The notes beneath the pieces were generated by a model. That model had not been told where the DNA came from. It did no database searches and worked only from the letters and a program-made list of their open reading frames with translations. The position numbers were made by a program, and so were the translations under genes. Shown here one piece after another: positions 1 through 54,143 of a stretch of DNA of 54,143 nt (its first letter is position 1; each line of letters opens with the position of its first letter). The DNA is from a virus (taxonomy: Duplodnaviria > Caudoviricetes), in the IMG/VR virus record IMGVR_UViG_3300006750_000012, positions 1 to 54,143 of that record. One strand, 5' to 3'.

Positions 1-48
1 TGCCGCACGGCTATCTGCCGGCCGGCGCAGCCCTCCCGCCCTCCCATC

Positions 49-77
49 ATTGTAGCACAAATCGCCCTCGCTGTCAA
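49..77 (-). promoter_or_regulatory. sigma70-type promoter firing leftward out of the window
   Basis: Reverse complement reads TTGACA-17 nt-TACAAT. Confidence 0.65.
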
Positions 78-146
78 TACGTAATTTCCCCTATTAACTG
101 GTGCGATGCAGCATGATATAATTATCCCAGCGTAGAAAAACGCGCG

Positions 147-360
147 CAGCGCCAGCCAACATAGTATCAAACGGGAAGATTTTCTACGTGTGGACCTGGA
201 CAGTGTCAAGGCGGAAATTTTTCACTTGCGCAGCGCCAGCCACCATAGTATCAAACGGGAAGATTTTCTACGTGTGGAGCGCCAGCCACCATAGTATCAA
301 ACAGGAAATTTTCTACGTGTGGACCTGGACAGTGTCAAGGCGGAAATTTTTCACTTGCGC
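147..360. repeat. Direct-repeat array A-B-A-A-B (A ~46 nt, B ~37 nt), reminiscent of the T5 terminal/injection-stop repeat region
   Basis: A = gcgccagccaccatagtatcaaac(g/a)ggaa..ttttctacgtgtgga at ~148, 232, 279; B = cctggacagtgtcaaggcggaaatttttcacttgcgc at 195, 324. Confidence 0.9.
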
Positions 361-383
361 CGCGGCCCTGGATTTGCTATAAT
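355..383 (+). promoter_or_regulatory. sigma70-type promoter
   Basis: TTGCGC-17-TATAAT with TG extension. Confidence 0.55.
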
Positions 384-433
384 ATTTTTATCAAGTGGGA
401 AGACACTCAGATTTCAAACGAGAAAATTCCCAC

Positions 434-462
434 TTGAAATGAAAGGCTTTTTGCCTTATAAT
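434..462 (+). promoter_or_regulatory. T5-type strong sigma70 promoter
   Basis: TTGAAA-17-TATAAT. Confidence 0.8.
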
Positions 463-511
463 ATATACATAATTTGAGAAATGGCTCAGATTTAACTTTT
501 TTAGCAGGAGA

Positions 512-895
512 ATGGATATGACCGAAAAACGTTATACCGATGAGTTTGTAACGGAACTCCGTACCCGTTACACCGAAGCCGAAGGTTATGAGGCAGAGCA
601 GGCGGTTATCAAAGAGATCGCCAATGAGACGGACTTCACGGTTCCCCAGCTTCGTGCGAAGCTCGTAGCCGAGAAGGTCTACAACGCGAAGCCCACGGTT
701 CCCGCTGGTAAGCGTCGAGTTCGCAAGGCCGAACTGGTAACCCAGCTGGCAACGCTTGTTGGTGAGCCCGAAGAGACGGTCGAAACCTTTGAGAAGGCCA
801 ACGCAAAGGCCCTGGAGATCGTAGTTGGTCGCCTGCGCGCTTGGAAAGCGCGTGCCGAGGCTGCCGAGGCTGTCGAGGCTGTCGAAGCCCAGTAG
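512..895 (+). CDS. T5 A2-like small DNA-binding protein
   Basis: GGAG RBS; pattern LRAKLV..KVY..K / RKAELV / FEKAN..LE resembles T5 A2 as recalled. Confidence 0.65.
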   Translation: MDMTEKRYTDEFVTELRTRYTEAEGYEAEQAVIKEIANETDFTVPQLRAKLVAEKVYNAKPTVPAGKRRVRKAELVTQLATLVGEPEETVETFEKANAKALEIVVGRLRAWKARAEAAEAVEAVEAQ

Positions 896-910
896 ACTGT
901 TCAAGTCGGA

Positions 911-936
911 GGAGCCCCGTTCAGGGGCTTCTTTTT
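911..936 (+). terminator. Rho-independent terminator
   Basis: GGAGCCCC-gttca-GGGGCTTC followed by TTTTT. Confidence 0.8.
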
Positions 937-1026
937 GCGCGTAAAATGCTGCATTGCAGCAAAGCTGCACGCGCCAGTATACCACAGAGCCCTCCCCGCT
1001 GTCAAGTTACAAATTCCAATGGCCAT

Positions 1027-1050
1027 AAAAAAGCCCCAATTAAGGGGCTT
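1027..1050 (-). terminator. Probable terminator for the leftward operon
   Basis: A-tract then AAGCCCC/GGGGCTT hairpin. Confidence 0.6.
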
Positions 1051-1299
1051 AATACCGCGCCTCCGCGCGGGGTTTTTAGGTCAAAAAAGGCAGTATTAGG
1101 CGAATTTAGACGAAAAAAGGCGCTAAAAGGGGTAATTTGGGGCAAAAAGGGGTAATTTGAGTAGTTTTTTACCCCTTTTACCCTGTAAATGGCGCGGAGG
1201 CGCCAAATTGTCGACTTGACAGCCTGGAGCGCCTCGAACTGAATAATTTTGATTCAAATTTAGCTTAGGTAGTCTATTTTTCAGCCCCTATTATTAGTT

Positions 1300-1701
1300 T
1301 CACTGTATTACTCTCATTCTAGTTCTAAGCATTTGAGACTTAATCTCACTAGTCTCTACTAAATCAGTAAGCGCACCTAGTGCTTCTTCTAATGTATTAT
1401 CCTGATCTTGTACTACTTCTCTTAATGTTATAAGTGTTTGTTTGGGAGTTTTATCTAATCCAGGAAGTTCGCAATCGTAGACCTTTTCTATATCAGAAAC
1501 AATCTCACTTTTCTTCTCTGGTACAGTCCCAAACTTAGTACGATACCCAGCCTTCTCATAGATTCCCATATTAGAAAGTTTCGCTATTACGGACTTTGGT
1601 GTACGGTTTAAATCTATACATAGTTGGTTAACTGTATCCATACTAGGATTAGCCTCATACTTTTCTACTATATACTTTTCGTCCCTCTTACTATACGCCA
1701 T
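1300..1701 (-). CDS. A2/D3-like DNA-binding protein paralog
   Basis: SVIAKLSNMGIY..KKSEIV..LDK motif shared with 512..895 and 25033..25401. Confidence 0.6.
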   Translation of the reverse strand: MAYSKRDEKYIVEKYEANPSMDTVNQLCIDLNRTPKSVIAKLSNMGIYEKAGYRTKFGTVPEKKSEIVSDIEKVYDCELPGLDKTPKQTLITLREVVQDQDNTLEEALGALTDLVETSEIKSQMLRTRMRVIQ

Positions 1702-1775
1702 CTTTTTTCCTTATATCTGCTATAGTTGCCTGCATACGCGCGAGAATCGCGCGCAATGGTGGCAATAATTCTATC

Positions 1776-2636
1776 CTATAATCTATTTTCATATTTTTCT
1801 AATCCATCCTTTATTTCATCGTATGCTTTTGGTATAGCATCCCAGTTTTCTGGGTCTAAAATCATTACGTCTATTTCTCTGTTATATAAGTGTGCAAGCC
1901 AACCCTGCAACATCATACATATAATAGGTTTTGGATAATCCTTAAACTCTTGTAATACTACCGGATACCCATTAATATTATAGTTGTATACATCCTTTTT
2001 TGGCACTTTGCGGCTGAAAGCCGCCATTCGCCATTCTCGTAATTCATAAGGACTATCGTAAAACTCATAGTAAGATAAGTCTTGACGTCTAAACTCCGGC
2101 AAGTCCACTAGTGCTTTACCTAGTAGTACTCCCAGCTTTTCATCCTCTAAACTCCAGTCTTCATATTGGATGCCTCGCGCATCCTTGAAAGCATATAGAA
2201 CAAATGGCGTTAACGCGCCAAACCTCCTAAAATCAGGATCTATCTGAGTACCTGCTAGGAGTGTGCTACGAGTAGCCTTAGCGAACATAACTATGATACT
2301 ACGCACGTCCTCCCCAGTCACAGTAACTGTAGTACTATTGTCACCTTCTCCAACTGCGAAGCTTACCTCATCCGGTAAACTATTGGCATCTTCTATTAAT
2401 CTACTAGCAAGATACTTTCCAGTTGAAGCATCCTTAGTTGGATTTAGGGTCTTACTTAGAATGTTCATCATCTTAAGACAGTCCAAATGTGTGAACTTAT
2501 CCTTAGCTTTCAACTTTCCATCTTCCAGTAAGATTTCCCGGCGATTAGTTAGTTCTCCAGCCTCATAAAGCCCGCCTCCGCGGGCAAAGTGGGGCTTGAT
2601 CCTCGGTGCAGATCCTGCTCCAAAGTTTATTTTCAT
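1776..2636 (-). CDS. Conserved T5-like hypothetical protein (286 aa)
   Basis: RFGALTPFVLYAFK..RGIQYEDW and MMLQGW resemble a conserved T5 early hypothetical encoded just inside the terminal repeat (recalled, not searched); AAGGA RBS. Confidence 0.7.
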   Translation of the reverse strand: MKINFGAGSAPRIKPHFARGGGLYEAGELTNRREILLEDGKLKAKDKFTHLDCLKMMNILSKTLNPTKDASTGKYLASRLIEDANSLPDEVSFAVGEGDNSTTVTVTGEDVRSIIVMFAKATRSTLLAGTQIDPDFRRFGALTPFVLYAFKDARGIQYEDWSLEDEKLGVLLGKALVDLPEFRRQDLSYYEFYDSPYELREWRMAAFSRKVPKKDVYNYNINGYPVVLQEFKDYPKPIICMMLQGWLAHLYNREIDVMILDPENWDAIPKAYDEIKDGLEKYENRL

Positions 2637-2857
2637 ATATTTTCCTTGATATTGTTATGAAATAACATTTCCCAGTTACACAGTGTAATTTATTTCTTAG
2701 TATAATTCAAATGCAATTGCCCTTAGAGGGGGAATGTACTGAAAATATACGCGAATTGAAACCGCCACTAGACGAAATTTATACACCTTCCGCAAGCTCC
2801 CGGAAAATTCCTAGTAACGAAATTCGTAATTTTCATACATTCCTTCATGATATAAAT

Positions 2858-2886
2858 ATTATATCACACCTTTAGCATGATGTCAA
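2858..2886 (-). promoter_or_regulatory. sigma70 promoter (leftward)
   Basis: Reverse complement TTGACA-17-TATAAT with A-rich UP element. Confidence 0.85.
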
Positions 2887-2969
2887 TAACTTTTTTTGAG
2901 TGGGTGATATGATCTTGATGTCAAATACGCTATTCGTTTTAGTTACATAAAGGTATGAAAAATTTTTTC

Positions 2970-2998
2970 TTGACAAGTGATGGTAATTTTGATATAAT
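2970..2998 (+). promoter_or_regulatory. sigma70 promoter (rightward, divergent)
   Basis: TTGACA-17-TATAAT. Confidence 0.9.
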
Positions 2999-3008
2999 AT
3001 AGTATGAA

Positions 3009-3275
3009 ATGGAGAACTTTATGAACAATAAACAACTACTTTGGATTTTTACTACTGGCTATTTTAGCGCATGGTTTATTTTTGGTATAAAAGTAGGCGT
3101 GTTCGCTCTAATAGCGCATACGTCTGGTGCATTAGCTTTGCATTACCTAAATATGAATCAGCAAGATAAGATAGAGGAATTGCGCAATGCGTTACATAAC
3201 GCAGTACGTGATGTGGAAGTAAAACAAGGCCAAGACATTTCAGCAGCTCTCGACAAAGACAATAGGTTAAATTAA
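3009..3275 (+). CDS. Hypothetical membrane protein
   Basis: Hydrophobic N-terminal half, follows the promoter. Confidence 0.6.
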   Translation: MENFMNNKQLLWIFTTGYFSAWFIFGIKVGVFALIAHTSGALALHYLNMNQQDKIEELRNALHNAVRDVEVKQGQDISAALDKDNRLN

Positions 3276-3475
3276 TGTTGACTAGAAAGCATTTTTTCAA
3301 CGATCGCGTGCATAGTCTTTTCTTACCTTATCTTTGGAAGTATCGTGTCTGGCGTGATCGTTGGATTATCAATCACCGTATTATTACACCTTGTATAGAT
3401 ATACTTAGGATGATAATGCTTGCCGTTGCTATCGGCTGGTTACTAGCCATGGCAGGTAAAGTTTCGGCTGGTTAA
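3275..3475 (+). CDS. Hypothetical membrane protein
   Basis: TAATG coupling to the upstream gene; C-terminal hydrophobic segment. Confidence 0.5.
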   Translation: MLTRKHFFNDRVHSLFLPYLWKYRVWRDRWIINHRIITPCIDILRMIMLAVAIGWLLAMAGKVSAG

Positions 3476-3570
3476 TACTTGGAGGACTGTAGCTGGACGA
3501 TACATAGTTCTAAAGCAGTGTGGATGAAAGTAGGTTTGGACACTATACGTCCTACAATGAGAGGAATAAT

Positions 3571-3696
3571 ATGGATACAGCGATATATGTCATCGGAGGT
3601 ATAATTGTTGTGGTAGCAATTTTTCTATTCTTAACGGGTAGAGACAACAATCCTATTGATGACTGGTTTAATTGGGAAAATAAGAAGGATAAATAA
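3571..3696 (+). CDS. Small single-TM protein (41 aa, not in ORF track)
   Basis: GAGGA RBS; MDTAIYVIGGIIVVVAIFLFLTG... Confidence 0.6.
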   Translation: MDTAIYVIGGIIVVVAIFLFLTGRDNNPIDDWFNWENKKDK

Positions 3697-3798
3697 TGAG
3701 TAGAATAACAGAAAAACGCTTATGGGTTAACCCCAGTACTAGTGCGGACGTAAATTGGTACGCTGGCCACGGCCAGTATTTATACGAAGGGGAATGAC

Positions 3799-4452
3799 AT
3801 GCGACACATTTGGAGTATAGCAGCAGTAATTGTTTTGGCGGCAGCGGCGGTAATTGCGCAGGCCGAGGTGACTGGCAATATCGGTTGGGATAGTGACTAC
3901 GTTTTCCGTGGCGTACCGCAGAGTGAATCGTCGGCCAGCGGTGGCATCGACTGGGAAGGCGATTCAGGTTTCTACCTGGGTACCTGGGCCGCAGATGTTG
4001 GTGATGGTCTGGAAATCGATTACTACGGTGGCTGGGGGGCCGAAACCGATAGTGGTTTCAGTTATTCCGTCGGCTACACGCTGTATGACTATACCGGCGA
4101 CTTCGATGAGGAATACCAGGAAGTTAATCTGGGTGTCGGCTTTGGTTGGCTCTCGCTGGATATTTCCATAGGTGAATGGGACGGCGACGGGGACGGCGAC
4201 GACTACACCAACTACGAACTAACCGCTGAACGCAATGGCTTCTTCGTAACGCTTGGCAGTTGGGGTGACGACTTTGACGCCGATTACCTCAAGCTGGGTT
4301 ACGCCACCGAGATCGCCGGCATAGATGTGACTAGTTACTACGTGTACAGCAACGCAGCCTTCATTTACGGCAGCGACTCGAACGTGGTCGTTCAGGTCAG
4401 CAAGAGTTTCTCTTTCGAGCAGGTTGCAGATGCTTTTAACGGCACCGAGTAA
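3799..4452 (+). CDS. TorF-family (gcw_chp-like) putative outer-membrane porin
   Basis: Signal peptide; SDYVFRGVPQ, GGIDW, GFYLGTW, EIDYYGGW motifs; visibly GC-richer than its flanks. Confidence 0.8.
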   Translation: MRHIWSIAAVIVLAAAAVIAQAEVTGNIGWDSDYVFRGVPQSESSASGGIDWEGDSGFYLGTWAADVGDGLEIDYYGGWGAETDSGFSYSVGYTLYDYTGDFDEEYQEVNLGVGFGWLSLDISIGEWDGDGDGDDYTNYELTAERNGFFVTLGSWGDDFDADYLKLGYATEIAGIDVTSYYVYSNAAFIYGSDSNVVVQVSKSFSFEQVADAFNGTE

Positions 4453-4484
4453 CGCTTTACGAGCCAGCAAATGGAAAAAATATT

Positions 4485-4934
4485 ATGAAGATATTCCGTT
4501 GGAATAATCCTTATGGTAAATATGCAGTAGTTGCATTTGTAGTTGCATTTGCATTACTATATGTACGTGAGTGTCAGGCCGATGTATGGTTTCAAGCAGG
4601 ATATGGGACTGAAAACAGTTTTAACTTGCTGGAGCCAAAGAACTTGGCTATTGAAGGAGCTTATGTATATAAAGACGATTGGGAAGTGGCTACGGGGTAT
4701 AGTAATATGTGGTATCTTAGTGGTACTCGTGTAGTTAATTACCGATCTTTATTCCTTAACCTAGGATTAGGAGTAAATGAAACTAATGAAAACTTGCCTA
4801 AGTGGTGGAATTTTAGTTTAGGCGCAGGTTTCAATATAAAGAAGTGTAGAGTACAATTCCGACACTTTAGTAATGCAGGAATTGAAAAGCCTAATAGAGG
4901 TGAAAATTGGATACTATGGGGATGTAAAATATGA
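4485..4934 (+). CDS. pagL: PagL-like lipid A 3-O-deacylase (outer-membrane beta-barrel)
   Basis: C-terminal RHFSNAGIEKPNRGEN matches the PagL H-x-S-N-A-G...P-N-x-G catalytic motif; N-terminal signal-like segment. Confidence 0.75.
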   Translation: MKIFRWNNPYGKYAVVAFVVAFALLYVRECQADVWFQAGYGTENSFNLLEPKNLAIEGAYVYKDDWEVATGYSNMWYLSGTRVVNYRSLFLNLGLGVNETNENLPKWWNFSLGAGFNIKKCRVQFRHFSNAGIEKPNRGENWILWGCKI

Positions 4935-5034
4935 TTGATAAATTAAAAGAACAGTGGACTTGGCTAGAAACTGTTCTAAGGTATAATCTATGGAAGACCG
5001 TAGGTGGAAGTAGCGTAGTTGGATTTATTGTTAA

Positions 5035-5328
5035 TTGGTTGATAATATAATGCAGCCCTGGATAATAGCAACAATAATGATGTGGGCAGGTATTATACTA
5101 GTATGCTCTAGCTGGTTTTTACTAAGTGTAACAGCTGGTTTAATTACAGTGGGTACAATATTCGGACTCTTACTCTTAACTTTTGGATTTAAGACCTTAA
5201 ACAGATTAGAATTTGAAGCCCAATTGCAAGAGGCAAATACAGGATACGAAATCGGACCAGAAGATGTTGAAAAATACTCTGATCTAACTCCCGAACAGCG
5301 CGAAAAGTCTGACTTGAATTCTGAATAA
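5035..5328 (+). CDS. Hypothetical 2-TM protein
   Basis: Two hydrophobic helices. Confidence 0.55.
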   Translation: MVDNIMQPWIIATIMMWAGIILVCSSWFLLSVTAGLITVGTIFGLLLLTFGFKTLNRLEFEAQLQEANTGYEIGPEDVEKYSDLTPEQREKSDLNSE

Positions 5329-5342
5329 AAATTTCCTATAAT
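5314..5342 (+). promoter_or_regulatory. sigma70 promoter
   Basis: TTGAAT-17-TATAAT. Confidence 0.8.
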
Positions 5343-5387
5343 ATATATACTGATTGAGAAGATTTAAATTCAAATATTGAGGTATAT

Positions 5388-5759
5388 ATGAAAGACCAGA
5401 ATGAAATCAAGCGCCTTCGCGCTGTCATTAGTGCAGCTCTAGCTAAAGAAGGTTATGAGTGCGAATTAGGTAATTGGACGTACACCGATAATCAGGCGTG
5501 GTTCAAAGTGAACATTCTCAGTGCCGGACAGGAAGCTAAAGAGATTGAAAACTGGAACCGATACTGTTTTAAGTTCGGTTTGCGACCTGAAGACTTTGGT
5601 GCTCGCTTTATGTACGACATGGAAGAGTATCAAGTTACTGGAATTCGACCACGAGCACGTAAGTATCCTATCGCTTGTGTACGTCTGAGCGACAGCCACA
5701 CTGATACTGTTTTCCCTGCTAGCACGTTTCGTGCTGGTCGCATGAAGGAGACAGTATAG
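5388..5759 (+). CDS. Hypothetical phage protein
   Basis: GAGGT RBS, 123 aa. Confidence 0.75.
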   Translation: MKDQNEIKRLRAVISAALAKEGYECELGNWTYTDNQAWFKVNILSAGQEAKEIENWNRYCFKFGLRPEDFGARFMYDMEEYQVTGIRPRARKYPIACVRLSDSHTDTVFPASTFRAGRMKETV

Positions 5760-5824
5760 TCCTGAACCTAAAAGAAACTCGAACCCTTCGCGCATTAATT
5801 GCCTGGCTCCGCCAGCAATCAACA

Positions 5825-6358
5825 ATGCTCGGCTACCTGCTGGCAATCCTAATTACATATTTTGGCTGGATAGGCCGCACTGAGCGAAATATTACAGCAG
5901 AAGAAGGGCTGGGTTATATTTTGGGAATTGTGGGCGCCTCACTTATGGCAGCGCTCTTACTATACCCATTACGAAAGCGTGTCCGCTTCCTGCGCTTTCT
6001 TGGTACAACCAAGCGCTGGTTTTTCTGGCACATGGTATTGGGCATCATTGGCCCGATACTAATTCTGTTTCACAGTAATTTTGCCCTGGGCTCCCTGAAC
6101 TCACGTATCTCTCTATATTGCATGTTATTGGTTTCTGGCAGCGGCCTGATTGGACGATATCTTTACTCACATATACATAACGGATTGTATGGTCGCAAGA
6201 CAACTTTACGTTCGCTAACCAAAAAGGAGCAACGTAATATCGCCAATCTGTACCTGTTTGAACGACTCTTTTCTTTCTGGCACATATTGCATTTACCATT
6301 CTTCTTAATGTTTTGTATTTCTACCATCGTTCACATCTTAGCGGTTCATATGTACTGA
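5825..6358 (+). CDS. Ferric-reductase-like transmembrane (heme b) domain protein
   Basis: LLYPLRKR, WFFWHMVLGIIGP.LILFHS, SGLIGRYLY, WHILHLP, VHILAVH: His-bearing TM helices. Confidence 0.65.
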   Translation: MLGYLLAILITYFGWIGRTERNITAEEGLGYILGIVGASLMAALLLYPLRKRVRFLRFLGTTKRWFFWHMVLGIIGPILILFHSNFALGSLNSRISLYCMLLVSGSGLIGRYLYSHIHNGLYGRKTTLRSLTKKEQRNIANLYLFERLFSFWHILHLPFFLMFCISTIVHILAVHMY

Positions 6359-6418
6359 CCTGAAAGTGTTGCAGCTCGAACATAAGGCGAATATGCAGAT
6401 AGAATAAAAAAATCTGAC

Positions 6419-6447
6419 TTGATTCCCGAGTCAAAGTGTGAGATAAT
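6419..6447 (+). promoter_or_regulatory. sigma70 promoter upstream of ncRNA island
   Basis: TTGATT-17-GATAAT with TG extension. Confidence 0.7.
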
Positions 6448-6478
6448 ATATATAATGGGAAAACAACTCTGAATTAGA

Positions 6479-6967
6479 ATTTTCTCGCGTTCCAGCGAGA
6501 AAATCCATGGTCCCCTCGACAGGCGACCCTAAACTAAAAAGTCCGGGTGCTCTACCACTCGTTACAAGGTAGAGGTAGGTAACTCACTGCGCTAGTTGCC
6601 CCTGGGGCTACAGGGATAAGGTAGTCTAAGGTACGGGGTCCTTACAAAACCCCACTCTTTAATAAAGGCTTGATTAACGAAAGTAAAGTAAGAAGAATAT
6701 CATGTCAAGCCTTTATTAAAGAGTGCAGCGGGAAACCGCCGGGTAAGTTAGAAGTCCCGCAAGGAAAGCGTTTTACTTGCACGCATAAAGATCTAATAAA
6801 GTAAATTGGGAAAGGCGAGTAACGGCCTAGTAGGTCAAACGAAAACGCAATAGCAAAAGTAGTATTGATGGAAAAATAATTACACGGTGAGGGGCCACCT
6901 TAGGTAGGTGCGGTATATCAGCTTCGGCGATCATACCATTAGCCACTAGAAGAAGCCCCATTCTTTA
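6479..6967 (+). ncRNA. Putative large structured non-coding RNA (unclassified)
   Basis: No ORF; 10-bp hairpin 6479-6504, perfect 21-bp inverted repeat 6653-6673/6705-6725, GNRA and cUUCGg tetraloop hairpins. Confidence 0.55.
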
Positions 6968-6995
6968 TTTTACAGTAATAAACAGGAAACTTTTT

Positions 6996-7190
6996 ATGCG
7001 AGCGCACGAACAAATGATGCAAGAGGTAATACAATACCTTGATGCAAAAGTAGAAACTCGAGCATATGCAAAAATGTTAACTAGTGCGTATACTAACTAC
7101 GAGCAAGAACTTAGTAATATGCAGCGCGAACTCAATGATGCAGAAAATGCACTCACGATTTTTGAAAACGCGATTTTTGAAAACGAATGA
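6996..7190 (+). CDS. Hypothetical coiled-coil protein
   Basis: AGGA RBS; 64 aa, helical character. Confidence 0.55.
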   Translation: MRAHEQMMQEVIQYLDAKVETRAYAKMLTSAYTNYEQELSNMQRELNDAENALTIFENAIFENE

Positions 7191-7441
7191 TTAGAGTAAT
7201 CAAATTAGAACGCGGTACGTTAGATACGTGGCTAGACTACAGTGTGACCACGTATGATAACTTTACGCAAGCACGTGACGATGCACGTTTTGCGGGATAT
7301 TGCTTAAATGCTCCAGTTCATATGCTTGAGGAAGACATTCTAATAGATGCTACATATATTTCGACATTTGCTCCCAAAAAGGTTGAGTCTTGGCGAAATA
7401 GTACAGCCCAAGGAGATTGGGACGACAAGAACCGAAAATAG
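7187..7441 (+). CDS. Hypothetical protein
   Basis: ATGA overlap with the upstream gene. Confidence 0.55.
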   Translation: MIRVIKLERGTLDTWLDYSVTTYDNFTQARDDARFAGYCLNAPVHMLEEDILIDATYISTFAPKKVESWRNSTAQGDWDDKNRK

Positions 7442-7460
7442 TGAAACAGGGTACCTAATT

Positions 7461-8010
7461 CCTACTGAGGCGTTTGACATCATCCGGCCCAAATAAATAT
7501 CAATTAAATAGGGAGACGATAGTCGCTAAACGTCTATAAATAAAAGAGATACTGTACTGGGCCAGTATATGTCCACCTGAGGCGTGAGATAAAGCCCGAG
7601 TATATATCAGGTAGTCTATGGCAATCGACATAAAAACTTTGCTACCAGAGAATTGATAGTAGGTCCTGGTATATTGAAGTGAACTATCATTAAATCCAAG
7701 TATACAGCTGAAATAATAGACTAAGGTACTTGGTTAGTGGCGCTGCCTAGCGCAGAAAACAAGTAAGGTGTCTGTCCGAGACATTAAATCGAGATGTGAT
7801 AAGGTCCCACTCTAAAAGACCTGTACGTCGACAACGTCCTGAGCATGACAAAAAGCTGCTTAAGTCTTGTGAATCATACGCATCCAAGCCAGTGCTTCTG
7901 GAAGTAACCGGAGGAAATACACACTGAGGTTCTCCTGGTCTGTCCTTAAAAGATCAGGACTATTATACAAGCTAGTTGCTCTCAGAAGGTTCTGACGATC
8001 AGTGGCAAGA
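7461..8010 (+). ncRNA. Putative ncRNA island: tandem H-type pseudoknots and hairpins
   Basis: At least six S1-S2-S1'-A-rich-S2' units; no ORF. Confidence 0.55.
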
Positions 8011-9207
8011 CGAAAGGAACAGGTGATGAATAAAAATATTCTGGGGATTCATGGGAATTTGCTGCGCTCTGATGTGCGTTATGGTTCTGATGAACTCGTG
8101 AAAGCATGGGATCGTAATGGGTTTCATTATCTCCGCTTGCCAGGTGGTAGTTCAAATCATTGGTATCAGTGGAAAACAGGAATATTCCACGAAAACAACT
8201 GGAGTTTTGTTGGGGATACGTCTGAGAAAGATCGGTACATGATTTTTGGGGCTAACAAGGCTCGTGAAACGCACGGGGCATATCTTGTTAATGACATGAT
8301 TGATTTTCTGATTGAAACAGGGACTGAGTATTCTTATGTTGTAAACGCCGCAGAGCCTTTTCAGAATCATCGTGATTTTCTGAAGCACTGGAAAGCCAGT
8401 GGTTTAGACTTGAAGAACGTTGAGTATGGGAATGAGATGTACACACCGCAGAAATATGCGGAATTTGAAAATGTGCAGATGTATACTGACAAAGCTAAGA
8501 ATTTTAACTATGTGCTTAAACAAGATTTTCCTGATGCTAAGTTGGGACTTACTGTGTCGATGGAGGCTTTCAAACCTCATAAGCCGGGAGCTAAACGGGA
8601 CGAATTATTACACTGGGATGAAGGTATCCGCAATCAAGAGTGGCGCGATGCGAACATTATTCACTTTTATGCGACTCCCGCTGTCAATTCAGCGTGGGGG
8701 AAATGGTCAGCAAATGAAGTATCCTATTACACTGCGCTGAATCATTGGAATAAGTATTTTGAAGAAGCAGTTAGCACATGGGATGACAAACCAATATGGG
8801 TAACTGAGTGGGGAGTCTATCCGTGGCCGCGAACACAGGGAGAACCAGAACTCTACTCATACTTGAGTTCCAAGTATAATCATTTGTTTGTTGCTCATGC
8901 GCTTATCGAAATGATGCTGGAACCGCGCATCACGCTAGCTGCCTATCATTCATGGACACAGCTACTGGAAGGTAGCGGTATAAACGCAGAGTTGGCAGAA
9001 CCTGGTTGTAACGCAACAAAGGAAGTGTTCAAAGTATTTGGTGAACTTACCAACGAGACACCGGAAAGAGTTGGTATACGAGGACACGGCTGTACGGGAG
9101 TTAAGCTCGGAAACACTTTGATTCTGGTCAACAGGATGGATCAAAAAAATATTGTCGAGGGCTGCGAAGTTCCCGCTCATTCAGTTATTGTCCGAAAATA
9201 TGTGTAG
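8002..9207 (+). CDS. Clan GH-A TIM-barrel glycoside hydrolase (GH51/GH44/GH79-like); likely start 8026
   Basis: LRLPGGS..WYQW, VEYGNE (acid/base), IWVTEWG (nucleophile). Confidence 0.75.
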   Translation: MARRKEQVMNKNILGIHGNLLRSDVRYGSDELVKAWDRNGFHYLRLPGGSSNHWYQWKTGIFHENNWSFVGDTSEKDRYMIFGANKARETHGAYLVNDMIDFLIETGTEYSYVVNAAEPFQNHRDFLKHWKASGLDLKNVEYGNEMYTPQKYAEFENVQMYTDKAKNFNYVLKQDFPDAKLGLTVSMEAFKPHKPGAKRDELLHWDEGIRNQEWRDANIIHFYATPAVNSAWGKWSANEVSYYTALNHWNKYFEEAVSTWDDKPIWVTEWGVYPWPRTQGEPELYSYLSSKYNHLFVAHALIEMMLEPRITLAAYHSWTQLLEGSGINAELAEPGCNATKEVFKVFGELTNETPERVGIRGHGCTGVKLGNTLILVNRMDQKNIVEGCEVPAHSVIVRKYV

Positions 9208-9226
9208 TAACATGGGGGTTGGAAAA

Positions 9227-9712
9227 ATGACATGGGAATTAATCAAAATAAAAATACTGTTGTTATTGCTGTTGCCGTTGTGTGTAGTGGCTCAAGCACC
9301 GGTCTACGATACAGATGGCGATGGAATAGTTGATCGTAACGACCCGTGTGTTTTCGTCGCAAATGAGCGTTGCGCCGATTTCAATGGTAACGGGTTTGTG
9401 AATTTCGCAGATCTTGCTTATATGAAATCGGTGTTTTCTACCGATGATGGTGTTGCGGATTTGAATGATGATGGGGTGGTGAACTTTGGCGATCTTAGTT
9501 TATTGAAAATGCAAATGTTCCAATTCGCGCTGTCTTGCAACACTTACGCGACTGCGCATATCGGGCATCGCGACGTATGGCAAATTGCTTGTCATGGGGC
9601 AATCGAACAAAGCGTGTATTTCGGGCATTCGGAGTGTAGTGTTGAAACGCATCGAATCAACGGTGATACATATTTGCATTGCATGGTTACGTTCGGGTCT
9701 GGGGACTGGTAG
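9227..9712 (+). CDS. Secreted protein with TSP3 repeat and dockerin-type Ca-binding repeats
   Basis: Signal peptide; DTDGDGIVDRNDPC; ADFNGNGFVNFADL / ADLNDDGVVNFGDL. Confidence 0.7.
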   Translation: MTWELIKIKILLLLLLPLCVVAQAPVYDTDGDGIVDRNDPCVFVANERCADFNGNGFVNFADLAYMKSVFSTDDGVADLNDDGVVNFGDLSLLKMQMFQFALSCNTYATAHIGHRDVWQIACHGAIEQSVYFGHSECSVETHRINGDTYLHCMVTFGSGDW

Positions 9713-9896
9713 TAAAAGTTGCCCACAGGGTACCAAACATAGTAATAAACAGGAAATTTTTTTAAATGGGACTAGAATTATTTAACATAGTAATAGGTTC
9801 GCTATTAGTAGCCGGGGCCCTAACATGCTTTGCAAGACTTGTGGCGAGCCACGGAAAGGATAAACGTAAACGTAAACGCGTTTAAGCAAAGTATGA

Positions 9897-9971
9897 GGGG
9901 ACGTAGTTAAGAGGTTTAACATCTGGCTTTTAACCAGTCGACGGCGGGTTCAATTCCCCCCGCCCCTACCA
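9897..9971 (+). tRNA. tRNA-Lys(UUU), a few stem mismatches
   Basis: Cloverleaf, loop CT-TTT-AA, TTCAATT, encoded CCA. Confidence 0.75.
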
Positions 9972-9996
9972 CTTTATAGCATACGAAAAATTTTTC

Positions 9997-10025
9997 TTGA
10001 CAAGTATGGTCATTTTTGATATAAT
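9997..10025 (+). promoter_or_regulatory. sigma70 promoter upstream of tmRNA
   Basis: TTGACA-17-TATAAT. Confidence 0.9.
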
Positions 10026-10139
10026 ATATAAAATGGGAAAAAACCTACAATGATTGAATTACAAAAATGGCTTAAGGAAACCGATGCAGAATATGATAAA
10101 TTCTGTGAAAATTCCTTACCGATTGGATGAAGCAATAAC

Positions 10140-10378
10140 GCCTTGTGCGGACGCGGATAGCATTATTCCGCCTTCTCCACCAAATAAATATCTAAGAATT
10201 AATCGAGAAATACGCAGTCCAAATTAAAGGGGAAGAACAGATTCGACGGATAAGTAACGGGTTGTGGACAATCACGTACGAAAGTACAAAACATTAAACG
10301 CAAATGATGAAACATTCGCACTTGCTGCCTAAGGGTTAGCTGAGCTTGGCGGCTCGCTTGTAAACAGAAGTAGCCGCC
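10140..10378 (+). ncRNA. ssrA: Two-piece circularly permuted tmRNA, tag (A)ANDETFALAA*
   Basis: Acceptor piece ends CTTCTCC-A-CCA (10182). Coding piece starts GGGGAAG...GATTCGAC (10229) and gives a G3.U70 pair. Tag ORF 10300-10332. 5' boundary approximate. Confidence 0.9.
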
Positions 10379-10379
10379 T

Positions 10380-10533
10380 CCATTAAACAAATGTTTCAAT
10401 GTCTCAGGCTACCGGATTAGGGTTGACCACCCTCCTGCTTAGTCAAAGTATAGATTTAGTCACCTATATTGGGAGCGCACCGTGTAAAACTTGACGGAAA
10501 GGCGAACCTAGCTCTGGAACATTTCTTTAATGG
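10380..10533 (+). ncRNA. Putative structured RNA closed by an ~18-bp stem
   Basis: 10380-10398 pairs with 10515-10533; three internal hairpins. Confidence 0.45.
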
Positions 10534-10623
10534 ATGTATAGTTTCTTATTTAATCTATAAAAATAAGTGTCAAGTTCTATGTGCTAAAGTAAAGATAATA
10601 GGAATTACACAAAGGAGCATGAA

Positions 10624-10788
10624 ATGACTGATAGTAGATGGTCGCGTCTGGAACTTCAGCGGGAGCGGGAGTCTAGGTGTGGTGGGCGTCGCAGCTTGCA
10701 AGATTGCGGTCATTGGGAGTGTCTGTGTGGTACTCTGAATGAAGAAGATCGGAGAACTTGTCAGCATTGTGGTGAGTCTGGCGACTAA
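10624..10788 (+). CDS. 54-aa zinc-finger microprotein (RanBP2-like; not in ORF track)
   Basis: AAGGAG RBS; WECLCGTLNEEDRRTCQHCG. Confidence 0.65.
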   Translation: MTDSRWSRLELQRERESRCGGRRSLQDCGHWECLCGTLNEEDRRTCQHCGESGD

Positions 10789-10819
10789 TAGAATTTGAAA
10801 GGAGTAGGGTGCCAAATAT

Positions 10820-10904
10820 GGATAGGCTGGGCATTGGCGAGCCCACGTGGCTGTAAACCACACGCCTTAGAGCTGTAATGGTTCAACTCCATTCCTATCC
10901 ACCA
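10820..10904 (+). tRNA. tRNA-Tyr(GUA)
   Basis: GGATAGG/CCTATCC acceptor, CT-GTA-AA loop, long variable arm, CCA. Confidence 0.85.
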
Positions 10905-10909
10905 ATTTA

Positions 10910-10982
10910 ACAGTAGGCGTAATGGCGCACTAAGCGGACTCCAAACCCGTTATGCTGGGCTCGATACCTAGGTAGGGTGCCA
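10910..10982 (+). pseudogene. Degenerate tRNA-Trp(CCA)-like element
   Basis: CT-CCA-AA loop, T-arm and CCA present; acceptor strands do not pair. Confidence 0.55.
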
Positions 10983-11009
10983 ATTTACAGTAGTAAACAG
11001 GAAATTATT

Positions 11010-11198
11010 TTGATTAGTGTAAGAGAAAGACTACCTAAACCCAATCAACCATGTAAAGTATATGTTCTGGATTATTTAAAAAAGAACTTTGAAGGAAAGA
11101 AGTTTAAGTTTATAACATATAGTGATGGTGGATATTTTTGGGATGATAGTGAAACTTGTTTACAAGACTCAGAAGTAACACATTGGAATCCTTTTTAA
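11010..11198 (+). CDS. DUF551-like phage protein
   Basis: ISVRERLP...VTHWNP; TTG start after AGGA. Confidence 0.6.
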   Translation: MISVRERLPKPNQPCKVYVLDYLKKNFEGKKFKFITYSDGGYFWDDSETCLQDSEVTHWNPF

Positions 11199-11209
11199 GA
11201 AGATAATAA

Positions 11210-11860
11210 GTGTTAAACGTATTAAACCTATATGCAGGAGTTGGTGGCAACCGCAAACTCTGGACCGACGTAGACGTCACAGCAATAGAAAGCGATCCAA
11301 AGATAGCAAGTGTTTATCAGAAACTTTTTCCAGATGACACTGTATTTATTGAAGATGCGCATCAGTTCTTATTAGAAACTCATGATCTGGTAGACTTCGT
11401 TTGGTCAAGTCCCCCGTGCCAATCGCACTCTCGTATGATGAAGGCTACTAGACATGATCTAAGACGTTATCCTGATATGGCACTATACGAAGAGATATTA
11501 TTTCTTCAGAACTTTTTCAAAGGCGGATGGGTAGTAGAAAACGTAAAACCCTATTACGAACCTTTGATAAAACCTACAGCAATTATAGGTAGACATTATT
11601 TCTGGAGTAACTTCCCAATTACAGCAGACGATGTTAAGCGACCTCCTGGATTTATTAATAAGTCTACAGTAGCAGGTAAACTAGAATTGATGGATTGGCT
11701 TGATATTCATTACGAAGAGAAGTTATATTACAAGGGGAACCATTGTCCAGCCCAAGTGCTGCGCAACTGCGTTCATCCCTTAATAGGAAAACAGATTTTA
11801 GAGAATTATAGGGTTGGGATGCTGTGTGGCGCAGGTTCTCGCTGTGACCGAGTTAACTGA
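11210..11860 (+). CDS. DNA cytosine-5 methyltransferase (short phage type)
   Basis: Motif I LNLYAGVGG, motif IV SPPCQ, motif VI ENV. Confidence 0.85.
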   Translation: MLNVLNLYAGVGGNRKLWTDVDVTAIESDPKIASVYQKLFPDDTVFIEDAHQFLLETHDLVDFVWSSPPCQSHSRMMKATRHDLRRYPDMALYEEILFLQNFFKGGWVVENVKPYYEPLIKPTAIIGRHYFWSNFPITADDVKRPPGFINKSTVAGKLELMDWLDIHYEEKLYYKGNHCPAQVLRNCVHPLIGKQILENYRVGMLCGAGSRCDRVN

Positions 11861-11887
11861 TGGGTTCGAATCCCTCCCTCCCCACCA
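11811..11887 (+). tRNA. tRNA-His(GUG)-like, degenerate acceptor; overlaps the MTase 3' end
   Basis: CT-GTG-AC loop, GGTTCGAATCC, CCA; two acceptor mismatches. Confidence 0.5.
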
Positions 11888-11902
11888 AATTAGAGGTACA
11901 CT

Positions 11903-12073
11903 ATGAGTGTAGAAGATAATACTCAACAAGCTAAGCGATTTATTAAGATTGTTGGCCCAATTACATTAATTGCTGTTATAGTCTTTTTAGTCGTAGCAGC
12001 AGGCAGAGAATATGCTGGTTGCGAATGGCCTTGGGAAAATGTAGATGGTACTGATACGTACCTCGTGGACTAA
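11903..12073 (+). CDS. Small single-TM protein (56 aa, not in track)
   Basis: GAGGT RBS; IVGPITLIAVIVFLVVAAG. Confidence 0.65.
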   Translation: MSVEDNTQQAKRFIKIVGPITLIAVIVFLVVAAGREYAGCEWPWENVDGTDTYLVD

Positions 12074-12157
12074 CGCGATATAATTGATTAGTAGGTCGTG
12101 ACCTAAACCCTGATACCCGAGGGTCTGAATGGCAATATCGGGTTACTAAATTCTGAC

Positions 12158-12186
12158 TTGAAATAGTGAGTAGAACTTGCTATAAT
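12158..12186 (+). promoter_or_regulatory. sigma70 promoter
   Basis: TTGAAA-17-TATAAT. Confidence 0.85.
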
Positions 12187-12206
12187 ATATAAAATGGAAA
12201 ATCAAA

Positions 12207-12282
12207 CAGAGCATAGCTGAGCTTGGTATAGCATGGCGTTTGGGGCGCTAAGACGAGGGTTCGAATCCTTCTGTTCTGACCA
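12207..12282 (+). tRNA. tRNA-Pro(UGG)
   Basis: CAGAGCA/TGTTCTG acceptor, TT-TGG-GG loop, TTCGAAT, CCA. Confidence 0.9.
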
Positions 12283-12336
12283 ATTAAGGAGGTAACGACA
12301 TAATGAGTAAATTGTAATTAAATACAGGAGAAAATT

Positions 12337-12606
12337 ATGAGCGATACTTATCGACATAAAGTATTGGGCAAGTATAAAAGAATCCGTGATGAGGACTTTT
12401 GTGCAGGTTGGGAGTATTTAAGCACCAACCACCCGGGCTTTATGTATACCTGGTGGAATTCTACACCTTCGTGGTGGAATAATGAATTTCATACCAGACC
12501 AGCGAGAACGCAGACTCGCAATACTCTGCGCAAGATCAATCTAGATAACTATGAGGATGACTGGGATTTTCCCAACTATAAAAAGCCTCATATTTATTAC
12601 TGGTAA
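12337..12606 (+). CDS. Hypothetical phage protein (Trp-rich)
   Basis: AGGAG RBS; TPSWWN..HTRP.R ... KKPHIYYW. Confidence 0.7.
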   Translation: MSDTYRHKVLGKYKRIRDEDFCAGWEYLSTNHPGFMYTWWNSTPSWWNNEFHTRPARTQTRNTLRKINLDNYEDDWDFPNYKKPHIYYW

Positions 12607-12714
12607 GACTATAGCAGGTAGTTTCCCTGTGCTAAGCAAACCGTAAGCATTTGAGAGCGTGAACAATGTGATCCTACAGTGGGACGATCTTTAAACTCAA
12701 CCACACAATTTTAT

Positions 12715-12786
12715 ATCCCGAGCGACAGGACGCAGGTGAGGCTACGAACCACGCCCTTGTAGGTTCGATTCCCTAGGACTCCGCCA
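12715..12786 (+). pseudogene. Degenerate or chimeric tRNA-Arg(ACG)-like element
   Basis: CT-ACG-AA loop, GGTTCGATT, CCA; 3' acceptor strand does not match the 5' strand. Confidence 0.5.
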
Positions 12787-12791
12787 AATAT

Positions 12792-12868
12792 GGATCGGTC
12801 GTCTAATGGTTCAGGACGCGTTGGCTTTCAACCTCCGAATCAGGGTTCGAACCCCTGTCGATTCACCA
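12792..12868 (+). tRNA. tRNA-Glu(UUC), weak anticodon stem
   Basis: GGATCGG/TCGATTC acceptor, CT-TTC-AA loop, perfect T-arm, CCA. Confidence 0.65.
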
Positions 12869-12953
12869 AATATAGGTAACAGTGAATGATGGGTCGCACC
12901 TATCGTACTGGGGTCAGTTGAAGCGGGATGAGACCTCCCCGCCTTTTATTTAA

Positions 12954-13030
12954 TGTGGTGAAGCTTAAGTGGCATAAGCAACTGGCTGATAACCGGTAGA
13001 CAGGTGGTTCAAGTCCACTCACCACGACCA
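12954..13030 (+). tRNA. tRNA-Ile(GAU)
   Basis: Full cloverleaf, CT-GAT-AA loop, CCA. Confidence 0.9.
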
Positions 13031-13036
13031 AACAAT

Positions 13037-13112
13037 GCTAGTGTGCGCATCGGGGTATGCGAACCGCCTGTCTAGCGGATGTAGGAGGGTTCGAGTCCCT
13101 TCACTAGCGCCA
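13037..13112 (+). tRNA. tRNA-Asp(GUC)
   Basis: GCTAGTG/CACTAGC acceptor, CT-GTC-TA loop, G73, CCA. Confidence 0.85.
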
Positions 13113-13129
13113 AATTTAAAAGGATACTT

Positions 13130-13723
13130 ATGAAAGTAGATATGTCCGTTCCTTTTGATAGATCATTTAATAGAAATTTTGATTTATCTGAGAGAACCAT
13201 ATTACAAGCTACAATGTCAGAAACAGCTTCTATATTTGAAAATATACCTTATAGCTGGGATAATGCTGATCAAGGTACAGGATTTGGAGATATTGGGGGA
13301 GATATATGGTCTTGCTGGTCATTCCTAAATGTAACAATACCTCAAGATGTAACAATAACAAAGGCCACAATGGTTTGGAAGCCTAGCACAGATCCTGACA
13401 CAATTAGTGCTGATCTTCTCTTTGATTGTGAAAAAGATGCTACTCCGGTAGATGTCACAAATACTACTCCTCTTAATAGACCCTACCAGGATTCTTTTGT
13501 GTGGACAACCGCTAACGATACTATTACAGGACTGACATTAACAGGAGATGAGGAATATACTTATAATATAGTAATAGATCCAGCGATTTTTCAAGAATGT
13601 ATAGATTTAGGCGGTTGGAATAGAAAATTTAACCTGAGAGGTAGAGCTCCAGATACCCCTTCTAATACGTGGGTAGGACAGAGAGATATTGCATCTTTGA
13701 TTGTGGAGTATTACGAAAATTAA
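13130..13723 (+). CDS. Acidic beta-rich protein (DNRLRE-like IPx..I.KA.L motif)
   Basis: FLNVTIPQDVTITKATM resembles FDPISTIPQGTTIKQAWL in 44811..46841. Confidence 0.55.
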   Translation: MKVDMSVPFDRSFNRNFDLSERTILQATMSETASIFENIPYSWDNADQGTGFGDIGGDIWSCWSFLNVTIPQDVTITKATMVWKPSTDPDTISADLLFDCEKDATPVDVTNTTPLNRPYQDSFVWTTANDTITGLTLTGDEEYTYNIVIDPAIFQECIDLGGWNRKFNLRGRAPDTPSNTWVGQRDIASLIVEYYEN

Positions 13724-13724
13724 A

Positions 13725-13768
13725 GCCCCATTGGTGGAATTGGCAGACACGCTGGGTTTAGTTCCCAG
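13725..13768 (+). pseudogene. 5' half of tRNA-Leu(UAG), lacking T-arm and 3' strand
   Basis: GCCCCAT-TGGTGGAATTGGCAGACAC-G-CTGGG-TTTAGTT-CCCAG, then unrelated sequence. Confidence 0.7.
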
Positions 13769-13790
13769 TTCCCAGCCCCCGTAGAACGGA

Positions 13791-13866
13791 GCAGTGATGG
13801 TGTTCAATGGTAGCATTACAGTCTTCCAAACTGACGGTATGGGTTCGAGTCCCATTCACTGTTCCA
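13791..13866 (+). tRNA. tRNA-Gly(UCC)
   Basis: GCAGTGA/TCACTGT acceptor, CT-TCC-AA loop, U73, CCA. Confidence 0.9.
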
Positions 13867-14017
13867 AATAAAGGGCAAGTGTGGCGGTGGTCGAAAGTAT
13901 GTAGTTGCTAACTGACAATCAGTAGTAGAAGACTGCATATGAATACAGGTGGTAGTCTATTGGGACTAATGACTTTAAACTTGCAGTCCCACTTTGTAAA
14001 TAACATGAGGACATTAT

Positions 14018-14545
14018 ATGTCTTTTAAATATTTAGTAGCTGCCAGTTTGCTAGCACTTAGTATGAGTGCTAATGCGGATATTTATATTGGTGGTGAAGT
14101 AAATAGTACGGCAGTTGACTCTAATTCTCTAGAAGATATTGTCAACGACTTCTCTGATCGTTCAGCTGGATATGGTGCAATTATTGGATATAAGTTTCCA
14201 ATGCCATTCGCAGTTCAGGCCAAGTACATAGCTCCCGAAGAGCTTGATGATCAAGGCCTTTCAATTGATGCAGATGGGTGGTTAGTAAGTGGACTAGGAT
14301 TCATTCCTTTAGGGAATGCTTGGTCTATTTACGGAGAAGCAGGATACTTTGATTTCTCTGGAGATATTGAGATTGGTAGTGAAGAAGCTTCACAGTCTTT
14401 ATCTGGAGAGAGTGGAGTATTGTTCGGAGCAGGTGTTAACTGGAACATCACCGGAGGACTAAACACTCGACTTGGCGCTACTCTATACGATGTAGAAGGT
14501 GCCAGTGTTAATCAGTTCAACCTAGGCGTACTGTACGAGTTTTAA
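14018..14545 (+). CDS. OmpA-like 8-stranded outer-membrane beta-barrel
   Basis: Signal peptide AXA; amphipathic strands; C-terminal LGVLYEF beta-signal. Confidence 0.8.
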   Translation: MSFKYLVAASLLALSMSANADIYIGGEVNSTAVDSNSLEDIVNDFSDRSAGYGAIIGYKFPMPFAVQAKYIAPEELDDQGLSIDADGWLVSGLGFIPLGNAWSIYGEAGYFDFSGDIEIGSEEASQSLSGESGVLFGAGVNWNITGGLNTRLGATLYDVEGASVNQFNLGVLYEF

Positions 14546-14610
14546 ATATCGGACCGCTCCTTCCGACGGGACGTGCAAATATCGGAAGACCAATCTTATA
14601 AGAGGATAAT

Positions 14611-14910
14611 ATGGCTAGATTAGTCACGGATGGAGTCGCACAAGCTGCGGTAAAATTAAGCAATGTACTTAGTAGTAGACACGAAGGCGGAGGATATAAC
14701 GTATGGACTATCCAAGCCATAGCAGATGATGTACCTTCTGGTGCAACATTTCAGCTAGAGGCTAGTACTAATAATAATGATTTTGACCCAGTCCCAGATG
14801 TAACATTAACTTCTGGACAACAGATCGCTAGTTTTACTATGTCTAGTAGATGCTGGGTACAACTTACTGGGCTTGAAACTGCTTTTACAGGCGACGTTAA
14901 TATAGTATAA
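14611..14910 (+). CDS. Hypothetical beta-rich protein
   Basis: GAGGA RBS. Confidence 0.65.
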   Translation: MARLVTDGVAQAAVKLSNVLSSRHEGGGYNVWTIQAIADDVPSGATFQLEASTNNNDFDPVPDVTLTSGQQIASFTMSSRCWVQLTGLETAFTGDVNIV

Positions 14911-15089
14911 TGTCAAACAAAGAAACAAGATTGAAAAGATGGGATCAAATTCAACGTGATCAAAAACGTAAAAGACGATCCAAAAATTTTAACCATAAAC
15001 AGAAAACTAAGCAAGAAAAGGCTTATAAACGAGAACGAATTAGTCTTAAAGACAAAGTAGAAGAGGCCCTTAAAAACTTAAAACTATAG
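14910..15089 (+). CDS. Small basic protein (59 aa, not in track)
   Basis: TAATG coupling; K/R-rich. Confidence 0.5.
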   Translation: MSNKETRLKRWDQIQRDQKRKRRSKNFNHKQKTKQEKAYKRERISLKDKVEEALKNLKL

Positions 15090-15098
15090 GGACTTAAT

Positions 15099-15362
15099 AT
15101 GAACGTTCTAAAAATTGATGATTTCCACTATATTTGGTATGCTGGTGGGAAGTGGCCGTATACGATAAGTTTGGAAGATATTTTTCCATACTTACAAAGA
15201 GAACCTATTATACCCAATTACCCCGAGCATATGCAGAAGCGAGGATTAGAAAAGGTTCCATGGGAACGGCTTCCAGAACCTATCAAGAGATGCATAGTGG
15301 CAGCACAAAGCACTTTCTTAGAGTCGGTAAAAGAGAAACAGGACGAAGAAAAAGACAAATAA
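15099..15362 (+). CDS. Hypothetical protein
   Basis: GGGA RBS, ends at the terminator. Confidence 0.6.
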   Translation: MNVLKIDDFHYIWYAGGKWPYTISLEDIFPYLQREPIIPNYPEHMQKRGLEKVPWERLPEPIKRCIVAAQSTFLESVKEKQDEEKDK

Positions 15363-15392
15363 AAAAATGCCGCTGAGAAGCGGCATTTTTTT
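15361..15392. terminator. Bidirectional Rho-independent terminator
   Basis: A7-TGCCGCT-gaga-AGCGGCA-T7. Confidence 0.9.
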
Positions 15393-15400
15393 ATTTGAAC

Positions 15401-15429
15401 TTGAAATTTTCAGTTAAATAGCGTATAAT
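15401..15429 (+). promoter_or_regulatory. sigma70 promoter
   Basis: TTGAAA-17-TATAAT. Confidence 0.85.
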
Positions 15430-15452
15430 ATATATTCAAATGGAGATTTAAC

Positions 15453-16211
15453 ATGAAATTTCAAGTAATGAGCGATCTACACCTTGAGTTTTGTGGCTAC
15501 AATAGGGAGGTTATCATTCCAGCCGACGTTGACGTAGTCATCTTAGCTGGGGATGTAGGTACTAAAGTAGATAGAACAATGGCCTGGATCAAAAATTGGA
15601 TGCAGGACAAGCAAGTAGTTATGGTTGCTGGCAACCATGAGTACTATGGTGATAAACTTCAAAAAACTGATTTTGAGTTTAAAGAATATGACGTCAAGTA
15701 TGATTGGTTTCACTTCCTACAAGATGGGTATTACACAGAGGTGCTTGGTCAGGGATTTGCTGGTGGTACATTGTGGACAGACTTTAAAAAGTTTGATCCA
15801 CTTATACAAGCACATTGTGGCCTAACAATGCGAGATTACGATGTAATCAGGGCACCCCCTAATTATAGGAGATTACAACCTGCGGACACGTATCTTATTC
15901 ATCAAGATACTGTAAAGCATTTAGATGATGTATTATATGCCCACCCTGAAACTATTGTAGTTACTCACACAGCTCCACATGCGTTGTGTGTACACGATAA
16001 GTACAAAGATGATTGGATGACTAATCATGCTTACTACACCGATCTTGATTGGATGTTAGAAAAGTATGATATTCCTTTCTGGTTCCATGGACATATGCAC
16101 GATACTCATGACATTACCGTTCATAATACAAGGATCATATGTAATCCTTATGGATACGATGGACATGAAGTAAACCCATTATTTAATCCTAATTTAATAT
16201 TGGAGATCTAA
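15453..16211 (+). CDS. Calcineurin-like metallophosphoesterase
   Basis: SDLHLE, LAGD, AGNHEYY, THTAP, HGHMH. Confidence 0.9.
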   Translation: MKFQVMSDLHLEFCGYNREVIIPADVDVVILAGDVGTKVDRTMAWIKNWMQDKQVVMVAGNHEYYGDKLQKTDFEFKEYDVKYDWFHFLQDGYYTEVLGQGFAGGTLWTDFKKFDPLIQAHCGLTMRDYDVIRAPPNYRRLQPADTYLIHQDTVKHLDDVLYAHPETIVVTHTAPHALCVHDKYKDDWMTNHAYYTDLDWMLEKYDIPFWFHGHMHDTHDITVHNTRIICNPYGYDGHEVNPLFNPNLILEI

Positions 16212-16212
16212 C

Positions 16213-16431
16213 ATGAGACGCGACCTTTCTAACATGAAACACTTTATGGTATCACGAGATACTACAGTATACATCTTCAAAGATGGCTGTATAATAATTG
16301 AAAATTCTCTTTGTGGGAACGGAAAATTATCTACGTTTAGCGTAGTGGAGACTAGGGACGTCTTACGACAAATCATGGCATTTGGTGATACAGTACCTGA
16401 TGGTGTGTTTGATGAGTTGGACAAAATATGA
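16213..16431 (+). CDS. Hypothetical protein
   Basis: GGAG RBS, operon position. Confidence 0.55.
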   Translation: MRRDLSNMKHFMVSRDTTVYIFKDGCIIIENSLCGNGKLSTFSVVETRDVLRQIMAFGDTVPDGVFDELDKI

Positions 16432-16556
16432 TAGATATACTTCTATCTACGATGACCACATTCGTTGCAATAATGGGTGTGGTCATCTTTTTGGCTACAA
16501 TAATTTGGATTATTCCAGCCACAATTGATCTTATTTTTTCTATCTTTAGGAAATAA
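16428..16556 (+). CDS. Small TM protein (42 aa, not in track)
   Basis: ATGA overlap; hydrophobic. Confidence 0.45.
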   Translation: MIDILLSTMTTFVAIMGVVIFLATIIWIIPATIDLIFSIFRK

Positions 16557-16576
16557 TAGCAATCGAAAAATTTATC

Positions 16577-16605
16577 TTGACATTTAGCTTACATTTTGCT
16601 ATAAT
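16577..16605 (+). promoter_or_regulatory. sigma70 promoter
   Basis: TTGACA-17-TATAAT. Confidence 0.9.
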
Positions 16606-16734
16606 ATATATACTGGAAAAACAAATTGCTTAACCAGTAAAATAATAAGTATAATAATTCTCCGTCCGTTCCTGGTCACCGGACTAGTTTAGTAGAACTA
16701 GTAAAAACCAGGTTCTTTTCTTTTTGGAGAACAT

Positions 16735-16899
16735 ATGAAAGAAGAGTATGATTTTGAAGATATGCCAGAGGTAATAAGAGCAAAAGACCTATTACCTTGG
16801 TACTACAGAATAGCTTTGTGGATTGCAAATCACTTAGTTTTATATTCAGTCTTAGTTGCTACCCTTGGGTTTGCGGCAGGCTGGTTTTTGCACAATTAG
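16735..16899 (+). CDS. Small TM protein (54 aa, not in track)
   Basis: GGAG RBS; C-terminal TM. Confidence 0.6.
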   Translation: MKEEYDFEDMPEVIRAKDLLPWYYRIALWIANHLVLYSVLVATLGFAAGWFLHN

Positions 16900-17013
16900 A
16901 GACTGGAACCAAGATACCAATACTTACACGAAAGTGCTAGGATTGTCTAGCAAGCTTTATAATACAGAAGGTATTACCGTGTTCCAGTTCTCTTAATACA
17001 TAAAAAGGATGAT

Positions 17014-17286
17014 ATGGATATAGTAGTAATACTTATCTATTATCTTATTATCGCAATATCCTTCAGTATTAGTACCTTTATTACTTATATATGGCCAACA
17101 GTTGGAATCGCAAGAGAGATAGCTGGAAAGTATAATGTTTTAGATCAGAGCAATTTAGCTTTTTTCTGTGAATATTGTTTCTGGACAACTATAACTTTTC
17201 CTTGGCAATTATATGACATAATAGTAACTGATTCAGAAATTTTTAAAGATAGGATAGTAGATATACTAGTTGACGAAGAAAAATAA
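17014..17286 (+). CDS. Hypothetical membrane protein
   Basis: AAGGA RBS; hydrophobic. Confidence 0.6.
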   Translation: MDIVVILIYYLIIAISFSISTFITYIWPTVGIAREIAGKYNVLDQSNLAFFCEYCFWTTITFPWQLYDIIVTDSEIFKDRIVDILVDEEK

Positions 17287-17289
17287 TAT

Positions 17290-17871
17290 ATGATGAAAGA
17301 TATCATGGTCGATTTAGAGACTGCGGATAATGTTCCAGGCGGTGCTCTATTTAGTTGTGCTGCTGTACAATGCGACTTAACAACAGGCGAAACAGGCGAA
17401 GAAATTCACAGAAATATAGATTTACAATCCTGCTTAGATGCAGGATTAACCGTTAGTGGTGATACAATATATTGGTGGTTAAAACAATCTAATGAAGCTA
17501 GGAAAAGTCTAGATACTTTGAAAAAGATTTCACTCAATGAATTTTGTAAAGAACTAAATGGTTTCGTTAAATTTATAGCAGATAAACAAAAGATTAGCCC
17601 TAAGCTTTTTAGGGTATGGGGAAACGGTGCTTCTTTTGATAATGCTTTTATAAGGTATGCTTATAGAGCAGTTGGACAAGAGTTTATAGTACCTTTCTGG
17701 AATGACAGAGATGTAAGAACAGTAGTTGGGTTTTATCCTAATAACTTATTTCAGGATTTAAAAATAAATATTCCCCGAACGGAATCACATAATGCGTTAC
17801 ATGACGCAAAATATCAAGTTAAATACGTAAGTCAAATAATGAAAGACTTAGGCGTAACGGAGTTATATTAA
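17290..17871 (+). CDS. DEDDh 3'-5' exonuclease (exonuclease VIII/RNase_T-like)
   Basis: MVDLET, WGNGASFD, RDVRT, HNALHDA. Confidence 0.85.
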   Translation: MMKDIMVDLETADNVPGGALFSCAAVQCDLTTGETGEEIHRNIDLQSCLDAGLTVSGDTIYWWLKQSNEARKSLDTLKKISLNEFCKELNGFVKFIADKQKISPKLFRVWGNGASFDNAFIRYAYRAVGQEFIVPFWNDRDVRTVVGFYPNNLFQDLKINIPRTESHNALHDAKYQVKYVSQIMKDLGVTELY

Positions 17872-18075
17872 TGACATTAACAGAAATAGCAGCTATCTTT
17901 GGAGTAGTAGTTATGTTTTTCAGTATTTTTGGACTGATAACATATGACATAATTACTAGTGATAGCGAAACACGACCAGGAGAGTAATATGTTAGAATTC
18001 ATCCTAGTAGGAATTATCCTAGTAGCATTTTTTGTGGTTTGCATAAAGATGCCGGGTACAACAACAAAAATATAA

Positions 18076-18510
18076 ATGTATAGTATAGGATTTACAGGCA
18101 CGCAAAGTGGAATTACTGAAGGTCAATTTATAAATCTTAGTAGGATTCTGCATATACTTTCTAGAAAAGGGAAAGTAGAAGTACATCACGGTATGTGTAT
18201 AGGTGCGGATCATGAGTTTCATATTATGATTAGAAGTATTCTAGGTTCTGAGGCTGAAATTCATGGACACCCCTGTAATATATACGATAAACAGGCAAAA
18301 ATTATAGATATAGATGTTATGCATCCAATAATGAAGCCTTTAAAAAGAAATAAAATTATAGCAAAAAGCTCAGATCAAATTATTGTATGTCCCAAGGAAT
18401 CTGAAGAACAGTTAAGATCAGGAACTTGGGCTACATATAGATATGCACAACAAGCCAATAAGGAAATTACTTTAATTAAACCAGACGGTACAGTATGCAA
18501 CAGTATTTAA
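18076..18510 (+). CDS. SLOG/DprA-like Rossmann-fold protein
   Basis: IGFTGT, HHGMCIGAD, RN..IA, RSGTWAT. Confidence 0.7.
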   Translation: MYSIGFTGTQSGITEGQFINLSRILHILSRKGKVEVHHGMCIGADHEFHIMIRSILGSEAEIHGHPCNIYDKQAKIIDIDVMHPIMKPLKRNKIIAKSSDQIIVCPKESEEQLRSGTWATYRYAQQANKEITLIKPDGTVCNSI

Positions 18511-19358
18511 ATTTATTAGATGACATTCTCTATAAAGGGTATAAAGTTGAAGAGGATAGAACAGGCACGGGTACACTTAAATTATTCGGTACTCGTATGG
18601 AGTTCGATCTTACACAGGGTTTTCCCTTACTTACTACAAAGTATATCCCTTATAAGTTAGTATTAGGAGAGCTACTTTGGTTTATTCAAGGCGGGCGTAG
18701 AGATCGCAACCTTTATACCCAAGACCTAAACAAGTTCCATCCTAGTAAGATATGGAACGAATGGGCTACAGATAGCGGTATGCTGGGTCCCGTGTATGGG
18801 GTACAGTGGCGTAGTTGGCCTACTTTTAGAGAAGAGGCTAGGCGGGCTGTAGAGGGAGAGGACTATCCTCTTATCGAAACCACAGATCATATAGATCAAC
18901 TACAAAACGTAATCAATAGTATTAAAACCACTCCATACTCACGCCGGCACATAGTATCTGCCTGGAATGTTTCGGAGCTTCATCAAATGCGTTTAGCACC
19001 TTGTCATATTCTTTTTCAATTTAGTGTAAGAGGTAAGTATCTTGATTGCCAACTTTATCAACGTAGCTGTGATATGTTTCTAGGCGTACCTTTTAATATC
19101 GCTAGTTATTCACTATTAACTATGATGGTGGCTGGTGTATGTAATTTGATACCGGGGCGCTTTATTTGGGTTGGTGGAGATACTCATATTTACTTAAATC
19201 ATGTAGACCAAGTTAAACTTCAACTTCAAAGACAACCGAGGAAACTGCCAGAAATTAAAATGGATGTAGAAAATAATATTAATGATTATAAGATGGATTC
19301 CTTTGCATTACAAGGGTATACTTCACATCCACATATTCCGGCTCCAATATCAGTATGA
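18495..19358 (+). CDS. thyA: Thymidylate synthase
   Basis: DRTGTGT, GFPLLTTK, LAPCH, YQRSCDMFLGVPFN, HIYLNH. Confidence 0.97.
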   Translation: MQQYLNLLDDILYKGYKVEEDRTGTGTLKLFGTRMEFDLTQGFPLLTTKYIPYKLVLGELLWFIQGGRRDRNLYTQDLNKFHPSKIWNEWATDSGMLGPVYGVQWRSWPTFREEARRAVEGEDYPLIETTDHIDQLQNVINSIKTTPYSRRHIVSAWNVSELHQMRLAPCHILFQFSVRGKYLDCQLYQRSCDMFLGVPFNIASYSLLTMMVAGVCNLIPGRFIWVGGDTHIYLNHVDQVKLQLQRQPRKLPEIKMDVENNINDYKMDSFALQGYTSHPHIPAPISV

Positions 19359-19555
19359 TTATAGATTACGAAATTAAATCAATGGATCCATTTTATCAAT
19401 GGTGTCAGCGTGCAGGTAGAATCTTACAGCATCGCTATGAAATGGATATTAATAACTACATGATGAAATATAAAGTCAAAGAGGCTTTTGAATCTGGTAT
19501 GTCTCCGCGAGAGTTCACGGAGAGACTAGCTAAGAGGGAGTTAGACCTTGATTGA
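19355..19555 (+). CDS. Hypothetical protein
   Basis: ATGA overlap. Confidence 0.55.
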   Translation: MIIDYEIKSMDPFYQWCQRAGRILQHRYEMDINNYMMKYKVKEAFESGMSPREFTERLAKRELDLD

Positions 19556-19730
19556 ATTAAGACGGTTAGTTACTAATTATTTATCTCCTACTCCTGGATA
19601 CGAAGATGTAGCAGGTAGAGCACCTATGATAACGGCAAAACACAAAGTATTGCAGTATCGAGTATTAATAGTTGAAGAACTCGGTACAGATTGGCAAGAC
19701 ATTCTAGAAGTAGAAGAAAACGATGGGTGA
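19548..19730 (+). CDS. Hypothetical protein
   Basis: Overlapping operon ORF. Confidence 0.5.
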   Translation: MIELRRLVTNYLSPTPGYEDVAGRAPMITAKHKVLQYRVLIVEELGTDWQDILEVEENDG

Positions 19731-19896
19731 CAGATTTTACGCACAACAGAAGGCACATAAGCCAGGACGCAGGCTGAAGAAGCACGCGATAGAAGAATTG
19801 GAACAGTTAATAGGCCCAATTAATGGTCTAGACAGAGCAACAATAGCAACAATTGACGCCTTAACAGAGGCAGTAGAGAAAAAATTACTATCATGA
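19723..19896 (+). CDS. Small protein (57 aa, not in track) resembling the A2-family C-terminal helices
   Basis: MGDRFYAQQ...KKHAIEELE..GLDRATIATIDAL. Confidence 0.55.
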   Translation: MGDRFYAQQKAHKPGRRLKKHAIEELEQLIGPINGLDRATIATIDALTEAVEKKLLS

Positions 19897-20141
19897 GATT
19901 TAGAAAATTTACATACGAAAAAGATGATGGCGACATATCAGATCGCACAGCTTTTATAGTTAGCGAACCTCGTAAGAATTATCTTATGTTGGACGCTACA
20001 GGATTTACAACAGAAGAAAGAACAGAATTAATCGAAGCATTTCTAGATGTGGAGGCTTACAAAACCGAGCGGTTAGCTGAAGTCCAATCATTAATGAAAT
20101 GGAGAACATTTAAACCTGAAGGGGTAACATTTAATGAGTAG
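19893..20141 (+). CDS. Hypothetical phage protein
   Basis: ATGA overlap; FTYEK.DG..S.R ... WRTFKPEG. Confidence 0.65.
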   Translation: MRFRKFTYEKDDGDISDRTAFIVSEPRKNYLMLDATGFTTEERTELIEAFLDVEAYKTERLAEVQSLMKWRTFKPEGVTFNE

Positions 20142-20185
20142 ATATTGGAACCAACAAGAAAACGAACCTAGAGCATGGCCGATTC

Positions 20186-20467
20186 TTGAGGCAGGTAAAC
20201 GTGACTAAGATAAAAGAGGTTAACTTTGAAAATTCTGCTGATGCGTATCATATATTAGGATACCCTAAAAGTGTGCACCTTCATATGACGAAAGCGATAC
20301 GTTCTACAGAAATTTTAACCTTCGTATATGAAGAAAAAGACACTCCGGTAGAACATATTATTAGACCCTATGGTTCAGGACATGAAACAAAAGGTTTTTA
20401 TTTAGGAAGTATACGTCGTAAGAATAATACCTTATTGCATTTTTACCATGAAAAAGTAAGTGTTTAA
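20186..20467 (+). CDS. Hypothetical protein
   Basis: ORF in operon, start uncertain. Confidence 0.5.
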   Translation: MRQVNVTKIKEVNFENSADAYHILGYPKSVHLHMTKAIRSTEILTFVYEEKDTPVEHIIRPYGSGHETKGFYLGSIRRKNNTLLHFYHEKVSV

Positions 20468-20702
20468 CTACAAAGAAGCCATGGACTATTTAAAAAGTCT
20501 AGGGAAGGACAAATGGATAAAGTATGAAAATCTGGCTCCAAGTTTCGTTATTGAAATTGCTAGTACGACTTACGAGACCGAAAATTTTGATCCAGTCGAC
20601 GGTGGCCCACTTCATGAAGAGGGTGAATGGGCTGATAGGTGGGAAGAAAGAACTACCAACAAAAGAAGAGGTAAGGTCAAGCGCCTTACTATTGTAGAAT
20701 AA
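20460..20702 (+). CDS. Hypothetical protein
   Basis: ORF in operon. Confidence 0.5.
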   Translation: MFNYKEAMDYLKSLGKDKWIKYENLAPSFVIEIASTTYETENFDPVDGGPLHEEGEWADRWEERTTNKRRGKVKRLTIVE

Positions 20703-20817
20703 AAGGATAAAGAATGAGAAAAAGATGTGAAGATTGCGGTAGACGAAAATGCCGCTGTTTAAAATCAGATGAGCTCGCTACAGTTAGACGCTATAGACCA
20801 CGTAATGTGCGTCCAGT

Positions 20818-21294
20818 GTGTCTGAACGCTATGCGTCTCAACAAAATCATGCTCTAATGCGTAGCATATTTATTGCTCTGCTTGGAGCATTTCTGTGTCT
20901 GAACACATCAGCCTCAGAACTAACATCTGAAGAAACCTGTCTAGCAAAGAATATATATTACGAAGCGCGAGATCAGTCGCGTCAAGCCCAATATGCCGTC
21001 GCTGCGGCAACTCTAAATAGAGTGTTAAACAGGAAATTTCCTAATACTGTTTGTGAAGTAGTTTATCAGCCCAATCAATTTAGTTGGTATTGGGACGGCA
21101 AATCTGATAATCCATATGAAACAGAAGCTTGGGAAGAAAGTAAAAAATTAGCTCGAATAATGTTGCAAATGTACCACAATGCCTACGATAACACTAAAGG
21201 TGCACTATTCTATAAGAAAGTAGGACACCCTAGTAGATACTTTAAAACATTAGAGTATATAACAACAATAGGCGACCATGAGTTTTATAGATGA
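20818..21294 (+). CDS. SleB-like cell wall hydrolase (Hydrolase_2); likely start 20857
   Basis: CLAKNIYYEAR, LNRV...FPNTVCEVVYQ..QFSW, IGDHEFY. Confidence 0.9.
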   Translation: MSERYASQQNHALMRSIFIALLGAFLCLNTSASELTSEETCLAKNIYYEARDQSRQAQYAVAAATLNRVLNRKFPNTVCEVVYQPNQFSWYWDGKSDNPYETEAWEESKKLARIMLQMYHNAYDNTKGALFYKKVGHPSRYFKTLEYITTIGDHEFYR

Positions 21295-21908
21295 TAAACG
21301 TAGTATGTGTACAGTGGGGTAGAAAATACTCTAACGAATATGTGACTAAATTATATAATAGCATCGAAAGAAATACTAGTGTTCCTTTCGATTTTATTAC
21401 ATGCACAGATAATGCTGAACGACCTGTACCAGGGTTTAAAGATATATTTCCTAAAGATAATATTCAATCTTGGTATAATAAACTGCAAATGTTTTATATG
21501 GATAAACATTGGAGATTTGAACAGACGTTCTTTTTTGATTTAGATACGGTAATAGTAGGAAACTTAGATGAAATTTTTGGATATCGTGGAAACTTCTGCG
21601 CTCTCAGAGACTTCTATCGTCGTGATGGACTGGGATCAGGTTTATTGTCGTGGAAGACCGGAGAACACGAGTACATTTGGGACTACTATAAAGGTAGAAA
21701 ACATAGACTCGGGGATCAAGGTATTATCGAAGATGCTACTTCCAAAAATGTTGATAGGTGGCAGGAACTTTATAAGGATCAAATTATAAGTTATAAAGTA
21801 CATTGTAAGCCTACTCCGCCAGATAATGCTAGAATAGTATGCTTTCATGGTAAACCTAATCCGCACGAGGTAAAAGGACTAAAATGGGTGACAAACGCCT
21901 GGCAATAG
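21291..21908 (+). CDS. Glycosyltransferase (GT-A fold, GT8-like)
   Basis: WG.KY..EYV, FFDLDTVI (DxD), GDQG, IVCFHGKPNP. Confidence 0.8.
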   Translation: MINVVCVQWGRKYSNEYVTKLYNSIERNTSVPFDFITCTDNAERPVPGFKDIFPKDNIQSWYNKLQMFYMDKHWRFEQTFFFDLDTVIVGNLDEIFGYRGNFCALRDFYRRDGLGSGLLSWKTGEHEYIWDYYKGRKHRLGDQGIIEDATSKNVDRWQELYKDQIISYKVHCKPTPPDNARIVCFHGKPNPHEVKGLKWVTNAWQ

Positions 21909-22081
21909 TAACCGGCAGTAATTCACAGATTATAAATCTTCCTATGAGACCTGGAGAAATCTCTAATTCAATAGTTTCTGCTAATACAGATACTTTGATG
22001 GAGATTGGGATTAATCCTAATAATCAGGTGCCTTTAGAAGAAGGTATGATAGAGACTATTAAGTATTTTAGATATGTTTGA
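21884..22081 (+). pseudogene. C-terminal remnant of an NAD-dependent epimerase/dehydratase
   Basis: LPMRPGE...LEEGMIETIKYFR; no GxxGxxG Rossmann part. Confidence 0.55.
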
Positions 22082-22868
22082 ATATCCAAATGCTAAAAAT
22101 TTCAGATATGGAAATAAGCACCTTAAGTTTCTAAAGTTAATGACAGTACAGGCGGAGTTCCCTTATAGTGAAACTACTAAAAGTATAAATGATACTAATT
22201 TTTATTTTAAGTGGCAAAGGCACGAAGGAATTATAGATTTTTGCGATTTAGATGATTTATACCTAGACTCAGATCTTCCCATATTTAAAGCACACTATAG
22301 TAAGTATATTGATTATCCAAACAATATATTTCCATTGGGCCCAATGTGTGGGGGCAGAGTACCTACTTCTAACAATATTCATTATTTATTCAGTCATGAA
22401 TATCAGTATAATCCACAACGAGGTTTCAGTAATAAACAGATTCCTTGGGGTCATGCTATAAGACGTAGAAACTATGTAAAAAGCCTATTTACAAAAACTA
22501 ATTACAGTGTAGATCAGAAGATAGAAGATAGTCCGTTAAAGTTTTGGCGCGCTAATCAGAATGTACTTGGAGCAATTTGTGTACCTGGTCGAGTTAACAA
22601 TATGTTAGATCGTGGACAACTAGAACTAATGCTTTTAGGTGTATGTACGATATCACCAGAATTACCAGAGTTACTATTAGGGAAGGAACTACTTCCTGGA
22701 GTACACTATATTAAGTGTAAAGATGACTATAGTGATTTACTAGATATTATGGAGGAATTAACTCCAGATAAGGCGAAAGAAATAGGTAATTGTGCTAAAA
22801 CTCTTAAAATAAACTATCATCCTATATATTTTATGCAGTGGATAACAAATAATGTGGTTAAAAGATAA
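22074..22868 (+). CDS. Putative glycosyltransferase (GT-B-like C-terminal domain)
   Basis: LELMLLG.CTISP, PGVHYI.C.DDYSDL, AKEIG..AK. Confidence 0.6.
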   Translation: MFEYPNAKNFRYGNKHLKFLKLMTVQAEFPYSETTKSINDTNFYFKWQRHEGIIDFCDLDDLYLDSDLPIFKAHYSKYIDYPNNIFPLGPMCGGRVPTSNNIHYLFSHEYQYNPQRGFSNKQIPWGHAIRRRNYVKSLFTKTNYSVDQKIEDSPLKFWRANQNVLGAICVPGRVNNMLDRGQLELMLLGVCTISPELPELLLGKELLPGVHYIKCKDDYSDLLDIMEELTPDKAKEIGNCAKTLKINYHPIYFMQWITNNVVKR

Positions 22869-23496
22869 GGTAATATTTTTAGATATTCCAAAATGTGGAA
22901 CTACTTCTATGCATAAAGCAGCAGGATTTCCAAAACACTTACCACACCCCATGAACTCGGTGCCTAATAAAGTAGGACATACAAAACATAGTAGACATAT
23001 TCCAAATAGTATAGATTACAGTTATATCTTTACTGTAGTAAGAAACCCTTATACTAGAAGTATATCCTTATGGAATCATGTTAATAAATTAAAAAATTCA
23101 CTGTTAAATGGCAAGATCAAACGTACCGCTAATCAGTACCTAACAGAAGAATATTTTAATAGTTTCGAACATTTTTTAGAAGTATGTAAAGAAATAAATG
23201 AAAATGTAGATTCGGTGAATGAAACCGAAACATTTTTATTAGTACACTGTTCATGTTATACTTGGACACGTTCATTACCTAGAGTAGATAAAGTGATCAG
23301 ATTAGAAGAGTTTGAAAAAGAAAGATATTTATTGCCATTACGTATAGACGGGCTACCAGTAATTAATATTGGTAAAGAACATTTTATCTTATCAAAAGAT
23401 CAACGAATTAAAATAGAACAAGCGTTTTTTGAGGATTTTCATTTATATGAATATAATATTTCCAACCCCGCGCCACCCTCAAGAAATTTAGAATAA
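22852..23496 (+). CDS. Sulfotransferase family 2 protein
   Basis: IPKCGTTS (5'-PSB), FTVVRNPY.R.IS.W (3'-PB), IRLEE, EDF..Y.Y. Confidence 0.85.
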   Translation: MWLKDKVIFLDIPKCGTTSMHKAAGFPKHLPHPMNSVPNKVGHTKHSRHIPNSIDYSYIFTVVRNPYTRSISLWNHVNKLKNSLLNGKIKRTANQYLTEEYFNSFEHFLEVCKEINENVDSVNETETFLLVHCSCYTWTRSLPRVDKVIRLEEFEKERYLLPLRIDGLPVINIGKEHFILSKDQRIKIEQAFFEDFHLYEYNISNPAPPSRNLE

Positions 23497-23509
23497 CAAA
23501 GGATTACGT

Positions 23510-24142
23510 GTGTATAAAGTAGGATTCATTATTGGAAACGGTGAAAGCCGACAAGATTTTGATTTAGAAAGGCTAAGAGGGAAGGGTACTATAATGGGAT
23601 GTAATGCCCTATATAGAGACTTTATTCCCGATGTTTTAATGGCTGTCGATCAAAGGATGATAGTCGAAATAGCTAGATCAGAGTATGCTAAAAACAACTA
23701 TTTTGTAATCCCCTCTAATAGAATTGGTAGAACTAAAAGTACCTATAAAGTTTACGGTGCTGTAATGAAAGAATTTAATACTTGCGGTGGTGCTGTAATG
23801 CACTTGGCAGGCATGATGAAATTAGACCTAGTATATTTATTAGGTATAGATTGTTACGGTGGAAATGTATATTATGGTACAGAGGGGTATCAAAGGAACT
23901 TAAAAGACGACAGATATAATACATTTGTTAGATATTTTGAAAAAGCTTTTGTTAGATACCCAAATACAAAATATATAAATCTAACTAAAGACGGACAAGA
24001 TGGAATAACTAGAAGATTTAAACATAAACCATTAAATTACGATACACTAGACCTAGATGAATTTATTAACAATTTAGACAGATTCCCACATCAAGAACCG
24101 ATTTATTATCATGATGAATATAGAAAAACAAAGACAACTTAA
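23510..24142 (+). CDS. DUF115/MptE-like or sialyltransferase-fold protein
   Basis: IIGNGESR, GCNALYRD..PD.L.AVD, VYLLGIDC. Confidence 0.6.
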   Translation: MYKVGFIIGNGESRQDFDLERLRGKGTIMGCNALYRDFIPDVLMAVDQRMIVEIARSEYAKNNYFVIPSNRIGRTKSTYKVYGAVMKEFNTCGGAVMHLAGMMKLDLVYLLGIDCYGGNVYYGTEGYQRNLKDDRYNTFVRYFEKAFVRYPNTKYINLTKDGQDGITRRFKHKPLNYDTLDLDEFINNLDRFPHQEPIYYHDEYRKTKTT

Positions 24143-24225
24143 GAACTTCATTAATATGTTAAATAATGAAGATATAAATGAATTAGAGCGCCTACTTACT
24201 TGGCGAAAATGGAAAGGAAAGCTAA

Positions 24226-24756
24226 GTGCACCCAGATATATTGATGATTCCGAGCGAGAAACTCCGACAGAAAGCTCTCCCAGTAACTAAATTTGACACA
24301 GATATGCTATTTACATTATCTAATAGTATGTTAAAGTGTTTGGATTACTATAAAGCTATAGGCCTTGCCTGCACGCAGCTAGGAATACCTATGCGTATGA
24401 TAGTATTCAGAGCGGAAGCACATAGGCCATTTGTAATGGTAAACCCCACGATCGAAGGCGGGTATAGTAGTAATCTGCAAAATTTTAAGGAAGGGTGTTT
24501 GTCTGTACCAGGATATTGGGATATGATTCCCAGACATCCTACTATTCAAGTAAAATATAATGACATAACTGGAAAAGACTTAATAGATGTATTTTACGGG
24601 TATGAAGCAAGTATTATACAACATGAAATAGAACATTTAGATGGCATATTATTTATAGATCATCTAAGTAGTATTAAAAAGGATCGAGCTGGAAAAAAGG
24701 TGGAACATTGGAAAAGAAGAAACAATTTAAAAAGAAAATTAAATCGCAACGTATAA
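24226..24756 (+). CDS. def: Peptide deformylase
   Basis: IGLACTQLG, EGCLSVPG, QHEIEHLDG. Confidence 0.93.
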   Translation: MHPDILMIPSEKLRQKALPVTKFDTDMLFTLSNSMLKCLDYYKAIGLACTQLGIPMRMIVFRAEAHRPFVMVNPTIEGGYSSNLQNFKEGCLSVPGYWDMIPRHPTIQVKYNDITGKDLIDVFYGYEASIIQHEIEHLDGILFIDHLSSIKKDRAGKKVEHWKRRNNLKRKLNRNV

Positions 24757-24954
24757 GAATAATTGACCCACACAATCGCCCAAAAAGACGTATTAAAGGT
24801 GTTCAAGATGTTCATCCTAGGGAGGGTATCTATAGAGTGTGGGATAACGTAGAAAGTCTTCAACAGGTATATATACCAAAAGAATCTGTGCCCGGATATA
24901 ATTTATCCTGGATAGAAGACAAGGTAAAACCTGAAAAGATTCAAAAATATTAAC

Positions 24955-24983
24955 TTGAAATTTAAGCAAAATATTGCTATAAT
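24955..24983 (+). promoter_or_regulatory. sigma70 promoter of the replication module
   Basis: TTGAAA-17-TATAAT. Confidence 0.85.
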
Positions 24984-25032
24984 ATTATTAATGCTGGTAA
25001 AACAGCTACAGATTTGACAGAGGAAAATTTAT

Positions 25033-25401
25033 ATGGCAGAAAAGAATGCTTGGACAGATGAGCTAAAAGCTGAGGTCATTGAGGAATATCAGTCCCGTGA
25101 ACCTACGCCCGAGAATAGTACGGAGATTGTCGGTGAACTAGCCGAAGAGTACAATCAAAAACCTAATGGTGTTCGTATGATTCTGGTTAAAGCCGGTGTC
25201 TATATTAAGAAGGATCCTGAAAAGAGTTCTTCAAAAACCAGTACTGGTGGAAGTAAACGCGTTAATAAAGCGGAAGCTATTGATGGTCTTAAGTCTGCAA
25301 TTGAAGATGCGGGCCAAGAAGTGGACGAAGATATTGTGTCTCGCCTTACAGGTAAGGCTGCCGTTTATTTCACTGGGGTTATTACTGCCGTAAATGGCTA
25401 G
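25033..25401 (+). CDS. D3: T5 D3-like DNA-binding protein
   Basis: WTDELK..NGVRMILVKAGVYIKK..RVNKAEA..LTGKAA.YF; synteny. Confidence 0.8.
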   Translation: MAEKNAWTDELKAEVIEEYQSREPTPENSTEIVGELAEEYNQKPNGVRMILVKAGVYIKKDPEKSSSKTSTGGSKRVNKAEAIDGLKSAIEDAGQEVDEDIVSRLTGKAAVYFTGVITAVNG

Positions 25402-26020
25402 AATTAAGAAACAAGAGCACGAGAAGTTAGATGATACAAATATTCGTCGTATTATCTCTCTTCTCGAGCCCGAAGAAGGTAGGCCCATTACAAAGAAAGC
25501 CGCCTGTGAAATGCTACGCATCAATTATAGCACCAAAAGATTAGGTAATATTATTGATGACTATAAGGAGCGAAGAGCTTTTGAAGTAAAACGTAGAAAA
25601 GCCTTAAGAGGTAAACCTATTAAGGACGCAGAAGGCAAGTATATAATCTTAGAGTATTTAAAGGGAGACTCTATTTCTTCTCTCTCTAAATCAACCTATA
25701 GAAGTGTTCTATCCGTTAAAAAGTATTTGATAGATAATCAAGTGCCTTTACACGGTGAAAAGACTGACTATTTTAATCCTGTAATGGTTCCAGATGAAAA
25801 CTTAAAAGAAGAATATGAATCTGGAGAGTATGCTTGGTCTGTACAATATAATTGTTTAGTACAAGTTAAAAAATTAATTCAAGTACATAAAGATTTCGGA
25901 AATATATACAATGTATGGGTTTTCGGAAACCATGATCAATGGGCATCTTTAGCTTGGGCTTACATGGCAGATTTACCTGTTCTTAAAAAATTCAACATTA
26001 AAGAAAACGAATTAGCATAA
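25394..26020 (+). CDS. T5-like conserved HTH-containing protein
   Basis: ITKKAACEMLRINYSTKRL; synteny. Confidence 0.7.
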   Translation: MARIKKQEHEKLDDTNIRRIISLLEPEEGRPITKKAACEMLRINYSTKRLGNIIDDYKERRAFEVKRRKALRGKPIKDAEGKYIILEYLKGDSISSLSKSTYRSVLSVKKYLIDNQVPLHGEKTDYFNPVMVPDENLKEEYESGEYAWSVQYNCLVQVKKLIQVHKDFGNIYNVWVFGNHDQWASLAWAYMADLPVLKKFNIKENELA

Positions 26021-26395
26021 ATGGCAAAAAACAAACTAAAATCAAGTGATTCCAAGAAAAACTATTGGAAGAGATATTCAACTAAATACGAAGATCATCG
26101 TATTAAAAGGTTAGAACGACACATTGCAAAACATCCTGAAGATGCACAAGCAATCGAAAGACTAGATAATCCAAGATTTCCTTACAGACGAAATGTTAAA
26201 GGTGTGTTTAAAACACCAAGAATAAATAAGGAAAAAGCGGCTAATAGAGAAGATATGAAATTGAGAGAATTGAAGTCTCGTCCTCGTTCTCCTTTTCCCG
26301 CATGGAAACAAATTCTTCGTGAGTTACGTGACTCTATGAGACCTAAAGTGAGGCATAAGAAACGTCGTGGCACAAAACTACATAAAACTAGCTAA
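26021..26395 (+). CDS. T5-like basic hypothetical protein
   Basis: RLERHIAKHPEDAQA; precedes the ligase. Confidence 0.65.
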   Translation: MAKNKLKSSDSKKNYWKRYSTKYEDHRIKRLERHIAKHPEDAQAIERLDNPRFPYRRNVKGVFKTPRINKEKAANREDMKLRELKSRPRSPFPAWKQILRELRDSMRPKVRHKKRRGTKLHKTS

Positions 26396-27326
26396 AGAAG
26401 CATATTACGAAGGTAAACCCTTTATTTCAGATTCCCAATATGATGCTCTAGTAGACTTATATGGAGAAGATTCTGTAGGTAGTCAAGTAGGAGCAGATAT
26501 TCCTCACTATCGTAAGATGTACAGTTTAGATAAGGTGTATGAGGGAGAATATAACGGTGATACTCCTGTGGACAATCCAGATGACTGGATCGTTACACAT
26601 AAGTTAGATGGAGCAGCTATTTCTATCCTATATATAGGCAGAGTAATGGCGCAAGTATTAACTAGAGGAGACGGAACCAGAGGAATAGATATTTCTGATT
26701 TATTCCGACATACTGATTTAATTCCTCAAGTATTACCCCCTAACTGTCCAGGTATTGTTCAAATTAATGCCGAGGTAGCTACAGTCAAAACTACCCCTAA
26801 TGCTAGAAATTATGCTTCAGGGGCTTTAGGGCTTAAAAGTAAGGATGAGTTTCTAAAAAGAGACTTAAAAGTATTTGCATATAATCAATATCCACATGCT
26901 CCTACGCACAAAGAAGATTTATATGGGTTATATCATCACGGTTTCACGTATGTTCCATTAGCTTTAGATATTGCAACTGAAGAATTTGAGTATCCAACTG
27001 ATGGATATGTATGGAGGATTAATGATAATCAATTATACAAAACTATGGGATTTACCAGTCATCACCCACGAGGTGCAATTGCTGTTAAAGAACGTTCTGA
27101 GGGCGTTAAAACGACCCTTCTCGACGTCAAGTGGCAAACAGGAAAATCCGGTAAAGTCACGCCGGTTGCTATTCTCAGTCCGGTTAATATTAACGACGCC
27201 ATCGTCTCAAGAGCCACGTTAAATAACGTAGGATTTATTGAGGCCCTCGGACTCGAAATAGGCGACGCGGTAATGGTAGAGCGTGCTGGAGATATTATCC
27301 CTAGGATTATTAAGAAAGCCGAATAA
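26367..27326 (+). CDS. ligA: NAD-dependent DNA ligase subunit A (adenylation + OB)
   Basis: MYSLDK, HKLDG, TRGDG, NARNYASG, SRATLNN, RAGDIIP. Confidence 0.93.
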   Translation: MAQNYIKLAKEAYYEGKPFISDSQYDALVDLYGEDSVGSQVGADIPHYRKMYSLDKVYEGEYNGDTPVDNPDDWIVTHKLDGAAISILYIGRVMAQVLTRGDGTRGIDISDLFRHTDLIPQVLPPNCPGIVQINAEVATVKTTPNARNYASGALGLKSKDEFLKRDLKVFAYNQYPHAPTHKEDLYGLYHHGFTYVPLALDIATEEFEYPTDGYVWRINDNQLYKTMGFTSHHPRGAIAVKERSEGVKTTLLDVKWQTGKSGKVTPVAILSPVNINDAIVSRATLNNVGFIEALGLEIGDAVMVERAGDIIPRIIKKAE

Positions 27327-27361
27327 GTAATAAAAAAGCTAACAGAAACAAAAAATAAATC

Positions 27362-27390
27362 TTGACATTTCAGTAAAAATGTGAGATAAT
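27362..27390 (+). promoter_or_regulatory. sigma70 promoter between the ligase subunits
   Basis: TTGACA-17-GATAAT. Confidence 0.8.
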
Positions 27391-27397
27391 ATATAAA

Positions 27398-28141
27398 ATG
27401 AAAATAGAAATTCCAACAACTTGCCCTTCTTGCGGCGCAGCATTAGAACTTGTCAATGCACAGCTCTTTTGCCGGAATAAATCTTGTAAAGCACAATCTT
27501 TTAAGAAGATTGAGACCTTTGCAAAAAATATGAAAATAAAAGGCTTAGGTCCAAGGACTATAGAAAAATTAGAACTTGAAACCATTCCTGATATTTACAT
27601 ATTAACAGAATCTTGTTTGGTGGAAAGACTAGGCGAAAAAATAGGTAAAAAATTACATGGTGAAATTAATAAGTCTAAAATATGTGAATTTTCAACCTTT
27701 TTAAGCGCACTCAGTATTCCGCTGATAGGTAAAACAGCAAGTAAAAAAATTGCTGAAGCAGGTTTTAATTCTATAATAGATTTATGGGATTATAGTCATC
27801 ATGATATACTTGGTCCAGTAGCTAGTTCAAACCTAGCGGATTGGGTAAATGACTTTGGTCCAGAATATTATGATCTACCATTAGAGTTTATCAAACCTAA
27901 ACCTGCAACAACTAAACGATTAGGAAAAGTATGTATAACTGGGAAGTTAAACGATTTCCGAAATCGAACTGAAGCATCCAAATTTCTAGAAGAGATAGGA
28001 TATACAGTAACAACGACAGTAAGTAAACAGACTGACTTTCTAGTTTGCGAAGATGGTTCTTCATCTAGTAAAACGAAGAAAGCGAAACAGTTAAATATAC
28101 AAATAGTATTAATTAAACAACTAGAGGAAATTGCTAAATGA
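27398..28141 (+). CDS. ligB: NAD-dependent DNA ligase subunit B (Zn finger, HhH, BRCT)
   Basis: CPSCG..C..C, IKGLG, VCITGKL, SSKTKKA. Confidence 0.92.
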   Translation: MKIEIPTTCPSCGAALELVNAQLFCRNKSCKAQSFKKIETFAKNMKIKGLGPRTIEKLELETIPDIYILTESCLVERLGEKIGKKLHGEINKSKICEFSTFLSALSIPLIGKTASKKIAEAGFNSIIDLWDYSHHDILGPVASSNLADWVNDFGPEYYDLPLEFIKPKPATTKRLGKVCITGKLNDFRNRTEASKFLEEIGYTVTTTVSKQTDFLVCEDGSSSSKTKKAKQLNIQIVLIKQLEEIAK

Positions 28142-28839
28142 GTAATTGGAATGAAGAGAGAGAAGCAACTCTCCGTAATATAGTAGGTGAAGGTCCCGTT
28201 TCACGTGAGACAGTTAGCCTAGCTGCAGAGGAGTTAGAAGTTTCTGATCGCTCTGTGGGTGCTAAGCTGCGTAAGCTTGGTTATGAAGTAGAAAAGGCTG
28301 GTGCTCGTCCTAAGACGTTCACAGATGAGCAGGAAGAAGCTCTACGTGCCTTTGTTGAAGGTAATGCCGGTGCGTTTACGTATGCCGAGATTGCCGAACA
28401 GTTCCCGGGTGACTTTACACCTCGTCAGATTCAGGGTAAAATCCTGAGCATGGAACTTCATGAAGCAGTTGCTTCTGCTCCCGTCAAAGAAAGTGTTAAA
28501 AAGTACACTGACGAAGAAGAGGCAACGATTGCTAAGCTGGCTGATGCGGGTGCATATCTTGAGGATATCGCTGAGGCAGTTAATAAGCCTTTGAACTCGG
28601 TTCGCGGTAAGTGTCTGTCGATGCTTCGCAACGAAACAATCGCTAAGATCCCTACGCAGCGCGATGTTGTTTCTACTACAAAAGTAGACATCTTCGAGGG
28701 CGTAGATACAACTCAGTTCACAGTTGTACAGCTGGCAGAGAAGTTTGAGAAGACGGAGCGTGGCATTAAAGTTATGCTAACAAACCGTGGAATCGACGCT
28801 TCTGACTACACGCACAAAAAGAAAAAAGCTGCTGCTTAA
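28138..28839 (+). CDS. D5: T5 D5-like transcription regulator
   Basis: RSVGAKLRKLGY, IQGKILSMEL, NSVRGKCLS; synteny. Confidence 0.85.
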   Translation: MSNWNEEREATLRNIVGEGPVSRETVSLAAEELEVSDRSVGAKLRKLGYEVEKAGARPKTFTDEQEEALRAFVEGNAGAFTYAEIAEQFPGDFTPRQIQGKILSMELHEAVASAPVKESVKKYTDEEEATIAKLADAGAYLEDIAEAVNKPLNSVRGKCLSMLRNETIAKIPTQRDVVSTTKVDIFEGVDTTQFTVVQLAEKFEKTERGIKVMLTNRGIDASDYTHKKKKAAA

Positions 28840-28865
28840 TTTCTTCCTGCTAAGAAGTTAAGACC

Positions 28866-28897
28866 GACGGGGGATTTTTTGATCCCCCGTCTTTTTT
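28866..28897 (+). terminator. Rho-independent terminator
   Basis: GACGGGGGA/TCCCCCGTC followed by T6. Confidence 0.85.
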
Positions 28898-28953
28898 CGC
28901 CTTTAAAAAGGGTCAAATAATTTCAATTAAAAAGCCAATAATACGAGGAAACA

Positions 28954-30315
28954 ATGAACCTGATTTTGCATCGAATCATAGATTCGCAGGATCTCGGTGC
29001 TTGGTCAAGAATCAAAAGACAGTTTTTCGCCGCTCCATATGATAGAGTTTACGATCTAATAAATAAATTCTATCAGAGTTACACTAAGTTACCTACGTTC
29101 GCCGAGCTAGAAATTATTACTAGAAACGAACGTGACTTAAATATAGTTAAAGCTATGGAACTAGTTGAAGTTCCAGAAGATTTAGAAACAGAAGTATTAC
29201 TACGAGCTTTAATAAATGAGTATGCGCAGACCGAAGTATTAGGTGAAGTAGATTCCTTCATTGACGATCTTCCCTTTAAAGAAGCAGCAGATATAGTAGA
29301 AGATATTAATCGTATAGCGATTAATATTGAAGAAAAAACAGAAGTTTCAGAACAGATTGTTCTTATGAATGAGTATTTAACTATTGATGAGAATGAACTT
29401 CTAACTCGTATGCCATTAGGTATTAATAACGAGTTCGACCAGCATAGTATGGGTATGGCCCTATCAGAAATGATTATGTTTGGTGGTTACCGTGGAACTG
29501 GTAAATCTATTATTTCTTCAAATATTGCCTGCAATCAGTTCAACCAAGGAAATACTTCTTTATACTTTAGTATTGAAATGAGAGGTCGCGAGATATTTCA
29601 ACGTAATCTTTCAATTCTTACGGGAGTTAGTGCACGAAGTATTAAATCCGGAAAGTTAGACGCCCAGGAAAGACTTAAAATTGCCGAGGCTCGCGCCAGC
29701 TTCACAAAAGATGGTGCATACGATCTATTACAAGCGTATATGCAAGACCAAGATTTTGATAAATTTGAAAAGCTTGTAATGGATAAACCTTTAGACGATC
29801 AAAGACAGTTAATCACAGTGGATAATCCCAGATTAACTCTGGCTAATATAGATGCCACAATTTCGACTTACAAAGCTAAGTTTCCAGATACATTAAAAGT
29901 AGTTATCGTAGATTACTTAAACAAGATTACTGAAAGAGATAGTAATCGTTGGGATGTGCAAATTGCCATTTCCCAAAGACTAAAAGAACTAGCCAGAAAA
30001 TACGAAGTTATCATGGTTACTCCATATCAAACACATAAAGATACCGGGGAGGCCAGATTTTCTAAAGGTATTCTGGACTCTGCCGACTGGGCATTTTCTC
30101 TAGCTCCGCATAAAATAAAAGATGGTGGCGAGTTAGACGCAATAGAGTTCATCTGCCAAAAAGCTAGAGGAGAGAGTGAATTTAACTTTAACTCCCATAT
30201 TGAGTGGAATTCTTTAAAGATTTTTGCAACCGAAAACCCAATAATTAACAAGTCGCCAATCAAGGGCGCAAAGCATGAAATAACACAACCAGAAAAGTCT
30301 AAGGATGATCTATGA
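28954..30315 (+). CDS. DnaB-like replicative helicase (T5 D6-like)
   Basis: GGYRGTGKS, YFSIEM, IVDYLN, ARFSKGILD. Confidence 0.9.
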   Translation: MNLILHRIIDSQDLGAWSRIKRQFFAAPYDRVYDLINKFYQSYTKLPTFAELEIITRNERDLNIVKAMELVEVPEDLETEVLLRALINEYAQTEVLGEVDSFIDDLPFKEAADIVEDINRIAINIEEKTEVSEQIVLMNEYLTIDENELLTRMPLGINNEFDQHSMGMALSEMIMFGGYRGTGKSIISSNIACNQFNQGNTSLYFSIEMRGREIFQRNLSILTGVSARSIKSGKLDAQERLKIAEARASFTKDGAYDLLQAYMQDQDFDKFEKLVMDKPLDDQRQLITVDNPRLTLANIDATISTYKAKFPDTLKVVIVDYLNKITERDSNRWDVQIAISQRLKELARKYEVIMVTPYQTHKDTGEARFSKGILDSADWAFSLAPHKIKDGGELDAIEFICQKARGESEFNFNSHIEWNSLKIFATENPIINKSPIKGAKHEITQPEKSKDDL

Positions 30316-31181
30316 ACGTAGAAGATTTATTGACTGAGGAAACTATAAAGTATTATTCTCAGGGACAAGATTACGTAATTAGATGCCTTTCTCCTGATCA
30401 TGAAGATAAGCACCCAAGCCTACGTATAGATAGAGTTTCCGGGGTGTTTAACTGTTTATCCTGTGGATTTAAAGGTAATATCTTTACCCATTTCGGTAAA
30501 AAAGTAAGTATACTAGATACGAAATCAGCAGGTATTAAGAAGAAGATTCAGAAGATCAGAGCTAATATGAACTTAGAGATGCCTCAGGATGCGAGAGATT
30601 TTGAACATGAATATCGTAGTATTAAACAGGAAACTTTATTAAAATATGAAGCATTTAATAGTGATCAACTAGAAGATTTTGAAGATAGAATTATATTTCC
30701 TATTCGTAATTTATATGGAAGTATTAAAGCTTTCTGTGGACGTAGAACATTCTCTGATGCAGATCCTAAATATAGATTTTATCCTAAGAATGCGGCAGTT
30801 CCCTTATTCCCAGCAAGACCCGATAAAATAATTAACAACTCTGTTATATTAGTAGAGGGTATATTTGATGTATTAAACCTCATTGATAAGGGACTACCAA
30901 ATGCTTTATGTGCGTTCGGTACTAATAAGTTACAAAAACAAGAGAACTTTCAGAAGATTGAATATTATGAAATTCTGGGGGTAGATAAAATATACATTAT
31001 GTTTGATGGCGACGAAGCTGGAAGAATTGCCACAGGCAAAACAGAGGCGGCATTAAAGAAACATTACGCCATAGAAACAATAGAATTACCAGAGGGTAGA
31101 GACCCTGGAAGTCTTGATAAAGACGAAATAGAATATATTAAGGAAAGCTTGTATGGAAGTAGCAGTAATAGAAAAGAATAA
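30312..31181 (+). CDS. DNA primase
   Basis: CHC2 zinc finger; TOPRIM LVEGIFD, FDGDEAG, DPG. Confidence 0.92.
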   Translation: MNVEDLLTEETIKYYSQGQDYVIRCLSPDHEDKHPSLRIDRVSGVFNCLSCGFKGNIFTHFGKKVSILDTKSAGIKKKIQKIRANMNLEMPQDARDFEHEYRSIKQETLLKYEAFNSDQLEDFEDRIIFPIRNLYGSIKAFCGRRTFSDADPKYRFYPKNAAVPLFPARPDKIINNSVILVEGIFDVLNLIDKGLPNALCAFGTNKLQKQENFQKIEYYEILGVDKIYIMFDGDEAGRIATGKTEAALKKHYAIETIELPEGRDPGSLDKDEIEYIKESLYGSSSNRKE

Positions 31182-33372
31182 ATCAGCAGGTAGATTATAT
31201 AACGATCTATTTGACTTTCAGTATGATTTACATGCTCTTACAGGTAAAAAGACTGGTCGAGTATTAAAAGCCGATCTAGACTTAACTAAAGAAGATGTAG
31301 ATCATTATGACTATGTAATATGTGTAGGTGCTGAACCTGCTAAACATATTGCTAAAATTACAAATATAACTAAGTACTCAGGAGAATTAATTGATAATAA
31401 GTATATACCTCTTATTAACCCTGCTGCTATTCGTTTCCGTCCGGAACTAAGAGATACTTTTGATGTAGGACTCAAGAAACTAAAACAGCATATTGCAGGT
31501 ACATATGAAGAGGATTTGGGTATATATCACAGCATTACAACAACTAAAGATTTAAAAGATTTATTACATACAATTCTAGATGAGGCTGTCGAAGTAGCAA
31601 TAGATACAGAAACTACAGCTTTATATCCTAGAGATGGTTATGTTTTTGCTTTGGTTTTATCATATAAAGAAGGCGAAGGCTATGTAATTGATGCCGATGC
31701 TATTGATGATGTTTGTATTGCTTTACTACAAAATATTATTAATACTAAAAAGATTATCTTTCACCACGCTAAGTTCGATATTAAAATGTTACAGTATCAT
31801 TTCGGACTTAAATTTGGTGATTTTGACGATACTATGCTTGAACATTATATTCTTAATGAAAATGAAGCCCACGATTTGAAGTCTCTTATTATCAAGTATA
31901 CAAAGATGGGTGATTTTGATAGAGCATTAGATCAATTTAAACGTGAATATTGCCGTAAACATGGTATACTATTAAAAGATTTTATATATAGTTGGGTGCC
32001 GTGGGATACTATGGTAGAGTATGGTGGTGGAGATGGAGACGGCACTTTGCGCCTACACCATAAATTTAAACCAGTTGTAGAGAAACATTTCGATCAACTA
32101 TATAATACTATTATGATACCTGGAACTAAGTTCTTAATTGATATTGAAGAAACTGGCGTACCTTTTAGTAGAGAAAAACTCGAAGAAGCTAGAGTAGATA
32201 TGGATAACAGAATTTATACTCTACGTCAAGACTTCTATCAATTTGATGAAGTCAAGCAAGTAGAGAATAAATTAAATGTAGTATTTAATCCAAATTCTAC
32301 TACTCATCTTCGTAGTCTTTTCTTCGATATACTAGGTTTGAAATCTGTTAAAAAGACTCCTAAAGGTGAGCCTTCTACAGATAAGGAAGTATTAGCAATA
32401 TTAGCTGAGAAACATGATGCTGTTAAGTTAGTATCTGAACTGCGTGGATTAGTAAAAATGAAGTCTACGTATATAGATAAAGTGCTTGCGGGTCTTGATC
32501 GCGATAGTCGTTTAAGAACCGGCTTCCATTTACACACTGTTACTAGTGGTAGGCTAAGTAGTTCTGGTAAACTTAATATGCAGCAATTACCGCGCGATGA
32601 TAAAACGGTCAAAGGCTGTATCGTACCTATTGTGGACGGTGAGCCTAACGATGACTGGGTTATCTTTTCGCAGGACTTGGCAACTGCTGAGATGTATTAT
32701 GCGGCGGTGTTAAGTGGTGATAAGAATCTTATGGATGTATTTCGTAGTGGCGGAGACTTCCACAGTAGTATTGCACAGAAAGTTTTTAAACTTGGGTGCG
32801 ATGTGGGAGAAATTGCCGATAAGTATCGTGGACTACGTCAGGCTAGCAAAGCTATTAGCTTTGGTATTTTATATGGTGCCGGTCCGCACAAAGTTGCGAC
32901 AACGGCGAACATTACTATGATTGAGGCTAAGGAGGCCATTGATGATTATTTTGGAACATTTCCGCAGCTCAAAAGATGGATCGACACGTGTACTCATGAA
33001 ATCGCAACCAAAGGATGTACCTATTCTCATTTTGGGCGCAAAAGACGGGTCCAAAACGTATTTTCAGCAGCAGACGATGAAGTGGGGCACGCTATACGTT
33101 CCGCTTTTAATTTTAAAGTCCAGTCCGTTGCATCTGACGTCAACTTATTAGGAGCAATTGATAACCATGACTGGATCAAACAAAATAACTTCCCCGCTGA
33201 AATCTTCGGACTTGTTCATGACTCCATTTTGGGACAGGTTAAAAAAGATGCACTTGAGGAATTTCAAGAAAGATTGGGACGAGATGTTCAACGGGATAGG
33301 GGGTGTTCAATCCCTGGATTCCCAATCGGGGTCGACTTCGGATCAGGAGAAAGCTATGCCAAAGCAGGTTAA
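31153..33372 (+). CDS. Family A DNA polymerase (T5-like) with 3'-5' exonuclease
   Basis: DTETT, SGRLSS, QDLATAE, RQASKAISFGILYG, LVHDSI. Confidence 0.96.
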   Translation: MEVAVIEKNKSAGRLYNDLFDFQYDLHALTGKKTGRVLKADLDLTKEDVDHYDYVICVGAEPAKHIAKITNITKYSGELIDNKYIPLINPAAIRFRPELRDTFDVGLKKLKQHIAGTYEEDLGIYHSITTTKDLKDLLHTILDEAVEVAIDTETTALYPRDGYVFALVLSYKEGEGYVIDADAIDDVCIALLQNIINTKKIIFHHAKFDIKMLQYHFGLKFGDFDDTMLEHYILNENEAHDLKSLIIKYTKMGDFDRALDQFKREYCRKHGILLKDFIYSWVPWDTMVEYGGGDGDGTLRLHHKFKPVVEKHFDQLYNTIMIPGTKFLIDIEETGVPFSREKLEEARVDMDNRIYTLRQDFYQFDEVKQVENKLNVVFNPNSTTHLRSLFFDILGLKSVKKTPKGEPSTDKEVLAILAEKHDAVKLVSELRGLVKMKSTYIDKVLAGLDRDSRLRTGFHLHTVTSGRLSSSGKLNMQQLPRDDKTVKGCIVPIVDGEPNDDWVIFSQDLATAEMYYAAVLSGDKNLMDVFRSGGDFHSSIAQKVFKLGCDVGEIADKYRGLRQASKAISFGILYGAGPHKVATTANITMIEAKEAIDDYFGTFPQLKRWIDTCTHEIATKGCTYSHFGRKRRVQNVFSAADDEVGHAIRSAFNFKVQSVASDVNLLGAIDNHDWIKQNNFPAEIFGLVHDSILGQVKKDALEEFQERLGRDVQRDRGCSIPGFPIGVDFGSGESYAKAG

Positions 33373-33733
33373 AGATTGGGAAATAAAAATTGATGCCGAT
33401 GCTATTGATAAGTATGTAGTATCTCGTAGTTTTAATACAAAAGATAAGGTAAGAAAAAACAAGGTTGATTTATCCGACTTAGAGCAGATGGAACTTGATT
33501 CAATGTATCCGAGTGAAGATGATCCAATTAATCCTGACTATTATAAGGTTGGTGGCATTGAGTCTATTGATGTTATTGAGGCTAAGTTAACCCCCGAAGA
33601 GTTTCGTGGATTCCTTAAAGGTACTGCTCTTAAGTACCAGCTAAGAGGTAATTGGAAAGAGAACGGACGCCAAGACTATGAAAAAGCACAATGGTATATA
33701 GATAGGCTCCTAAATGCCGACACCAAGTTATAA
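33356..33733 (+). CDS. DUF3310 (SaV-like) protein
   Basis: INPDYY..GGIESIDVI..GFLKG.ALKY..R..K.NG.QD.EKA.WY. Confidence 0.8.
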   Translation: MPKQVKDWEIKIDADAIDKYVVSRSFNTKDKVRKNKVDLSDLEQMELDSMYPSEDDPINPDYYKVGGIESIDVIEAKLTPEEFRGFLKGTALKYQLRGNWKENGRQDYEKAQWYIDRLLNADTKL

Positions 33734-34223
33734 TTTCCCAATGTGGCGACTTCCGCGCCATAATAATATAGAAGAAAAGCTGGGAAAGGTTATAATTAAA
33801 ACTCAGCACGGTAAGTACTTACTTGATGACCATTATTATAAAGGTAACTTATCGCAACGCAGAATTAAAATGCGATCCGTAGCCATGGGTAAAACTTACC
33901 CTTTAAAACATAAAGTAGATACCCTACGTCAGTTAGTAAAACACAAAACTGGCACAAAGTTTATAGATATTAATGGAAAGATTTTTAAGTATAAAAAATC
34001 TTCTAAAAAACAATATAGCATCACTTGTCTATCTATAATTAATTATCAATATATAAATGGACAAGTAGTATTTTGGGTACAAGGTATTAATGAGCCTTTT
34101 ACAACACCCCATAAATTTGATTGGGACTATCTTCCTTATGCTTCAATTATGAATACTGAGCACGGGCCTTTTTTATATGACTTGGTAACTGAATATCATG
34201 AACCTTATCGCCGCAAAATCTAA
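33714..34223 (+). CDS. T5-like conserved hypothetical protein
   Basis: Synteny between pol and D10; FIDINGKIFKY. Confidence 0.7.
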   Translation: MPTPSYNFPMWRLPRHNNIEEKLGKVIIKTQHGKYLLDDHYYKGNLSQRRIKMRSVAMGKTYPLKHKVDTLRQLVKHKTGTKFIDINGKIFKYKKSSKKQYSITCLSIINYQYINGQVVFWVQGINEPFTTPHKFDWDYLPYASIMNTEHGPFLYDLVTEYHEPYRRKI

Positions 34224-35508
34224 AGCAGTTTTAAGTAACAGAATCTATCTTCACGCGGATGCTTCACTCCGGGTCAAACTCCGAGAAGAGCTTTCCTATA
34301 AAATTCCGAGTAAAATTTTTGGTAATCCGCCAGATACCAAGTGTACTCTGAGAAATTGCGAAAATGATATTGTAAGTATTCCAATAGGCAGACTTGATCT
34401 CATTCCAAAAGATTACACAGTAGTAGATAAAAGAATATCTATTCCTACTGAATTTCCCGAATTTAAATTTACCCTTCGAGAATCACAACAAGAAGTATAT
34501 GAAGCGATTGAAGATTGCGCTTTGATAAATGCGAATGCCTCGTGGGGCAAAACCTTTACTGCGATAGCAATTTCAAAAAAATTTTCCCAGAAAACACTTA
34601 TTATCGTTCATAATTTGTTTTTGAAAGATCAATGGGTCGAGGAAATTCAAAAAACTTTAGGCATCACACCGGGAATTATATCAGGCGGAAAAATCAATCA
34701 TGATTCACCTATCACTATAGCCAATATTCAAACTTTACGTAAGTATGCATTAGCACTACGCAAAGAGTTTGGACTTATAATAGTTGATGAGGTTCATAAG
34801 GCCCCCGCTAAAGAATTTGAGCATACATTAGATACATTTAAAGCTAGGTATAAAATAGGTCTGAGTGCCACTCTAAGAAGAAGAGATCATTTACATGTAG
34901 TATTGCCCGACTATTTTGGTCCAGTAGTCTACAGACCGAAGAAAGAAAACCAAATGGAACCTGAAGTATTAATGGTGAATACCGGGATTACTTTAAATTC
35001 CAATATGATGATTCCTTGGGCAACAAAAATAAATGAGTTAGTAAATAATCCAGCCTTTTTAGAGCTAGTCTCGGACCTATCTTTTTCTTATTCCGAAGCA
35101 GGTTACAAGGTTCTAACATTGTCAGATAGAACAGAGTTTCTAGAAAGACTGTATGATAGACACCCAGATATGAGCATGCTAGTAATTGGCACAACAAAAA
35201 ATCGTAAAGAACTACGAGATTTAATGGAAAAAGATAAAAACTTAAATATTTGCTATGGAGCGATTTCTATATTTAAAGAAGGTGTTTCTTGGAACTTTTT
35301 AAGTTGTTTACTTATAGCTACCGCCGTAAATAATGATCCCATGCTAGAACAGTTGATAGGGAGAGTGCAGAGAGTGTATCCTAATAAATTAAAGCCTGTC
35401 ATTGTTGACTTTATATTCAAGGGAGGCACAGGTAAAAGGCAAGCACAAGCTAGAGCAGCTTTTTATATGAGACAAGGGTTTTCTATTAAGTACGTGGAAC
35501 TAAACTAA
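34198..35508 (+). CDS. D10: SF2 helicase (T5 D10-like)
   Basis: WGKT, DEVH, GLSAT, QLIGRVQR. Confidence 0.9.
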   Translation: MNLIAAKSKAVLSNRIYLHADASLRVKLREELSYKIPSKIFGNPPDTKCTLRNCENDIVSIPIGRLDLIPKDYTVVDKRISIPTEFPEFKFTLRESQQEVYEAIEDCALINANASWGKTFTAIAISKKFSQKTLIIVHNLFLKDQWVEEIQKTLGITPGIISGGKINHDSPITIANIQTLRKYALALRKEFGLIIVDEVHKAPAKEFEHTLDTFKARYKIGLSATLRRRDHLHVVLPDYFGPVVYRPKKENQMEPEVLMVNTGITLNSNMMIPWATKINELVNNPAFLELVSDLSFSYSEAGYKVLTLSDRTEFLERLYDRHPDMSMLVIGTTKNRKELRDLMEKDKNLNICYGAISIFKEGVSWNFLSCLLIATAVNNDPMLEQLIGRVQRVYPNKLKPVIVDFIFKGGTGKRQAQARAAFYMRQGFSIKYVELN

Positions 35509-35517
35509 AAATAGTTC

Positions 35518-35546
35518 TTGACATTTTTCAAAAATTTTGTTATAAT
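35518..35546 (+). promoter_or_regulatory. sigma70 promoter
   Basis: TTGACA-17-TATAAT. Confidence 0.9.
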
Positions 35547-35552
35547 ATTATA

Positions 35553-35963
35553 ATGATAAAGTATAATTGGGAAAAGGTAAAAAGGATCGGAGATTACGAA
35601 CCTACAAAGATATTACAATATTTTTGTTTTAAAGAAGGAATCTGGGTTTCCAACTACTTACCTAAAGATTATTCGAAAAAGATTTATTCAGCAGCAACTG
35701 AGCCATATCCTACTGGAAGTAGTTATATGTTGAATATTAGGCCTGTATTAATGAATAAAGAAAACTACTTTATTGATGATATATGGGACTATATAAAACT
35801 GGCAAGTATGCGTTCTTTATTTGAATATAAAATGCAGAATGTTATTACATTACCAGTAGTAATTGCAAAAGTAGCAAGAGTGGACTTAATTAATCCACTA
35901 ATACAGATAGATAATGGAAATATTCATTTTAAACATGAACAGAGAAAACAGAGGAGTAGCTAA
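35553..35963 (+). CDS. T5-like conserved hypothetical protein
   Basis: Synteny; YIKLASMR, NPLI.I. Confidence 0.7.
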   Translation: MIKYNWEKVKRIGDYEPTKILQYFCFKEGIWVSNYLPKDYSKKIYSAATEPYPTGSSYMLNIRPVLMNKENYFIDDIWDYIKLASMRSLFEYKMQNVITLPVVIAKVARVDLINPLIQIDNGNIHFKHEQRKQRSS

Positions 35964-36631
35964 TGGCTATTAAATTTAAAGACCTAAAGGGCAAGGCTAG
36001 TGGCAGCGGACTTCCCAGAATGAAGTTTGTTAACGGAATTAATACATTCCGTATCGTTTCTAGTGTTGTGCCGATGTATAAGTATTGGCTGAAAACTAAA
36101 GATGGTCAAACAATGCCAATGGAAAATTTAGCTTTTGATAGAGATGAAGAAGCTTTTACTGGAAAACAGAAAGATTGGGTTAAAGAGCTTGTAAAAGATG
36201 AGGACGGAGAACAGAAAAGAAGTTCTTGGGCGTACTCATGTTTTGTAATTGATCGCTCAGATAATACTGCTAAGATTCTTGATCTGAAGAAAAAGATGTT
36301 GGCCCAAATTATTCATGCGGCTAAGAAAATCGGAGATCCTTCAGATCGTGAAAATGGTTGGGATATTGTTGTTGATCGCCAGTCAACTGGTAATCAGGTA
36401 TACAACGTTGAATATACCCTTGAAACGTTCGATCTTGAGAACAAACCATTAAGTGAGAAGGACCTTGAACTTATTAAGGACCTTCCTGATATTGAAGAGT
36501 ATCTGCGTCGTCCAACACCGGAAGAACAGAAGAAGTTTATTGAGGAGCGTATCCTTGGTGAAGTTGATGATGAAACTGCTGATGAAGAAGCGGTTGAGGC
36601 GCTGGATAGCGACGATATTCCGTTTGATTAA
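35963..36631 (+). CDS. D11: Single-stranded DNA-binding protein (T5 D11-like)
   Basis: Acidic tail ending DDIPFD; synteny. Confidence 0.8.
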   Translation: MAIKFKDLKGKASGSGLPRMKFVNGINTFRIVSSVVPMYKYWLKTKDGQTMPMENLAFDRDEEAFTGKQKDWVKELVKDEDGEQKRSSWAYSCFVIDRSDNTAKILDLKKKMLAQIIHAAKKIGDPSDRENGWDIVVDRQSTGNQVYNVEYTLETFDLENKPLSEKDLELIKDLPDIEEYLRRPTPEEQKKFIEERILGEVDDETADEEAVEALDSDDIPFD

Positions 36632-36635
36632 TGAA

Positions 36636-36654
36636 AGGGGCTTCGGCCCCTCTT
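36636..36654 (+). terminator. cUUCGg hairpin, weak terminator or stabiliser
   Basis: AGGGGC-TTCG-GCCCCT. Confidence 0.55.
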
Positions 36655-36666
36655 ACGGAGAAATAT

Positions 36667-36858
36667 ATGCCTACGAGAGCGCAAATTAAACGTCAAAAAC
36701 GAAAAGAGCGTAGAGACGCTAAAAATGCTGCCCGCCGATCAGCTGAAAGAGCTGTGACAATTGAAGAAGAAGCCGAAGAAATTGAAGAGGCTGAAGAGAC
36801 TGAAAAAGTCGAAAAAGAAAAGCCCTTTCTTGAAACATGGACAAAACTAGTAGGATAA
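36667..36858 (+). CDS. Small basic/acidic protein
   Basis: GGAG RBS before ATG 36667. Confidence 0.55.
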   Translation: MPTRAQIKRQKRKERRDAKNAARRSAERAVTIEEEAEEIEEAEETEKVEKEKPFLETWTKLVG

Positions 36859-36871
36859 ACAGTAGTAAAGA

Positions 36872-37816
36872 ATGAACGTATTATTCACCGCAGATTTACA
36901 TATAAATCTTAGACAAAAAAATGTACCTAAGAAGTGGGCTATCGCTAGATATAGAGATATGTTTAGTGAGATGGACCGTGTATTTGATTCCAGTAAATGT
37001 GATCTAATAGTATTCGGTGGTGATATATTCGATAAGAGCCCTTCTCTAGAGGAGTTAGGGCTCTTCTTTTCTTACCTTTGGAAACATCCAGAGAGAGAAA
37101 CTATCATATATGATGGTAATCATGAAGCTACTAAAAAAGGAGATACCTTTTTAAAGCATTTATATAGTATGTGTCCTCCTGGTTCTCAAATTGTTTTGAA
37201 TAAAGTTTTTATACAAGGTATGTTTTTCTTACCATATTGTAAACTGAAAGACTGTGAGCGCCCTGCCGCAAAAATATGTCTAACTCACGTACGAGGAGAA
37301 ATACCTCCGCACGTAAAACCTGAAGTAGACCTAGATATGTTTAAAGATTGTGATATAGTGTTCGCGGGAGATTTACATGCGCACAACAACAGTCAAAGAA
37401 ACATAGTATATCCAGGATCTCCCGTAACTGTAACTTTTCACCGTAATCCAGTATCTACTGGAGTAATTGTATTTAATACTGATGCTCCTAAAGAATGGAA
37501 ATGGGAAGAAATAAATGTGCCACAATTAATAAGAAAAACAGTGACAGATCCTAGTGATATAATAGACAATCATTATGATCATACCATTTATGAATTAAAA
37601 GGGGATATACTCGATCTATCAAAAGTAGTTGATAGCGACCTGTTAGATAAGAAGATAGTAGAACACAATAGTGAAGCTACCCTTGACCTGCAGGAGCTAA
37701 GCATGGAAGAAGAGATAGCATTATATTGCTCAGAAATACTACAGCTACCTAATGAAAAAATAACCAATTTATTAAAGGTATATAATGATAACACTCAAGG
37801 AGCTAACTTGGAGTAA
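36872..37816 (+). CDS. D12: SbcD/Mre11-like nuclease (T5 D12-like)
   Basis: ADLH, GGDIFD, GNHE, GDLH, YPGSP. Confidence 0.92.
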   Translation: MNVLFTADLHINLRQKNVPKKWAIARYRDMFSEMDRVFDSSKCDLIVFGGDIFDKSPSLEELGLFFSYLWKHPERETIIYDGNHEATKKGDTFLKHLYSMCPPGSQIVLNKVFIQGMFFLPYCKLKDCERPAAKICLTHVRGEIPPHVKPEVDLDMFKDCDIVFAGDLHAHNNSQRNIVYPGSPVTVTFHRNPVSTGVIVFNTDAPKEWKWEEINVPQLIRKTVTDPSDIIDNHYDHTIYELKGDILDLSKVVDSDLLDKKIVEHNSEATLDLQELSMEEEIALYCSEILQLPNEKITNLLKVYNDNTQGANLE

Positions 37817-39596
37817 TGTACTTTCTTATCAAGATAAATGCCGCATCCAATTAGATAAAGACCCACTAACTCAGTTAGTAGGGGATAACGGTGCAGGTAA
37901 AACAACTATTCCTATTATTATCCAAGAGATAATGTATGGAAAAAATACCAAGAATATTAAGAAGCAAGATCTGGTTAATCGTCATTCTGGCGTAAAAGGT
38001 TATAAAATCATTTTAACCTTTCAAAAAGACAACGATACATATGATATTGATCTTGATAGAAAGACTACTATAAAGCTTCAACTTTATAAGAATGGCGAGA
38101 ATATTTCTAGTCATAAAAGCTTGGATACATACAAGCAAATAGCAGAGATTATCGGAATTTCTGACTTTAAAACCTTTGCACAATTAGTATACCAAAGTTC
38201 CACTGGAAGTTTGGAGTTCTTAACTGCAACCGACACAAACAGAAAAAGATTCTTAATTAGCTTATTACAACTAGAAAAATATATAGAATTACACGAACTA
38301 TTTAAGGTTAAACTACGTAAGAAGAGTAGCGAACTCAGTAATATTGAAGGAAAAATCGATGTTACTGAGGCTTGGATTATGAAAAATGAAAGATTAGATT
38401 TAACTGAAAAAGAGCTGCTTCCCGTCCCAGACAGTAGTAAACAGGAAAATATTTTAAAACAAATAGGTGAGTTAGAAAAACAAATAGAAAACGTTAAATC
38501 TTCCAACCAAAAAATTGTAAATAATAATCAATATATAGTAGATATTGAAGAACTAAGTTTTGATCCAGTAATAGCCCCTCCCCCAGATGTAACAGACCAA
38601 GAAATACGCATAGTCGAAGCAGATAGAACTAGAGCTGAAACTAGAATTAAAACGTGTAATGGTTCTTTAAAGAACCTAAATACAGAAGAACGCATCTGTC
38701 CCTCTTGTAAACAAACCATTCCAGCTAGTGATAGTAAGGATATGGAGCTGCATTTAAAAATGAAAATATCTGAGTTAGAGGATGTAGTAGAGGAAACTAT
38801 AGAAATACGCAATGAACTAGTAGATGCTAGACAAAAATATCTTATCTGGAAAAAAGACAAGGCTCAGTGGGAAAAACTATTACTACTTATAGATAAAGAA
38901 CTACCAAAGGAAACTTATAGTAAGTCCGCAATGGAAACTTCTGTAGGTCAACTTAAAGATAGTTATAATAGATTAGAAAGAGAAAGAAAAGAGTTTGTAG
39001 AACACAATAACGAAGTCTCAGCACATAATGCTAAAGTAATAGTTATTAAAGAACAGCTCGAAGAATACACTAAGAATCTAGAAAAGTATCTAGATCAAGG
39101 CGATGATATTAAAAACGAAGCTGATCTTATAGACGTTCTTAAAAAGATATTTAGTACTAACGGCCTAGTTAGTTATAAAATCGAGTCCTCAGTAAAAAGC
39201 TTAGAGCAAGCTATAAATGAGTATCTAGCAGAGTTTAGCTACTTTCAAATCTTCTTTAAACTTGAAAAAGATAAATTAAATATTCAGGTAATTGATGAAG
39301 CAGGTGAAGAAACAACAGTTGAAGGTTTATCTGCAGGTGAATTAGGCAGAGTTAATATTGCAACGGTTTTAGCAATCAGAAAAATTATGAGTTCCTTAAC
39401 TTCTACAGAAGTCAATTTTCTATTCTTAGACGAGATAGTAGGAGTTCTAGATTCTAATGGAAAAGAGAAATTAGTAGAAATACTATTACGTGAGAACTTG
39501 AATACATTTATAGTAGCTCACGAATTCGACCACCCATTAGTTCCGAAGTTACATATAGTTAAGGAAAACAATAGATCTAGGATTGAAGATGGTTGA
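37785..39596 (+). CDS. D13: SbcC/Rad50-like ATPase (T5 D13-like)
   Basis: GDNGAGKT, CPSC zinc hook, LSAGE, LFLDE. Confidence 0.93.
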   Translation: MITLKELTWSNVLSYQDKCRIQLDKDPLTQLVGDNGAGKTTIPIIIQEIMYGKNTKNIKKQDLVNRHSGVKGYKIILTFQKDNDTYDIDLDRKTTIKLQLYKNGENISSHKSLDTYKQIAEIIGISDFKTFAQLVYQSSTGSLEFLTATDTNRKRFLISLLQLEKYIELHELFKVKLRKKSSELSNIEGKIDVTEAWIMKNERLDLTEKELLPVPDSSKQENILKQIGELEKQIENVKSSNQKIVNNNQYIVDIEELSFDPVIAPPPDVTDQEIRIVEADRTRAETRIKTCNGSLKNLNTEERICPSCKQTIPASDSKDMELHLKMKISELEDVVEETIEIRNELVDARQKYLIWKKDKAQWEKLLLLIDKELPKETYSKSAMETSVGQLKDSYNRLERERKEFVEHNNEVSAHNAKVIVIKEQLEEYTKNLEKYLDQGDDIKNEADLIDVLKKIFSTNGLVSYKIESSVKSLEQAINEYLAEFSYFQIFFKLEKDKLNIQVIDEAGEETTVEGLSAGELGRVNIATVLAIRKIMSSLTSTEVNFLFLDEIVGVLDSNGKEKLVEILLRENLNTFIVAHEFDHPLVPKLHIVKENNRSRIEDG

Positions 39597-40098
39597 TAGT
39601 AGACGCAAAGGTGCCACGGCGGAAAGAAAGGCACGAGATGAATTAAGAAAATATACAGGATTAAAGTGGGAACGCACACCTGGTTCAGGAGCACTTGGTC
39701 CTCAACACAAATTAAAAGGCGATCTTTATGTCCCAGATGCACCTAATTTTTGGTGTGTTGAAGTAAAACATTACAAAGATGATCAATTAACCTCTAAAAT
39801 ACTTACGAGTAAATCTCCTATATTTTTAGACTGGTGGAGACAAGCTGTTAGACAGGCTAATCAAGTTGATAAAGAACCTTTACTTATTTTCAAGTTTGAT
39901 AGAAGTAAATGGTTTATAGCTTGGGAAGGCGCTAGTTTTTGTAATCATCCTCATTATGATGGATACGCTGCCTGGGACGATAAAATAAAAAAGAATATAG
40001 ACGTTTATATAGAAGGAATAGATATAGGCATCACCACATTAGATGAATTCTGCACAAAGGTAAACAACGGAATATGGCTAAACCAATCTACGAATTAG
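39583..40098 (+). CDS. D14: PD-(D/E)xK nuclease, Holliday-junction resolvase-like (T5 D14)
   Basis: SRRKGA.AE, R.PGSGA, KGD, VEVK. Confidence 0.85.
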   Translation: MKMVDSRRKGATAERKARDELRKYTGLKWERTPGSGALGPQHKLKGDLYVPDAPNFWCVEVKHYKDDQLTSKILTSKSPIFLDWWRQAVRQANQVDKEPLLIFKFDRSKWFIAWEGASFCNHPHYDGYAAWDDKIKKNIDVYIEGIDIGITTLDEFCTKVNNGIWLNQSTN

Positions 40099-40922
40099 AA
40101 GAATATCAAGAGCCGAAAGATAAAAACATAATGATAGTAGACTCCTTAAACTTAGCATTTAGATGGAAGCACACAAAAGCTAAAGAGTTTGCAACAGGTT
40201 ATTTAAACACAATACAATCATTAGCTAAATCATATGATGCAACTAAAGTAATTATTACTTGTGACTATGGCTCAAGCTCTTGGAGAAGAGAATTATACCC
40301 CGAGTATAAAGGGGATAGAAAAGTAAAGATAGAAAATCAAACAGAAGAAGAAAAACAGGACTTCCTTGGCTTCATCGAAGAGTACGAACGTACGATGAAA
40401 TTACTAAGCGATTACTATCCTATTATGCGCTACAGAGGTGTAGAAGCGGATGATATCGCCGCATACTTAACTACACGTAAACTGAAGGATGTAAATAGGC
40501 ATATATGGTTGATTAGTTCTGATAAGGATTGGGATAATCTTATTACTCCAAACGTGTCCCGTTTTTCTTTTGTAACACGAAAAGAATATACATTTGATAA
40601 TTTTGAAGAGCATCACGGATACCCACTAGAACATGCTGTAGATATTAAAGCTCTACAAGGTGGAAAAGATAATGTTAAAGGAATACCGGGCGTAGGTCCA
40701 GTACGTGCTAAACAACTGGTTGAAACGTACGGATCAGCATTTGATGTATTTGATGCAATCCCTATATCAGGAAAAGCTAAGTATATACAAAATACAAATG
40801 AATTTGGTGAAGGCATTTTATTAAACCTACAACTTGTAGATAAAGAAACTTACTGTGTAGAAGCTATCGGATTAAAGAATACAATGGACATAGATAGAAT
40901 AGTAGAGGAATATGAACTGTGA
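40074..40922 (+). CDS. D15: Flap endonuclease / 5'-3' exonuclease (T5 D15-like)
   Basis: VDSLNLAFR, YPEYKGDR, EADD, SSDKD, GIPGVG. Confidence 0.93.
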   Translation: MAKPIYELEEYQEPKDKNIMIVDSLNLAFRWKHTKAKEFATGYLNTIQSLAKSYDATKVIITCDYGSSSWRRELYPEYKGDRKVKIENQTEEEKQDFLGFIEEYERTMKLLSDYYPIMRYRGVEADDIAAYLTTRKLKDVNRHIWLISSDKDWDNLITPNVSRFSFVTRKEYTFDNFEEHHGYPLEHAVDIKALQGGKDNVKGIPGVGPVRAKQLVETYGSAFDVFDAIPISGKAKYIQNTNEFGEGILLNLQLVDKETYCVEAIGLKNTMDIDRIVEEYEL

Positions 40923-41344
40923 TATTAATACACATAATGGACGACGTTTGCTACCCAGAAAGAGCACATTTTACAGATGCAGGACTTGATCTTAAAACTA
41001 GTGAAACGGTTACCTTACAACCTGGCGACGTAGAAAAGGTAGGAACAGCAATAAAAGTTGAGATTCCACCTGGTCACGTTGGATTAATTTTTCCACGCTC
41101 AGGCTTAGCATCTAAGAAAGGTATTGTTCTTAGAAATACGGTTGGAGTTATTGATTCTGATTATCGCGGAGAAATCATCTGCGGATTACACAATCAAGGA
41201 AGTTTTGAATATACTGTAGAATATGGAGAAAGAATTGCACAAATGGTAGTAGTACCATGCTTAATTGGAGACTTCTTAGAAGTAGAACATAATCAACTAA
41301 GTAATACCGAACGCGGAGAAGGTGGATTCGGGCACACGGGGTAA
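40919..41344 (+). CDS. dut: Trimeric dUTPase
   Basis: AGLDL, PRSGL, GVIDSDYRGEI, RIAQ, RGEGGFGHTG. Confidence 0.96.
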   Translation: MILIHIMDDVCYPERAHFTDAGLDLKTSETVTLQPGDVEKVGTAIKVEIPPGHVGLIFPRSGLASKKGIVLRNTVGVIDSDYRGEIICGLHNQGSFEYTVEYGERIAQMVVVPCLIGDFLEVEHNQLSNTERGEGGFGHTG

Positions 41345-41348
41345 ATAA

Positions 41349-43358
41349 ATGACGCAGAGCGTACGATCAGAGATCGTTACTAGAAGAACATATTCAAGAC
41401 CGAAAGAAGATGGTACTTTTGAGACTTGGGAAGATATTGTAAATAGAGTTATAGACCATCAACGCTGGTTATGGGAGCGTGCAAAAACTCATAAACTACA
41501 TAGAAATATACCACTACACGATTTGTCAGAGGACATGATAGAATGGAAGAAATTAAGTGAAGAAGAAGAATACGAACTCTGGGAACTATGGGAAGCTATC
41601 TACCAAAGAACGCTCTTACCTGCGGGACGTACTCTCTGGCTTGGTGGAACTGAAGTTTCAAGGAGAAGGGAGTCTAGTATGTTCAACTGTAGCCATACAA
41701 ATGTTGAGACCGTCTATGACCTTGTGGACATTTTGTGGTTACTGTTGCAGGGATGTGGAGTTGGTTTTACTCCTATTGTTGGAACTCTTACAGGATTTCG
41801 AAAGCCAATTCCAAATATTGAGATTATTAAATCTAATAGAACAGGAAAAGGTGGACGTGAAACTAACGATGAGTCTTTCGTCAACGGAATATGGACAATA
41901 TCTCTGGGAGATTCGGCCGAAGCATGGGCTAAATCAATTGGAAAACTCGTTGCTGGAAAGTTCCCTGCTCACACCCTCCGTTTTGACTTCAGAGAAATAC
42001 GACCAGCTGGAGAAAGACTTAAAGGATATGGTTGGATCTCTTCTGGGGACGAAGCCATCTCCGTCGCTTTTCCAGCGATTGCAAAGATCCTAAATAAGCG
42101 AGCCGGTAATCTTCTAAGAAAAATTGATATCTTAGATATAGTTAACTGGCTTGGAACAATACTATCAAGTAGAAGGAGTGCAGAAATTGCATTATGCGAA
42201 TACGGAAGCCCAGAATGGAAAGACTTCGCCTACGCCAAACAAGATTGTTGGGCAAATGGAAATGGACATCGTCAACAGTCAAATAATTCACTTGTATTTT
42301 TCCAGCGCCCATCTAAAGAACAGCTTTCTGAAGTATTTGCTATCATGGCCGACGCCGGTGGTTCCGAACCTGGGATCATTAACGGACAGGCAGCTCTGCA
42401 TAGAGCACCGTGGTTCAAAGGAGTTAATCCCTGTGCTGAAATCTTACTTGGAAACAAATCATTCTGTAATCTCGTGGAAGTCGATATTGCCAAATTTAAA
42501 GGAGATGCAGCTGGTCTTCATAGAGCCATTACTCTTACCGCCAGGTGCAATTACAGACAAACGGTTGTTGATTTCCGTGATGGAGTACTTCAAGAATCAT
42601 GGCACCTTAACAACGAGTTCCTACGCCTCTGTGGAGTGGGAGTTACTGGGATCGCCCAAAGAGACGACATAGACGAGTATGAGTGGAAAAACTTAAAGTA
42701 TTCTGCAGTACATGCAGCTAGGCAAATGGCACAAGAACTAGACCTAGAACACCCTAAGAATGTAACTACGGTGAAACCAAGTGGTACTGTTAGTAAAATT
42801 ATGGATACTACTGAAGGGGTGCACAAGCCTCTTGGTAAGTACATATTTAATTGGATCAACTTTAGTAAAGAAGATCCTATGCTTACTAAGTTGATGGAAG
42901 CTAACTTTAAGATAATTGAAAACCCTAATGATCCTACAGGTAAGATAGTTTGTATACCGATTAAATATGATCACATTGAATTTGACATTGTAGATGGAGT
43001 AGAAGTAAACTTAGACTCTGCAACTAAACAATTAGATAGATACAAACAAATTCAACTTAACTATTGTGATCAAAATGTGAGCAATACTGTTAGTTATGAT
43101 CTGAATGAAGTTCCAAATATTATTAATTGGTTATATGATAATTGGGATTGCTATGTAGGAGTTAGTTTTATTTATAGAAACGATCCTACTAAGACTGCTG
43201 AAGATCTAGGATATCTTTACCTACCACAAGAAGTAGTAGATGAAAAAACTTATAATACATACGAAAAAAGCCTCGTACCAATTAACTGGAACGAGACCGG
43301 TTCAACGATCGAATTAATCGAGGATGAGTGCGCGACAGGTGCGTGCCCAATAAAGTAA
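41349..43358 (+). CDS. nrdJ: Class II (B12-dependent) ribonucleotide reductase
   Basis: RRTYSR, FNC, GVGF, NPCAEI, CNL.E, TTVKPSGT, C-terminal ECATGACPIK; no nrdB in window. Confidence 0.9.
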   Translation: MTQSVRSEIVTRRTYSRPKEDGTFETWEDIVNRVIDHQRWLWERAKTHKLHRNIPLHDLSEDMIEWKKLSEEEEYELWELWEAIYQRTLLPAGRTLWLGGTEVSRRRESSMFNCSHTNVETVYDLVDILWLLLQGCGVGFTPIVGTLTGFRKPIPNIEIIKSNRTGKGGRETNDESFVNGIWTISLGDSAEAWAKSIGKLVAGKFPAHTLRFDFREIRPAGERLKGYGWISSGDEAISVAFPAIAKILNKRAGNLLRKIDILDIVNWLGTILSSRRSAEIALCEYGSPEWKDFAYAKQDCWANGNGHRQQSNNSLVFFQRPSKEQLSEVFAIMADAGGSEPGIINGQAALHRAPWFKGVNPCAEILLGNKSFCNLVEVDIAKFKGDAAGLHRAITLTARCNYRQTVVDFRDGVLQESWHLNNEFLRLCGVGVTGIAQRDDIDEYEWKNLKYSAVHAARQMAQELDLEHPKNVTTVKPSGTVSKIMDTTEGVHKPLGKYIFNWINFSKEDPMLTKLMEANFKIIENPNDPTGKIVCIPIKYDHIEFDIVDGVEVNLDSATKQLDRYKQIQLNYCDQNVSNTVSYDLNEVPNIINWLYDNWDCYVGVSFIYRNDPTKTAEDLGYLYLPQEVVDEKTYNTYEKSLVPINWNETGSTIELIEDECATGACPIK

Positions 43359-43393
43359 TATGCCTATTATCAGAAATTCGCAAAAAGGCGGAT

Positions 43394-43425
43394 AAAAAGA
43401 AGGCCCCCGAAAAGGGGCCTTTTTT
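43394..43425. terminator. Bidirectional terminator at the early/late convergence
   Basis: AAGGCCCC/GGGGCCTT hairpin flanked by A- and T-tracts. Confidence 0.85.
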
Positions 43426-43732
43426 ATTGCGCGTTATGTCTCTCAATACATCCTCTATAGTAAGCAATGTACGCTTTTTGCGATCTAATATACTCTATAG
43501 TGGATCTAGTATTAATGGACAAATTCGTATAATTTTCTCCGTCCAATCCTAGTACTTCGTTTCCTTCTCTATCTACTGCACTTACCCATATTACAGGTAA
43601 GAAATTAGTATCAAAAGGTGTAGGCCAGTCACCCTGACATACAATCTGTTGATTTCGATATATAACTTCTGTAGTAGGTGTTGCAGCACACCCTATCAGA
43701 AATAATGGAAGTAATAAAATTAATTTATTCAT
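43424..43732 (-). CDS. Outer-membrane spanin (lipoprotein)
   Basis: Lipobox LIGC; follows the i-spanin. Confidence 0.7.
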   Translation of the reverse strand: MNKLILLLPLFLIGCAATPTTEVIYRNQQIVCQGDWPTPFDTNFLPVIWVSAVDREGNEVLGLDGENYTNLSINTRSTIEYIRSQKAYIAYYRGCIERHNAQ

Positions 43733-44123
43733 TTGTCAAATTTTGCATCTCCTGATAAACTTGTGCTGTGCCTTTATTAACTCTTGTAATAATTAATCCT
43801 GGCTTCGCTTGTAATAAACGATTTAAATCATGATCAATTAATAATTGCTTTTTAAGTTTATCAATTTCTTGTTGTGAAGAGTTTAATTTAACTTGTAACT
43901 CTTTATTTTCTACTTGTTCTTCTTTTATTTGCGTTTCATAGCTTTCAATAGCTATTTCATTTTGCTCAGCAATAACGTCGCTTTGCCCATCATTATAAGC
44001 ACTAGTAAGTTGGTTATCATACCAATTCACTATATATGCGGCACTAGTAGCAATTGCTGCCACTATTAATGTAGCAGCTATTCCTTTTGTCCAAGCACTA
44101 CTTAGGAAACTCAATACCGCCAT
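43725..44123 (-). CDS. Inner-membrane spanin
   Basis: N-terminal TM plus coiled coil; start M at 44123. Confidence 0.7.
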   Translation of the reverse strand: MAVLSFLSSAWTKGIAATLIVAAIATSAAYIVNWYDNQLTSAYNDGQSDVIAEQNEIAIESYETQIKEEQVENKELQVKLNSSQQEIDKLKKQLLIDHDLNRLLQAKPGLIITRVNKGTAQVYQEMQNLTNE

Positions 44124-44343
44124 TACTTGCTTTCGCCTCCCATTCTTTGGCATTACCCCAAGCAAAAAAGCCCATTACAGCTCCAATACCAGTTGCAAGT
44201 CCTCCAAACATAATTCCAAGGGACGTAGGATCGGCGCCAGTTGCAAGTCCTTCTAATCCCAAAAATGTACATACGCCTAAGTATAACATTGAACTAATTA
44301 ATCCAAATGTATACTTACGACTTCCAGAAACTACGCCAGCCAC
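44098..44343 (-). CDS. Putative holin (2 TM)
   Basis: 81 aa, two TMs, between endolysin and spanins. Confidence 0.55.
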   Translation of the reverse strand: MAGVVSGSRKYTFGLISSMLYLGVCTFLGLEGLATGADPTSLGIMFGGLATGIGAVMGFFAWGNAKEWEAKASNGGIEFPK

Positions 44344-44818
44344 GTTTTATCTCCTTAATTTCTATATGTCCTAAATCATGAAAAGTTTGATCTAATAAGT
44401 CAAAATCTCCGTCCCAATCAATTCCTACTCGTAGCTCTATATTATTCTCAAAAGCTATACCTTCAAGAATTCCTATTAACCTAGCATACGCTTTACAAAT
44501 AAATGCTTTAGATTCAATTAGACTACAATTACGTTTTTTAGCAGTATCTCTGATTTGATTAGGGTGTCCAGTTAATACTCCATATGGCCTTATATAAGGA
44601 GCCACATCTACGGCTTGGCTAGGTTCTTTATTATGTTTGCTACTCGGCCATTTAAGCCTAGATAATCCACTATTAAATTTATTATCTTGCTCTTGTTTAT
44701 CTCTATGCCCTGCTATAATAGAAAAATCTGTATATTTAATAGCTATTTTACAAAGCCGCTGTAAATTTCTATTACAACTAGCAAGTCTTGTTTTTGATTT
44801 TGTGTTAAATTTATACAT
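44315..44818 (-). CDS. Endolysin, M15 L-Ala-D-Glu peptidase
   Basis: GHR..EQ, SKHN...AVD, DLGHIE. Confidence 0.88.
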   Translation of the reverse strand: MYKFNTKSKTRLASCNRNLQRLCKIAIKYTDFSIIAGHRDKQEQDNKFNSGLSRLKWPSSKHNKEPSQAVDVAPYIRPYGVLTGHPNQIRDTAKKRNCSLIESKAFICKAYARLIGILEGIAFENNIELRVGIDWDGDFDLLDQTFHDLGHIEIKEIKRGWRSFWKS

Positions 44819-46841
44819 CTGCTTTAATTACCAATCTAGGAGTGTAGTAAGGCATATGATCCGCGCTTCGAGTAGCACCTAAACTAACGTATAGGTCTGG
44901 ATCTTCTGAAAAGAATGCCATATTTAAATACTCAGTACCAGAGTTTCTATAGTTAGAATCATCAATGTACGACTGTAATAATGCTGTAACATCAATAAGT
45001 CTCTGATTTGGGGCAAATAGCCCCCAATTAAGATCTCCTGCACTGTCATAAGGATTATCTGCATCAAAATCTAATTCTATAGTGGAAGCATGTGTTTGCC
45101 ATGCATTAATATTACTTGGTAAATTACTTTGACTAAAAGGTGTAGTAGTTCTGCCCCCTCCATAGGAAGCTATTTTAAGTTCGGCAGTTCCCTGTTCAGT
45201 TAAACTAGTCCACTCTAATTGAATTTGTAGCCACGCTTGTTTAATTGTTGTACCTTGAGGAATAGTACTTATAGGATCAAAACTAAATCCAGCTATATAG
45301 CCACCATTATTAGATCCTGTACATAACGCTAAATGATTGGTGTCGTCCCAGGTACTGGCAGTTTCATCTCCAGACCAACTTCCATCCTCTGGACGACTAG
45401 TATACACTACATCTCTTAATAAATTAGTAGTTGCAGAATCCCAACGTTTTGTACCGTGCAGCATTTCGCCTTCAAAAACTACCTCATCTTCAGTATTTAT
45501 AAACTTGATCTCTGCTTTATCTGGCCAAAAGTCTATCTGACCAACTATATGCTGTTGTGTTGTATAATCTTCAGCAAAATGAACGTGTTGAGAAGCAGGC
45601 TCAGTACCTCTCCATGCATGAGTAACATCTGAACTAACAGCTCCTGCGCACATACCAACATATGCATGATCATAACCATTAGCCGCATTATATCCTAATA
45701 CATTATCATTGCCCATAATAAAGGCTTGGTGACCATCTCCACCAATAAAAATAACATTATTAACATCATTTGTAGCTATCCAATCCATAATACGATTTAA
45801 TTGAGTATTATATCTGGCCATTCCGTCACCACCGCCTGGTAAAAACGAGAAAGGAGGAGCTGGGTGATCTATCCAAGGCTTACTACACCCTATTAGAAAG
45901 TAATCTGGAGGTCCCATTTCAATACTATTAAGAATAGTATCATAAAACCATTGTTCTTGGGTGGGACTCAATATATTCTTATTAACATCATCAACATCAT
46001 CAATAGGACTTTTTTCTCCTATTTGATCAAGCATAATAAAATGTACATTTCCTACTCGTGCCTCAAAGTACATAACAGGATAATTTTGAACCGTAGCATT
46101 CGCCTCACCTCTACTAACCAAAGGAATGTATGGTGTAGTATTAGCATAAGGAGCATCTGGATGATACGCTTTAAATACATTATTAGCATCAATATAAACT
46201 TGATTTACTTCATATTGAGATTCCCAAAAAGAACCGGGAGGAAGGATATAATTATCATACATAGATTCCCCAGTATGATCATAATTATCTGGAGGAAACT
46301 CATGGTCATCTCTAGTCCAGTACGAAGGAATATTATGAGTAAGATCATCCATACCAGGTCTTTGAGAAAAGTTATAATGATGTGTTTGATATTCCGCAAG
46401 AGTAGGATGGCTTCCTCCTACTGTTATATTATTTAAATTAGAATCAGTAAGGTCTTGATTAAAAGCAAGAACACCTGTAGTATATGGGTTATCTCCTAAC
46501 CAAATAAAAGCAGAAGGGTTATGCTTTTTAATAAGAGGGCCAAACTCCATATCAATATAAGATTGAGCACAATGACCAAACATAATACGCACAGGTGTAC
46601 CATCAAGAGGCATACATTTACCTGCTCCAGTAATTGTTCCGTCTAAAGTAAATGGCCATGTTCTTCCTTTCTCGGGCAAAACATTCGTAATTGCCCATCC
46701 AGTATAATCCAAACCATCGGTTTGAATATAATAATCTGTACCATTTACTGACCATGTAATTGTTTCATCTTGATCAGATTTAACCCAAATCGAAAATTGA
46801 TCTTCAGTTGCATGACCAAGTCTCCATAGTTGTACTGCCAT
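44811..46841 (-). CDS. PhoD-like phosphatase domain fused to a C-terminal beta-sandwich
   Basis: FGHCA, WLGDNPY, DDHEF, MLDQ, QEQWF, GDGH. Confidence 0.75.
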   Translation of the reverse strand: MAVQLWRLGHATEDQFSIWVKSDQDETITWSVNGTDYYIQTDGLDYTGWAITNVLPEKGRTWPFTLDGTITGAGKCMPLDGTPVRIMFGHCAQSYIDMEFGPLIKKHNPSAFIWLGDNPYTTGVLAFNQDLTDSNLNNITVGGSHPTLAEYQTHHYNFSQRPGMDDLTHNIPSYWTRDDHEFPPDNYDHTGESMYDNYILPPGSFWESQYEVNQVYIDANNVFKAYHPDAPYANTTPYIPLVSRGEANATVQNYPVMYFEARVGNVHFIMLDQIGEKSPIDDVDDVNKNILSPTQEQWFYDTILNSIEMGPPDYFLIGCSKPWIDHPAPPFSFLPGGGDGMARYNTQLNRIMDWIATNDVNNVIFIGGDGHQAFIMGNDNVLGYNAANGYDHAYVGMCAGAVSSDVTHAWRGTEPASQHVHFAEDYTTQQHIVGQIDFWPDKAEIKFINTEDEVVFEGEMLHGTKRWDSATTNLLRDVVYTSRPEDGSWSGDETASTWDDTNHLALCTGSNNGGYIAGFSFDPISTIPQGTTIKQAWLQIQLEWTSLTEQGTAELKIASYGGGRTTTPFSQSNLPSNINAWQTHASTIELDFDADNPYDSAGDLNWGLFAPNQRLIDVTALLQSYIDDSNYRNSGTEYLNMAFFSEDPDLYVSLGATRSADHMPYYTPRLVIKADV

Positions 46842-47659
46842 TATATATTACTCTCAACAATAATTTTAATAGCTGTAGGAGGAAATGTATCTCTATTTTC
46901 TGATAGTTCTCTCATTATAGTATCATACTTGTCTCGATGATCCCCCTTAAGTCTAGTCACAAACATAGTACTAGTTTCAAAATCATTATTAGTTCCTTCA
47001 TTTAAATTATGTGTAATCGTATCTCTAGCAGGATCGCAACAAGATGCCCAAAATGTTATACCCGCTTTCGGATCACATAAGATAGGGGTTGTAGGTAAGC
47101 CCTTACTCTGACGTCTAGAACCGTCTAGCCAAAATTCAACCCATGTTTTTCCATTTAATCTAGTTATAATAGTACCCACATGGAATCTTCCACTAGTTTT
47201 TAGATAATCAGGGTGTCCCATAGCATAAGGATCTTTCCACCATCCTCCAATACTGAACCAAGCTTGGCGTAAGGGGGTCCCATTCGCTCCGGGTGGAGTT
47301 ACCCAGAACTGAAAATCTGATCCAAGGTCTGTACCGCCTATTGTTAGACTATATCCTCCATAATTTTCAGTCGGATCATCTTGTCCATAGTGCCAAGCTC
47401 CAGTATCCCATAAAACATTAAGTTGATCTATTAAACTTTCTGGGTCAGAAATTAATACATGAGTAGCGATAATAATAGCACCATTTAAATCTGAAGTTCC
47501 AAATATACCTCTTCTAAGTGCAGCGTATTCATCTGCAGCAGGTTTCATCCATCTATCCTGCCCCACATAAGGAGGAGAATTAGTAGGAGTAATAGATTCA
47601 TTAACTAAAGTGTTATTATTTCCATAGTGGAAATAGCTATTATCATTACTAATTGACAT
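46841..47659 (-). CDS. Hypothetical, possibly LamG/concanavalin-like virion protein
   Basis: Aromatic, beta-rich; FHVG..T, FWLDG. Confidence 0.55.
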   Translation of the reverse strand: MSISNDNSYFHYGNNNTLVNESITPTNSPPYVGQDRWMKPAADEYAALRRGIFGTSDLNGAIIIATHVLISDPESLIDQLNVLWDTGAWHYGQDDPTENYGGYSLTIGGTDLGSDFQFWVTPPGANGTPLRQAWFSIGGWWKDPYAMGHPDYLKTSGRFHVGTIITRLNGKTWVEFWLDGSRRQSKGLPTTPILCDPKAGITFWASCCDPARDTITHNLNEGTNNDFETSTMFVTRLKGDHRDKYDTIMRELSENRDTFPPTAIKIIVESNI

Positions 47660-48559
47660 TTAATACTCCCAAGTAAAGGGTACTAGTGGAGTCCACTTTT
47701 TCATTAAATACTTATGTATACTGCTTGACTCTGGCTGAGATAATTGTCTCTGATACATTAGAATCTCACCTACATCCATAGGCTGCCAATCCATATGTGA
47801 TGGAGTGTAAGCCCAACCTGCGCCTACACCTAATCTTAGATAATCAGGGTCAATCTCCGTTGTATCATCATTATATCCAGAACCAACTAGCTGATGGTCT
47901 ACCCATATTTGAACATCATTAATAGTTGGGTAACCTATTTTTAATTCTACTACGTGAAAGGCTGAAGTAAGATCTCCTCCGGCATTATCTGTATTACCCG
48001 TTTGAATTATTCCATTAGAAGTGTTAGGTAAACCCTTGCTATATCTAACACCATCACCTGCATGTAAGGCGTAATCATTTCCAAATGAATATCCTGCATA
48101 ACTATCCCAAGGCGGATGAGTAGTTTCACCCATTCCTATTATTGTACCATTAGTACTGCTCTGTACTAACTTTAATACCATGAATAAATGGTGATATGAG
48201 GATGGCGGAGCGATTACGGCAGCGTATTCTGTTGTTTGAGCCAATGCTTGGTCTGTACCATTAAATCTTACTACAGGTAAACCATTTTGTACATTTGTAT
48301 GATAAGTTGGAAGTTGATAATCCCAGTTTTCTGTACTATTATCAATATCATATCTAAAACTAGCATTTCCCACCTCTGGTTGAAGTTCGCTATACCATAT
48401 AGCTACCGGATCGTTATTATTAACTGCAATCATGGTATTTGCGCCACTGGAATCCTTTGACATACTACTTGATGAAGTAGCATCATACCACCTTACAGGA
48501 TCAGGAATAGCTTCGTATTGAGTTAACCGTATAGCTAAATCATGTGTTATAATTGTCAT
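47660..48559 (-). CDS. LamG-like virion/tail protein
   Basis: WYDA, NGLPVVRFNG, DVGEILMY.R.LS..E...I.KYL.KKW. Confidence 0.65.
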   Translation of the reverse strand: MTIITHDLAIRLTQYEAIPDPVRWYDATSSSSMSKDSSGANTMIAVNNNDPVAIWYSELQPEVGNASFRYDIDNSTENWDYQLPTYHTNVQNGLPVVRFNGTDQALAQTTEYAAVIAPPSSYHHLFMVLKLVQSSTNGTIIGMGETTHPPWDSYAGYSFGNDYALHAGDGVRYSKGLPNTSNGIIQTGNTDNAGGDLTSAFHVVELKIGYPTINDVQIWVDHQLVGSGYNDDTTEIDPDYLRLGVGAGWAYTPSHMDWQPMDVGEILMYQRQLSQPESSSIHKYLMKKWTPLVPFTWEY

Positions 48560-48561
48560 TT

Positions 48562-49038
48562 TTATTCCTCGAATTCATTTATGCCAGATTCTGACATAAC
48601 TGTCCACTCGTTAGCTTCATAACAATATAAATTAACCTGTGAATTCTTTGCTAACATTGCTAAATATTTTCCTTCTCCTGCAGGAGAATTACCTATTGTA
48701 TCTGCTGATGCAGGAGCAATCCTTACTTCGTAAGAACTACTACTACGCACAATAGAGTACTGTAACCCATTAACTGCGGGAGGTAATGTACAAGTAATAA
48801 GCCCCGAAGCACCAATATTAGTATAAGTACTTCCAGACTCTACGGCAGGTATTAATATATTTCCTGCTTCGTCATGAACAACTCCGCCAGCTACGCCACT
48901 TATAAAGCTTTTTAAATTATCTAAAGTTACCTGAAAGCTAACACCATCAGCAGGTTCTTGACCTTCAAATAATTCAGTTCCTACCAAACTACCGATTTTT
49001 GCGGGGATTTCGTAAATTGTTTTTTCAACAATAGCCAT
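48562..49038 (-). CDS. Tail-fibre-associated hypothetical protein
   Basis: TCTLPPA..GL.Y, I.P...DTI; late operon. Confidence 0.6.
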   Translation of the reverse strand: MAIVEKTIYEIPAKIGSLVGTELFEGQEPADGVSFQVTLDNLKSFISGVAGGVVHDEAGNILIPAVESGSTYTNIGASGLITCTLPPAVNGLQYSIVRSSSSYEVRIAPASADTIGNSPAGEGKYLAMLAKNSQVNLYCYEANEWTVMSESGINEFEE

Positions 49039-49166
49039 TATTGAACATCCTCTGGTCTTATAAGTTTTCGTACTGAACCATCACTAGTAACTCTACGGTG
49101 GCCACGACCTGTTTTTCTATAAAAAGGAACAAATACCAACTTTATAATGCCTTTAATTAATGCCAT
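49038..49166 (-). CDS. Small protein (42 aa, not in track)
   Basis: GAGGTG RBS; TAATG coupling. Confidence 0.55.
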   Translation of the reverse strand: MALIKGIIKLVFVPFYRKTGRGHRRVTSDGSVRKLIRPEDVQ

Positions 49167-49182
49167 CTTTCCACACCTCTTT

Positions 49183-49386
49183 TCATTCTATTTGACCCCT
49201 CACTAACCCTGCTACAAGCAAGGTAATGCGTAACATCATATTATCTTTTTGCTGCGCAGTAGCTTTATTATTCCACCAATTAATAATCTCCTCCGGAGAC
49301 CTAGTTAATAGATTACGTATCATGGGGTCTTTACGCATCTTTTGTAAGCACCTTTGTGCATTGTCGCCCTGTAATGTTATCTTCAT
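49183..49386 (-). CDS. Hypothetical protein
   Basis: ATGA overlap. Confidence 0.6.
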   Translation of the reverse strand: MKITLQGDNAQRCLQKMRKDPMIRNLLTRSPEEIINWWNNKATAQQKDNMMLRITLLVAGLVRGQIE

Positions 49387-49808
49387 ACTGCTTCAACTAT
49401 AAATGAAATTCTTTTTTCTGGAAAAGATTCAATAGTAATTGTATACTTCCCTTCCGTATCTGTAGAAAAATCTAATGTTGTATCGCTTACATCGCCATAG
49501 GCATATACAGAGCCTCTAATAGTATAAGTAGAACCTAGTGGGATATTGGTAATATTAGCTTCATCTATGCCGTCTGCAGTAATTTCATCATCCCCCACTG
49601 CTAATATAGCAGTATTATCTGGTCTATCTATAATAGCTTCATCACTAAGATTTATATATTGGTCAGACTGCCTTATACCGTCTTCACTATGTGTGATACC
49701 AGTAGTACCTACTACATATGCCTGTAAAGGTACTGCTGAAAGAGGACAAACCCCATCTTTTAATATTTTTCCTGTATTATTATCATACACTAAATATGCT
49801 GAACTCAT
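49383..49808 (-). CDS. Tail-associated hypothetical protein
   Basis: Directly follows the central fibre; VYD..TG.I. Confidence 0.6.
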   Translation of the reverse strand: MSSAYLVYDNNTGKILKDGVCPLSAVPLQAYVVGTTGITHSEDGIRQSDQYINLSDEAIIDRPDNTAILAVGDDEITADGIDEANITNIPLGSTYTIRGSVYAYGDVSDTTLDFSTDTEGKYTITIESFPEKRISFIVEAV

Positions 49809-49815
49809 TATTATT

Positions 49816-52800
49816 TTACCTTTTCATAAACTGTGCAAGCATGCTTCGCTCTCGCATTTCAGAGTAAACCGTCTGCTCTTCCCAAGGACCAATGGATCTA
49901 AACTCGAATTTATAAATACAGGCTCCAGCTTGGGCAACATGGGATCGTGCTCTATAAACAGCTGATTCACCATCGTAATCCACTTGGGGCCAAGTATATA
50001 CAGTAAAGAAATTACCATCGTCTACTTTAAGCCGTAATCGAAATTGCGTATACCCATATTGCAGCATACCATCGGACGGGTCCCAAACTATACCACCTAA
50101 CGTAAGGTGAATATGTTGCCCACTTGCTACCTCGGGGACTTCAATAGGTAATGATACTGCTTCTTCCCACGGCCCATACCGTTCGTTGGCAGCACAATGT
50201 GACACTACCTTTCCCTCAACATAAGCATCAGCAGGAAATATTACCGCATTACCTTCAATCATTAGTGTACTAACGCTGGCATCGACAATATGAGATTCTA
50301 AATAATTGATCTGTTTTCCAGCAATATGCTCGGCGAAAATAATCCTAGGCAAAGGATCCCCTGGTTGAACATAAGTAGAATGCTCAAATGGTATTGAAGA
50401 CATTGATCTAGCTGTAGGACTAATTACTGCTTGATCTACTGCATTATCGGTGCTTGTTTCATAAGTACCTATAACGACCATAGTATCGGTAGGAACAAAA
50501 TCAGTCCAAGCATCAGGAGCGATAGTATGACTACCGTCATCATACCAGAACTTATCCGGATTCCTAGTTCTTACAACACATCCAATATCTTTTCTAGTAC
50601 CTGGATGATTAAAAGGTTCACCTCCAGCAGTTTCAAATACAATCCAGCCAATAGAAGGGGCTTGATGTATGCCCCAAGGATCCAGTCTCGTTCCTGCGGC
50701 TCTTATTGAACCTGCATTTACAGTATATTCATTTCCATCATAAAATACACTACCAGGACCGTCGACAGGAGTACCATTAGCATCAAAACCATGAACATAT
50801 AAGTTTCCAGTAGAAGAATCCCCTGTTGGATATGGACTAGGAAAACTAGCTCTATTTCTCAAAACAGTTATTACTCTGTCACCCGGAGGTCCTGATGTAC
50901 CATCAAATAATACAACCCAGTTTTCAGAAAGTGTAACTGTTAATCCAGATACAGCAGTATATGTTACAGTAATATTCGCGGTTCCACCGGCGTCATATGG
51001 GTATGACATCGGTGTAACTGCATTAATTTCAATATCAAAATTACCTCCATATGGAGTATATGGATCCTCTAAATCAACAGATAAAGTTCCGTCTTGTTGA
51101 TCTAATATTATAGTGAAATCTTGTTTAGCCTCTAATATTCCTGAGTTCCATATTTCATAAGAGGGAGTTTCATCAGTAGTATCAACCCATTGGCCTTGAC
51201 TATCTTGTTTCCAAAGTAACTTTCCAATACCGGACGTAAATGCTACTAAGGTCTGATCTGTTGCGTCTGCTAAAGTGATAGTATCATGGATAATATCATC
51301 TTCGCCAGACTGCACTGTAGCTAGATATACGGTTAAATTACCCGAAATATCTGATCTAGTAATTGGATCCCAGAGATATTCATTTCCTACTCCGGGAGGA
51401 GATACTAAGTCACCTGCACTGTCTTTTATATAAAACTGAATATCACCAGAGGTTAATTCAAATGGATCAATATTTTTATGAGCAGCAGTTGCTTGAATAC
51501 CAAGTGTAATATCTTGTTCAGTAATACCCGTACCACGAAGCGGTCTGATATAGTATGTGTATATAGGATCTAACTGCCCCTCTACCCCTGGGTCCGTTAG
51601 TGCGGGATACCATGCATTAGGATCGCTTTCATCCGCACCATTACCAGAAGTATCAGTAACAGAGGTCCAAATATACCAAGGATCATAATCAATAGGAACA
51701 ATACTGAATTCAATTATTTTACTAGCATCTAATAATCTGGAAAAATCCCTAGCTATATCAAATAAATAAGTTTGACTTTCAGCCCCAAATGGATCATTTT
51801 GATTCTTACTAGCCAGTAAGGCTACGTGTGCATTGTCTCGCTCACTATTAGTTGTTAGATCAAGAATTGCAGTAAAAAAATCAGCGCCCTTTTCAACTTC
51901 AATAGTTAAACCACTAGGCACAGGAGGGGCTATATCATCAATATGTATTGGATACCCATAGCCATCCGCTGGAGCACTTAAAGAATCCATATAATAAGAC
52001 CAGTCAGAGTAATTACCATTAACACCCTTTGCTCTAACTCTGAAATCATATCTTACTACTTTGCTAGTAGCCTGAGAATCTAATAATAGTGCCGAATCTA
52101 AGCTCTGGCTACTATTATCTAATCCTACTATTTCTACATGGCCTTGAAGTTCATTATATCCGTAAACTTCTTCTTTTAAAGGAACATTTCCATATGGAAT
52201 CCAGTTTGCTACTCGATTCTCTGCTACGTCTTCTTCATCACTTAAAGTACTATCAATAACTTGACCATACTCTAACTGATAATGACTTGTACTTGTAAAA
52301 CCCTCAATTTGAATAGATTGATTAGATTGATTAGGAGAAGATTCCCAATTCAATGTAGTAATTAGTTGAAGTCCACTATCATCCTTAATTCTATAAAAAG
52401 AAGATATAGGAAGAATTGTACTATCTACTGTAATATCCCAGATAGGCTCCACAGGCTTAGCAGTCAGATAGTTAAGATCAAGACTTGTTCCTGCAACTGC
52501 ATCGTCAGGAATAGCTTGTCCATTTAAGAACTCGTAAAATAATCCGCTTTCTTCAATAAAGCTAACGTCTACTGTTAAATTTTCGTTGAGATTCATGGCA
52601 GTAATTTTAAATTGCTTAGGGCCTAATCCAGTATAATTTGGATCTAGAGCCTCCCAATGCATCTCTTGTGACCAACCCATTAATTCGTTGGTCATATATA
52701 CTCTATCACCAACAGAAAACTTAAACATATCTAATTTAAAGTTACCGCTGACAACTATACTTCTTCTAGATTTTTCTAAGTGAACTTTTGCTAAACGTTG

Positions 52801-54141
52801 GGCTTCGAACTCATTAGTTGTAAATGGGAAATCGAATGTTTTAATTCGTTCTTCGCCATCTTCTACTTCATAGGGATTATTTCCTTGACCATCGTCTGCG
52901 TCTACAACAGGAAATTCGGTAGCTTCATATTGTGGATATCCGCGTAATCGCTTATTAACAGGAACTTCCTGCCTATGTTCATTCCAAACAAACTCTTCCT
53001 GATCTAGAAAAGCTCTTACATAGGTTCCTTCAGCTTTATTAAATAAATCTTTTAAAGGTACACTAGTTGTTACAGTTAATCCGCCTTCTGCTAACCAGCT
53101 TTCATCTATATGATCGTTAATATCGCTTGGAGGTTTATATACTCCTGCAACAATTTTCCAAGCTCCTTGCGCGAATACAGCATAACCTGCTCCTTCTTTA
53201 AGCATAGCTTCAAAAATATCTAATGGGGTATTATTAGTCTGTAGAACGGCATTAATAGTATATCTTGGAATTGATACTGGGTTTCTTTGTAATCCTGTAA
53301 AAAGTTCTAACCACCAATCATATACTGCTGGTGGAGGTGATCTATCATCAATATCGTAGCTAAGGAATCCTTGAGTTACTCCTTCTCCCGCATCTCTAAT
53401 GGCATCTGCTACTGAATCCCAATCTAACTCACTAACTGCATGAGTTTGAGGATATCCGCCAGAAACAGGACCGTTAACTTTCAGTTTCATACCATAATGC
53501 TGATCTTTCATATAATCAGCAATACAGGCTGCCCAGTTATCTGTCCATTTCCATGTAGCAGGATTATCAAATCTCTGACTACCATCAATTTGATTACTAG
53601 GAGCAAAAATATTTGTTCCTGGTACAGAAAGATTATCATCCTCGCTATCTTCTTGTCCACGGGCTCTATGCCAAGATTTTTCTATCTGACCCTCATCTAC
53701 GCGTCCAATAGCCGCGTCCGCTGCTGGATCATAGTAATCTGTAGTGTCATCATCAGTGGGATCATATACACGTTTACCCCTTACTAGGTATCGAATATTT
53801 GGAATACTTTGTCTCCAAGACTGTTCCGCGTTGTAATTAAGTTTAATATAAACGTGAGCGCAATTTGTTAGTCTATGGTTAACAGTCCACTTTTCGTGTT
53901 CTCCATTAATACTACTATTACTTGCTTGTAAGCTTCTTACATCATCTACAGGATCGGGGTAAAGGACCGTGTACACTGTCTGCTGATCATTAAAACCACA
54001 TCGGTCTGACTGCTCAATAAACTGTGAAATACGCTTTTGATTTTTAATGTCTCCAGAAAACCAATTTTCTGACAATAAATCTGGATCTGCAGGATTAGGA
54101 ACATAATCAGTATTAGCAGCTGCCCAACCATTAACCTTAAT
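49816..54141 (-). CDS. Central tail fibre / tip attachment protein J-like (5' end outside window)
   Basis: Frame open to the window edge; VRGKRVYDP, WTDNWAAC.ADY, AQRLAK..L..SR, FN3-like YDFRVRA...S.WS. Confidence 0.85.
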   Translation of the reverse strand: MKVNGWAAANTDYVPNPADPDLLSENWFSGDIKNQKRISQFIEQSDRCGFNDQQTVYTVLYPDPVDDVRSLQASNSSINGEHEKWTVNHRLTNCAHVYIKLNYNAEQSWRQSIPNIRYLVRGKRVYDPTDDDTTDYYDPAADAAIGRVDEGQIEKSWHRARGQEDSEDDNLSVPGTNIFAPSNQIDGSQRFDNPATWKWTDNWAACIADYMKDQHYGMKLKVNGPVSGGYPQTHAVSELDWDSVADAIRDAGEGVTQGFLSYDIDDRSPPPAVYDWWLELFTGLQRNPVSIPRYTINAVLQTNNTPLDIFEAMLKEGAGYAVFAQGAWKIVAGVYKPPSDINDHIDESWLAEGGLTVTTSVPLKDLFNKAEGTYVRAFLDQEEFVWNEHRQEVPVNKRLRGYPQYEATEFPVVDADDGQGNNPYEVEDGEERIKTFDFPFTTNEFEAQRLAKVHLEKSRRSIVVSGNFKLDMFKFSVGDRVYMTNELMGWSQEMHWEALDPNYTGLGPKQFKITAMNLNENLTVDVSFIEESGLFYEFLNGQAIPDDAVAGTSLDLNYLTAKPVEPIWDITVDSTILPISSFYRIKDDSGLQLITTLNWESSPNQSNQSIQIEGFTSTSHYQLEYGQVIDSTLSDEEDVAENRVANWIPYGNVPLKEEVYGYNELQGHVEIVGLDNSSQSLDSALLLDSQATSKVVRYDFRVRAKGVNGNYSDWSYYMDSLSAPADGYGYPIHIDDIAPPVPSGLTIEVEKGADFFTAILDLTTNSERDNAHVALLASKNQNDPFGAESQTYLFDIARDFSRLLDASKIIEFSIVPIDYDPWYIWTSVTDTSGNGADESDPNAWYPALTDPGVEGQLDPIYTYYIRPLRGTGITEQDITLGIQATAAHKNIDPFELTSGDIQFYIKDSAGDLVSPPGVGNEYLWDPITRSDISGNLTVYLATVQSGEDDIIHDTITLADATDQTLVAFTSGIGKLLWKQDSQGQWVDTTDETPSYEIWNSGILEAKQDFTIILDQQDGTLSVDLEDPYTPYGGNFDIEINAVTPMSYPYDAGGTANITVTYTAVSGLTVTLSENWVVLFDGTSGPPGDRVITVLRNRASFPSPYPTGDSSTGNLYVHGFDANGTPVDGPGSVFYDGNEYTVNAGSIRAAGTRLDPWGIHQAPSIGWIVFETAGGEPFNHPGTRKDIGCVVRTRNPDKFWYDDGSHTIAPDAWTDFVPTDTMVVIGTYETSTDNAVDQAVISPTARSMSSIPFEHSTYVQPGDPLPRIIFAEHIAGKQINYLESHIVDASVSTLMIEGNAVIFPADAYVEGKVVSHCAANERYGPWEEAVSLPIEVPEVASGQHIHLTLGGIVWDPSDGMLQYGYTQFRLRLKVDDGNFFTVYTWPQVDYDGESAVYRARSHVAQAGACIYKFEFRSIGPWEEQTVYSEMRERSMLAQFMKR

Positions 54142-54143
54142 AA

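Follow-up and report, generated by a model that had tools for sequence, protein, structure and literature searches.

The window analysed here (54,143 nucleotides) is the whole of a 54-kb contig and covers part of the genome of a phage of marine metagenomes, T5-like but distant, which by its sequence is assigned to the T5 lineage. The assembly consists of this contig alone, with one contig end falling within a tail-fibre gene. A near-identical phage is present in four other metagenomes; apart from it, searches for relatives returned none above ∼45% protein identity. The + strand is purine-rich (GC skew and AT skew both positive).

The left end carries an array of repeats (144..364, + strand) with units arranged A-B-A'-A''-B' (A 46–51 nt, B ∼38 nt) in GC-rich surroundings with few genes. 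The third A-type unit contains one exact copy (AGTATCAAACAGGAAA, 293..308, +) of a 16-base motif, AGTRNYAAACAGGAAA, and the array holds four degenerate variants on the same strand, two with 2 mismatches (AAACGGGAAG, at 163 and 247) and two with 3 (AAGGCGGAAA, at 202 and 331). A' and A'' differ by two substitutions and one deletion, all within the motif core, the remainder of the unit being identical. The only start codon in range downstream of the copy at 293 is a GTG of doubtful coding value. A further degenerate relative, TCAAACGAGAAAATT (414..428, +), lies in the loop between the two arms (391–401/427–437) of a perfect 11-bp inverted repeat, and immediately downstream of the array lies a gene for an A2/D3-family DNA-binding protein (512..895, +).

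The seven other exact copies are dispersed and all on the + strand. Three are placed closely upstream of small genes: the intergenic copy at 6974..6989 has its AGGA 8 nt upstream of the ATG at 6996 (64-aa ORF), the intergenic copy at 9741..9756 begins 5 nt past a GGTACCA and has its AGGA 11 nt upstream of the ATG at 9766 (39-aa membrane-like ORF), and the copy at 10989..11004 lies 6 nt past a tRNA-like GGTGCCA end and 7 nt upstream of the TTG at 11010 (DUF551 ORF), being in frame 0 if that ORF starts at the GTG at 10977. Four lie within genes, namely a SleB-type cell-wall hydrolase gene (20818–21294; copy 21021..21036, reading RVLNRK), ligA (26367–27326; copy 27130..27145, reading KWQTGK), the primase gene (30312–31181; copy 30618..30633, reading SIKQE), and D13/SbcC (37785–39596; copy 38433..38448, reading SSKQE), which holds the rightmost copy. 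A 2-mismatch copy of uncertain status (AGTGGAAAACAGGAAT, 8168..8183, +) falls within the ORF at 8002–9207. Besides the A2/D3-family product, candidate binders of the motif would be a D3 orthologue (25033..25401, +; 42% identity to T5 D3) and a D5-like DNA-binding or transcription regulator (28138..28839, +).

Number, exactness, and strand of the copies

The initial annotation had listed these eight copies, the four array variants, and the four genes that contain copies, and our scan returned all of them as described. AGTRNYAAACAGGAAA occurs eight times, spread over the early half of the phage and always on the + strand (expected 0), and none of 100 dinucleotide-preserving shuffles contained any match. 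Its 10-base core, AAACAGGAAA, is found 8 times on the + strand and never on the − strand (expected 0.27), so the exclusive + strand placement first noted by eye is borne out. The motif is far too frequent and too exact to have arisen by chance. The copies have unrelated flanks and are therefore not duplicated segments.

Thirteen specified bases are invariant in 8/8 copies, as is a T two bases past the motif (the 18th base), giving the fuller form (A)(Y)AGT-RNY-AAACAGGAAA-N-T. The motif had been described as usually followed by TT; TT follows directly in only 4/8 copies, whereas any base followed by T does so in all eight. When read on the − strand, six of the eight copies terminate in TACT, and the next two bases are R and T in six copies each.

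No copy with exactly one mismatch exists in the window. The copies with two or three mismatches in the left array and at 8168 all lie on the + strand (5/5), and the remaining 3-mismatch matches are biased to the same strand (10/12). The late region (43.4–54.1 kb) lacks copies with ≤ 2 mismatches on both strands, as had been reported, and its four 3-mismatch matches are at chance level; as the observed density would predict ∼2 copies in these 10.7 kb of late genes, finding none there carries no statistical weight. The earlier description of a cluster at the genome end was overstated: the four variants are there, as parts of a recent tandem duplication, but only one exact copy is, and position 1 of the contig need not be the physical end of the genome.

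All eight copies are sense-oriented relative to the surrounding genes, which makes DNA polarity and transcript polarity inseparable within the window.

Selection on the copies within genes

The four genic copies are spread over three reading frames and, as the initial annotation held, do not encode a shared protein motif. Synonymous-codon shuffles (n = 1000) yielded a mean of 0.099 coding copies against the four observed, and a total that never exceeded six against the eight observed; the enrichment over shuffled controls thus extends to codon-preserving ones. Minor codons are used in these copies: GTG (12% of Val codons) and AGG (10% among those for Arg), both present in the copy at 21021, and AAC (29%). 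Those in LigA, primase, and D13 substitute residues at variable positions: T5 LigA has EWQVGA where KWQTGK is read here, T5 primase has GISSK in place of SIKQE, and SSKQE lies in a variable stretch aligned to a gap in T5 D13. These observations show that the motif is maintained in coding DNA despite codon preference, and they support a polar cis-element selected at the nucleotide level that is neither a protein motif nor a mere Shine-Dalgarno sequence.

The same evidence bears on the view that there is nothing special here, only a duplication relic or a Shine-Dalgarno context on a purine-rich sense strand. This phage often uses AGGAAA for ribosome binding, the + strand is purine-rich, and 3-mismatch matches lean to it, but the composition-preserving shuffles (0/100), the synonymous shuffles (0.1 vs 4), and the unrelated flanks leave this view a probability close to nil, and the two kinds of shuffles refute it for practical purposes.

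Signals in transcription and translation

The caveat that AGGA in the intergenic copies could simply be a Shine-Dalgarno sequence applies to three copies and leaves both the 16-mer and the genic copies unexplained. A spacing of 5–12 nt to a start codon is found at 3/8 copies (6974, 9741, and 10989) and not at 21021, 27130, 38433, or 30618 (16 nt), and 9–10 invariant bases upstream of AGGA have no counterpart in a Shine-Dalgarno sequence, which we reject as the general identity of the motif.

A broader possibility is a signal acting on early transcripts as RNA: an RNA-binding protein of phage or host might bind or cleave there, with effects on translational control, processing, or stability, or the motif might be a non-template-strand site for a factor travelling with RNA polymerase. 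The sense orientation of 8/8 copies fits such a signal, as do the three intergenic copies with AGGA 7–11 nt upstream of a start codon, AGGAAA being the typical ribosome-binding site of this phage. Two copies lie 5–6 nt past tRNA-like ...CCA ends, matching the inter-tRNA spacing in the cluster, and predicted folds leave the motif region mostly unpaired. Against this, 4/8 copies lie deep in genes with a start codon out of range, and there is no common fold (76-nt MFE −6.5 to −19.7 vs a background of −12.9 ± 4.7). The six Rfam 15 matches in the window at gathering score (five tRNA, one permuted tmRNA) include none at a motif copy, and the + strand offers no antisense partner (0/11 TTTYYTGTTT matches). 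Of the 47 proteins scanned against Pfam, none matched a NusG/RfaH-like or RNA-binding family. Compared with known RNA-binding sites, 13–14 invariant bases are long. We regard an RNA-level role as distinctly unlikely; antitermination, one of the options first proposed, is weakened by the lack of both a shared structure and an antisense partner.

Exact, co-oriented words of 15–23 bases every few kb are typical of T7-type phage-polymerase promoters. The motif resembles these in exactness, orientation, and few-kb spacing, and its three copies closely upstream of small genes would suit a promoter, or promoter part, for an RNA polymerase redirected through an appropriator or a phage sigma, or for a phage polymerase that has gone unrecognised. 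However, none of the scanned proteins (69, of which 47 against Pfam) matched an RNA polymerase or sigma family, and T5-type phages rely on the host enzyme, for which the window contains at least 14 strong T5-type sigma-70 promoters, none at the motif. Moreover, the four mid-gene copies have no gene start downstream, no −10-like element lies at a constant distance from the copies, and the late-gene block is devoid of copies, so that we consider a promoter highly improbable. A sigma-70 promoter in particular is rejected: none of the listed promoter-like sites (≥ 10/12 matches) overlaps a copy, and no −35/−10 hexamers at proper distances surround any of them. The spacer of the T5 early promoter P-N25 (tcaggaaaatttttctg) resembles ACAGGAAATTTTCTAC of the left-end copy, a likeness that is probably a chance match of A-tract and T-tract.

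Relation to T5 direct repeats and nick sites

According to the initial annotation, no described T5 element has this sequence. That stands for the sequence but not for the architecture, which has a parallel in T5 direct repeat D (DRD), a co-oriented 15-mer, TGTGCRAATCCGACA. With ≤ 2 mismatches allowed, DRD occurs 12 times on the + strand and never on the − strand in 112 kb of T5 (annotated copies 1–12, AY587007), with nine sites at the terminal-repeat end, while two fall within D13 and a single one within ORF019. In T5-like IMG/VR contigs, a scan that selected exact DRD matches recovered the D13 copy again, as well as that beside nick 1. Arrays occur in other phages too: the terminal repeat of Vibrio phage Ceto contains a related array of co-oriented TTTGCACC, and phage D342 carries an array of its own. 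Like DRD, the motif is an asymmetric one-strand word that follows the sense strand of the D genes and has copies in coding DNA, including D13; the array at 144–364 may in addition correspond to the DRD cluster, which in T5 occupies untranslated repeat DNA near the pre-early genes.

The two elements differ in several respects. The sequence likeness is not significant, since the best match to DRD in the window has three mismatches and 87/100 shuffles equal it. Their distributions are reversed, with one exact and four to five degenerate copies clustered and seven of eight exact copies dispersed here, compared to nine clustered and three dispersed sites in T5. The copy at 38433 is not at the aligned site of T5 DRD 11/12 within D13, and T5 DRD copy 10 runs antisense to the gene around it, while every motif copy is sense.

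In view of this parallel, the motif could be a protein-binding site of the DRD type that involves no nicking, its binder occupying tandem sites in the terminal untranslated region plus a small number of high-affinity ones along the early region. The binder could be the A2-like protein, D3, the D5-like protein, terminase, or an organising factor, and the proposed roles are packaging, DNA entry, chromosome organisation, and early-gene shut-off. A tandem array of degenerate variants immediately upstream of an A2-family gene, with the A'/A'' changes restricted to the motif core, is what such a site might look like. On the other side, the dispersed copies are all exact, whereas operators usually tolerate mismatches, and DRD itself has no established function; none was found in the available text of the Davison preprint or by literature search. 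We hold this possibility to be rather doubtful, yet among the four mechanisms listed initially, which were A2/D3/D5 binding, a transfer or packaging signal, nicks, and RNA antitermination, a protein site and programmed nicks remain the best.

The reading that we tentatively prefer, at a probability of roughly 35%, is that of a polar site at the DNA level that marks programmed nicks. Nicks in T5-lineage phages are confined to one strand (PMC10644984; T5 record annotation). Those of T5 were recognised as early as the 1960s and, as stated in PMC3517423, still lack an accepted function and a sufficient recognition rule. According to the same paper, all 14 nick sites of phage tf share one strand and a 9-base consensus; the consensus of phiKMV-like phages is bipartite, with 15 specified bases; known nick sites lie both within genes and between them; and the nick-dense half is reportedly packed first. 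The motif is similarly confined to one strand, exact, both genic and intergenic, and present in few copies per genome (known sites number few to 14 and are exact or nearly so), and, as at known nick sites, its consensus is common to all copies and rare elsewhere in the genome.

Several lines of evidence favour this putative function. The T5 lineage is known for one-strand nicks, which are therefore to be expected in a member of it, and the motif occurs in exact copies, with none at one mismatch, which favours an enzyme site over a graded operator. One copy lies in an untranslated repeat region and the rightmost in D13, as do T5 nicks: where the T5 terminal repeat ends, the annotation shows a major nick in untranslated repeat DNA, and another nick lies within D13. 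The copy at 38433 lies ∼50 codons from the D13 position aligned to that nick. The T5 word GCGCRGG has no strand bias here (4 on the + strand, 5 on the − strand), so the phage, if nicked, must use another word. The TACT end of the motif on the − strand weakly resembles tf TACT/RT, a likeness of little information content.

Other observations disfavour nicking. The motif shares no sequence with the consensus words of T5/BF23 (R/GCGCRGG), tf (TACT/RTGMC), or phiKMV-like phages (CGACN5CCTA/CTCCGG), none of which departs from chance frequency in the window; tf TACTRTGMC has one match against 1.5 expected. T5 nicks lie on the strand opposite the sense strand of the D genes, whereas the motif is on the sense strand. 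Furthermore, the degenerate tandem array beside the A2-family gene resembles an array of protein-binding sites more than it does nick sites, and the 3/8 copies positioned exactly as ribosome-binding sites hint at a role in expression.

On balance, the motif is most likely read by a phage protein that handles DNA; we tentatively infer that it is read as DNA rather than RNA and that its reader is a nicking system. As a nick-marking site, it would serve a sequence-specific phage protein as a strand-specific recognition site, marking localized single-strand interruptions in one strand of the virion DNA that would be introduced late in infection or at packaging. In function it may then correspond, under a new sequence, to the nick consensus sites known from T5/BF23, tf/LUZ24-like, and phiKMV-like phages. 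Packaging motors follow one DNA strand, and the co-orientation of the copies could stem from an enzyme that moves one way along the DNA and meets each site in the same orientation.

A more general and speculative proposal, which we consider unlikely as a whole, is that each lineage of T5-type phages carries a strand-polar “address word” (DRD in T5, AGTRNYAAACAGGAAA here) that co-evolves with a conserved phage protein and is read by a one-way machine, such as a packaging or DNA-entry motor with a nickase; the binding and nick words would here be merged into one 18-base site.

The nearest known counterparts are T5 DRD and the one-strand nick consensus sites of T5, tf, and phiKMV-like phages. The site of this marine phage is far more informative than that of T5, with 13–14 invariant bases and eight exact copies, four of them within genes. 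If it is nicked or bound, its reader protein should be findable by pull-down or co-variation, and whether polarity follows packaging or entry would be testable. If the word proves merely a binding site, co-oriented “address” repeats would be a trait of the T5 lineage that reaches its uncultured marine members; if the merged address and nick word is true, it would provide the first sequence-level lead on the mechanism and purpose of one-strand nicking in T5-type DNA.

Copy number, strand bias, and selection on nucleotides

Exact matches to AGTRNYAAACAGGAAA occur eight times in the 54,143-base window, all on the + strand (pattern scan; starts at 293, 6974, 9741, 10989, 21021, 27130, 30618, and 38433), and in 0 of 100 dinucleotide-preserving shuffles. 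The motif is bipartite and asymmetric, with AGT, three loose bases, and ten fixed ones. This 10-base core, AAACAGGAAA, is found eight times on the + strand and never on the − strand (0.27 expected); no 10-mer of the window is repeated more often, and the −10 word of strong promoters equals it. By column count, the 18th base is T in 8/8 copies, the positions after it are T-rich, and A stands at −2 in 6/8; a second conserved element sought from −30 to +49 (64 columns) gave at best a G at +34 (7/8), which was not significant. With up to three mismatches allowed, 24 matches were obtained against 8.2 expected. Eight were exact and none differed at a single base; three had two mismatches (163 and 247, both within the left-end array, and 8168) and 13 had three, among which those at 202 and 331 lie in the left-end array and the others are at chance level. 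These scans recovered both the restriction to the + strand and the left-end variants (163, 247, 202, and 331) that the initial annotation had picked out by eye. Chance or base composition is a scarcely credible source of such a set.

Four copies lie in mid-gene, with no start codon in range of any, and they occupy three reading frames, in agreement with the earlier remark that their frames differ. The copy in the SleB-type hydrolase gene (21021, +) reads RVLNRK; that in LigA (27130, +) reads KWQTGK, with WQTGK here against WQVGA in T5; that in the primase gene (30618, +) reads SIKQE where T5 has GISSK; and that in the SbcC-like gene D13 (38433, +) reads SSKQE, in a stretch aligned with a gap in T5 D13. 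Relative to T5, the residues encoded by the LigA and primase copies substitute at variable positions, and the coding copies use minor codons (GTG, 12% of Val; AGG, 10% of Arg; AAC, 29% of Asn). When synonymous codons alone were permuted, with proteins and intergenic bases fixed (n = 1000), a codon-preserving control that the initial annotation had suggested, coding copies averaged 0.099 against four observed, and total copies never rose above six against eight observed. The motif is therefore kept by selection on nucleotides. Its length, exactness, bipartite asymmetry, and forced placement into genes whatever the frame argue for a recognition site of a sequence-specific reader, which would meet every copy from the same side.

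The four copies outside long genes are those at 293, in the left-end array, and at 6974, 9741, and 10989, each of the latter three on the + strand just upstream of a short ORF (AGGA 8 nt before ATG 6996, 11 nt before ATG 9766, and 7 nt before TTG 11010, respectively). Because AGGAAA is a usual ribosome-binding site of this phage, the 3′ half of the motif probably has a translational role at these three sites. The caveat that AGGA could simply be a Shine-Dalgarno sequence thus holds for the three intergenic copies, but it accounts neither for the invariant AGT-N3-AAAC nor for the four mid-gene copies. A role at the RNA level, ranked third, would suit the sense orientation of all copies and the double use of three of them as ribosome-binding sites, yet half of the copies are mid-gene and nothing else suggests RNA, and we consider it rather improbable. 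All copies stand among + strand genes, so polarity on the DNA and on the transcript is inseparable in the window; across the 12 kb of − strand genes, the observed density predicts only ∼2 copies.

Several further identities were rejected. No copy overlaps a sigma-70 promoter, and strong T5-type promoters with a conserved start region lie elsewhere; a promoter for a redirected polymerase is very unlikely. The copies have no common RNA fold (most are predicted unpaired), no Rfam family matches any of them, and no + strand sequence of the window pairs with the core, even with G-U pairs allowed. ECF-type or phage-sigma two-box promoters and IHF, CRP, CsrA-like, and Chi-like sites are unfit in spacing or length, as compared by eye with consensus words.

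The left-end array and its genomic setting

The tandem array at 144–364 has the units A-B-A′-A″-B′. A and A′ are 98% alike, as are B and B′, which makes the duplication a recent one. Every unit holds a motif-like word: A″ carries the exact motif, A and A′ share AGTATCAAACGGGAAG, and B and B′ share AGTGTCAAGGCGGAAA; the variant words of the array include AAACGGGAAG and AAGGCGGAAA. Two substitutions and one deleted base, all in the core, separate A′ from A″, and the units are otherwise identical. A further relative, TCAAACGAGAAAATT, sits in the loop between the arms of a perfect 11-bp inverted repeat (391–437). Each A unit terminates in TGTGGA, which makes up two thirds of a DnaA box and recalls the DnaA boxes reported in untranslated repeat regions of T5-like phages (Davison preprint). 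Promoter-like sites flank the array (94–122 on one side, ∼352–382 and 434–462 on the other), and it is located upstream of an A2-family gene at 512–895 (E = 8e-5 against T5 A2, in a single comparison). This degenerate tandem array beside an A2-family gene favours a binding word without nicking, of the type of DRD, the co-oriented 15-mer ‘direct repeat D’ of T5; the exactness of the dispersed copies counts against it, and we regard this reading, ranked second, as somewhat unlikely.

The first kilobase has a GC content of 52% vs 38% overall; the leftmost 1–1300 is GC-rich, yet shares the promoter type of the phage and the motif. A second repeat family at 1075–1180, with AAAAGGGGTAATTT-like direct units (1119–1158) facing a perfect inverted copy, TTACCCCTTTTA (1169–1180), sits between two convergent terminator-like hairpins and looks like another protein-binding array.

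The assembly consists of the 54,143-nt contig alone, and its right end breaks off within a tail-fibre gene. PHROG and Pfam scans identified a T5-type replication block in T5 order, including a D3 orthologue (25033–25401; 42% identity to T5 D3), a DNA polymerase (42% identity to T5-like polymerases), split NAD ligase A and B, a D5-like regulator (28138–28839), a DnaB-type helicase, primase, a D10-type helicase, D12/D13 (SbcCD), a PDDEXK endonuclease, a flap endonuclease, dUTPase, and ribonucleotide reductase. The + strand carries the genes from 3.0 to 43.4 kb, and the − strand those at 1300–2636 and from 43.4 kb to the end, the latter block encoding spanins, endolysin, and tail fibre; the sign of the GC skew switches together with gene direction.

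Eight tRNA genes and a permuted (two-piece) tmRNA lie at 9.9–13.9 kb. The tmRNA gene (10121–10332, +; Rfam RF04321, 75.5 bits vs a gathering threshold of 47) is just 3′ of a perfect sigma-70 promoter (9997–10025) within the tRNA cluster, and may be informative on the host group. GGTGCCA/GGTACCA ends at 10808–10814, 10976–10982, and 9729–9735 are followed by an A-rich spacer as after the eight called tRNAs, and an anticodon-loop-like CTCCAAA occurs in the stretch preceding 10982; these stretches may be degenerate tRNA-like genes uncalled by ARAGORN and Rfam. At two strong promoters (27362–27398 and 35518–35553), the ligB ATG (27398) and the ATG at 35553 are only 7 and 6 nt past the −10 hexamer, and both mRNAs look leaderless. 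The start region TATAAT-atataaaATGGRAAA is common to several other strong promoters, including one before tRNA-Pro, so the nearness of ATG to the −10 is partly a conserved initial transcribed sequence. Outer-membrane-type genes in the early region (3799–4934 and 14018–14545; Gcw_chp family, PagL-like lipid A deacylase domain, OmpA-like beta-barrel) identify the host as Gram-negative, and the phage may remodel its envelope. A 216-aa ORF at 11210–11860 matches just the N-terminal 88 positions of a C-5 cytosine methyltransferase model and may be truncated or split.

Comparison with T5 and other phages

Four unique major interruptions are annotated in T5 records; all lie on the − strand and share ...R/GCGCRGG. 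One is in the untranslated repeat region where the left terminal repeat ends, one in dnk, one beside a terminator, and one inside D13. In phage tf, all 14 nicks are reported on one strand, in TACT/RTGMC, and phiKMV-like phages have a bipartite nick word with 15 specified bases; the same source describes the T5 nick word by itself as too short to account for site choice, maps the T5 sci genes to the late region, gives nick function as unknown, and names the nick-dense half as the one probably packaged first (PMC3517423). As identities for the motif, three words were rejected: GCGCRGG shows no strand bias in the window (4 on +, 5 on −), and matches to the tf nick word and to T5 DRD occur at chance level. 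Positional homology with the T5 D13 nick was likewise rejected: the aligned position falls ∼50 codons 3′ of the motif, sharing its variable region but not its column. No candidate nickase of the HNH, GIY-YIG, or HUH families appeared among 47 proteins scanned against Pfam, from a contig without most of the late region.

A k-mer count on T5, done as for the window, identified TGTGCAAATCC(GAC) as the most repeated word confined to one strand. Allowing ≤ 2 mismatches, DRD occurs 12 times on + and 0 times on − in 112 kb, and these are exactly copies 1–12 of ‘direct repeat D’ in AY587007: nine straddle the inner boundary of the terminal repeat, ORF019 contains one, and D13 contains a tandem pair. 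DRD copy 1 begins 4 nt from major nick 1 (7.9%; AY543070 9748–9766), and D13 holds both the 64.8% nick (nick 4) and DRD 11/12, ∼360 nt apart (AY543070 78573; 78935–78964). Four T5-like IMG/VR contigs also carry the nick-1/DRD-1 pair, CCCTGCGC-(3–4 nt)-GTGCAAATCCGACA, and the D13 DRD copy likewise recurs among T5-like contigs of IMG/VR; the scan selected exact DRD and so documents recurrence rather than selection. Neither passages of the Davison preprint nor the listed results of a literature search yielded a DRD function or a link between DRD and nicking; the two may be linked in T5.

In the T5-like Vibrio phage Ceto, the terminal repeat includes a co-oriented TTTGCACC array with a core resembling the DRD reverse complement; Vibrio phage D342, also T5-like, carries its own array. 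Judging by these sequences, phages of the T5 lineage share the trait of clustering co-oriented words in the terminal untranslated region; among the comparators examined, T5 is the sole case with word copies also within genes. D342 (71975–97019) and Ceto (70118–112530) also repeat, 7 to 10 times, a cassette of ≥ 30 bases comprising a −10, leader, and ribosome-binding site (TATAATACTTGTATAGAATGAAGAAACGGAGA in D342, GTATAATAGTTACATAAAGTTGAGAAACGGAGAT in Ceto), whose ribosome-binding site AAACGGAGA is similar to AAACGGGAAG, one of the left-end array variants.

We found no near match to the window in the phage collection searched. Searches with primase and DNA polymerase against IMG/VR and metagenomes peaked at 41–45% identity (67% in one 58-residue stretch), and the core was present in 0/10 loci examined (of 23 retrieved). 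An IMG/VR scan for AGTNNTAAACAGGAAA matched at least 108 stretches; among the 80 matches listed, each was single and chance-like, and none marked a second genome using the word. Eighteen listed public runs contain the sequence, all marine metagenomes, with no RNA run among them. Contigs from four marine runs over 20950–38500 represent the same phage and show a total of 4 single-base differences (17.5 kb), too close for a synonymous-site test; as assembled contigs they carry no molecule-end information. Two contig ends (21026 and 27122), among 32 of 245 pieces, fall ≤ 10 nt from a motif copy (∼0.5 expected; not significant).

A possible nick-site role and the novelty of the motif

We rank first the possibility that the motif marks programmed nicks in one strand, at a probability of roughly one in three (∼0.35), because the documented process with such properties in this lineage is one-strand programmed nicking. 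The T5 nick word has no strand bias here, so a new word would be needed if the phage is nicked at all. Packaging motors track one DNA strand, and an enzyme travelling with, or acting like, a one-way DNA motor would explain the co-orientation of sites. Since a T5 DRD copy abuts nick 1, nick-site and DRD-type binding may be one and the same, with a single 18-base site doing both jobs. The remaining probability goes to roles outside those named. We infer all functional readings of the motif for a phage known only from metagenomes, through a contig that covers half of its genome and neither end.

As judged from the collections searched, where no copy-rich match occurs, the motif itself is new. Its kind is already known, as it belongs with the one-strand repeated words of T5-type phages (DRD and nick sites), from which it stands apart in its unusually high information content and unusual spread into genes.

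Follow-up and report, generated by a model that had tools for sequence, protein, structure and literature searches.

A gene-free stretch downstream of a promoter in an uncultured marine T5-like phage, possibly the untranslated leader of a two-gene early operon

The definition of the large phage RNAs ROOL and GOLLD rests on covariation across many homologues. A preprint describes both as phage RNAs often located near tRNA islands (10.1101/2024.12.08.627333). Also, the T5 record contains stable RNAs of unknown function (RNAI, RNAIII, RNAIV, RNA1, RNA2, RNA2H and RNA3), which measure 73-172 nt and lie among tRNAs. RNase III sites of T7 and lambda have internal loops. In this work we analysed a window of 54,143 nt (one strand, positions 1-54,143 of the IMG/VR record IMGVR_UViG_3300006750_000012) that comes from an uncultured marine T5-like phage; the record is ~48% complete and contains T5-like replication genes. 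Between 6359 and 6995 the window is gene-free, with stops in all six frames and a longest ORF of 44 aa, and stop-to-stop fragments of this gap gave no meaningful family match in Pfam or PHROG; the stretch is non-coding, as a first-pass annotation made from the letters alone had described it. As the best explanation, we tentatively propose that a two-gene early operon has its untranslated leader at 6454-6995, and that this leader carries a hairpin near its 5' end, a stem of the RNase III type and a hairpin resembling a terminator (Table 1). The lack of a gene, the repeats, the promoter family, the shared ribosome-binding motif and the layout are directly seen.

Like ROOL and GOLLD, the stretch is phage-encoded, several hundred nt long, gene-free and a few kb from a tRNA island; unlike them, it matches neither covariance model and leads directly into a ribosome-binding site followed by two genes. 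The phage encodes 8 tRNAs (the first at 9897, the last reaching 13866) and a tmRNA, which lie 2.9-7 kb downstream of the end of the stretch, near and not adjacent. With the T5 stable RNAs it shares a T5-like phage, a promoter-driven RNA and an early region with tRNA genes, but it is ~500 nt long, lies 2.9 kb before the first tRNA and has no sequence similarity to them (T5 positions 1-36000, blastn at word size 7 and nhmmer: best E 0.41 over the 36 kb, nothing over the RNA genes). The T7 early transcripts and the lambda N leader also present a long uninterrupted double-stranded stem upstream of genes; their sites have internal loops, whereas the stem described here, a predicted substrate, is perfect over 21 bp and has a large loop. 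Finally, leader attenuators also have a G-C-based hairpin and a U-tract between the promoter and the first ribosome-binding site, an arrangement found in this phage at 16577 as well; in contrast, the hairpin at 6891-6959 is long, irregular and uncalled by the terminator scan, and neither an antiterminator signal nor an effector was identified.

Table 1. Features of the gene-free stretch and its immediate surroundings, in window coordinates
Feature	Position	Strand	Details
Promoter module	6400..6467	+	A-rich upstream tract, -35 TTGATT, TG-extended -10 GATAAT, conserved box ATATATAATGGGAAAACAAC
10-bp perfect hairpin, 6-nt loop	6479..6504	+	arms 6479-6488/6495-6504; ~+26 to +51 of the inferred transcript
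5' segment with pseudoknot-like pairings	6505..6652	+	e.g. UAAGG/CCUUA with GGGGU/ACCCC at 6627-6653
21-codon ORF (ATG to TAG) in the putative leader	6507..6572	+	overlaps 5' strand of predicted long-range helix
Perfect 21-bp stem, 22 pairs with closing U-G	6653..6725	+	29-31-nt purine-rich loop
3' segment	6726..6890	+	gcgg-GAAA-ccgc hairpin 6728-6739, cc-GCAA-gg, GCGUUUU/AAAACGC
Irregular 69-nt hairpin and U-rich tail	6891..6972	+	GGGGC 6891-6895/GCCCC 6955-6959, inner UUCG hairpin, UUCUUUAUUUU 6961-6971
Shared translation-initiation motif AGTAATAAACAGGAAACTTTTT and ORF64 ATG	6974..6998	+	copies elsewhere in the window
ORF64 (6996-7190) and overlapping ORF84 (7187-7441)	6996..7441	+	genes preceded by the putative leader

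The promoter at 6419 (P6419) has its -35 at 6419-6424 and its -10 at 6442-6447, and the promoter scan gave a 9/12 hexamer match together with the TG; matches of 9/12 on hexamers alone occur ~56 times per 20 kb in shuffles. The -10 and the downstream box of P6419 are common to the perfect-consensus promoters at 2970, 9997 and 16577, and also to those at 12158 and 15401. The box TATAAT-ATATAnAATGGaAAA is common to P6419 and four other promoters, and the -10 together with the first ~35 transcribed bases is common to P6419 and the perfect promoter at 9997. Judged by these shared sequences, P6419, annotated just upstream of the stretch, belongs to a sigma-70-type promoter family of this phage. Rightward transcription of the stretch from a genuine phage promoter is very probable, with a presumed start at about A6454. 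In the leader that we propose, the host RNA polymerase would start near 6454 at P6419, transcribe ~540 nt without a gene and then reach the ribosome-binding motif before ORF64 (ATG 6996), with which ORF84 overlaps. The motif copy that had been annotated at 6974 is real; further copies lie at 9741-9762 and 10984-11010 with start codons following, so that three small genes in all are preceded by it. With <=1 mismatch, TAAACAGGAAA has 10 occurrences where 2.3 +/- 1.6 are expected. We saw no strong promoter that would serve ORF64-84 independently, and neither ORF64 nor ORF84 has a family in Pfam or PHROG. Within the stretch, the 21-codon ORF at 6507-6572 has no family match and, by eye, no good ribosome-binding site.

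Among the structural elements cited in the annotation, only the 10-bp and the 21-bp hairpins clearly exceed chance. The first is present where it had been described, with -13.7 kcal/mol and z -5.97 (0 of 200 shuffles as good) and pair probabilities of 0.8-1.0 in the ensemble. The inverted repeat of 21 nt was confirmed as perfect (6653-6673/6705-6725, 31 nt between the arms); its 21/22-bp hairpin has -30.8 kcal/mol and z -9.48, again with 0 of 200 shuffles as good, it is the longest of the 15 hairpin-forming repeat pairs in the whole 54-kb window, and no T-run follows it. The z-score of the whole region (-3.3 on the + strand, -3.8 on the -) does not distinguish the strands, and its excess is due to these two hairpins. 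For RNase III, the usual length is an uninterrupted double-stranded RNA of at least 20 bp, about two turns, and the 21 perfect pairs plus the U-G are long enough; by its pairing, the stem is a candidate RNase III site. Host RNase III would cut it and leave a 5' piece of ~200 nt and a 3' piece of ~250 nt, and these cut pieces may have some stability. We counted for the leader that no ORF exceeds 44 aa, that the upstream gene is complete, that the promoter belongs to a family and that two hairpins are far beyond chance.

The third hairpin has five G-C pairs at its GGGGC/GCCCC base, followed by AUUCUUUAUUUU, and together with its U-tract it adjoins the shared ribosome-binding motif, with three bases between them. 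Its fold (-25.3 kcal/mol, z -1.89, equalled by 10 of 200 shuffles) is marginal, and we describe it as a marginal candidate for a terminator- or attenuator-like element. When the full-length ensemble is considered, the base of this hairpin loses to a competing long-range helix (6512-6517/6889-6894, p 0.85-0.89). The standard terminator scan did not call it, nor any other + strand terminator in 6450-8000, and therefore read-through into ORF64-84 is possible. In this sense, the third hairpin would be a leaky terminator or attenuator controlling how much transcription continues into ORF64-84, and it may also supply the 3' end of an untranslated RNA. The same layout is found once more, downstream of the perfect promoter 16577, where UUCUUUUCUUUUU, GGAG and an ATG at 16735 come after a hairpin at 16671-16713 (z -3.14). 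That the third hairpin adjoins the motif, that the layout is repeated at 16577 and that an RNA-library contig is present (presence only) were counted for the leader; counted against it were the marginal, uncalled and outcompeted state of this hairpin and the P6419 hexamers, which match at only 9/12. Also, for a phage with a compact genome a leader of ~540 nt is long, and this suggests that it does more than three hairpins would explain.

The remaining segments were annotated as an ornate fold, and here the outcome differs. The pseudoknot-like pairings do exist, but they do not go beyond chance: 6505-6560 has z -0.46, 6586-6656 z +0.44 and 6505-6652 z 0.05 against shuffles, and the 8 H-type pseudoknot candidates in 5 places, compared with 4.3 +/- 3.1 in 200 shuffles, are counts reached by 11% and 7.5% of the shuffles, respectively. 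Likewise, the tetraloops (GAAA at 6732-6735, GCAA at 6759-6762, UUCG at 6923-6926) and the pairing of GCGTTTT 6768-6774 with AAAACGC 6842-6848 are where they had been placed, but the number of tetraloops is not above chance, since 9%, 69% and 31% of 500 shuffles have as many GNRA/UNCG hairpins with at least 2, 3 and 4 pairs, respectively. The ~250-nt multibranch domain was not supported, 6726-6967 folding no better than shuffles (z -0.55 / -0.73; z -1.01 for 6726-6850), and neither was the idea of the ~490 nt as one ornate fold, with the cited elements at chance level. As for the conformational switch that had been suggested, TAAAGAGTG (6717-6725) can indeed pair with CATTCTTTA (6959-6967), but this pairing is worth -7.1 kcal/mol and the 21-bp stem -30.8, so that an equilibrium switch between them is not credible, and the two exclusive pairings lack the comparable stability of a riboswitch-type element. 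Additionally, 6649-6661 and 6955-6967 are alike at 11 of 13 bases, which by a rough estimate is about chance in 500 nt.

The sliding z-score scan did not flag the window's own tmRNA and tRNAs, taken as positive controls, and the ensemble-diversity test missed them likewise; these folding statistics therefore cannot refute a fold. This bears on a second explanation, not a very likely one, in which a free-standing large structured ncRNA of a new class extends from P6419 to 6891-6972 (~515 nt), or corresponds to the ~250-nt 3' piece left by RNase III, and joins the phage's stable RNA genes in analogy with ROOL/GOLLD or the T5 stable RNAs. Such an RNA would be promoter-driven, gene-free and of no known family, with a terminator-like end at 6972, and the statistics that fail on the stretch also fail on real tmRNA and tRNAs. 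The ensemble offers a closing helix (6454-6459/6957-6962) along with the long-range helix (6512-6517/6889-6894), with pair probabilities of 0.85-0.96. The setting is also suggestive, given the tRNA islands near which ROOL and GOLLD often lie (10.1101/2024.12.08.627333) and the seven stable RNAs of unknown function in the tRNA region of the T5 record. In composition, the stretch has 7 GGGG/CCCC runs (4.1 +/- 1.5 in shuffles, 5.6% of which reach 7), a number found in just one among 105 tiles of equal size across the window, the next being the tRNA and tmRNA tiles with 5; it resembles stable-RNA genes more closely than an ordinary leader, and this richness was counted against the leader. Nevertheless, nothing beyond the two hairpins folds better than shuffles, the pseudoknot and tetraloop counts are at chance, and the ribosome-binding motif and two genes, which have no strong promoter of their own that we could see, follow directly. 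The broader proposal is unlikely, namely that the stretch or its ~250-nt 3' part represents a new class of large structured RNA within the stable-RNA toolkit of a deep-branching marine T5-like lineage, of which the second gap at 7442-8001 could be another member.

Sequencing data touch on both explanations. In one RNA-library run we found a 194-nt contig at 6747-6940, inside the 3' part that the ncRNA would include, with one change (T6806C); the contig denotes presence in an RNA library, not transcription. These data are contigs of one library in which no ends, strand or level can be read; the run is without cover at 6361-6746 and 6941-7453 (including ORF64-84), holes that were not used as evidence, and its contig at 6300-6360 corresponds to the host's gene and not to the phage's. 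The lone variant T6806C falls in a weak predicted hairpin, one A-U pair of which it would disrupt, and this was counted against a free-standing ncRNA. Near-identical copies occur in marine runs (14 rows, 13 studies listed); the four compared differ at no more than one position (0 or 1) where they have cover, other runs with small shares being set aside, and this gives no sign of decay and also has no power.

No homologue of the stretch was found in searches that included 25 T5-like IMG/VR records, 272 loci (1.9 Mb) and 401 genomes, and the resulting lack of covariation weighs against a new RNA class. Pattern scans of IMG/VR gave nothing except one chance match inside the start of an unrelated gene, flanking proteins led to no relatives, and the phage tmRNA, used as a marker, had no blastn match among phages. 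The closest relative of the DNA polymerase in the protein collection has 71% identity (on a 3.3-kb contig) and the others <=60%; among the matches listed, IMG/VR loci reach <=49% at full length and 54% in one partial match, and metagenome loci <=52% at full length and 58-59% on 3-kb contigs. No polymerase relative that was found extends to the syntenic place, and the stretch is absent from the 25 longest IMG/VR records.

That the stretch is a diverged representative of a known family (RNase P RNA, tmRNA, group I/II intron, ROOL or GOLLD) is highly improbable. The phage carries tRNAs and a tmRNA, and AAAGTCCGGG at 6538-6547 has what we take to be a short resemblance to a conserved motif of the RNase P core; however, by eye there is no partner strand for an RNase P-type P4 helix, and the flanking genes are whole, with no exons to join. 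The Rfam 15 models (4227, including RNase P, tmRNA, group I/II introns, ROOL and GOLLD) gave no match in 6359-6995 when the whole window was searched with Infernal at gathering score, and at E<=10 on 6300-7100 no family match credible for the stretch, so that the RNA keeps the unclassified status it had been given. The sole weak rows were PyrG_leader on the minus strand (20.3 bits versus 65, E 5.4) and SNORD24, which falls within ORF64 (E 7.4). Separate searches with RF00010 and RF02032 (GOLLD) gave none at E<=10, RF01998 (group-II-D1D4-1) gave no match, and RF00023 matched only at the tRNA and tmRNA places. The separate search with RF03087 (ROOL) gave none, and its control genomes were also unmatched, the Rfam search at E<=10 being the better test for ROOL. 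Relaxed ARAGORN found nothing at thresholds of 80%, and its calls at 70% were all spurious. A group I or II intron was rejected, as the upstream ORF is complete, ORF64 has its own ribosome-binding motif and no Rfam intron model matches.

The neighbourhood of the stretch is mosaic. The upstream gene has ~300-aa homologues that align to 5780-6250 and then to 6224-6355, to their last residue; judged by this alignment, the phage copy has an internal deletion and its natural C-terminus. The gene is 99.6% identical in DNA to a contig of a Gammaproteobacteria MAG, the homology ending at 6360, and by this identity it is a host gene captured very recently. That the gap is the decayed tail of this gene was rejected, as the homologues align to the very end of the gene. 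A host origin of the stretch was also rejected: the two genomes with the closest copies of the upstream gene lack a match (best E 0.86). Among 401 genomes of that order there were 3 short matches only (29-41 nt, E 0.003-0.009 per genome), roughly as many as chance would give. A second gene-free gap of 560 nt lies at 7442-8001, where the RNA library also has a contig. As paralogue of the stretch, this second gap and the tmRNA region were discarded (best local score 22, shuffles 20.7 +/- 2.4). Whether the stretch is a functionless spacer between gene cassettes of a fast-changing accessory region, bearing no more than a promoter, one or two hairpins and the ribosome-binding site of the next gene, has to be weighed in this context, and we find it doubtful. 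The captured gene with its internal deletion and homology ending at 6360 would fit a spacer, as would the second gap, the chance level of most of the cited structure, and the lack of relatives of ORF84 and of a 401-aa protein (each related only to itself, bar one match at 33%). But the perfect 21-bp stem and the promoter-family membership are unlikely junk, GGGG/CCCC runs are enriched, and the marine copies described above are near-identical, with the low power already stated.

The inverted repeat could also work as DNA. A counterpart of the T5 injection-stop region (iss), an origin or an operator, with the 21-bp arms bound by a protein or extruded as a cruciform, is improbable. In T5-like phages, the end of the first-step-transfer DNA is a large untranslated region with abundant inverted repeats and palindromes (10.1101/866236; T5 record), and the stretch resembles it as a large untranslated, palindrome-bearing part of the left of a T5-like genome. 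A perfect repeat is expected for DNA recognition as much as for RNA, and the arms exactly flank a weak promoter-like pair (TTAACG-18-TATCAT, 6674-6703), although at 9/12 such pairs are common by chance. In contrast to T5 iss, which lies beside dmp-A1-A2 in the terminal repeat, the stretch is without DnaA boxes (TTWTNCACA, none in 6359-8001 and 3 in the whole window), repeat arrays and neighbouring dmp, A1 or A2, no homologue of which was found in the window of this ~48% complete record; the phage's true terminal repeat may be located beyond the record. It also has two notable inverted repeats only, compared with dozens in T5, and no tandem or multiple direct repeats; in 6000-8300 there are just two two-copy tandem repeats (units of 15 and 11 nt, at 7156-7185 and 7490-7510), both outside the stretch.

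The leader that we tentatively propose, if true, would constitute ordinary phage gene control and an example of a promoter family combined with an RNase III-type stem and a leader terminator. A separate folded RNA, if true, would be a new class among the few large phage RNAs near tRNA islands, with a model that infects marine Gammaproteobacteria. Furthermore, the tmRNA of this phage is permuted, in contrast to the one-piece tmRNA of its likely hosts, and, along with the recent capture of a host gene, this makes the phage of interest for the manipulation of translation and decoding.

The gene-free stretch (about 6454-6995) lies in a gap of 637 bases between a 177-aa ORF and a 64-aa ORF (ORF177 and ORF64, see the table below). 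The longest ORF in the gap has at most 44 aa, all six frames carry stops, and eight of its stop-to-stop fragments gave no meaningful match in Pfam or PHROG. The stretch was proposed in the first-pass annotation to hold an unclassified structured RNA of about 490 nt, and indeed no known RNA family was found: Rfam gave no match in it at gathering score, nor at E<=10 on 6300-7100, and separate searches with the RNase P, GOLLD and ROOL models found no match in the stretch (for ROOL the controls were silent too), while the matches of the tmRNA model were limited to the known tRNA and tmRNA places. AAAGTCCGGG (6538-6547) resembles the RNase P core, but no P4-helix partner strand is seen by eye and the RNase P model gives it no score. 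That a known family is hidden here is extremely improbable.

Features of the phage sequence discussed in the text
Feature	Position	Strand	Remark
Outer-membrane-type accessory genes	3799-4934 and 14018-14545		Gcw_chp family protein, PagL-like lipid A deacylase fragment, OmpA-like beta-barrel protein
ORF177	5825-6358		upstream gene
Promoter family	2970, 6419, 9997, 12158, 15401, 16577	+	
Promoter family	2886	-	
Third hairpin	6891-6959		irregular, 69 nt, base GGGGC/GCCCC, UUCG hairpin inside
ORF64	6996-7190		
ORF84	7187-7441		overlaps ORF64
Second gene-free gap	7442-8001		560 bases, directly 3' of ORF84
186-aa protein	9152-9712		dockerin / EF-hand-like calcium-binding repeats
tRNA genes (n=8)	9897-13866		
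Perfect-consensus promoter before two-piece tmRNA	9997-10025		region 9997-10540
Permuted tmRNA	10121-10332		Rfam RF04321, 75.5 bits vs gathering score 47
216-aa ORF	11210-11860		3' end overlaps tRNA-His
tRNA-His	11811-11887		
Two-way terminator	15356-15397		19 bp, perfect; just upstream of bracketed promoter 15401
Inverted repeat, 21 nt	15399-15466		86% complementary; brackets promoter 15401 and metallophosphoesterase gene start
Leader behind promoter 16577	16612-16737		about 120 nt
Hairpin in that leader	16671-16713		z -3.14
Thymidylate synthase, NAD-dependent ligase, DnaB-like helicase, DNA polymerase I			in window
SbcC-like nuclease, ribonucleotide reductase			in window
1,418-aa tail fibre		opposite	

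The most likely reading, which we hold tentatively and at somewhat less than even chances, is that the stretch would be the untranslated leader of an ORF64-ORF84 unit. Its functional parts would be a hairpin near the 5' end, a perfect stem of the RNase III type and, ahead of the ribosome-binding site, a hairpin resembling a terminator. By its hexamers alone, the promoter P6419 (-35 at 6419, TG-extended -10 at 6442) matches at 9 of 12 positions with TG, and in shuffled sequence sites this good occur about 56 times per 20 kb. Despite these weak hexamers we count it as a true member of the promoter family of this phage, because its alignment with the perfect-consensus promoter 9997 extends from the -10 over some 35 transcribed bases and it has the box TATAAT-ATATAnAATGGaAAA in common with promoters 2970, 12158, 15401 and 16577; transcription would start near A6454. 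The family layout comprises an A/T-rich upstream tract, TTGACA, 17 nt, TG-n-TATAAT and the conserved downstream box ATATAnAATGGaAAA, which in two cases provides the GGAG of the ribosome-binding site of the next gene. The 16-bp motif reported at 6974 is truly repeated in the window and corresponds to a translation-initiation region, AGTAATAAACAGGAAA plus a T-rich spacer, that recurs ahead of start codons near 9767 and 11010. Thus, ORF64 and ORF84 would be the first genes after P6419, 540 bases downstream, and the terminator scan called no + strand terminator in between. The third hairpin (-25.3 kcal/mol, z -1.89; 10 of 200 shuffles do equally well) is directly followed by UUCUUUAUUUU and, three bases on, by the ribosome-binding motif; it is not among the terminators called by the standard scan, and its base gives way to a long-range helix (6512-6517/6889-6894) in the ensemble of the full-length sequence. 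Behind the perfect promoter 16577 we found the same layout, a hairpin followed by UUCUUUUCUUUUU, GGAG and ATG 16735, so leader terminators may be a habit of this phage, with two cases only. In the minimum-energy fold of the 16577 leader, the ribosome-binding site is paired with a UUCUCCG that lies upstream.

Regarding structure, the features described earlier are accurate as sequence: the 10-bp inverted repeat (z -5.97 as a hairpin, equalled by 0 of 200 shuffles), the perfect 21-bp inverted repeat, the GAAA, GCAA and UUCG loops and GCGTTTT/AAAACGC are all present, and the 9-base alternative pairing is possible. Only the 10-bp hairpin and the 21-bp stem exceed chance. The stem, which reaches 22 pairs when its closing U-G is counted, has -30.8 kcal/mol and z -9.48 (equalled by 0 of 200 shuffles) and is the longest among the 15 hairpin-forming repeats of the window. 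With these two hairpins excluded, the remainder folds like shuffled sequence (z 0.05 for 6505-6652; -0.55 and -0.73 for 6726-6967), so the whole-region z-scores of -3.28 (+ strand) and -3.80 (- strand) reflect the two hairpins and are uninformative on strand. The segments called pseudoknot-like do not stand out (z -0.46 and +0.44), there are 8 H-type candidates, spread over 5 places, where 200 shuffles have 4.3 +/- 3.1 candidates (11% and 7.5% of the shuffles get this high), and the tetraloop hairpins are equalled, by stem length, in 9%, 69% and 31% of 500 shuffles. As an equilibrium, the conformational switch lacks credibility (-7.1 vs -30.8 kcal/mol), and the ornate fold built on these features exceeds what the sequence supports. 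These statistics are without power here, since in the sliding scan the real tmRNA and tRNAs of the window score only -1.4 to +1.5 and the ensemble-diversity test likewise misses them; they leave an ornate fold without positive support but do not refute it.

The reading that would matter is a free-standing new large RNA, comprising the whole stretch or a 3' product, which is possible and less probable than a leader. GGGG/CCCC runs offer one hint of an RNA gene: the stretch contains seven, whereas its dinucleotide shuffles contain 4.1 +/- 1.5 (7 or more in 5.6% of them), and only 1 of 105 equal-sized window tiles has as many, the next-richest tiles being those that carry the tRNAs and the tmRNA. 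No homologue of the stretch was found by blastn among 50,697 phage records (no match), in T5 with its seven annotated stable RNAs (best E 0.41), in 25 long T5-like IMG/VR records (only 14-30-nt matches, E >=0.02) or by nhmmer across 272 loci totalling 1.9 Mb (nothing at E<=10). Four IMG/VR pattern scans gave nothing beyond one chance match, which falls at a gene start and terminator in an unrelated phage. Both flanking proteins are orphans that lead to no relatives; polymerase relatives at 52-71% identity exist, mostly on short contigs, and among the matches listed in IMG/VR and metagenome scans there was no close relative with a syntenic region. A functionless spacer ranks next, only slightly less probable than the free-standing RNA.

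In the metatranscriptome run X13, a 194-nt contig covers 6747-6940 with one change (T6806C, which would break an A-U pair in a weak predicted hairpin), indicating RNA-library presence only. A 427-nt contig begins at 7454 and extends into the second gap, which has a folding z-score of -1.1 and whose sole Rfam match at E<=10 is noise at 13 bits. Another contig, at 6300-6360, represents the gene of the host and not of the phage, because its continuation is identical to L022, the Gammaproteobacteria MAG contig with a longer copy of ORF177. X13 shows host and phage sequence present in an RNA library, which is no proof of transcription and gives neither strand nor ends nor level.

ORF177 is one of the membrane proteins of a widespread family (members about 300 aa long; 2,269 representatives at E<=0.001) for which there is no Pfam model. 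L022 (2449-3321) matches the phage DNA at 99.6% identity over 5773-6225 and 97.8% over 6223-6360, and carries 282 extra bases between the two blocks; judging from this near-identical, longer DNA, the gene is a recent capture that afterwards lost an internal piece, and it points to a possible host of this uncultured phage. Homology stops at 6360, 2 bases past the ORF177 stop. A decayed tail of ORF177 was rejected as the source of the gap because the gene keeps its natural C-terminus. A host origin of the stretch was likewise rejected, as both genomes searched, that of L022 and one other, lack it, and across 401 genomes of that order there were only 3 short chance-level matches.

Judged from its gene content, the window is a distant T5-like phage, whose DNA polymerase is only 42% identical to those of T5 and relatives. 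T5-like phages are reported to have an injection-stop region that is large, untranslated and rich in palindromes and carries eight DnaA boxes (10.1101/866236; T5 record). In contrast, 6359-8001 holds no DnaA box (the window only 3), no repeat arrays were found in the stretch, and dmp, A1 and A2 are absent from the window. A DNA element of this kind is quite improbable and receives little weight; the IMG/VR virus record, which the window covers in full (54,143 bases), is incomplete, at an estimated 48% or so of the genome. Near-identical DNA occurs in marine sequencing runs (14 rows, 13 studies), with the source possibly among them, and four marine runs aligned to the window differ by 0 or 1 change across the covered parts.

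The tmRNA tag reads by eye ANDETFALAA, and blastn of the tmRNA region found no match in the 50,697 phage records; both bacterial genomes with the closest captured-gene copies have one-piece tmRNAs (226 and 172 bits). Around the outer-membrane-type accessory genes, a G+C-richer patch reaches 0.54 at 4000-4450. The 186-aa protein lies downstream of a 401-aa protein whose sole relative in 5.8 billion proteins is one match at 33% identity. The 216-aa ORF is similar to C-5 cytosine DNA methyltransferases in their N-terminal part alone (residues 2-88 of a 324-position profile) and, as its end also overlaps tRNA-His, may be a truncated gene.

Follow-up and report, generated by a model that had tools for sequence, protein, structure and literature searches.

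To our knowledge, the large non-coding RNAs that phages encode beside tRNA genes (RNAX of phage T5 and its companions, GOLLD and ROOL) are abundant, and none of them has a known function. In the pseudoknots of the preQ1-I riboswitch and of the T-even gene 32 leader, the A-rich third loop (L3) forms triplexes. In its tRNA region, the genome record of phage T5 (NC_005859) lists eight RNAs, stable or tRNA-like, "with unknown functions", and the DT57C record carries the same stable-RNA annotation. The largest of the T5 RNAs, RNAX (rnaX, T5s08; NC_005859 40848-41566), is 719 nt long and is located between a promoter and tRNA-Arg. The RNAX stretch can be aligned in 525 phage records, only partly so in Klebsiella phages. 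GOLLD and ROOL are described, in the available text of a preprint, as phage-encoded RNAs of several hundred nucleotides that are often found near tRNA islands, are abundant and have no explained function (bioRxiv 10.1101/2024.12.08.627333).

The stretch of DNA analysed here, referred to as the window, is the whole of record IMGVR_UViG_3300006750_000012 (54,143 bases), for which completeness is estimated at 48%. Its replication module comprises a DnaB-like helicase, a primase, a DNA polymerase I, an NAD-ligase, an SbcCD-like nuclease, a thymidylate synthase and a ribonucleotide reductase, and the DNA polymerase shares 42% identity with its counterparts in T5-like phages. Judged by the replication module and the DNA polymerase, the contig is a divergent marine T5-like phage; given this level of polymerase identity, its kinship to the T5-like phages is distant. 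The first 15 kb contain small genes, host-like envelope genes, eight tRNA genes and a permuted tmRNA, all on the plus strand from 3.8 kb onward. The subject of this study is a gene-free gap in this early region:

7442-8026 (585 nt): gene-free gap between an ORF at 7187-7441 (plus strand) and an ORF at 8026-9207 (plus strand)

The tRNA genes, all eight on the plus strand, begin with tRNA-Lys at 9897 and continue with seven others up to 13866. Together with the permuted tmRNA they are located 2-6 kb downstream of the gap on the same strand, the first tRNA gene being 1.9 kb away. The two-piece (circularly permuted) tmRNA was identified at 10121-10332 with the Rfam model tmRNA_permuted (75.5 bits), within a wider weak match at 10091-10406; the beta-proteobacterial tmRNA type also matched, below threshold, and ARAGORN made no call of a permuted tmRNA at 10121-10332. 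This gene is located directly behind tRNA-Lys(UUU) (9897-9971) and a perfect consensus promoter (9997-10025). According to the available text of an earlier report, a phage-encoded two-piece tmRNA has already been published for a marine methylophage (PMC9004378).

Six copies of one strong promoter of approximately 45 nt, with 24 invariant columns, are present on the contig outside the gap:

2970-2998, plus strand: strong promoter copy
2886-2858, minus strand: strong promoter copy
9997-10025, plus strand: strong promoter copy, in front of the tmRNA
16577-16605, plus strand: strong promoter copy
27362-27390, plus strand: strong promoter copy
35518-35546, plus strand: strong promoter copy

Each copy has an A-tract followed by TTGACA, then 17 nt with TG as the last two letters, and TATAAT (GATAAT in the copy at 27362); the copies look like T5-type early promoters.

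Several other features of the early region were recorded. Host-like envelope or secreted proteins are encoded at 3799-4452 (Gcw_chp), 4485-4934 (PagL-like lipid A deacylase), 14018-14545 (OmpA-like beta-barrel) and 9152-9712 (a signal-peptide protein with dockerin/EF-hand calcium-binding repeats). An ORF of 216 aa at 11210-11860 matches C-5 cytosine DNA methyltransferases over its N-terminal third only, and it may be truncated because its end overlaps tRNA-His (11811-11887). At the left end of the contig, positions 144-364 hold non-coding direct repeats with units of 51 nt and 57 nt, 98% identical and spaced by 84-129 nt, which may be an end or terminal-repeat feature. The first kilobase of the contig has an unusually high G+C content (0.52), and promoter-like sites there face outward.

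The gap is non-coding in all six frames. It contains no ORF longer than 50 aa and several stops in each of the six frames. When these frames were read through with X in search of a decayed gene, no Pfam or PHROG family was matched at E <= 0.01, the best read-through matches being 0.065 and 0.13. Rfam gave no match in the gap at the gathering score, nor at E <= 10 or 5 in scans of 7200-8300 and 1-15000; the three matches reported by cmscan for 7200-8300 at E <= 10 are all at chance level. No tRNA or tRNA-like element was detected in 7200-8300. Elsewhere in the window there is no paralogue of the gap (every match has E >= 1.1), and complementarity between the gap and the rest of the window, which could point to antisense targets, is at chance level. 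RNase P-like words had been glimpsed in the gene-free gaps and were not borne out by the Rfam scans of 7200-8300, 1-15000 and 6330-7010. The ORF directly downstream (8026-9207) encodes an orphan protein of 393 aa that belongs to no Pfam, PHROG, NCBIfam or PADLOC family; among 5.8 billion protein clusters it matches only itself, and its PDB match covers 27 residues and is chance-like.

We searched public sequencing runs with positions 6300-9300 as the query, and 24 runs were listed, five of them RNA. All five RNA runs among the 24 listed share 0.10-0.17 of the 3-kb query, which is about the size of the gap stretch. Contigs were aligned to 5300-10500 for three RNA runs, from three studies, and for one DNA run (X2); the shares of the unaligned runs (X13 and X20, RNA; X3-X8, X10, X14-X19 and X21-X24, DNA) are not read here as evidence of habitat or expression. 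Each of the three RNA runs yielded a contig in the gap, and the union of the three delimits a probable stable RNA:

7454-7880 (427 nt): contig from RNA run X9, 0 mismatches
7461-7935 (475 nt): contig from RNA run X12, 0 mismatches
7483-7961 (479 nt): contig from RNA run X11, 0 mismatches
7454-7961, plus strand (inferred): union of the three RNA contigs, probable stable RNA

All three contigs are wholly inside the gap and align over their full length with no loose ends, and RNA and DNA contigs are identical over the region. The DNA continues past the ends of the RNA contigs, both in the window itself and in a DNA piece from X2 (7996-8211); the 18 contigs of X2 cover 27 of the 30 bins of 5300-10500. 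For a discrete RNA with ends in the gap, the contrast between these RNA contigs and the continuing DNA counts as a weak hint. From assembled contigs neither the strand nor the level nor the true ends of an RNA can be read, and DNA may be present in an RNA library. Across the three runs the left ends differ by up to 29 nt and the right ends by up to 81 nt, a scatter that fits fading coverage better than a shared assembly branch point. In the rest of 5300-10500, X11 and X12 cover nothing and X9 covers only 6226-6360 and 6747-6940; these gaps in coverage are not taken to mean that the flanking genes, tRNA-Lys or the tmRNA are silent. The preliminary description had placed the region at the level of RNA rather than protein, and this part of it stands, as the region has no usable frame and appears as stand-alone contigs in three RNA libraries.

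The two other matches from X9 are of interest in their own right. The first, a contig of 194 nt at 6747-6940, is located inside a second gene-free gap of 640 nt (6358-6996), which has no Rfam match at E <= 10. This second gap contains a perfect 21-bp inverted repeat (6653-6673 / 6705-6725) with a local fold z of -5.9 on the plus strand and -7.8 on the minus strand, and it may hold another RNA. The other is a contig of 164 nt, of which 135 nt match 6226-6360 with one difference, flanked by unlike sequence on both sides. This suggests that a mosaic relative of the phage is present in that sample.

For positions 7461-8010, the preliminary description had proposed a tandem array of six compact H-type pseudoknots that share an architecture and an A-rich L3. 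All six strings are present where they had been placed, and their stems (S1 and S2) can form as drawn, models 1 and 3 each including a single G-U pair:

7461-7535, plus strand: proposed pseudoknot 1, stems of 4 and 7 bp, long loops, 33 nt between S2 and S1'
7574-7596, plus strand: proposed pseudoknot 2, stems of 3 and 3 bp, hairpins alone -0.5 and -2.7 kcal/mol
7614-7644, plus strand: proposed pseudoknot 3, stems of 3 and 6 bp, one of the pairs G-U
7769-7791, plus strand: proposed pseudoknot 4, stems of 4 and 3 bp
7796-7822, plus strand: proposed pseudoknot 5, stems of 3 and 5 bp
7836-7860, plus strand: proposed pseudoknot 6, stems of 3 and 4 bp

The term compact does not apply to model 1, in which L2 is 33 nt long. 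All models except model 1 rely on a stem of 3 bp, and the hairpins of models 2-6, taken singly, have energies of +0.1 to -4.2 kcal/mol each. In the predicted ensemble, S2 of model 1 (7468-7474/7529-7535) closes a long imperfect hairpin and model 2 is absent at P >= 0.6. Model 3 gives way in the ensemble to two nested helices, 7610-7615/7641-7646 and 7617-7620/7629-7632. S1 of model 4 falls within a 7-bp hairpin (7767-7773/7779-7785, P >= 0.69), and S2 of model 6 falls inside a 6-bp hairpin (7840-7845/7857-7862, P >= 0.83). The S2 hairpin of model 5 is predicted with P >= 0.85, and its S1 competes with a nested helix (7793-7797/7825-7829) predicted with the same P >= 0.85. For models 3, 5 and partly 4, the predicted ensemble thus favours nested helices that use the same bases.

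To count such elements, a descriptor was built post hoc from the ranges of the proposed models (S1 of 3-6 bp, L1 of 1-4 nt, S2 of 3-7 bp, L2 of 0-2 nt, L3 of 5-9 nt with at least half A, and at most one G-U pair). On the plus strand of 7461-8010 it has seven non-overlapping matches, which are five of the six proposed models and two others. Dinucleotide shuffles gave 3.67 +/- 1.59 matches, with 4% of 300 shuffles reaching seven, and a second shuffle run gave 3.86 +/- 1.73, with 7.5% of 200 reaching seven. Plus-strand windows of 550 nt from the contig, mostly coding, have a mean of 4.52 +/- 2.02 matches; 16.8% of them reach seven and the maximum, in coding DNA, is 11. Two strict variants of the descriptor exceed the shuffles with p <= 0.005: with a stem sum of at least 8 there are four matches vs 0.73 in shuffles, and with no G-U pair there are five vs 1.19. 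This excess is modest and confined to the plus strand, and 6.2% and 6.7% of contig windows, respectively, reach the same counts. Without the A-rich L3 rule the excess is gone (12 matches vs 10.07 in shuffles, with 60% of contig windows reaching 12). The minus strand shows no pseudoknot enrichment in any variant of the descriptor.

As the descriptor was tuned on the same sequence, these density figures do not establish an array, and base composition accounts for the A-rich loops, the region being 33% A and the plus strand being A-rich along most of the contig. Pseudoknot density in 7461-8010 is not convincingly above chance. The proposal of a tandem H-type array is therefore not upheld: the shuffle check gives p values of 0.04-0.075, but densities of this order fall within what the rest of the contig shows, and 3-bp stems underlie most of the models. 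A tandem pseudoknot architecture is unneeded to explain the sequence and is unsupported by the statistics. Architectural repeats made of 3-bp stems and A-rich loops arise about this densely in ordinary A-rich phage sequence, which is a caution for first-pass calls of this kind.

The word CTGAG does occur four times in the region (7465, 7577, 7839 and 7924), as had been noted. Four copies are reached in 0.7% of 1000 shuffles for that particular word; the most frequent 5-mer of a shuffle typically has 4-6 copies, with a mean maximum of 4.75. Three of the nine CTGAGG words on the plus strand of the window are located in the region. The word CTGAGGCGT has two copies here and is absent from the rest of the window on both strands. 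Both belong to a pair of 14-nt repeats, 112 nt apart, that is the sole internal sequence repeat:

7460-7473, plus strand: 14-nt repeat, copy 1 (repeat family D19), contains CTGAGGCGT
7572-7585, plus strand: 14-nt repeat, copy 2, 86% identical to copy 1, with CTGAGGCGT exact

TRF and a repeat finder report as tandem or other repeats only this pair and a 21-nt low-complexity run at 7490-7510.

We compared minimum free energies (MFE) of folding with those of shuffled sequences. For the whole 585-nt gap, the MFE z was -1.00 on the plus strand (13 of 100 shuffles fold as well) and -0.79 on the minus strand (17 of 100), and for 508 nt it was -1.28 (11 of 100) and -1.13 (14 of 100), respectively. For 7446-7965 the plus strand gave z -2.37, with none of 30 shuffles as low, and the minus strand -1.80. 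The mean base-pair distance of 7446-7965 was 76 on the plus strand vs 122 +/- 27 in shuffles (0 of 30), and 109 vs 137 on the minus strand. T5 RNAX, used as a control, gave an MFE z of -3.28 on its plus strand (0 of 20 shuffles). In local windows of 120 nt, z ranged from -1.64 to +1.27 on the plus strand, and one minus-strand window had z -3.3. By these models, the folding of the gap relative to shuffles is borderline, as it varies with the bounds chosen and the minus strand folds about as well.

The predicted plus-strand fold of 7446-7965 is a chain of approximately 12 short hairpins, the clearest of which are:

7696-7733, plus strand: best-defined internal hairpin, 8 bp (7696-7703/7726-7733), P >= 0.95
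7890-7926, plus strand: two-part hairpin, 12 bp (7890-7901 / 7908-7926), P >= 0.96
7933-7959, plus strand: right-end hairpin, 9 bp (7933-7941 / 7951-7959), P >= 0.81

The last of these ends 2 nt before 7961, the right end of the X11 contig. It is not a classical terminator because it has no U-run. No strong promoter or intrinsic terminator bounding the RNA was detected on either strand, and the sequence nearest to the phage promoter type at the gap is a 7-of-12 match at 7411-7439. We favour the plus strand for the RNA: all neighbouring genes are on this strand, the A>T and G>C skew is as in plus-strand genes, and for 7446-7965 the plus-strand fold departs further from shuffles than the minus-strand one. 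If the RNA is on the plus strand, it is probably cut from a longer early transcript.

Relatives of the locus were sought in collections that may omit records very near the window. In these, no relative was found by blastn of GenBank phages, by tblastn with the neighbouring 393-aa protein, in IMG/VR with both flanking proteins as queries, or in a metagenome search with the 393-aa protein. An exact 28-mer is absent from the viral, metagenome and genome contigs. Eleven DNA-polymerase loci in IMG/VR are at most 31% identical to that of the window, and the five longest records of these loci have no match to the gap. Because no homologue was found in the collections searched, neither conservation nor covariation backs a function. 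At the level of abstracts, the literature on T5 stable RNAs and marine phage sRNAs holds nothing bearing on an RNA from this gap.

We hold with moderate confidence that the gap encodes an orphan, stable phage RNA of approximately 0.5 kb, like the T5 stable RNAs in kind. The main rival reading, which we consider rather unlikely, is a non-functional transcribed spacer: the stretch would then belong either to the small-gene operon upstream, as its long 3' tail, or to the 393-aa gene, as its leader, and would enter assemblies because it is somewhat more nuclease-resistant or by accidents of low coverage. In favour of a spacer, the gap has no promoter or terminator of its own, a folding energy near that of shuffles and no evidence of conservation, and contig depth cannot rank genes. 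A spacer sits less well with the fact that runs from three studies assembled the same stretch of approximately 430-480 nt, with ends inside the gap and at least 65 nt before the downstream start codon, and with the stable non-coding RNAs annotated in the same part of the genome in T5-like phages. The DNA itself might be the functional element, for replication, nicking or an injection stop as in the T5 terminal repeat, and be transcribed by chance. T5 is annotated with a 1-kb non-coding injection stop signal and the gap has several inverted repeats, but it lacks direct repeats like those at the left end of the contig, its place is among early genes and not at a terminal repeat, and the separate contigs in three RNA libraries point to an RNA product. 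We regard this as highly improbable.

Two further readings accept an RNA and differ in what it does. In one of them, the transcript would be an mRNA that encodes a very small protein or several, such as the product of a 43-aa ORF with a GTG start at 7796-7927 (plus strand). Twelve ORFs of 20-57 aa overlap the region, which is present in RNA libraries; on the plus strand, however, those wholly inside it are only non-ATG or very short ATG ORFs, none of the ORFs matches Pfam, PHROGs or PADLOC, and the RNA-covered stretch is approximately four times longer than any of them. We consider an mRNA hardly probable. The array of five or six tandem compact H-type pseudoknots, for which the proposed roles were those of a multivalent sponge or decoy, a barrier to exonucleases or a set of ligand-binding units, we judge to be improbable. 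The strings are real, the strict descriptors exceed shuffles on the plus strand, a third of the plus-strand CTGAGG words are found here and the region is in RNA libraries. Against this, a descriptor fitted to this very region is equalled by many windows of the same contig and loses its excess without the A-rich rule, five of six models need a 3-bp stem and have hairpins of little stability, nested helices compete with S1 or S2 in three models, and no Rfam pseudoknot family matches.

The stable-RNA reading can be set out as follows. The gap would encode a discrete non-coding RNA, covering at least 7454-7961, that accumulates in infected cells. This RNA would most likely be made from the plus strand, within early transcription that takes in the adjacent small genes as well as the tRNA and tmRNA genes, and the longer early transcript would be trimmed to a nuclease-resistant form whose right end falls just behind the hairpin at 7933-7959. 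It would be the positional counterpart of the stable RNAs of the T5 tRNA region and a member of no described family. As to its role, we can only guess that the RNA acts in trans, with its approximately 12 short hairpins parted by A-rich single-stranded segments, and that, while the phage takes over the cell, this chain of hairpins might bind and sequester an RNA-binding factor of the host or some component of the translation apparatus.

A bolder version of the stable-RNA reading is possible, and we put it forward tentatively. The locus would found a new family of large (approximately 0.5 kb) structured phage RNAs that a widespread marine T5-like phage produces in large amounts, that are unrelated in sequence to GOLLD, ROOL and T5 RNAX and occupy the same niche beside tRNA/tmRNA islands. 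Some of its modules of hairpin and A-rich loop, possibly including small pseudoknots, would be repeated binding sites for a host factor. An example that is unrelated in sequence, from an uncultured marine T5-like phage with its own two-piece tmRNA, would widen the class, and its appearance in three independent environmental RNA data sets would provide a natural setting where expression of the class can be seen.

Among the known systems, the preQ1-I riboswitch and the T-even gene 32 leader resemble models 2-6, as drawn, in topology and in the A-rich third loop. They differ in that the gap has no covariance-model match, its models have 3-bp stems and their density is within the contig background; unlike riboswitches or translational operators, the gap models are also not positioned before a gene start. 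With type III toxin-antitoxin systems of the ToxI-like kind, the locus shares a non-coding RNA in a phage-related context, the repeated pseudoknot units having been the idea of the preliminary description. That analogy does not hold up: the gap has no tandem repeats, in particular no ToxI-like tandem direct repeat of a unit of approximately 30-40 nt, and no Rfam match, and there is no ToxN/AbiQ-type endoribonuclease or other toxin or defence gene among the neighbours at 5388-9712 (PADLOC 0 of 7 proteins; no relevant Pfam, PHROG or NCBIfam family). The gap RNA is like GOLLD and ROOL in being phage-borne and close to a tRNA island, here the co-oriented cluster of eight tRNA genes from tRNA-Lys (9897) to 13866, and it differs from them in that their Rfam models are unmatched by the gap, even at E <= 10. 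An elaborate conserved secondary structure and homo-oligomeric cages further mark GOLLD and ROOL; for the gap, single-sequence folding is borderline.

In genome type, place and kind, the closest analogue of the gap RNA is T5 RNAX, and the RNA contigs hint at stability as well. By annotation, RNAX is a large stable non-coding RNA of the early/tRNA region of T5, read in the direction of the adjacent early genes; the phage of the window is T5-like in its replication genes and likewise has its tRNA island on the strand of its early genes. The two differ in that RNAX has an internal tRNA-like element and abuts tRNA-Arg, whereas the gap RNA is without a tRNA-like part, and in that RNAX folds well below shuffles (z -3.28), whereas the gap RNA is borderline. 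In sequence, the best E value in blastn and nhmmer comparisons of RNAX with the window was 0.39, with no match falling in the gap, and a profile of RNAX from six phages had no match in the window at E <= 100 (positive control T5, 1.9e-128). What is new here, and of moderate value, is an orphan sequence family in a known but unexplained class of RNA, together with evidence of its expression in the environment.
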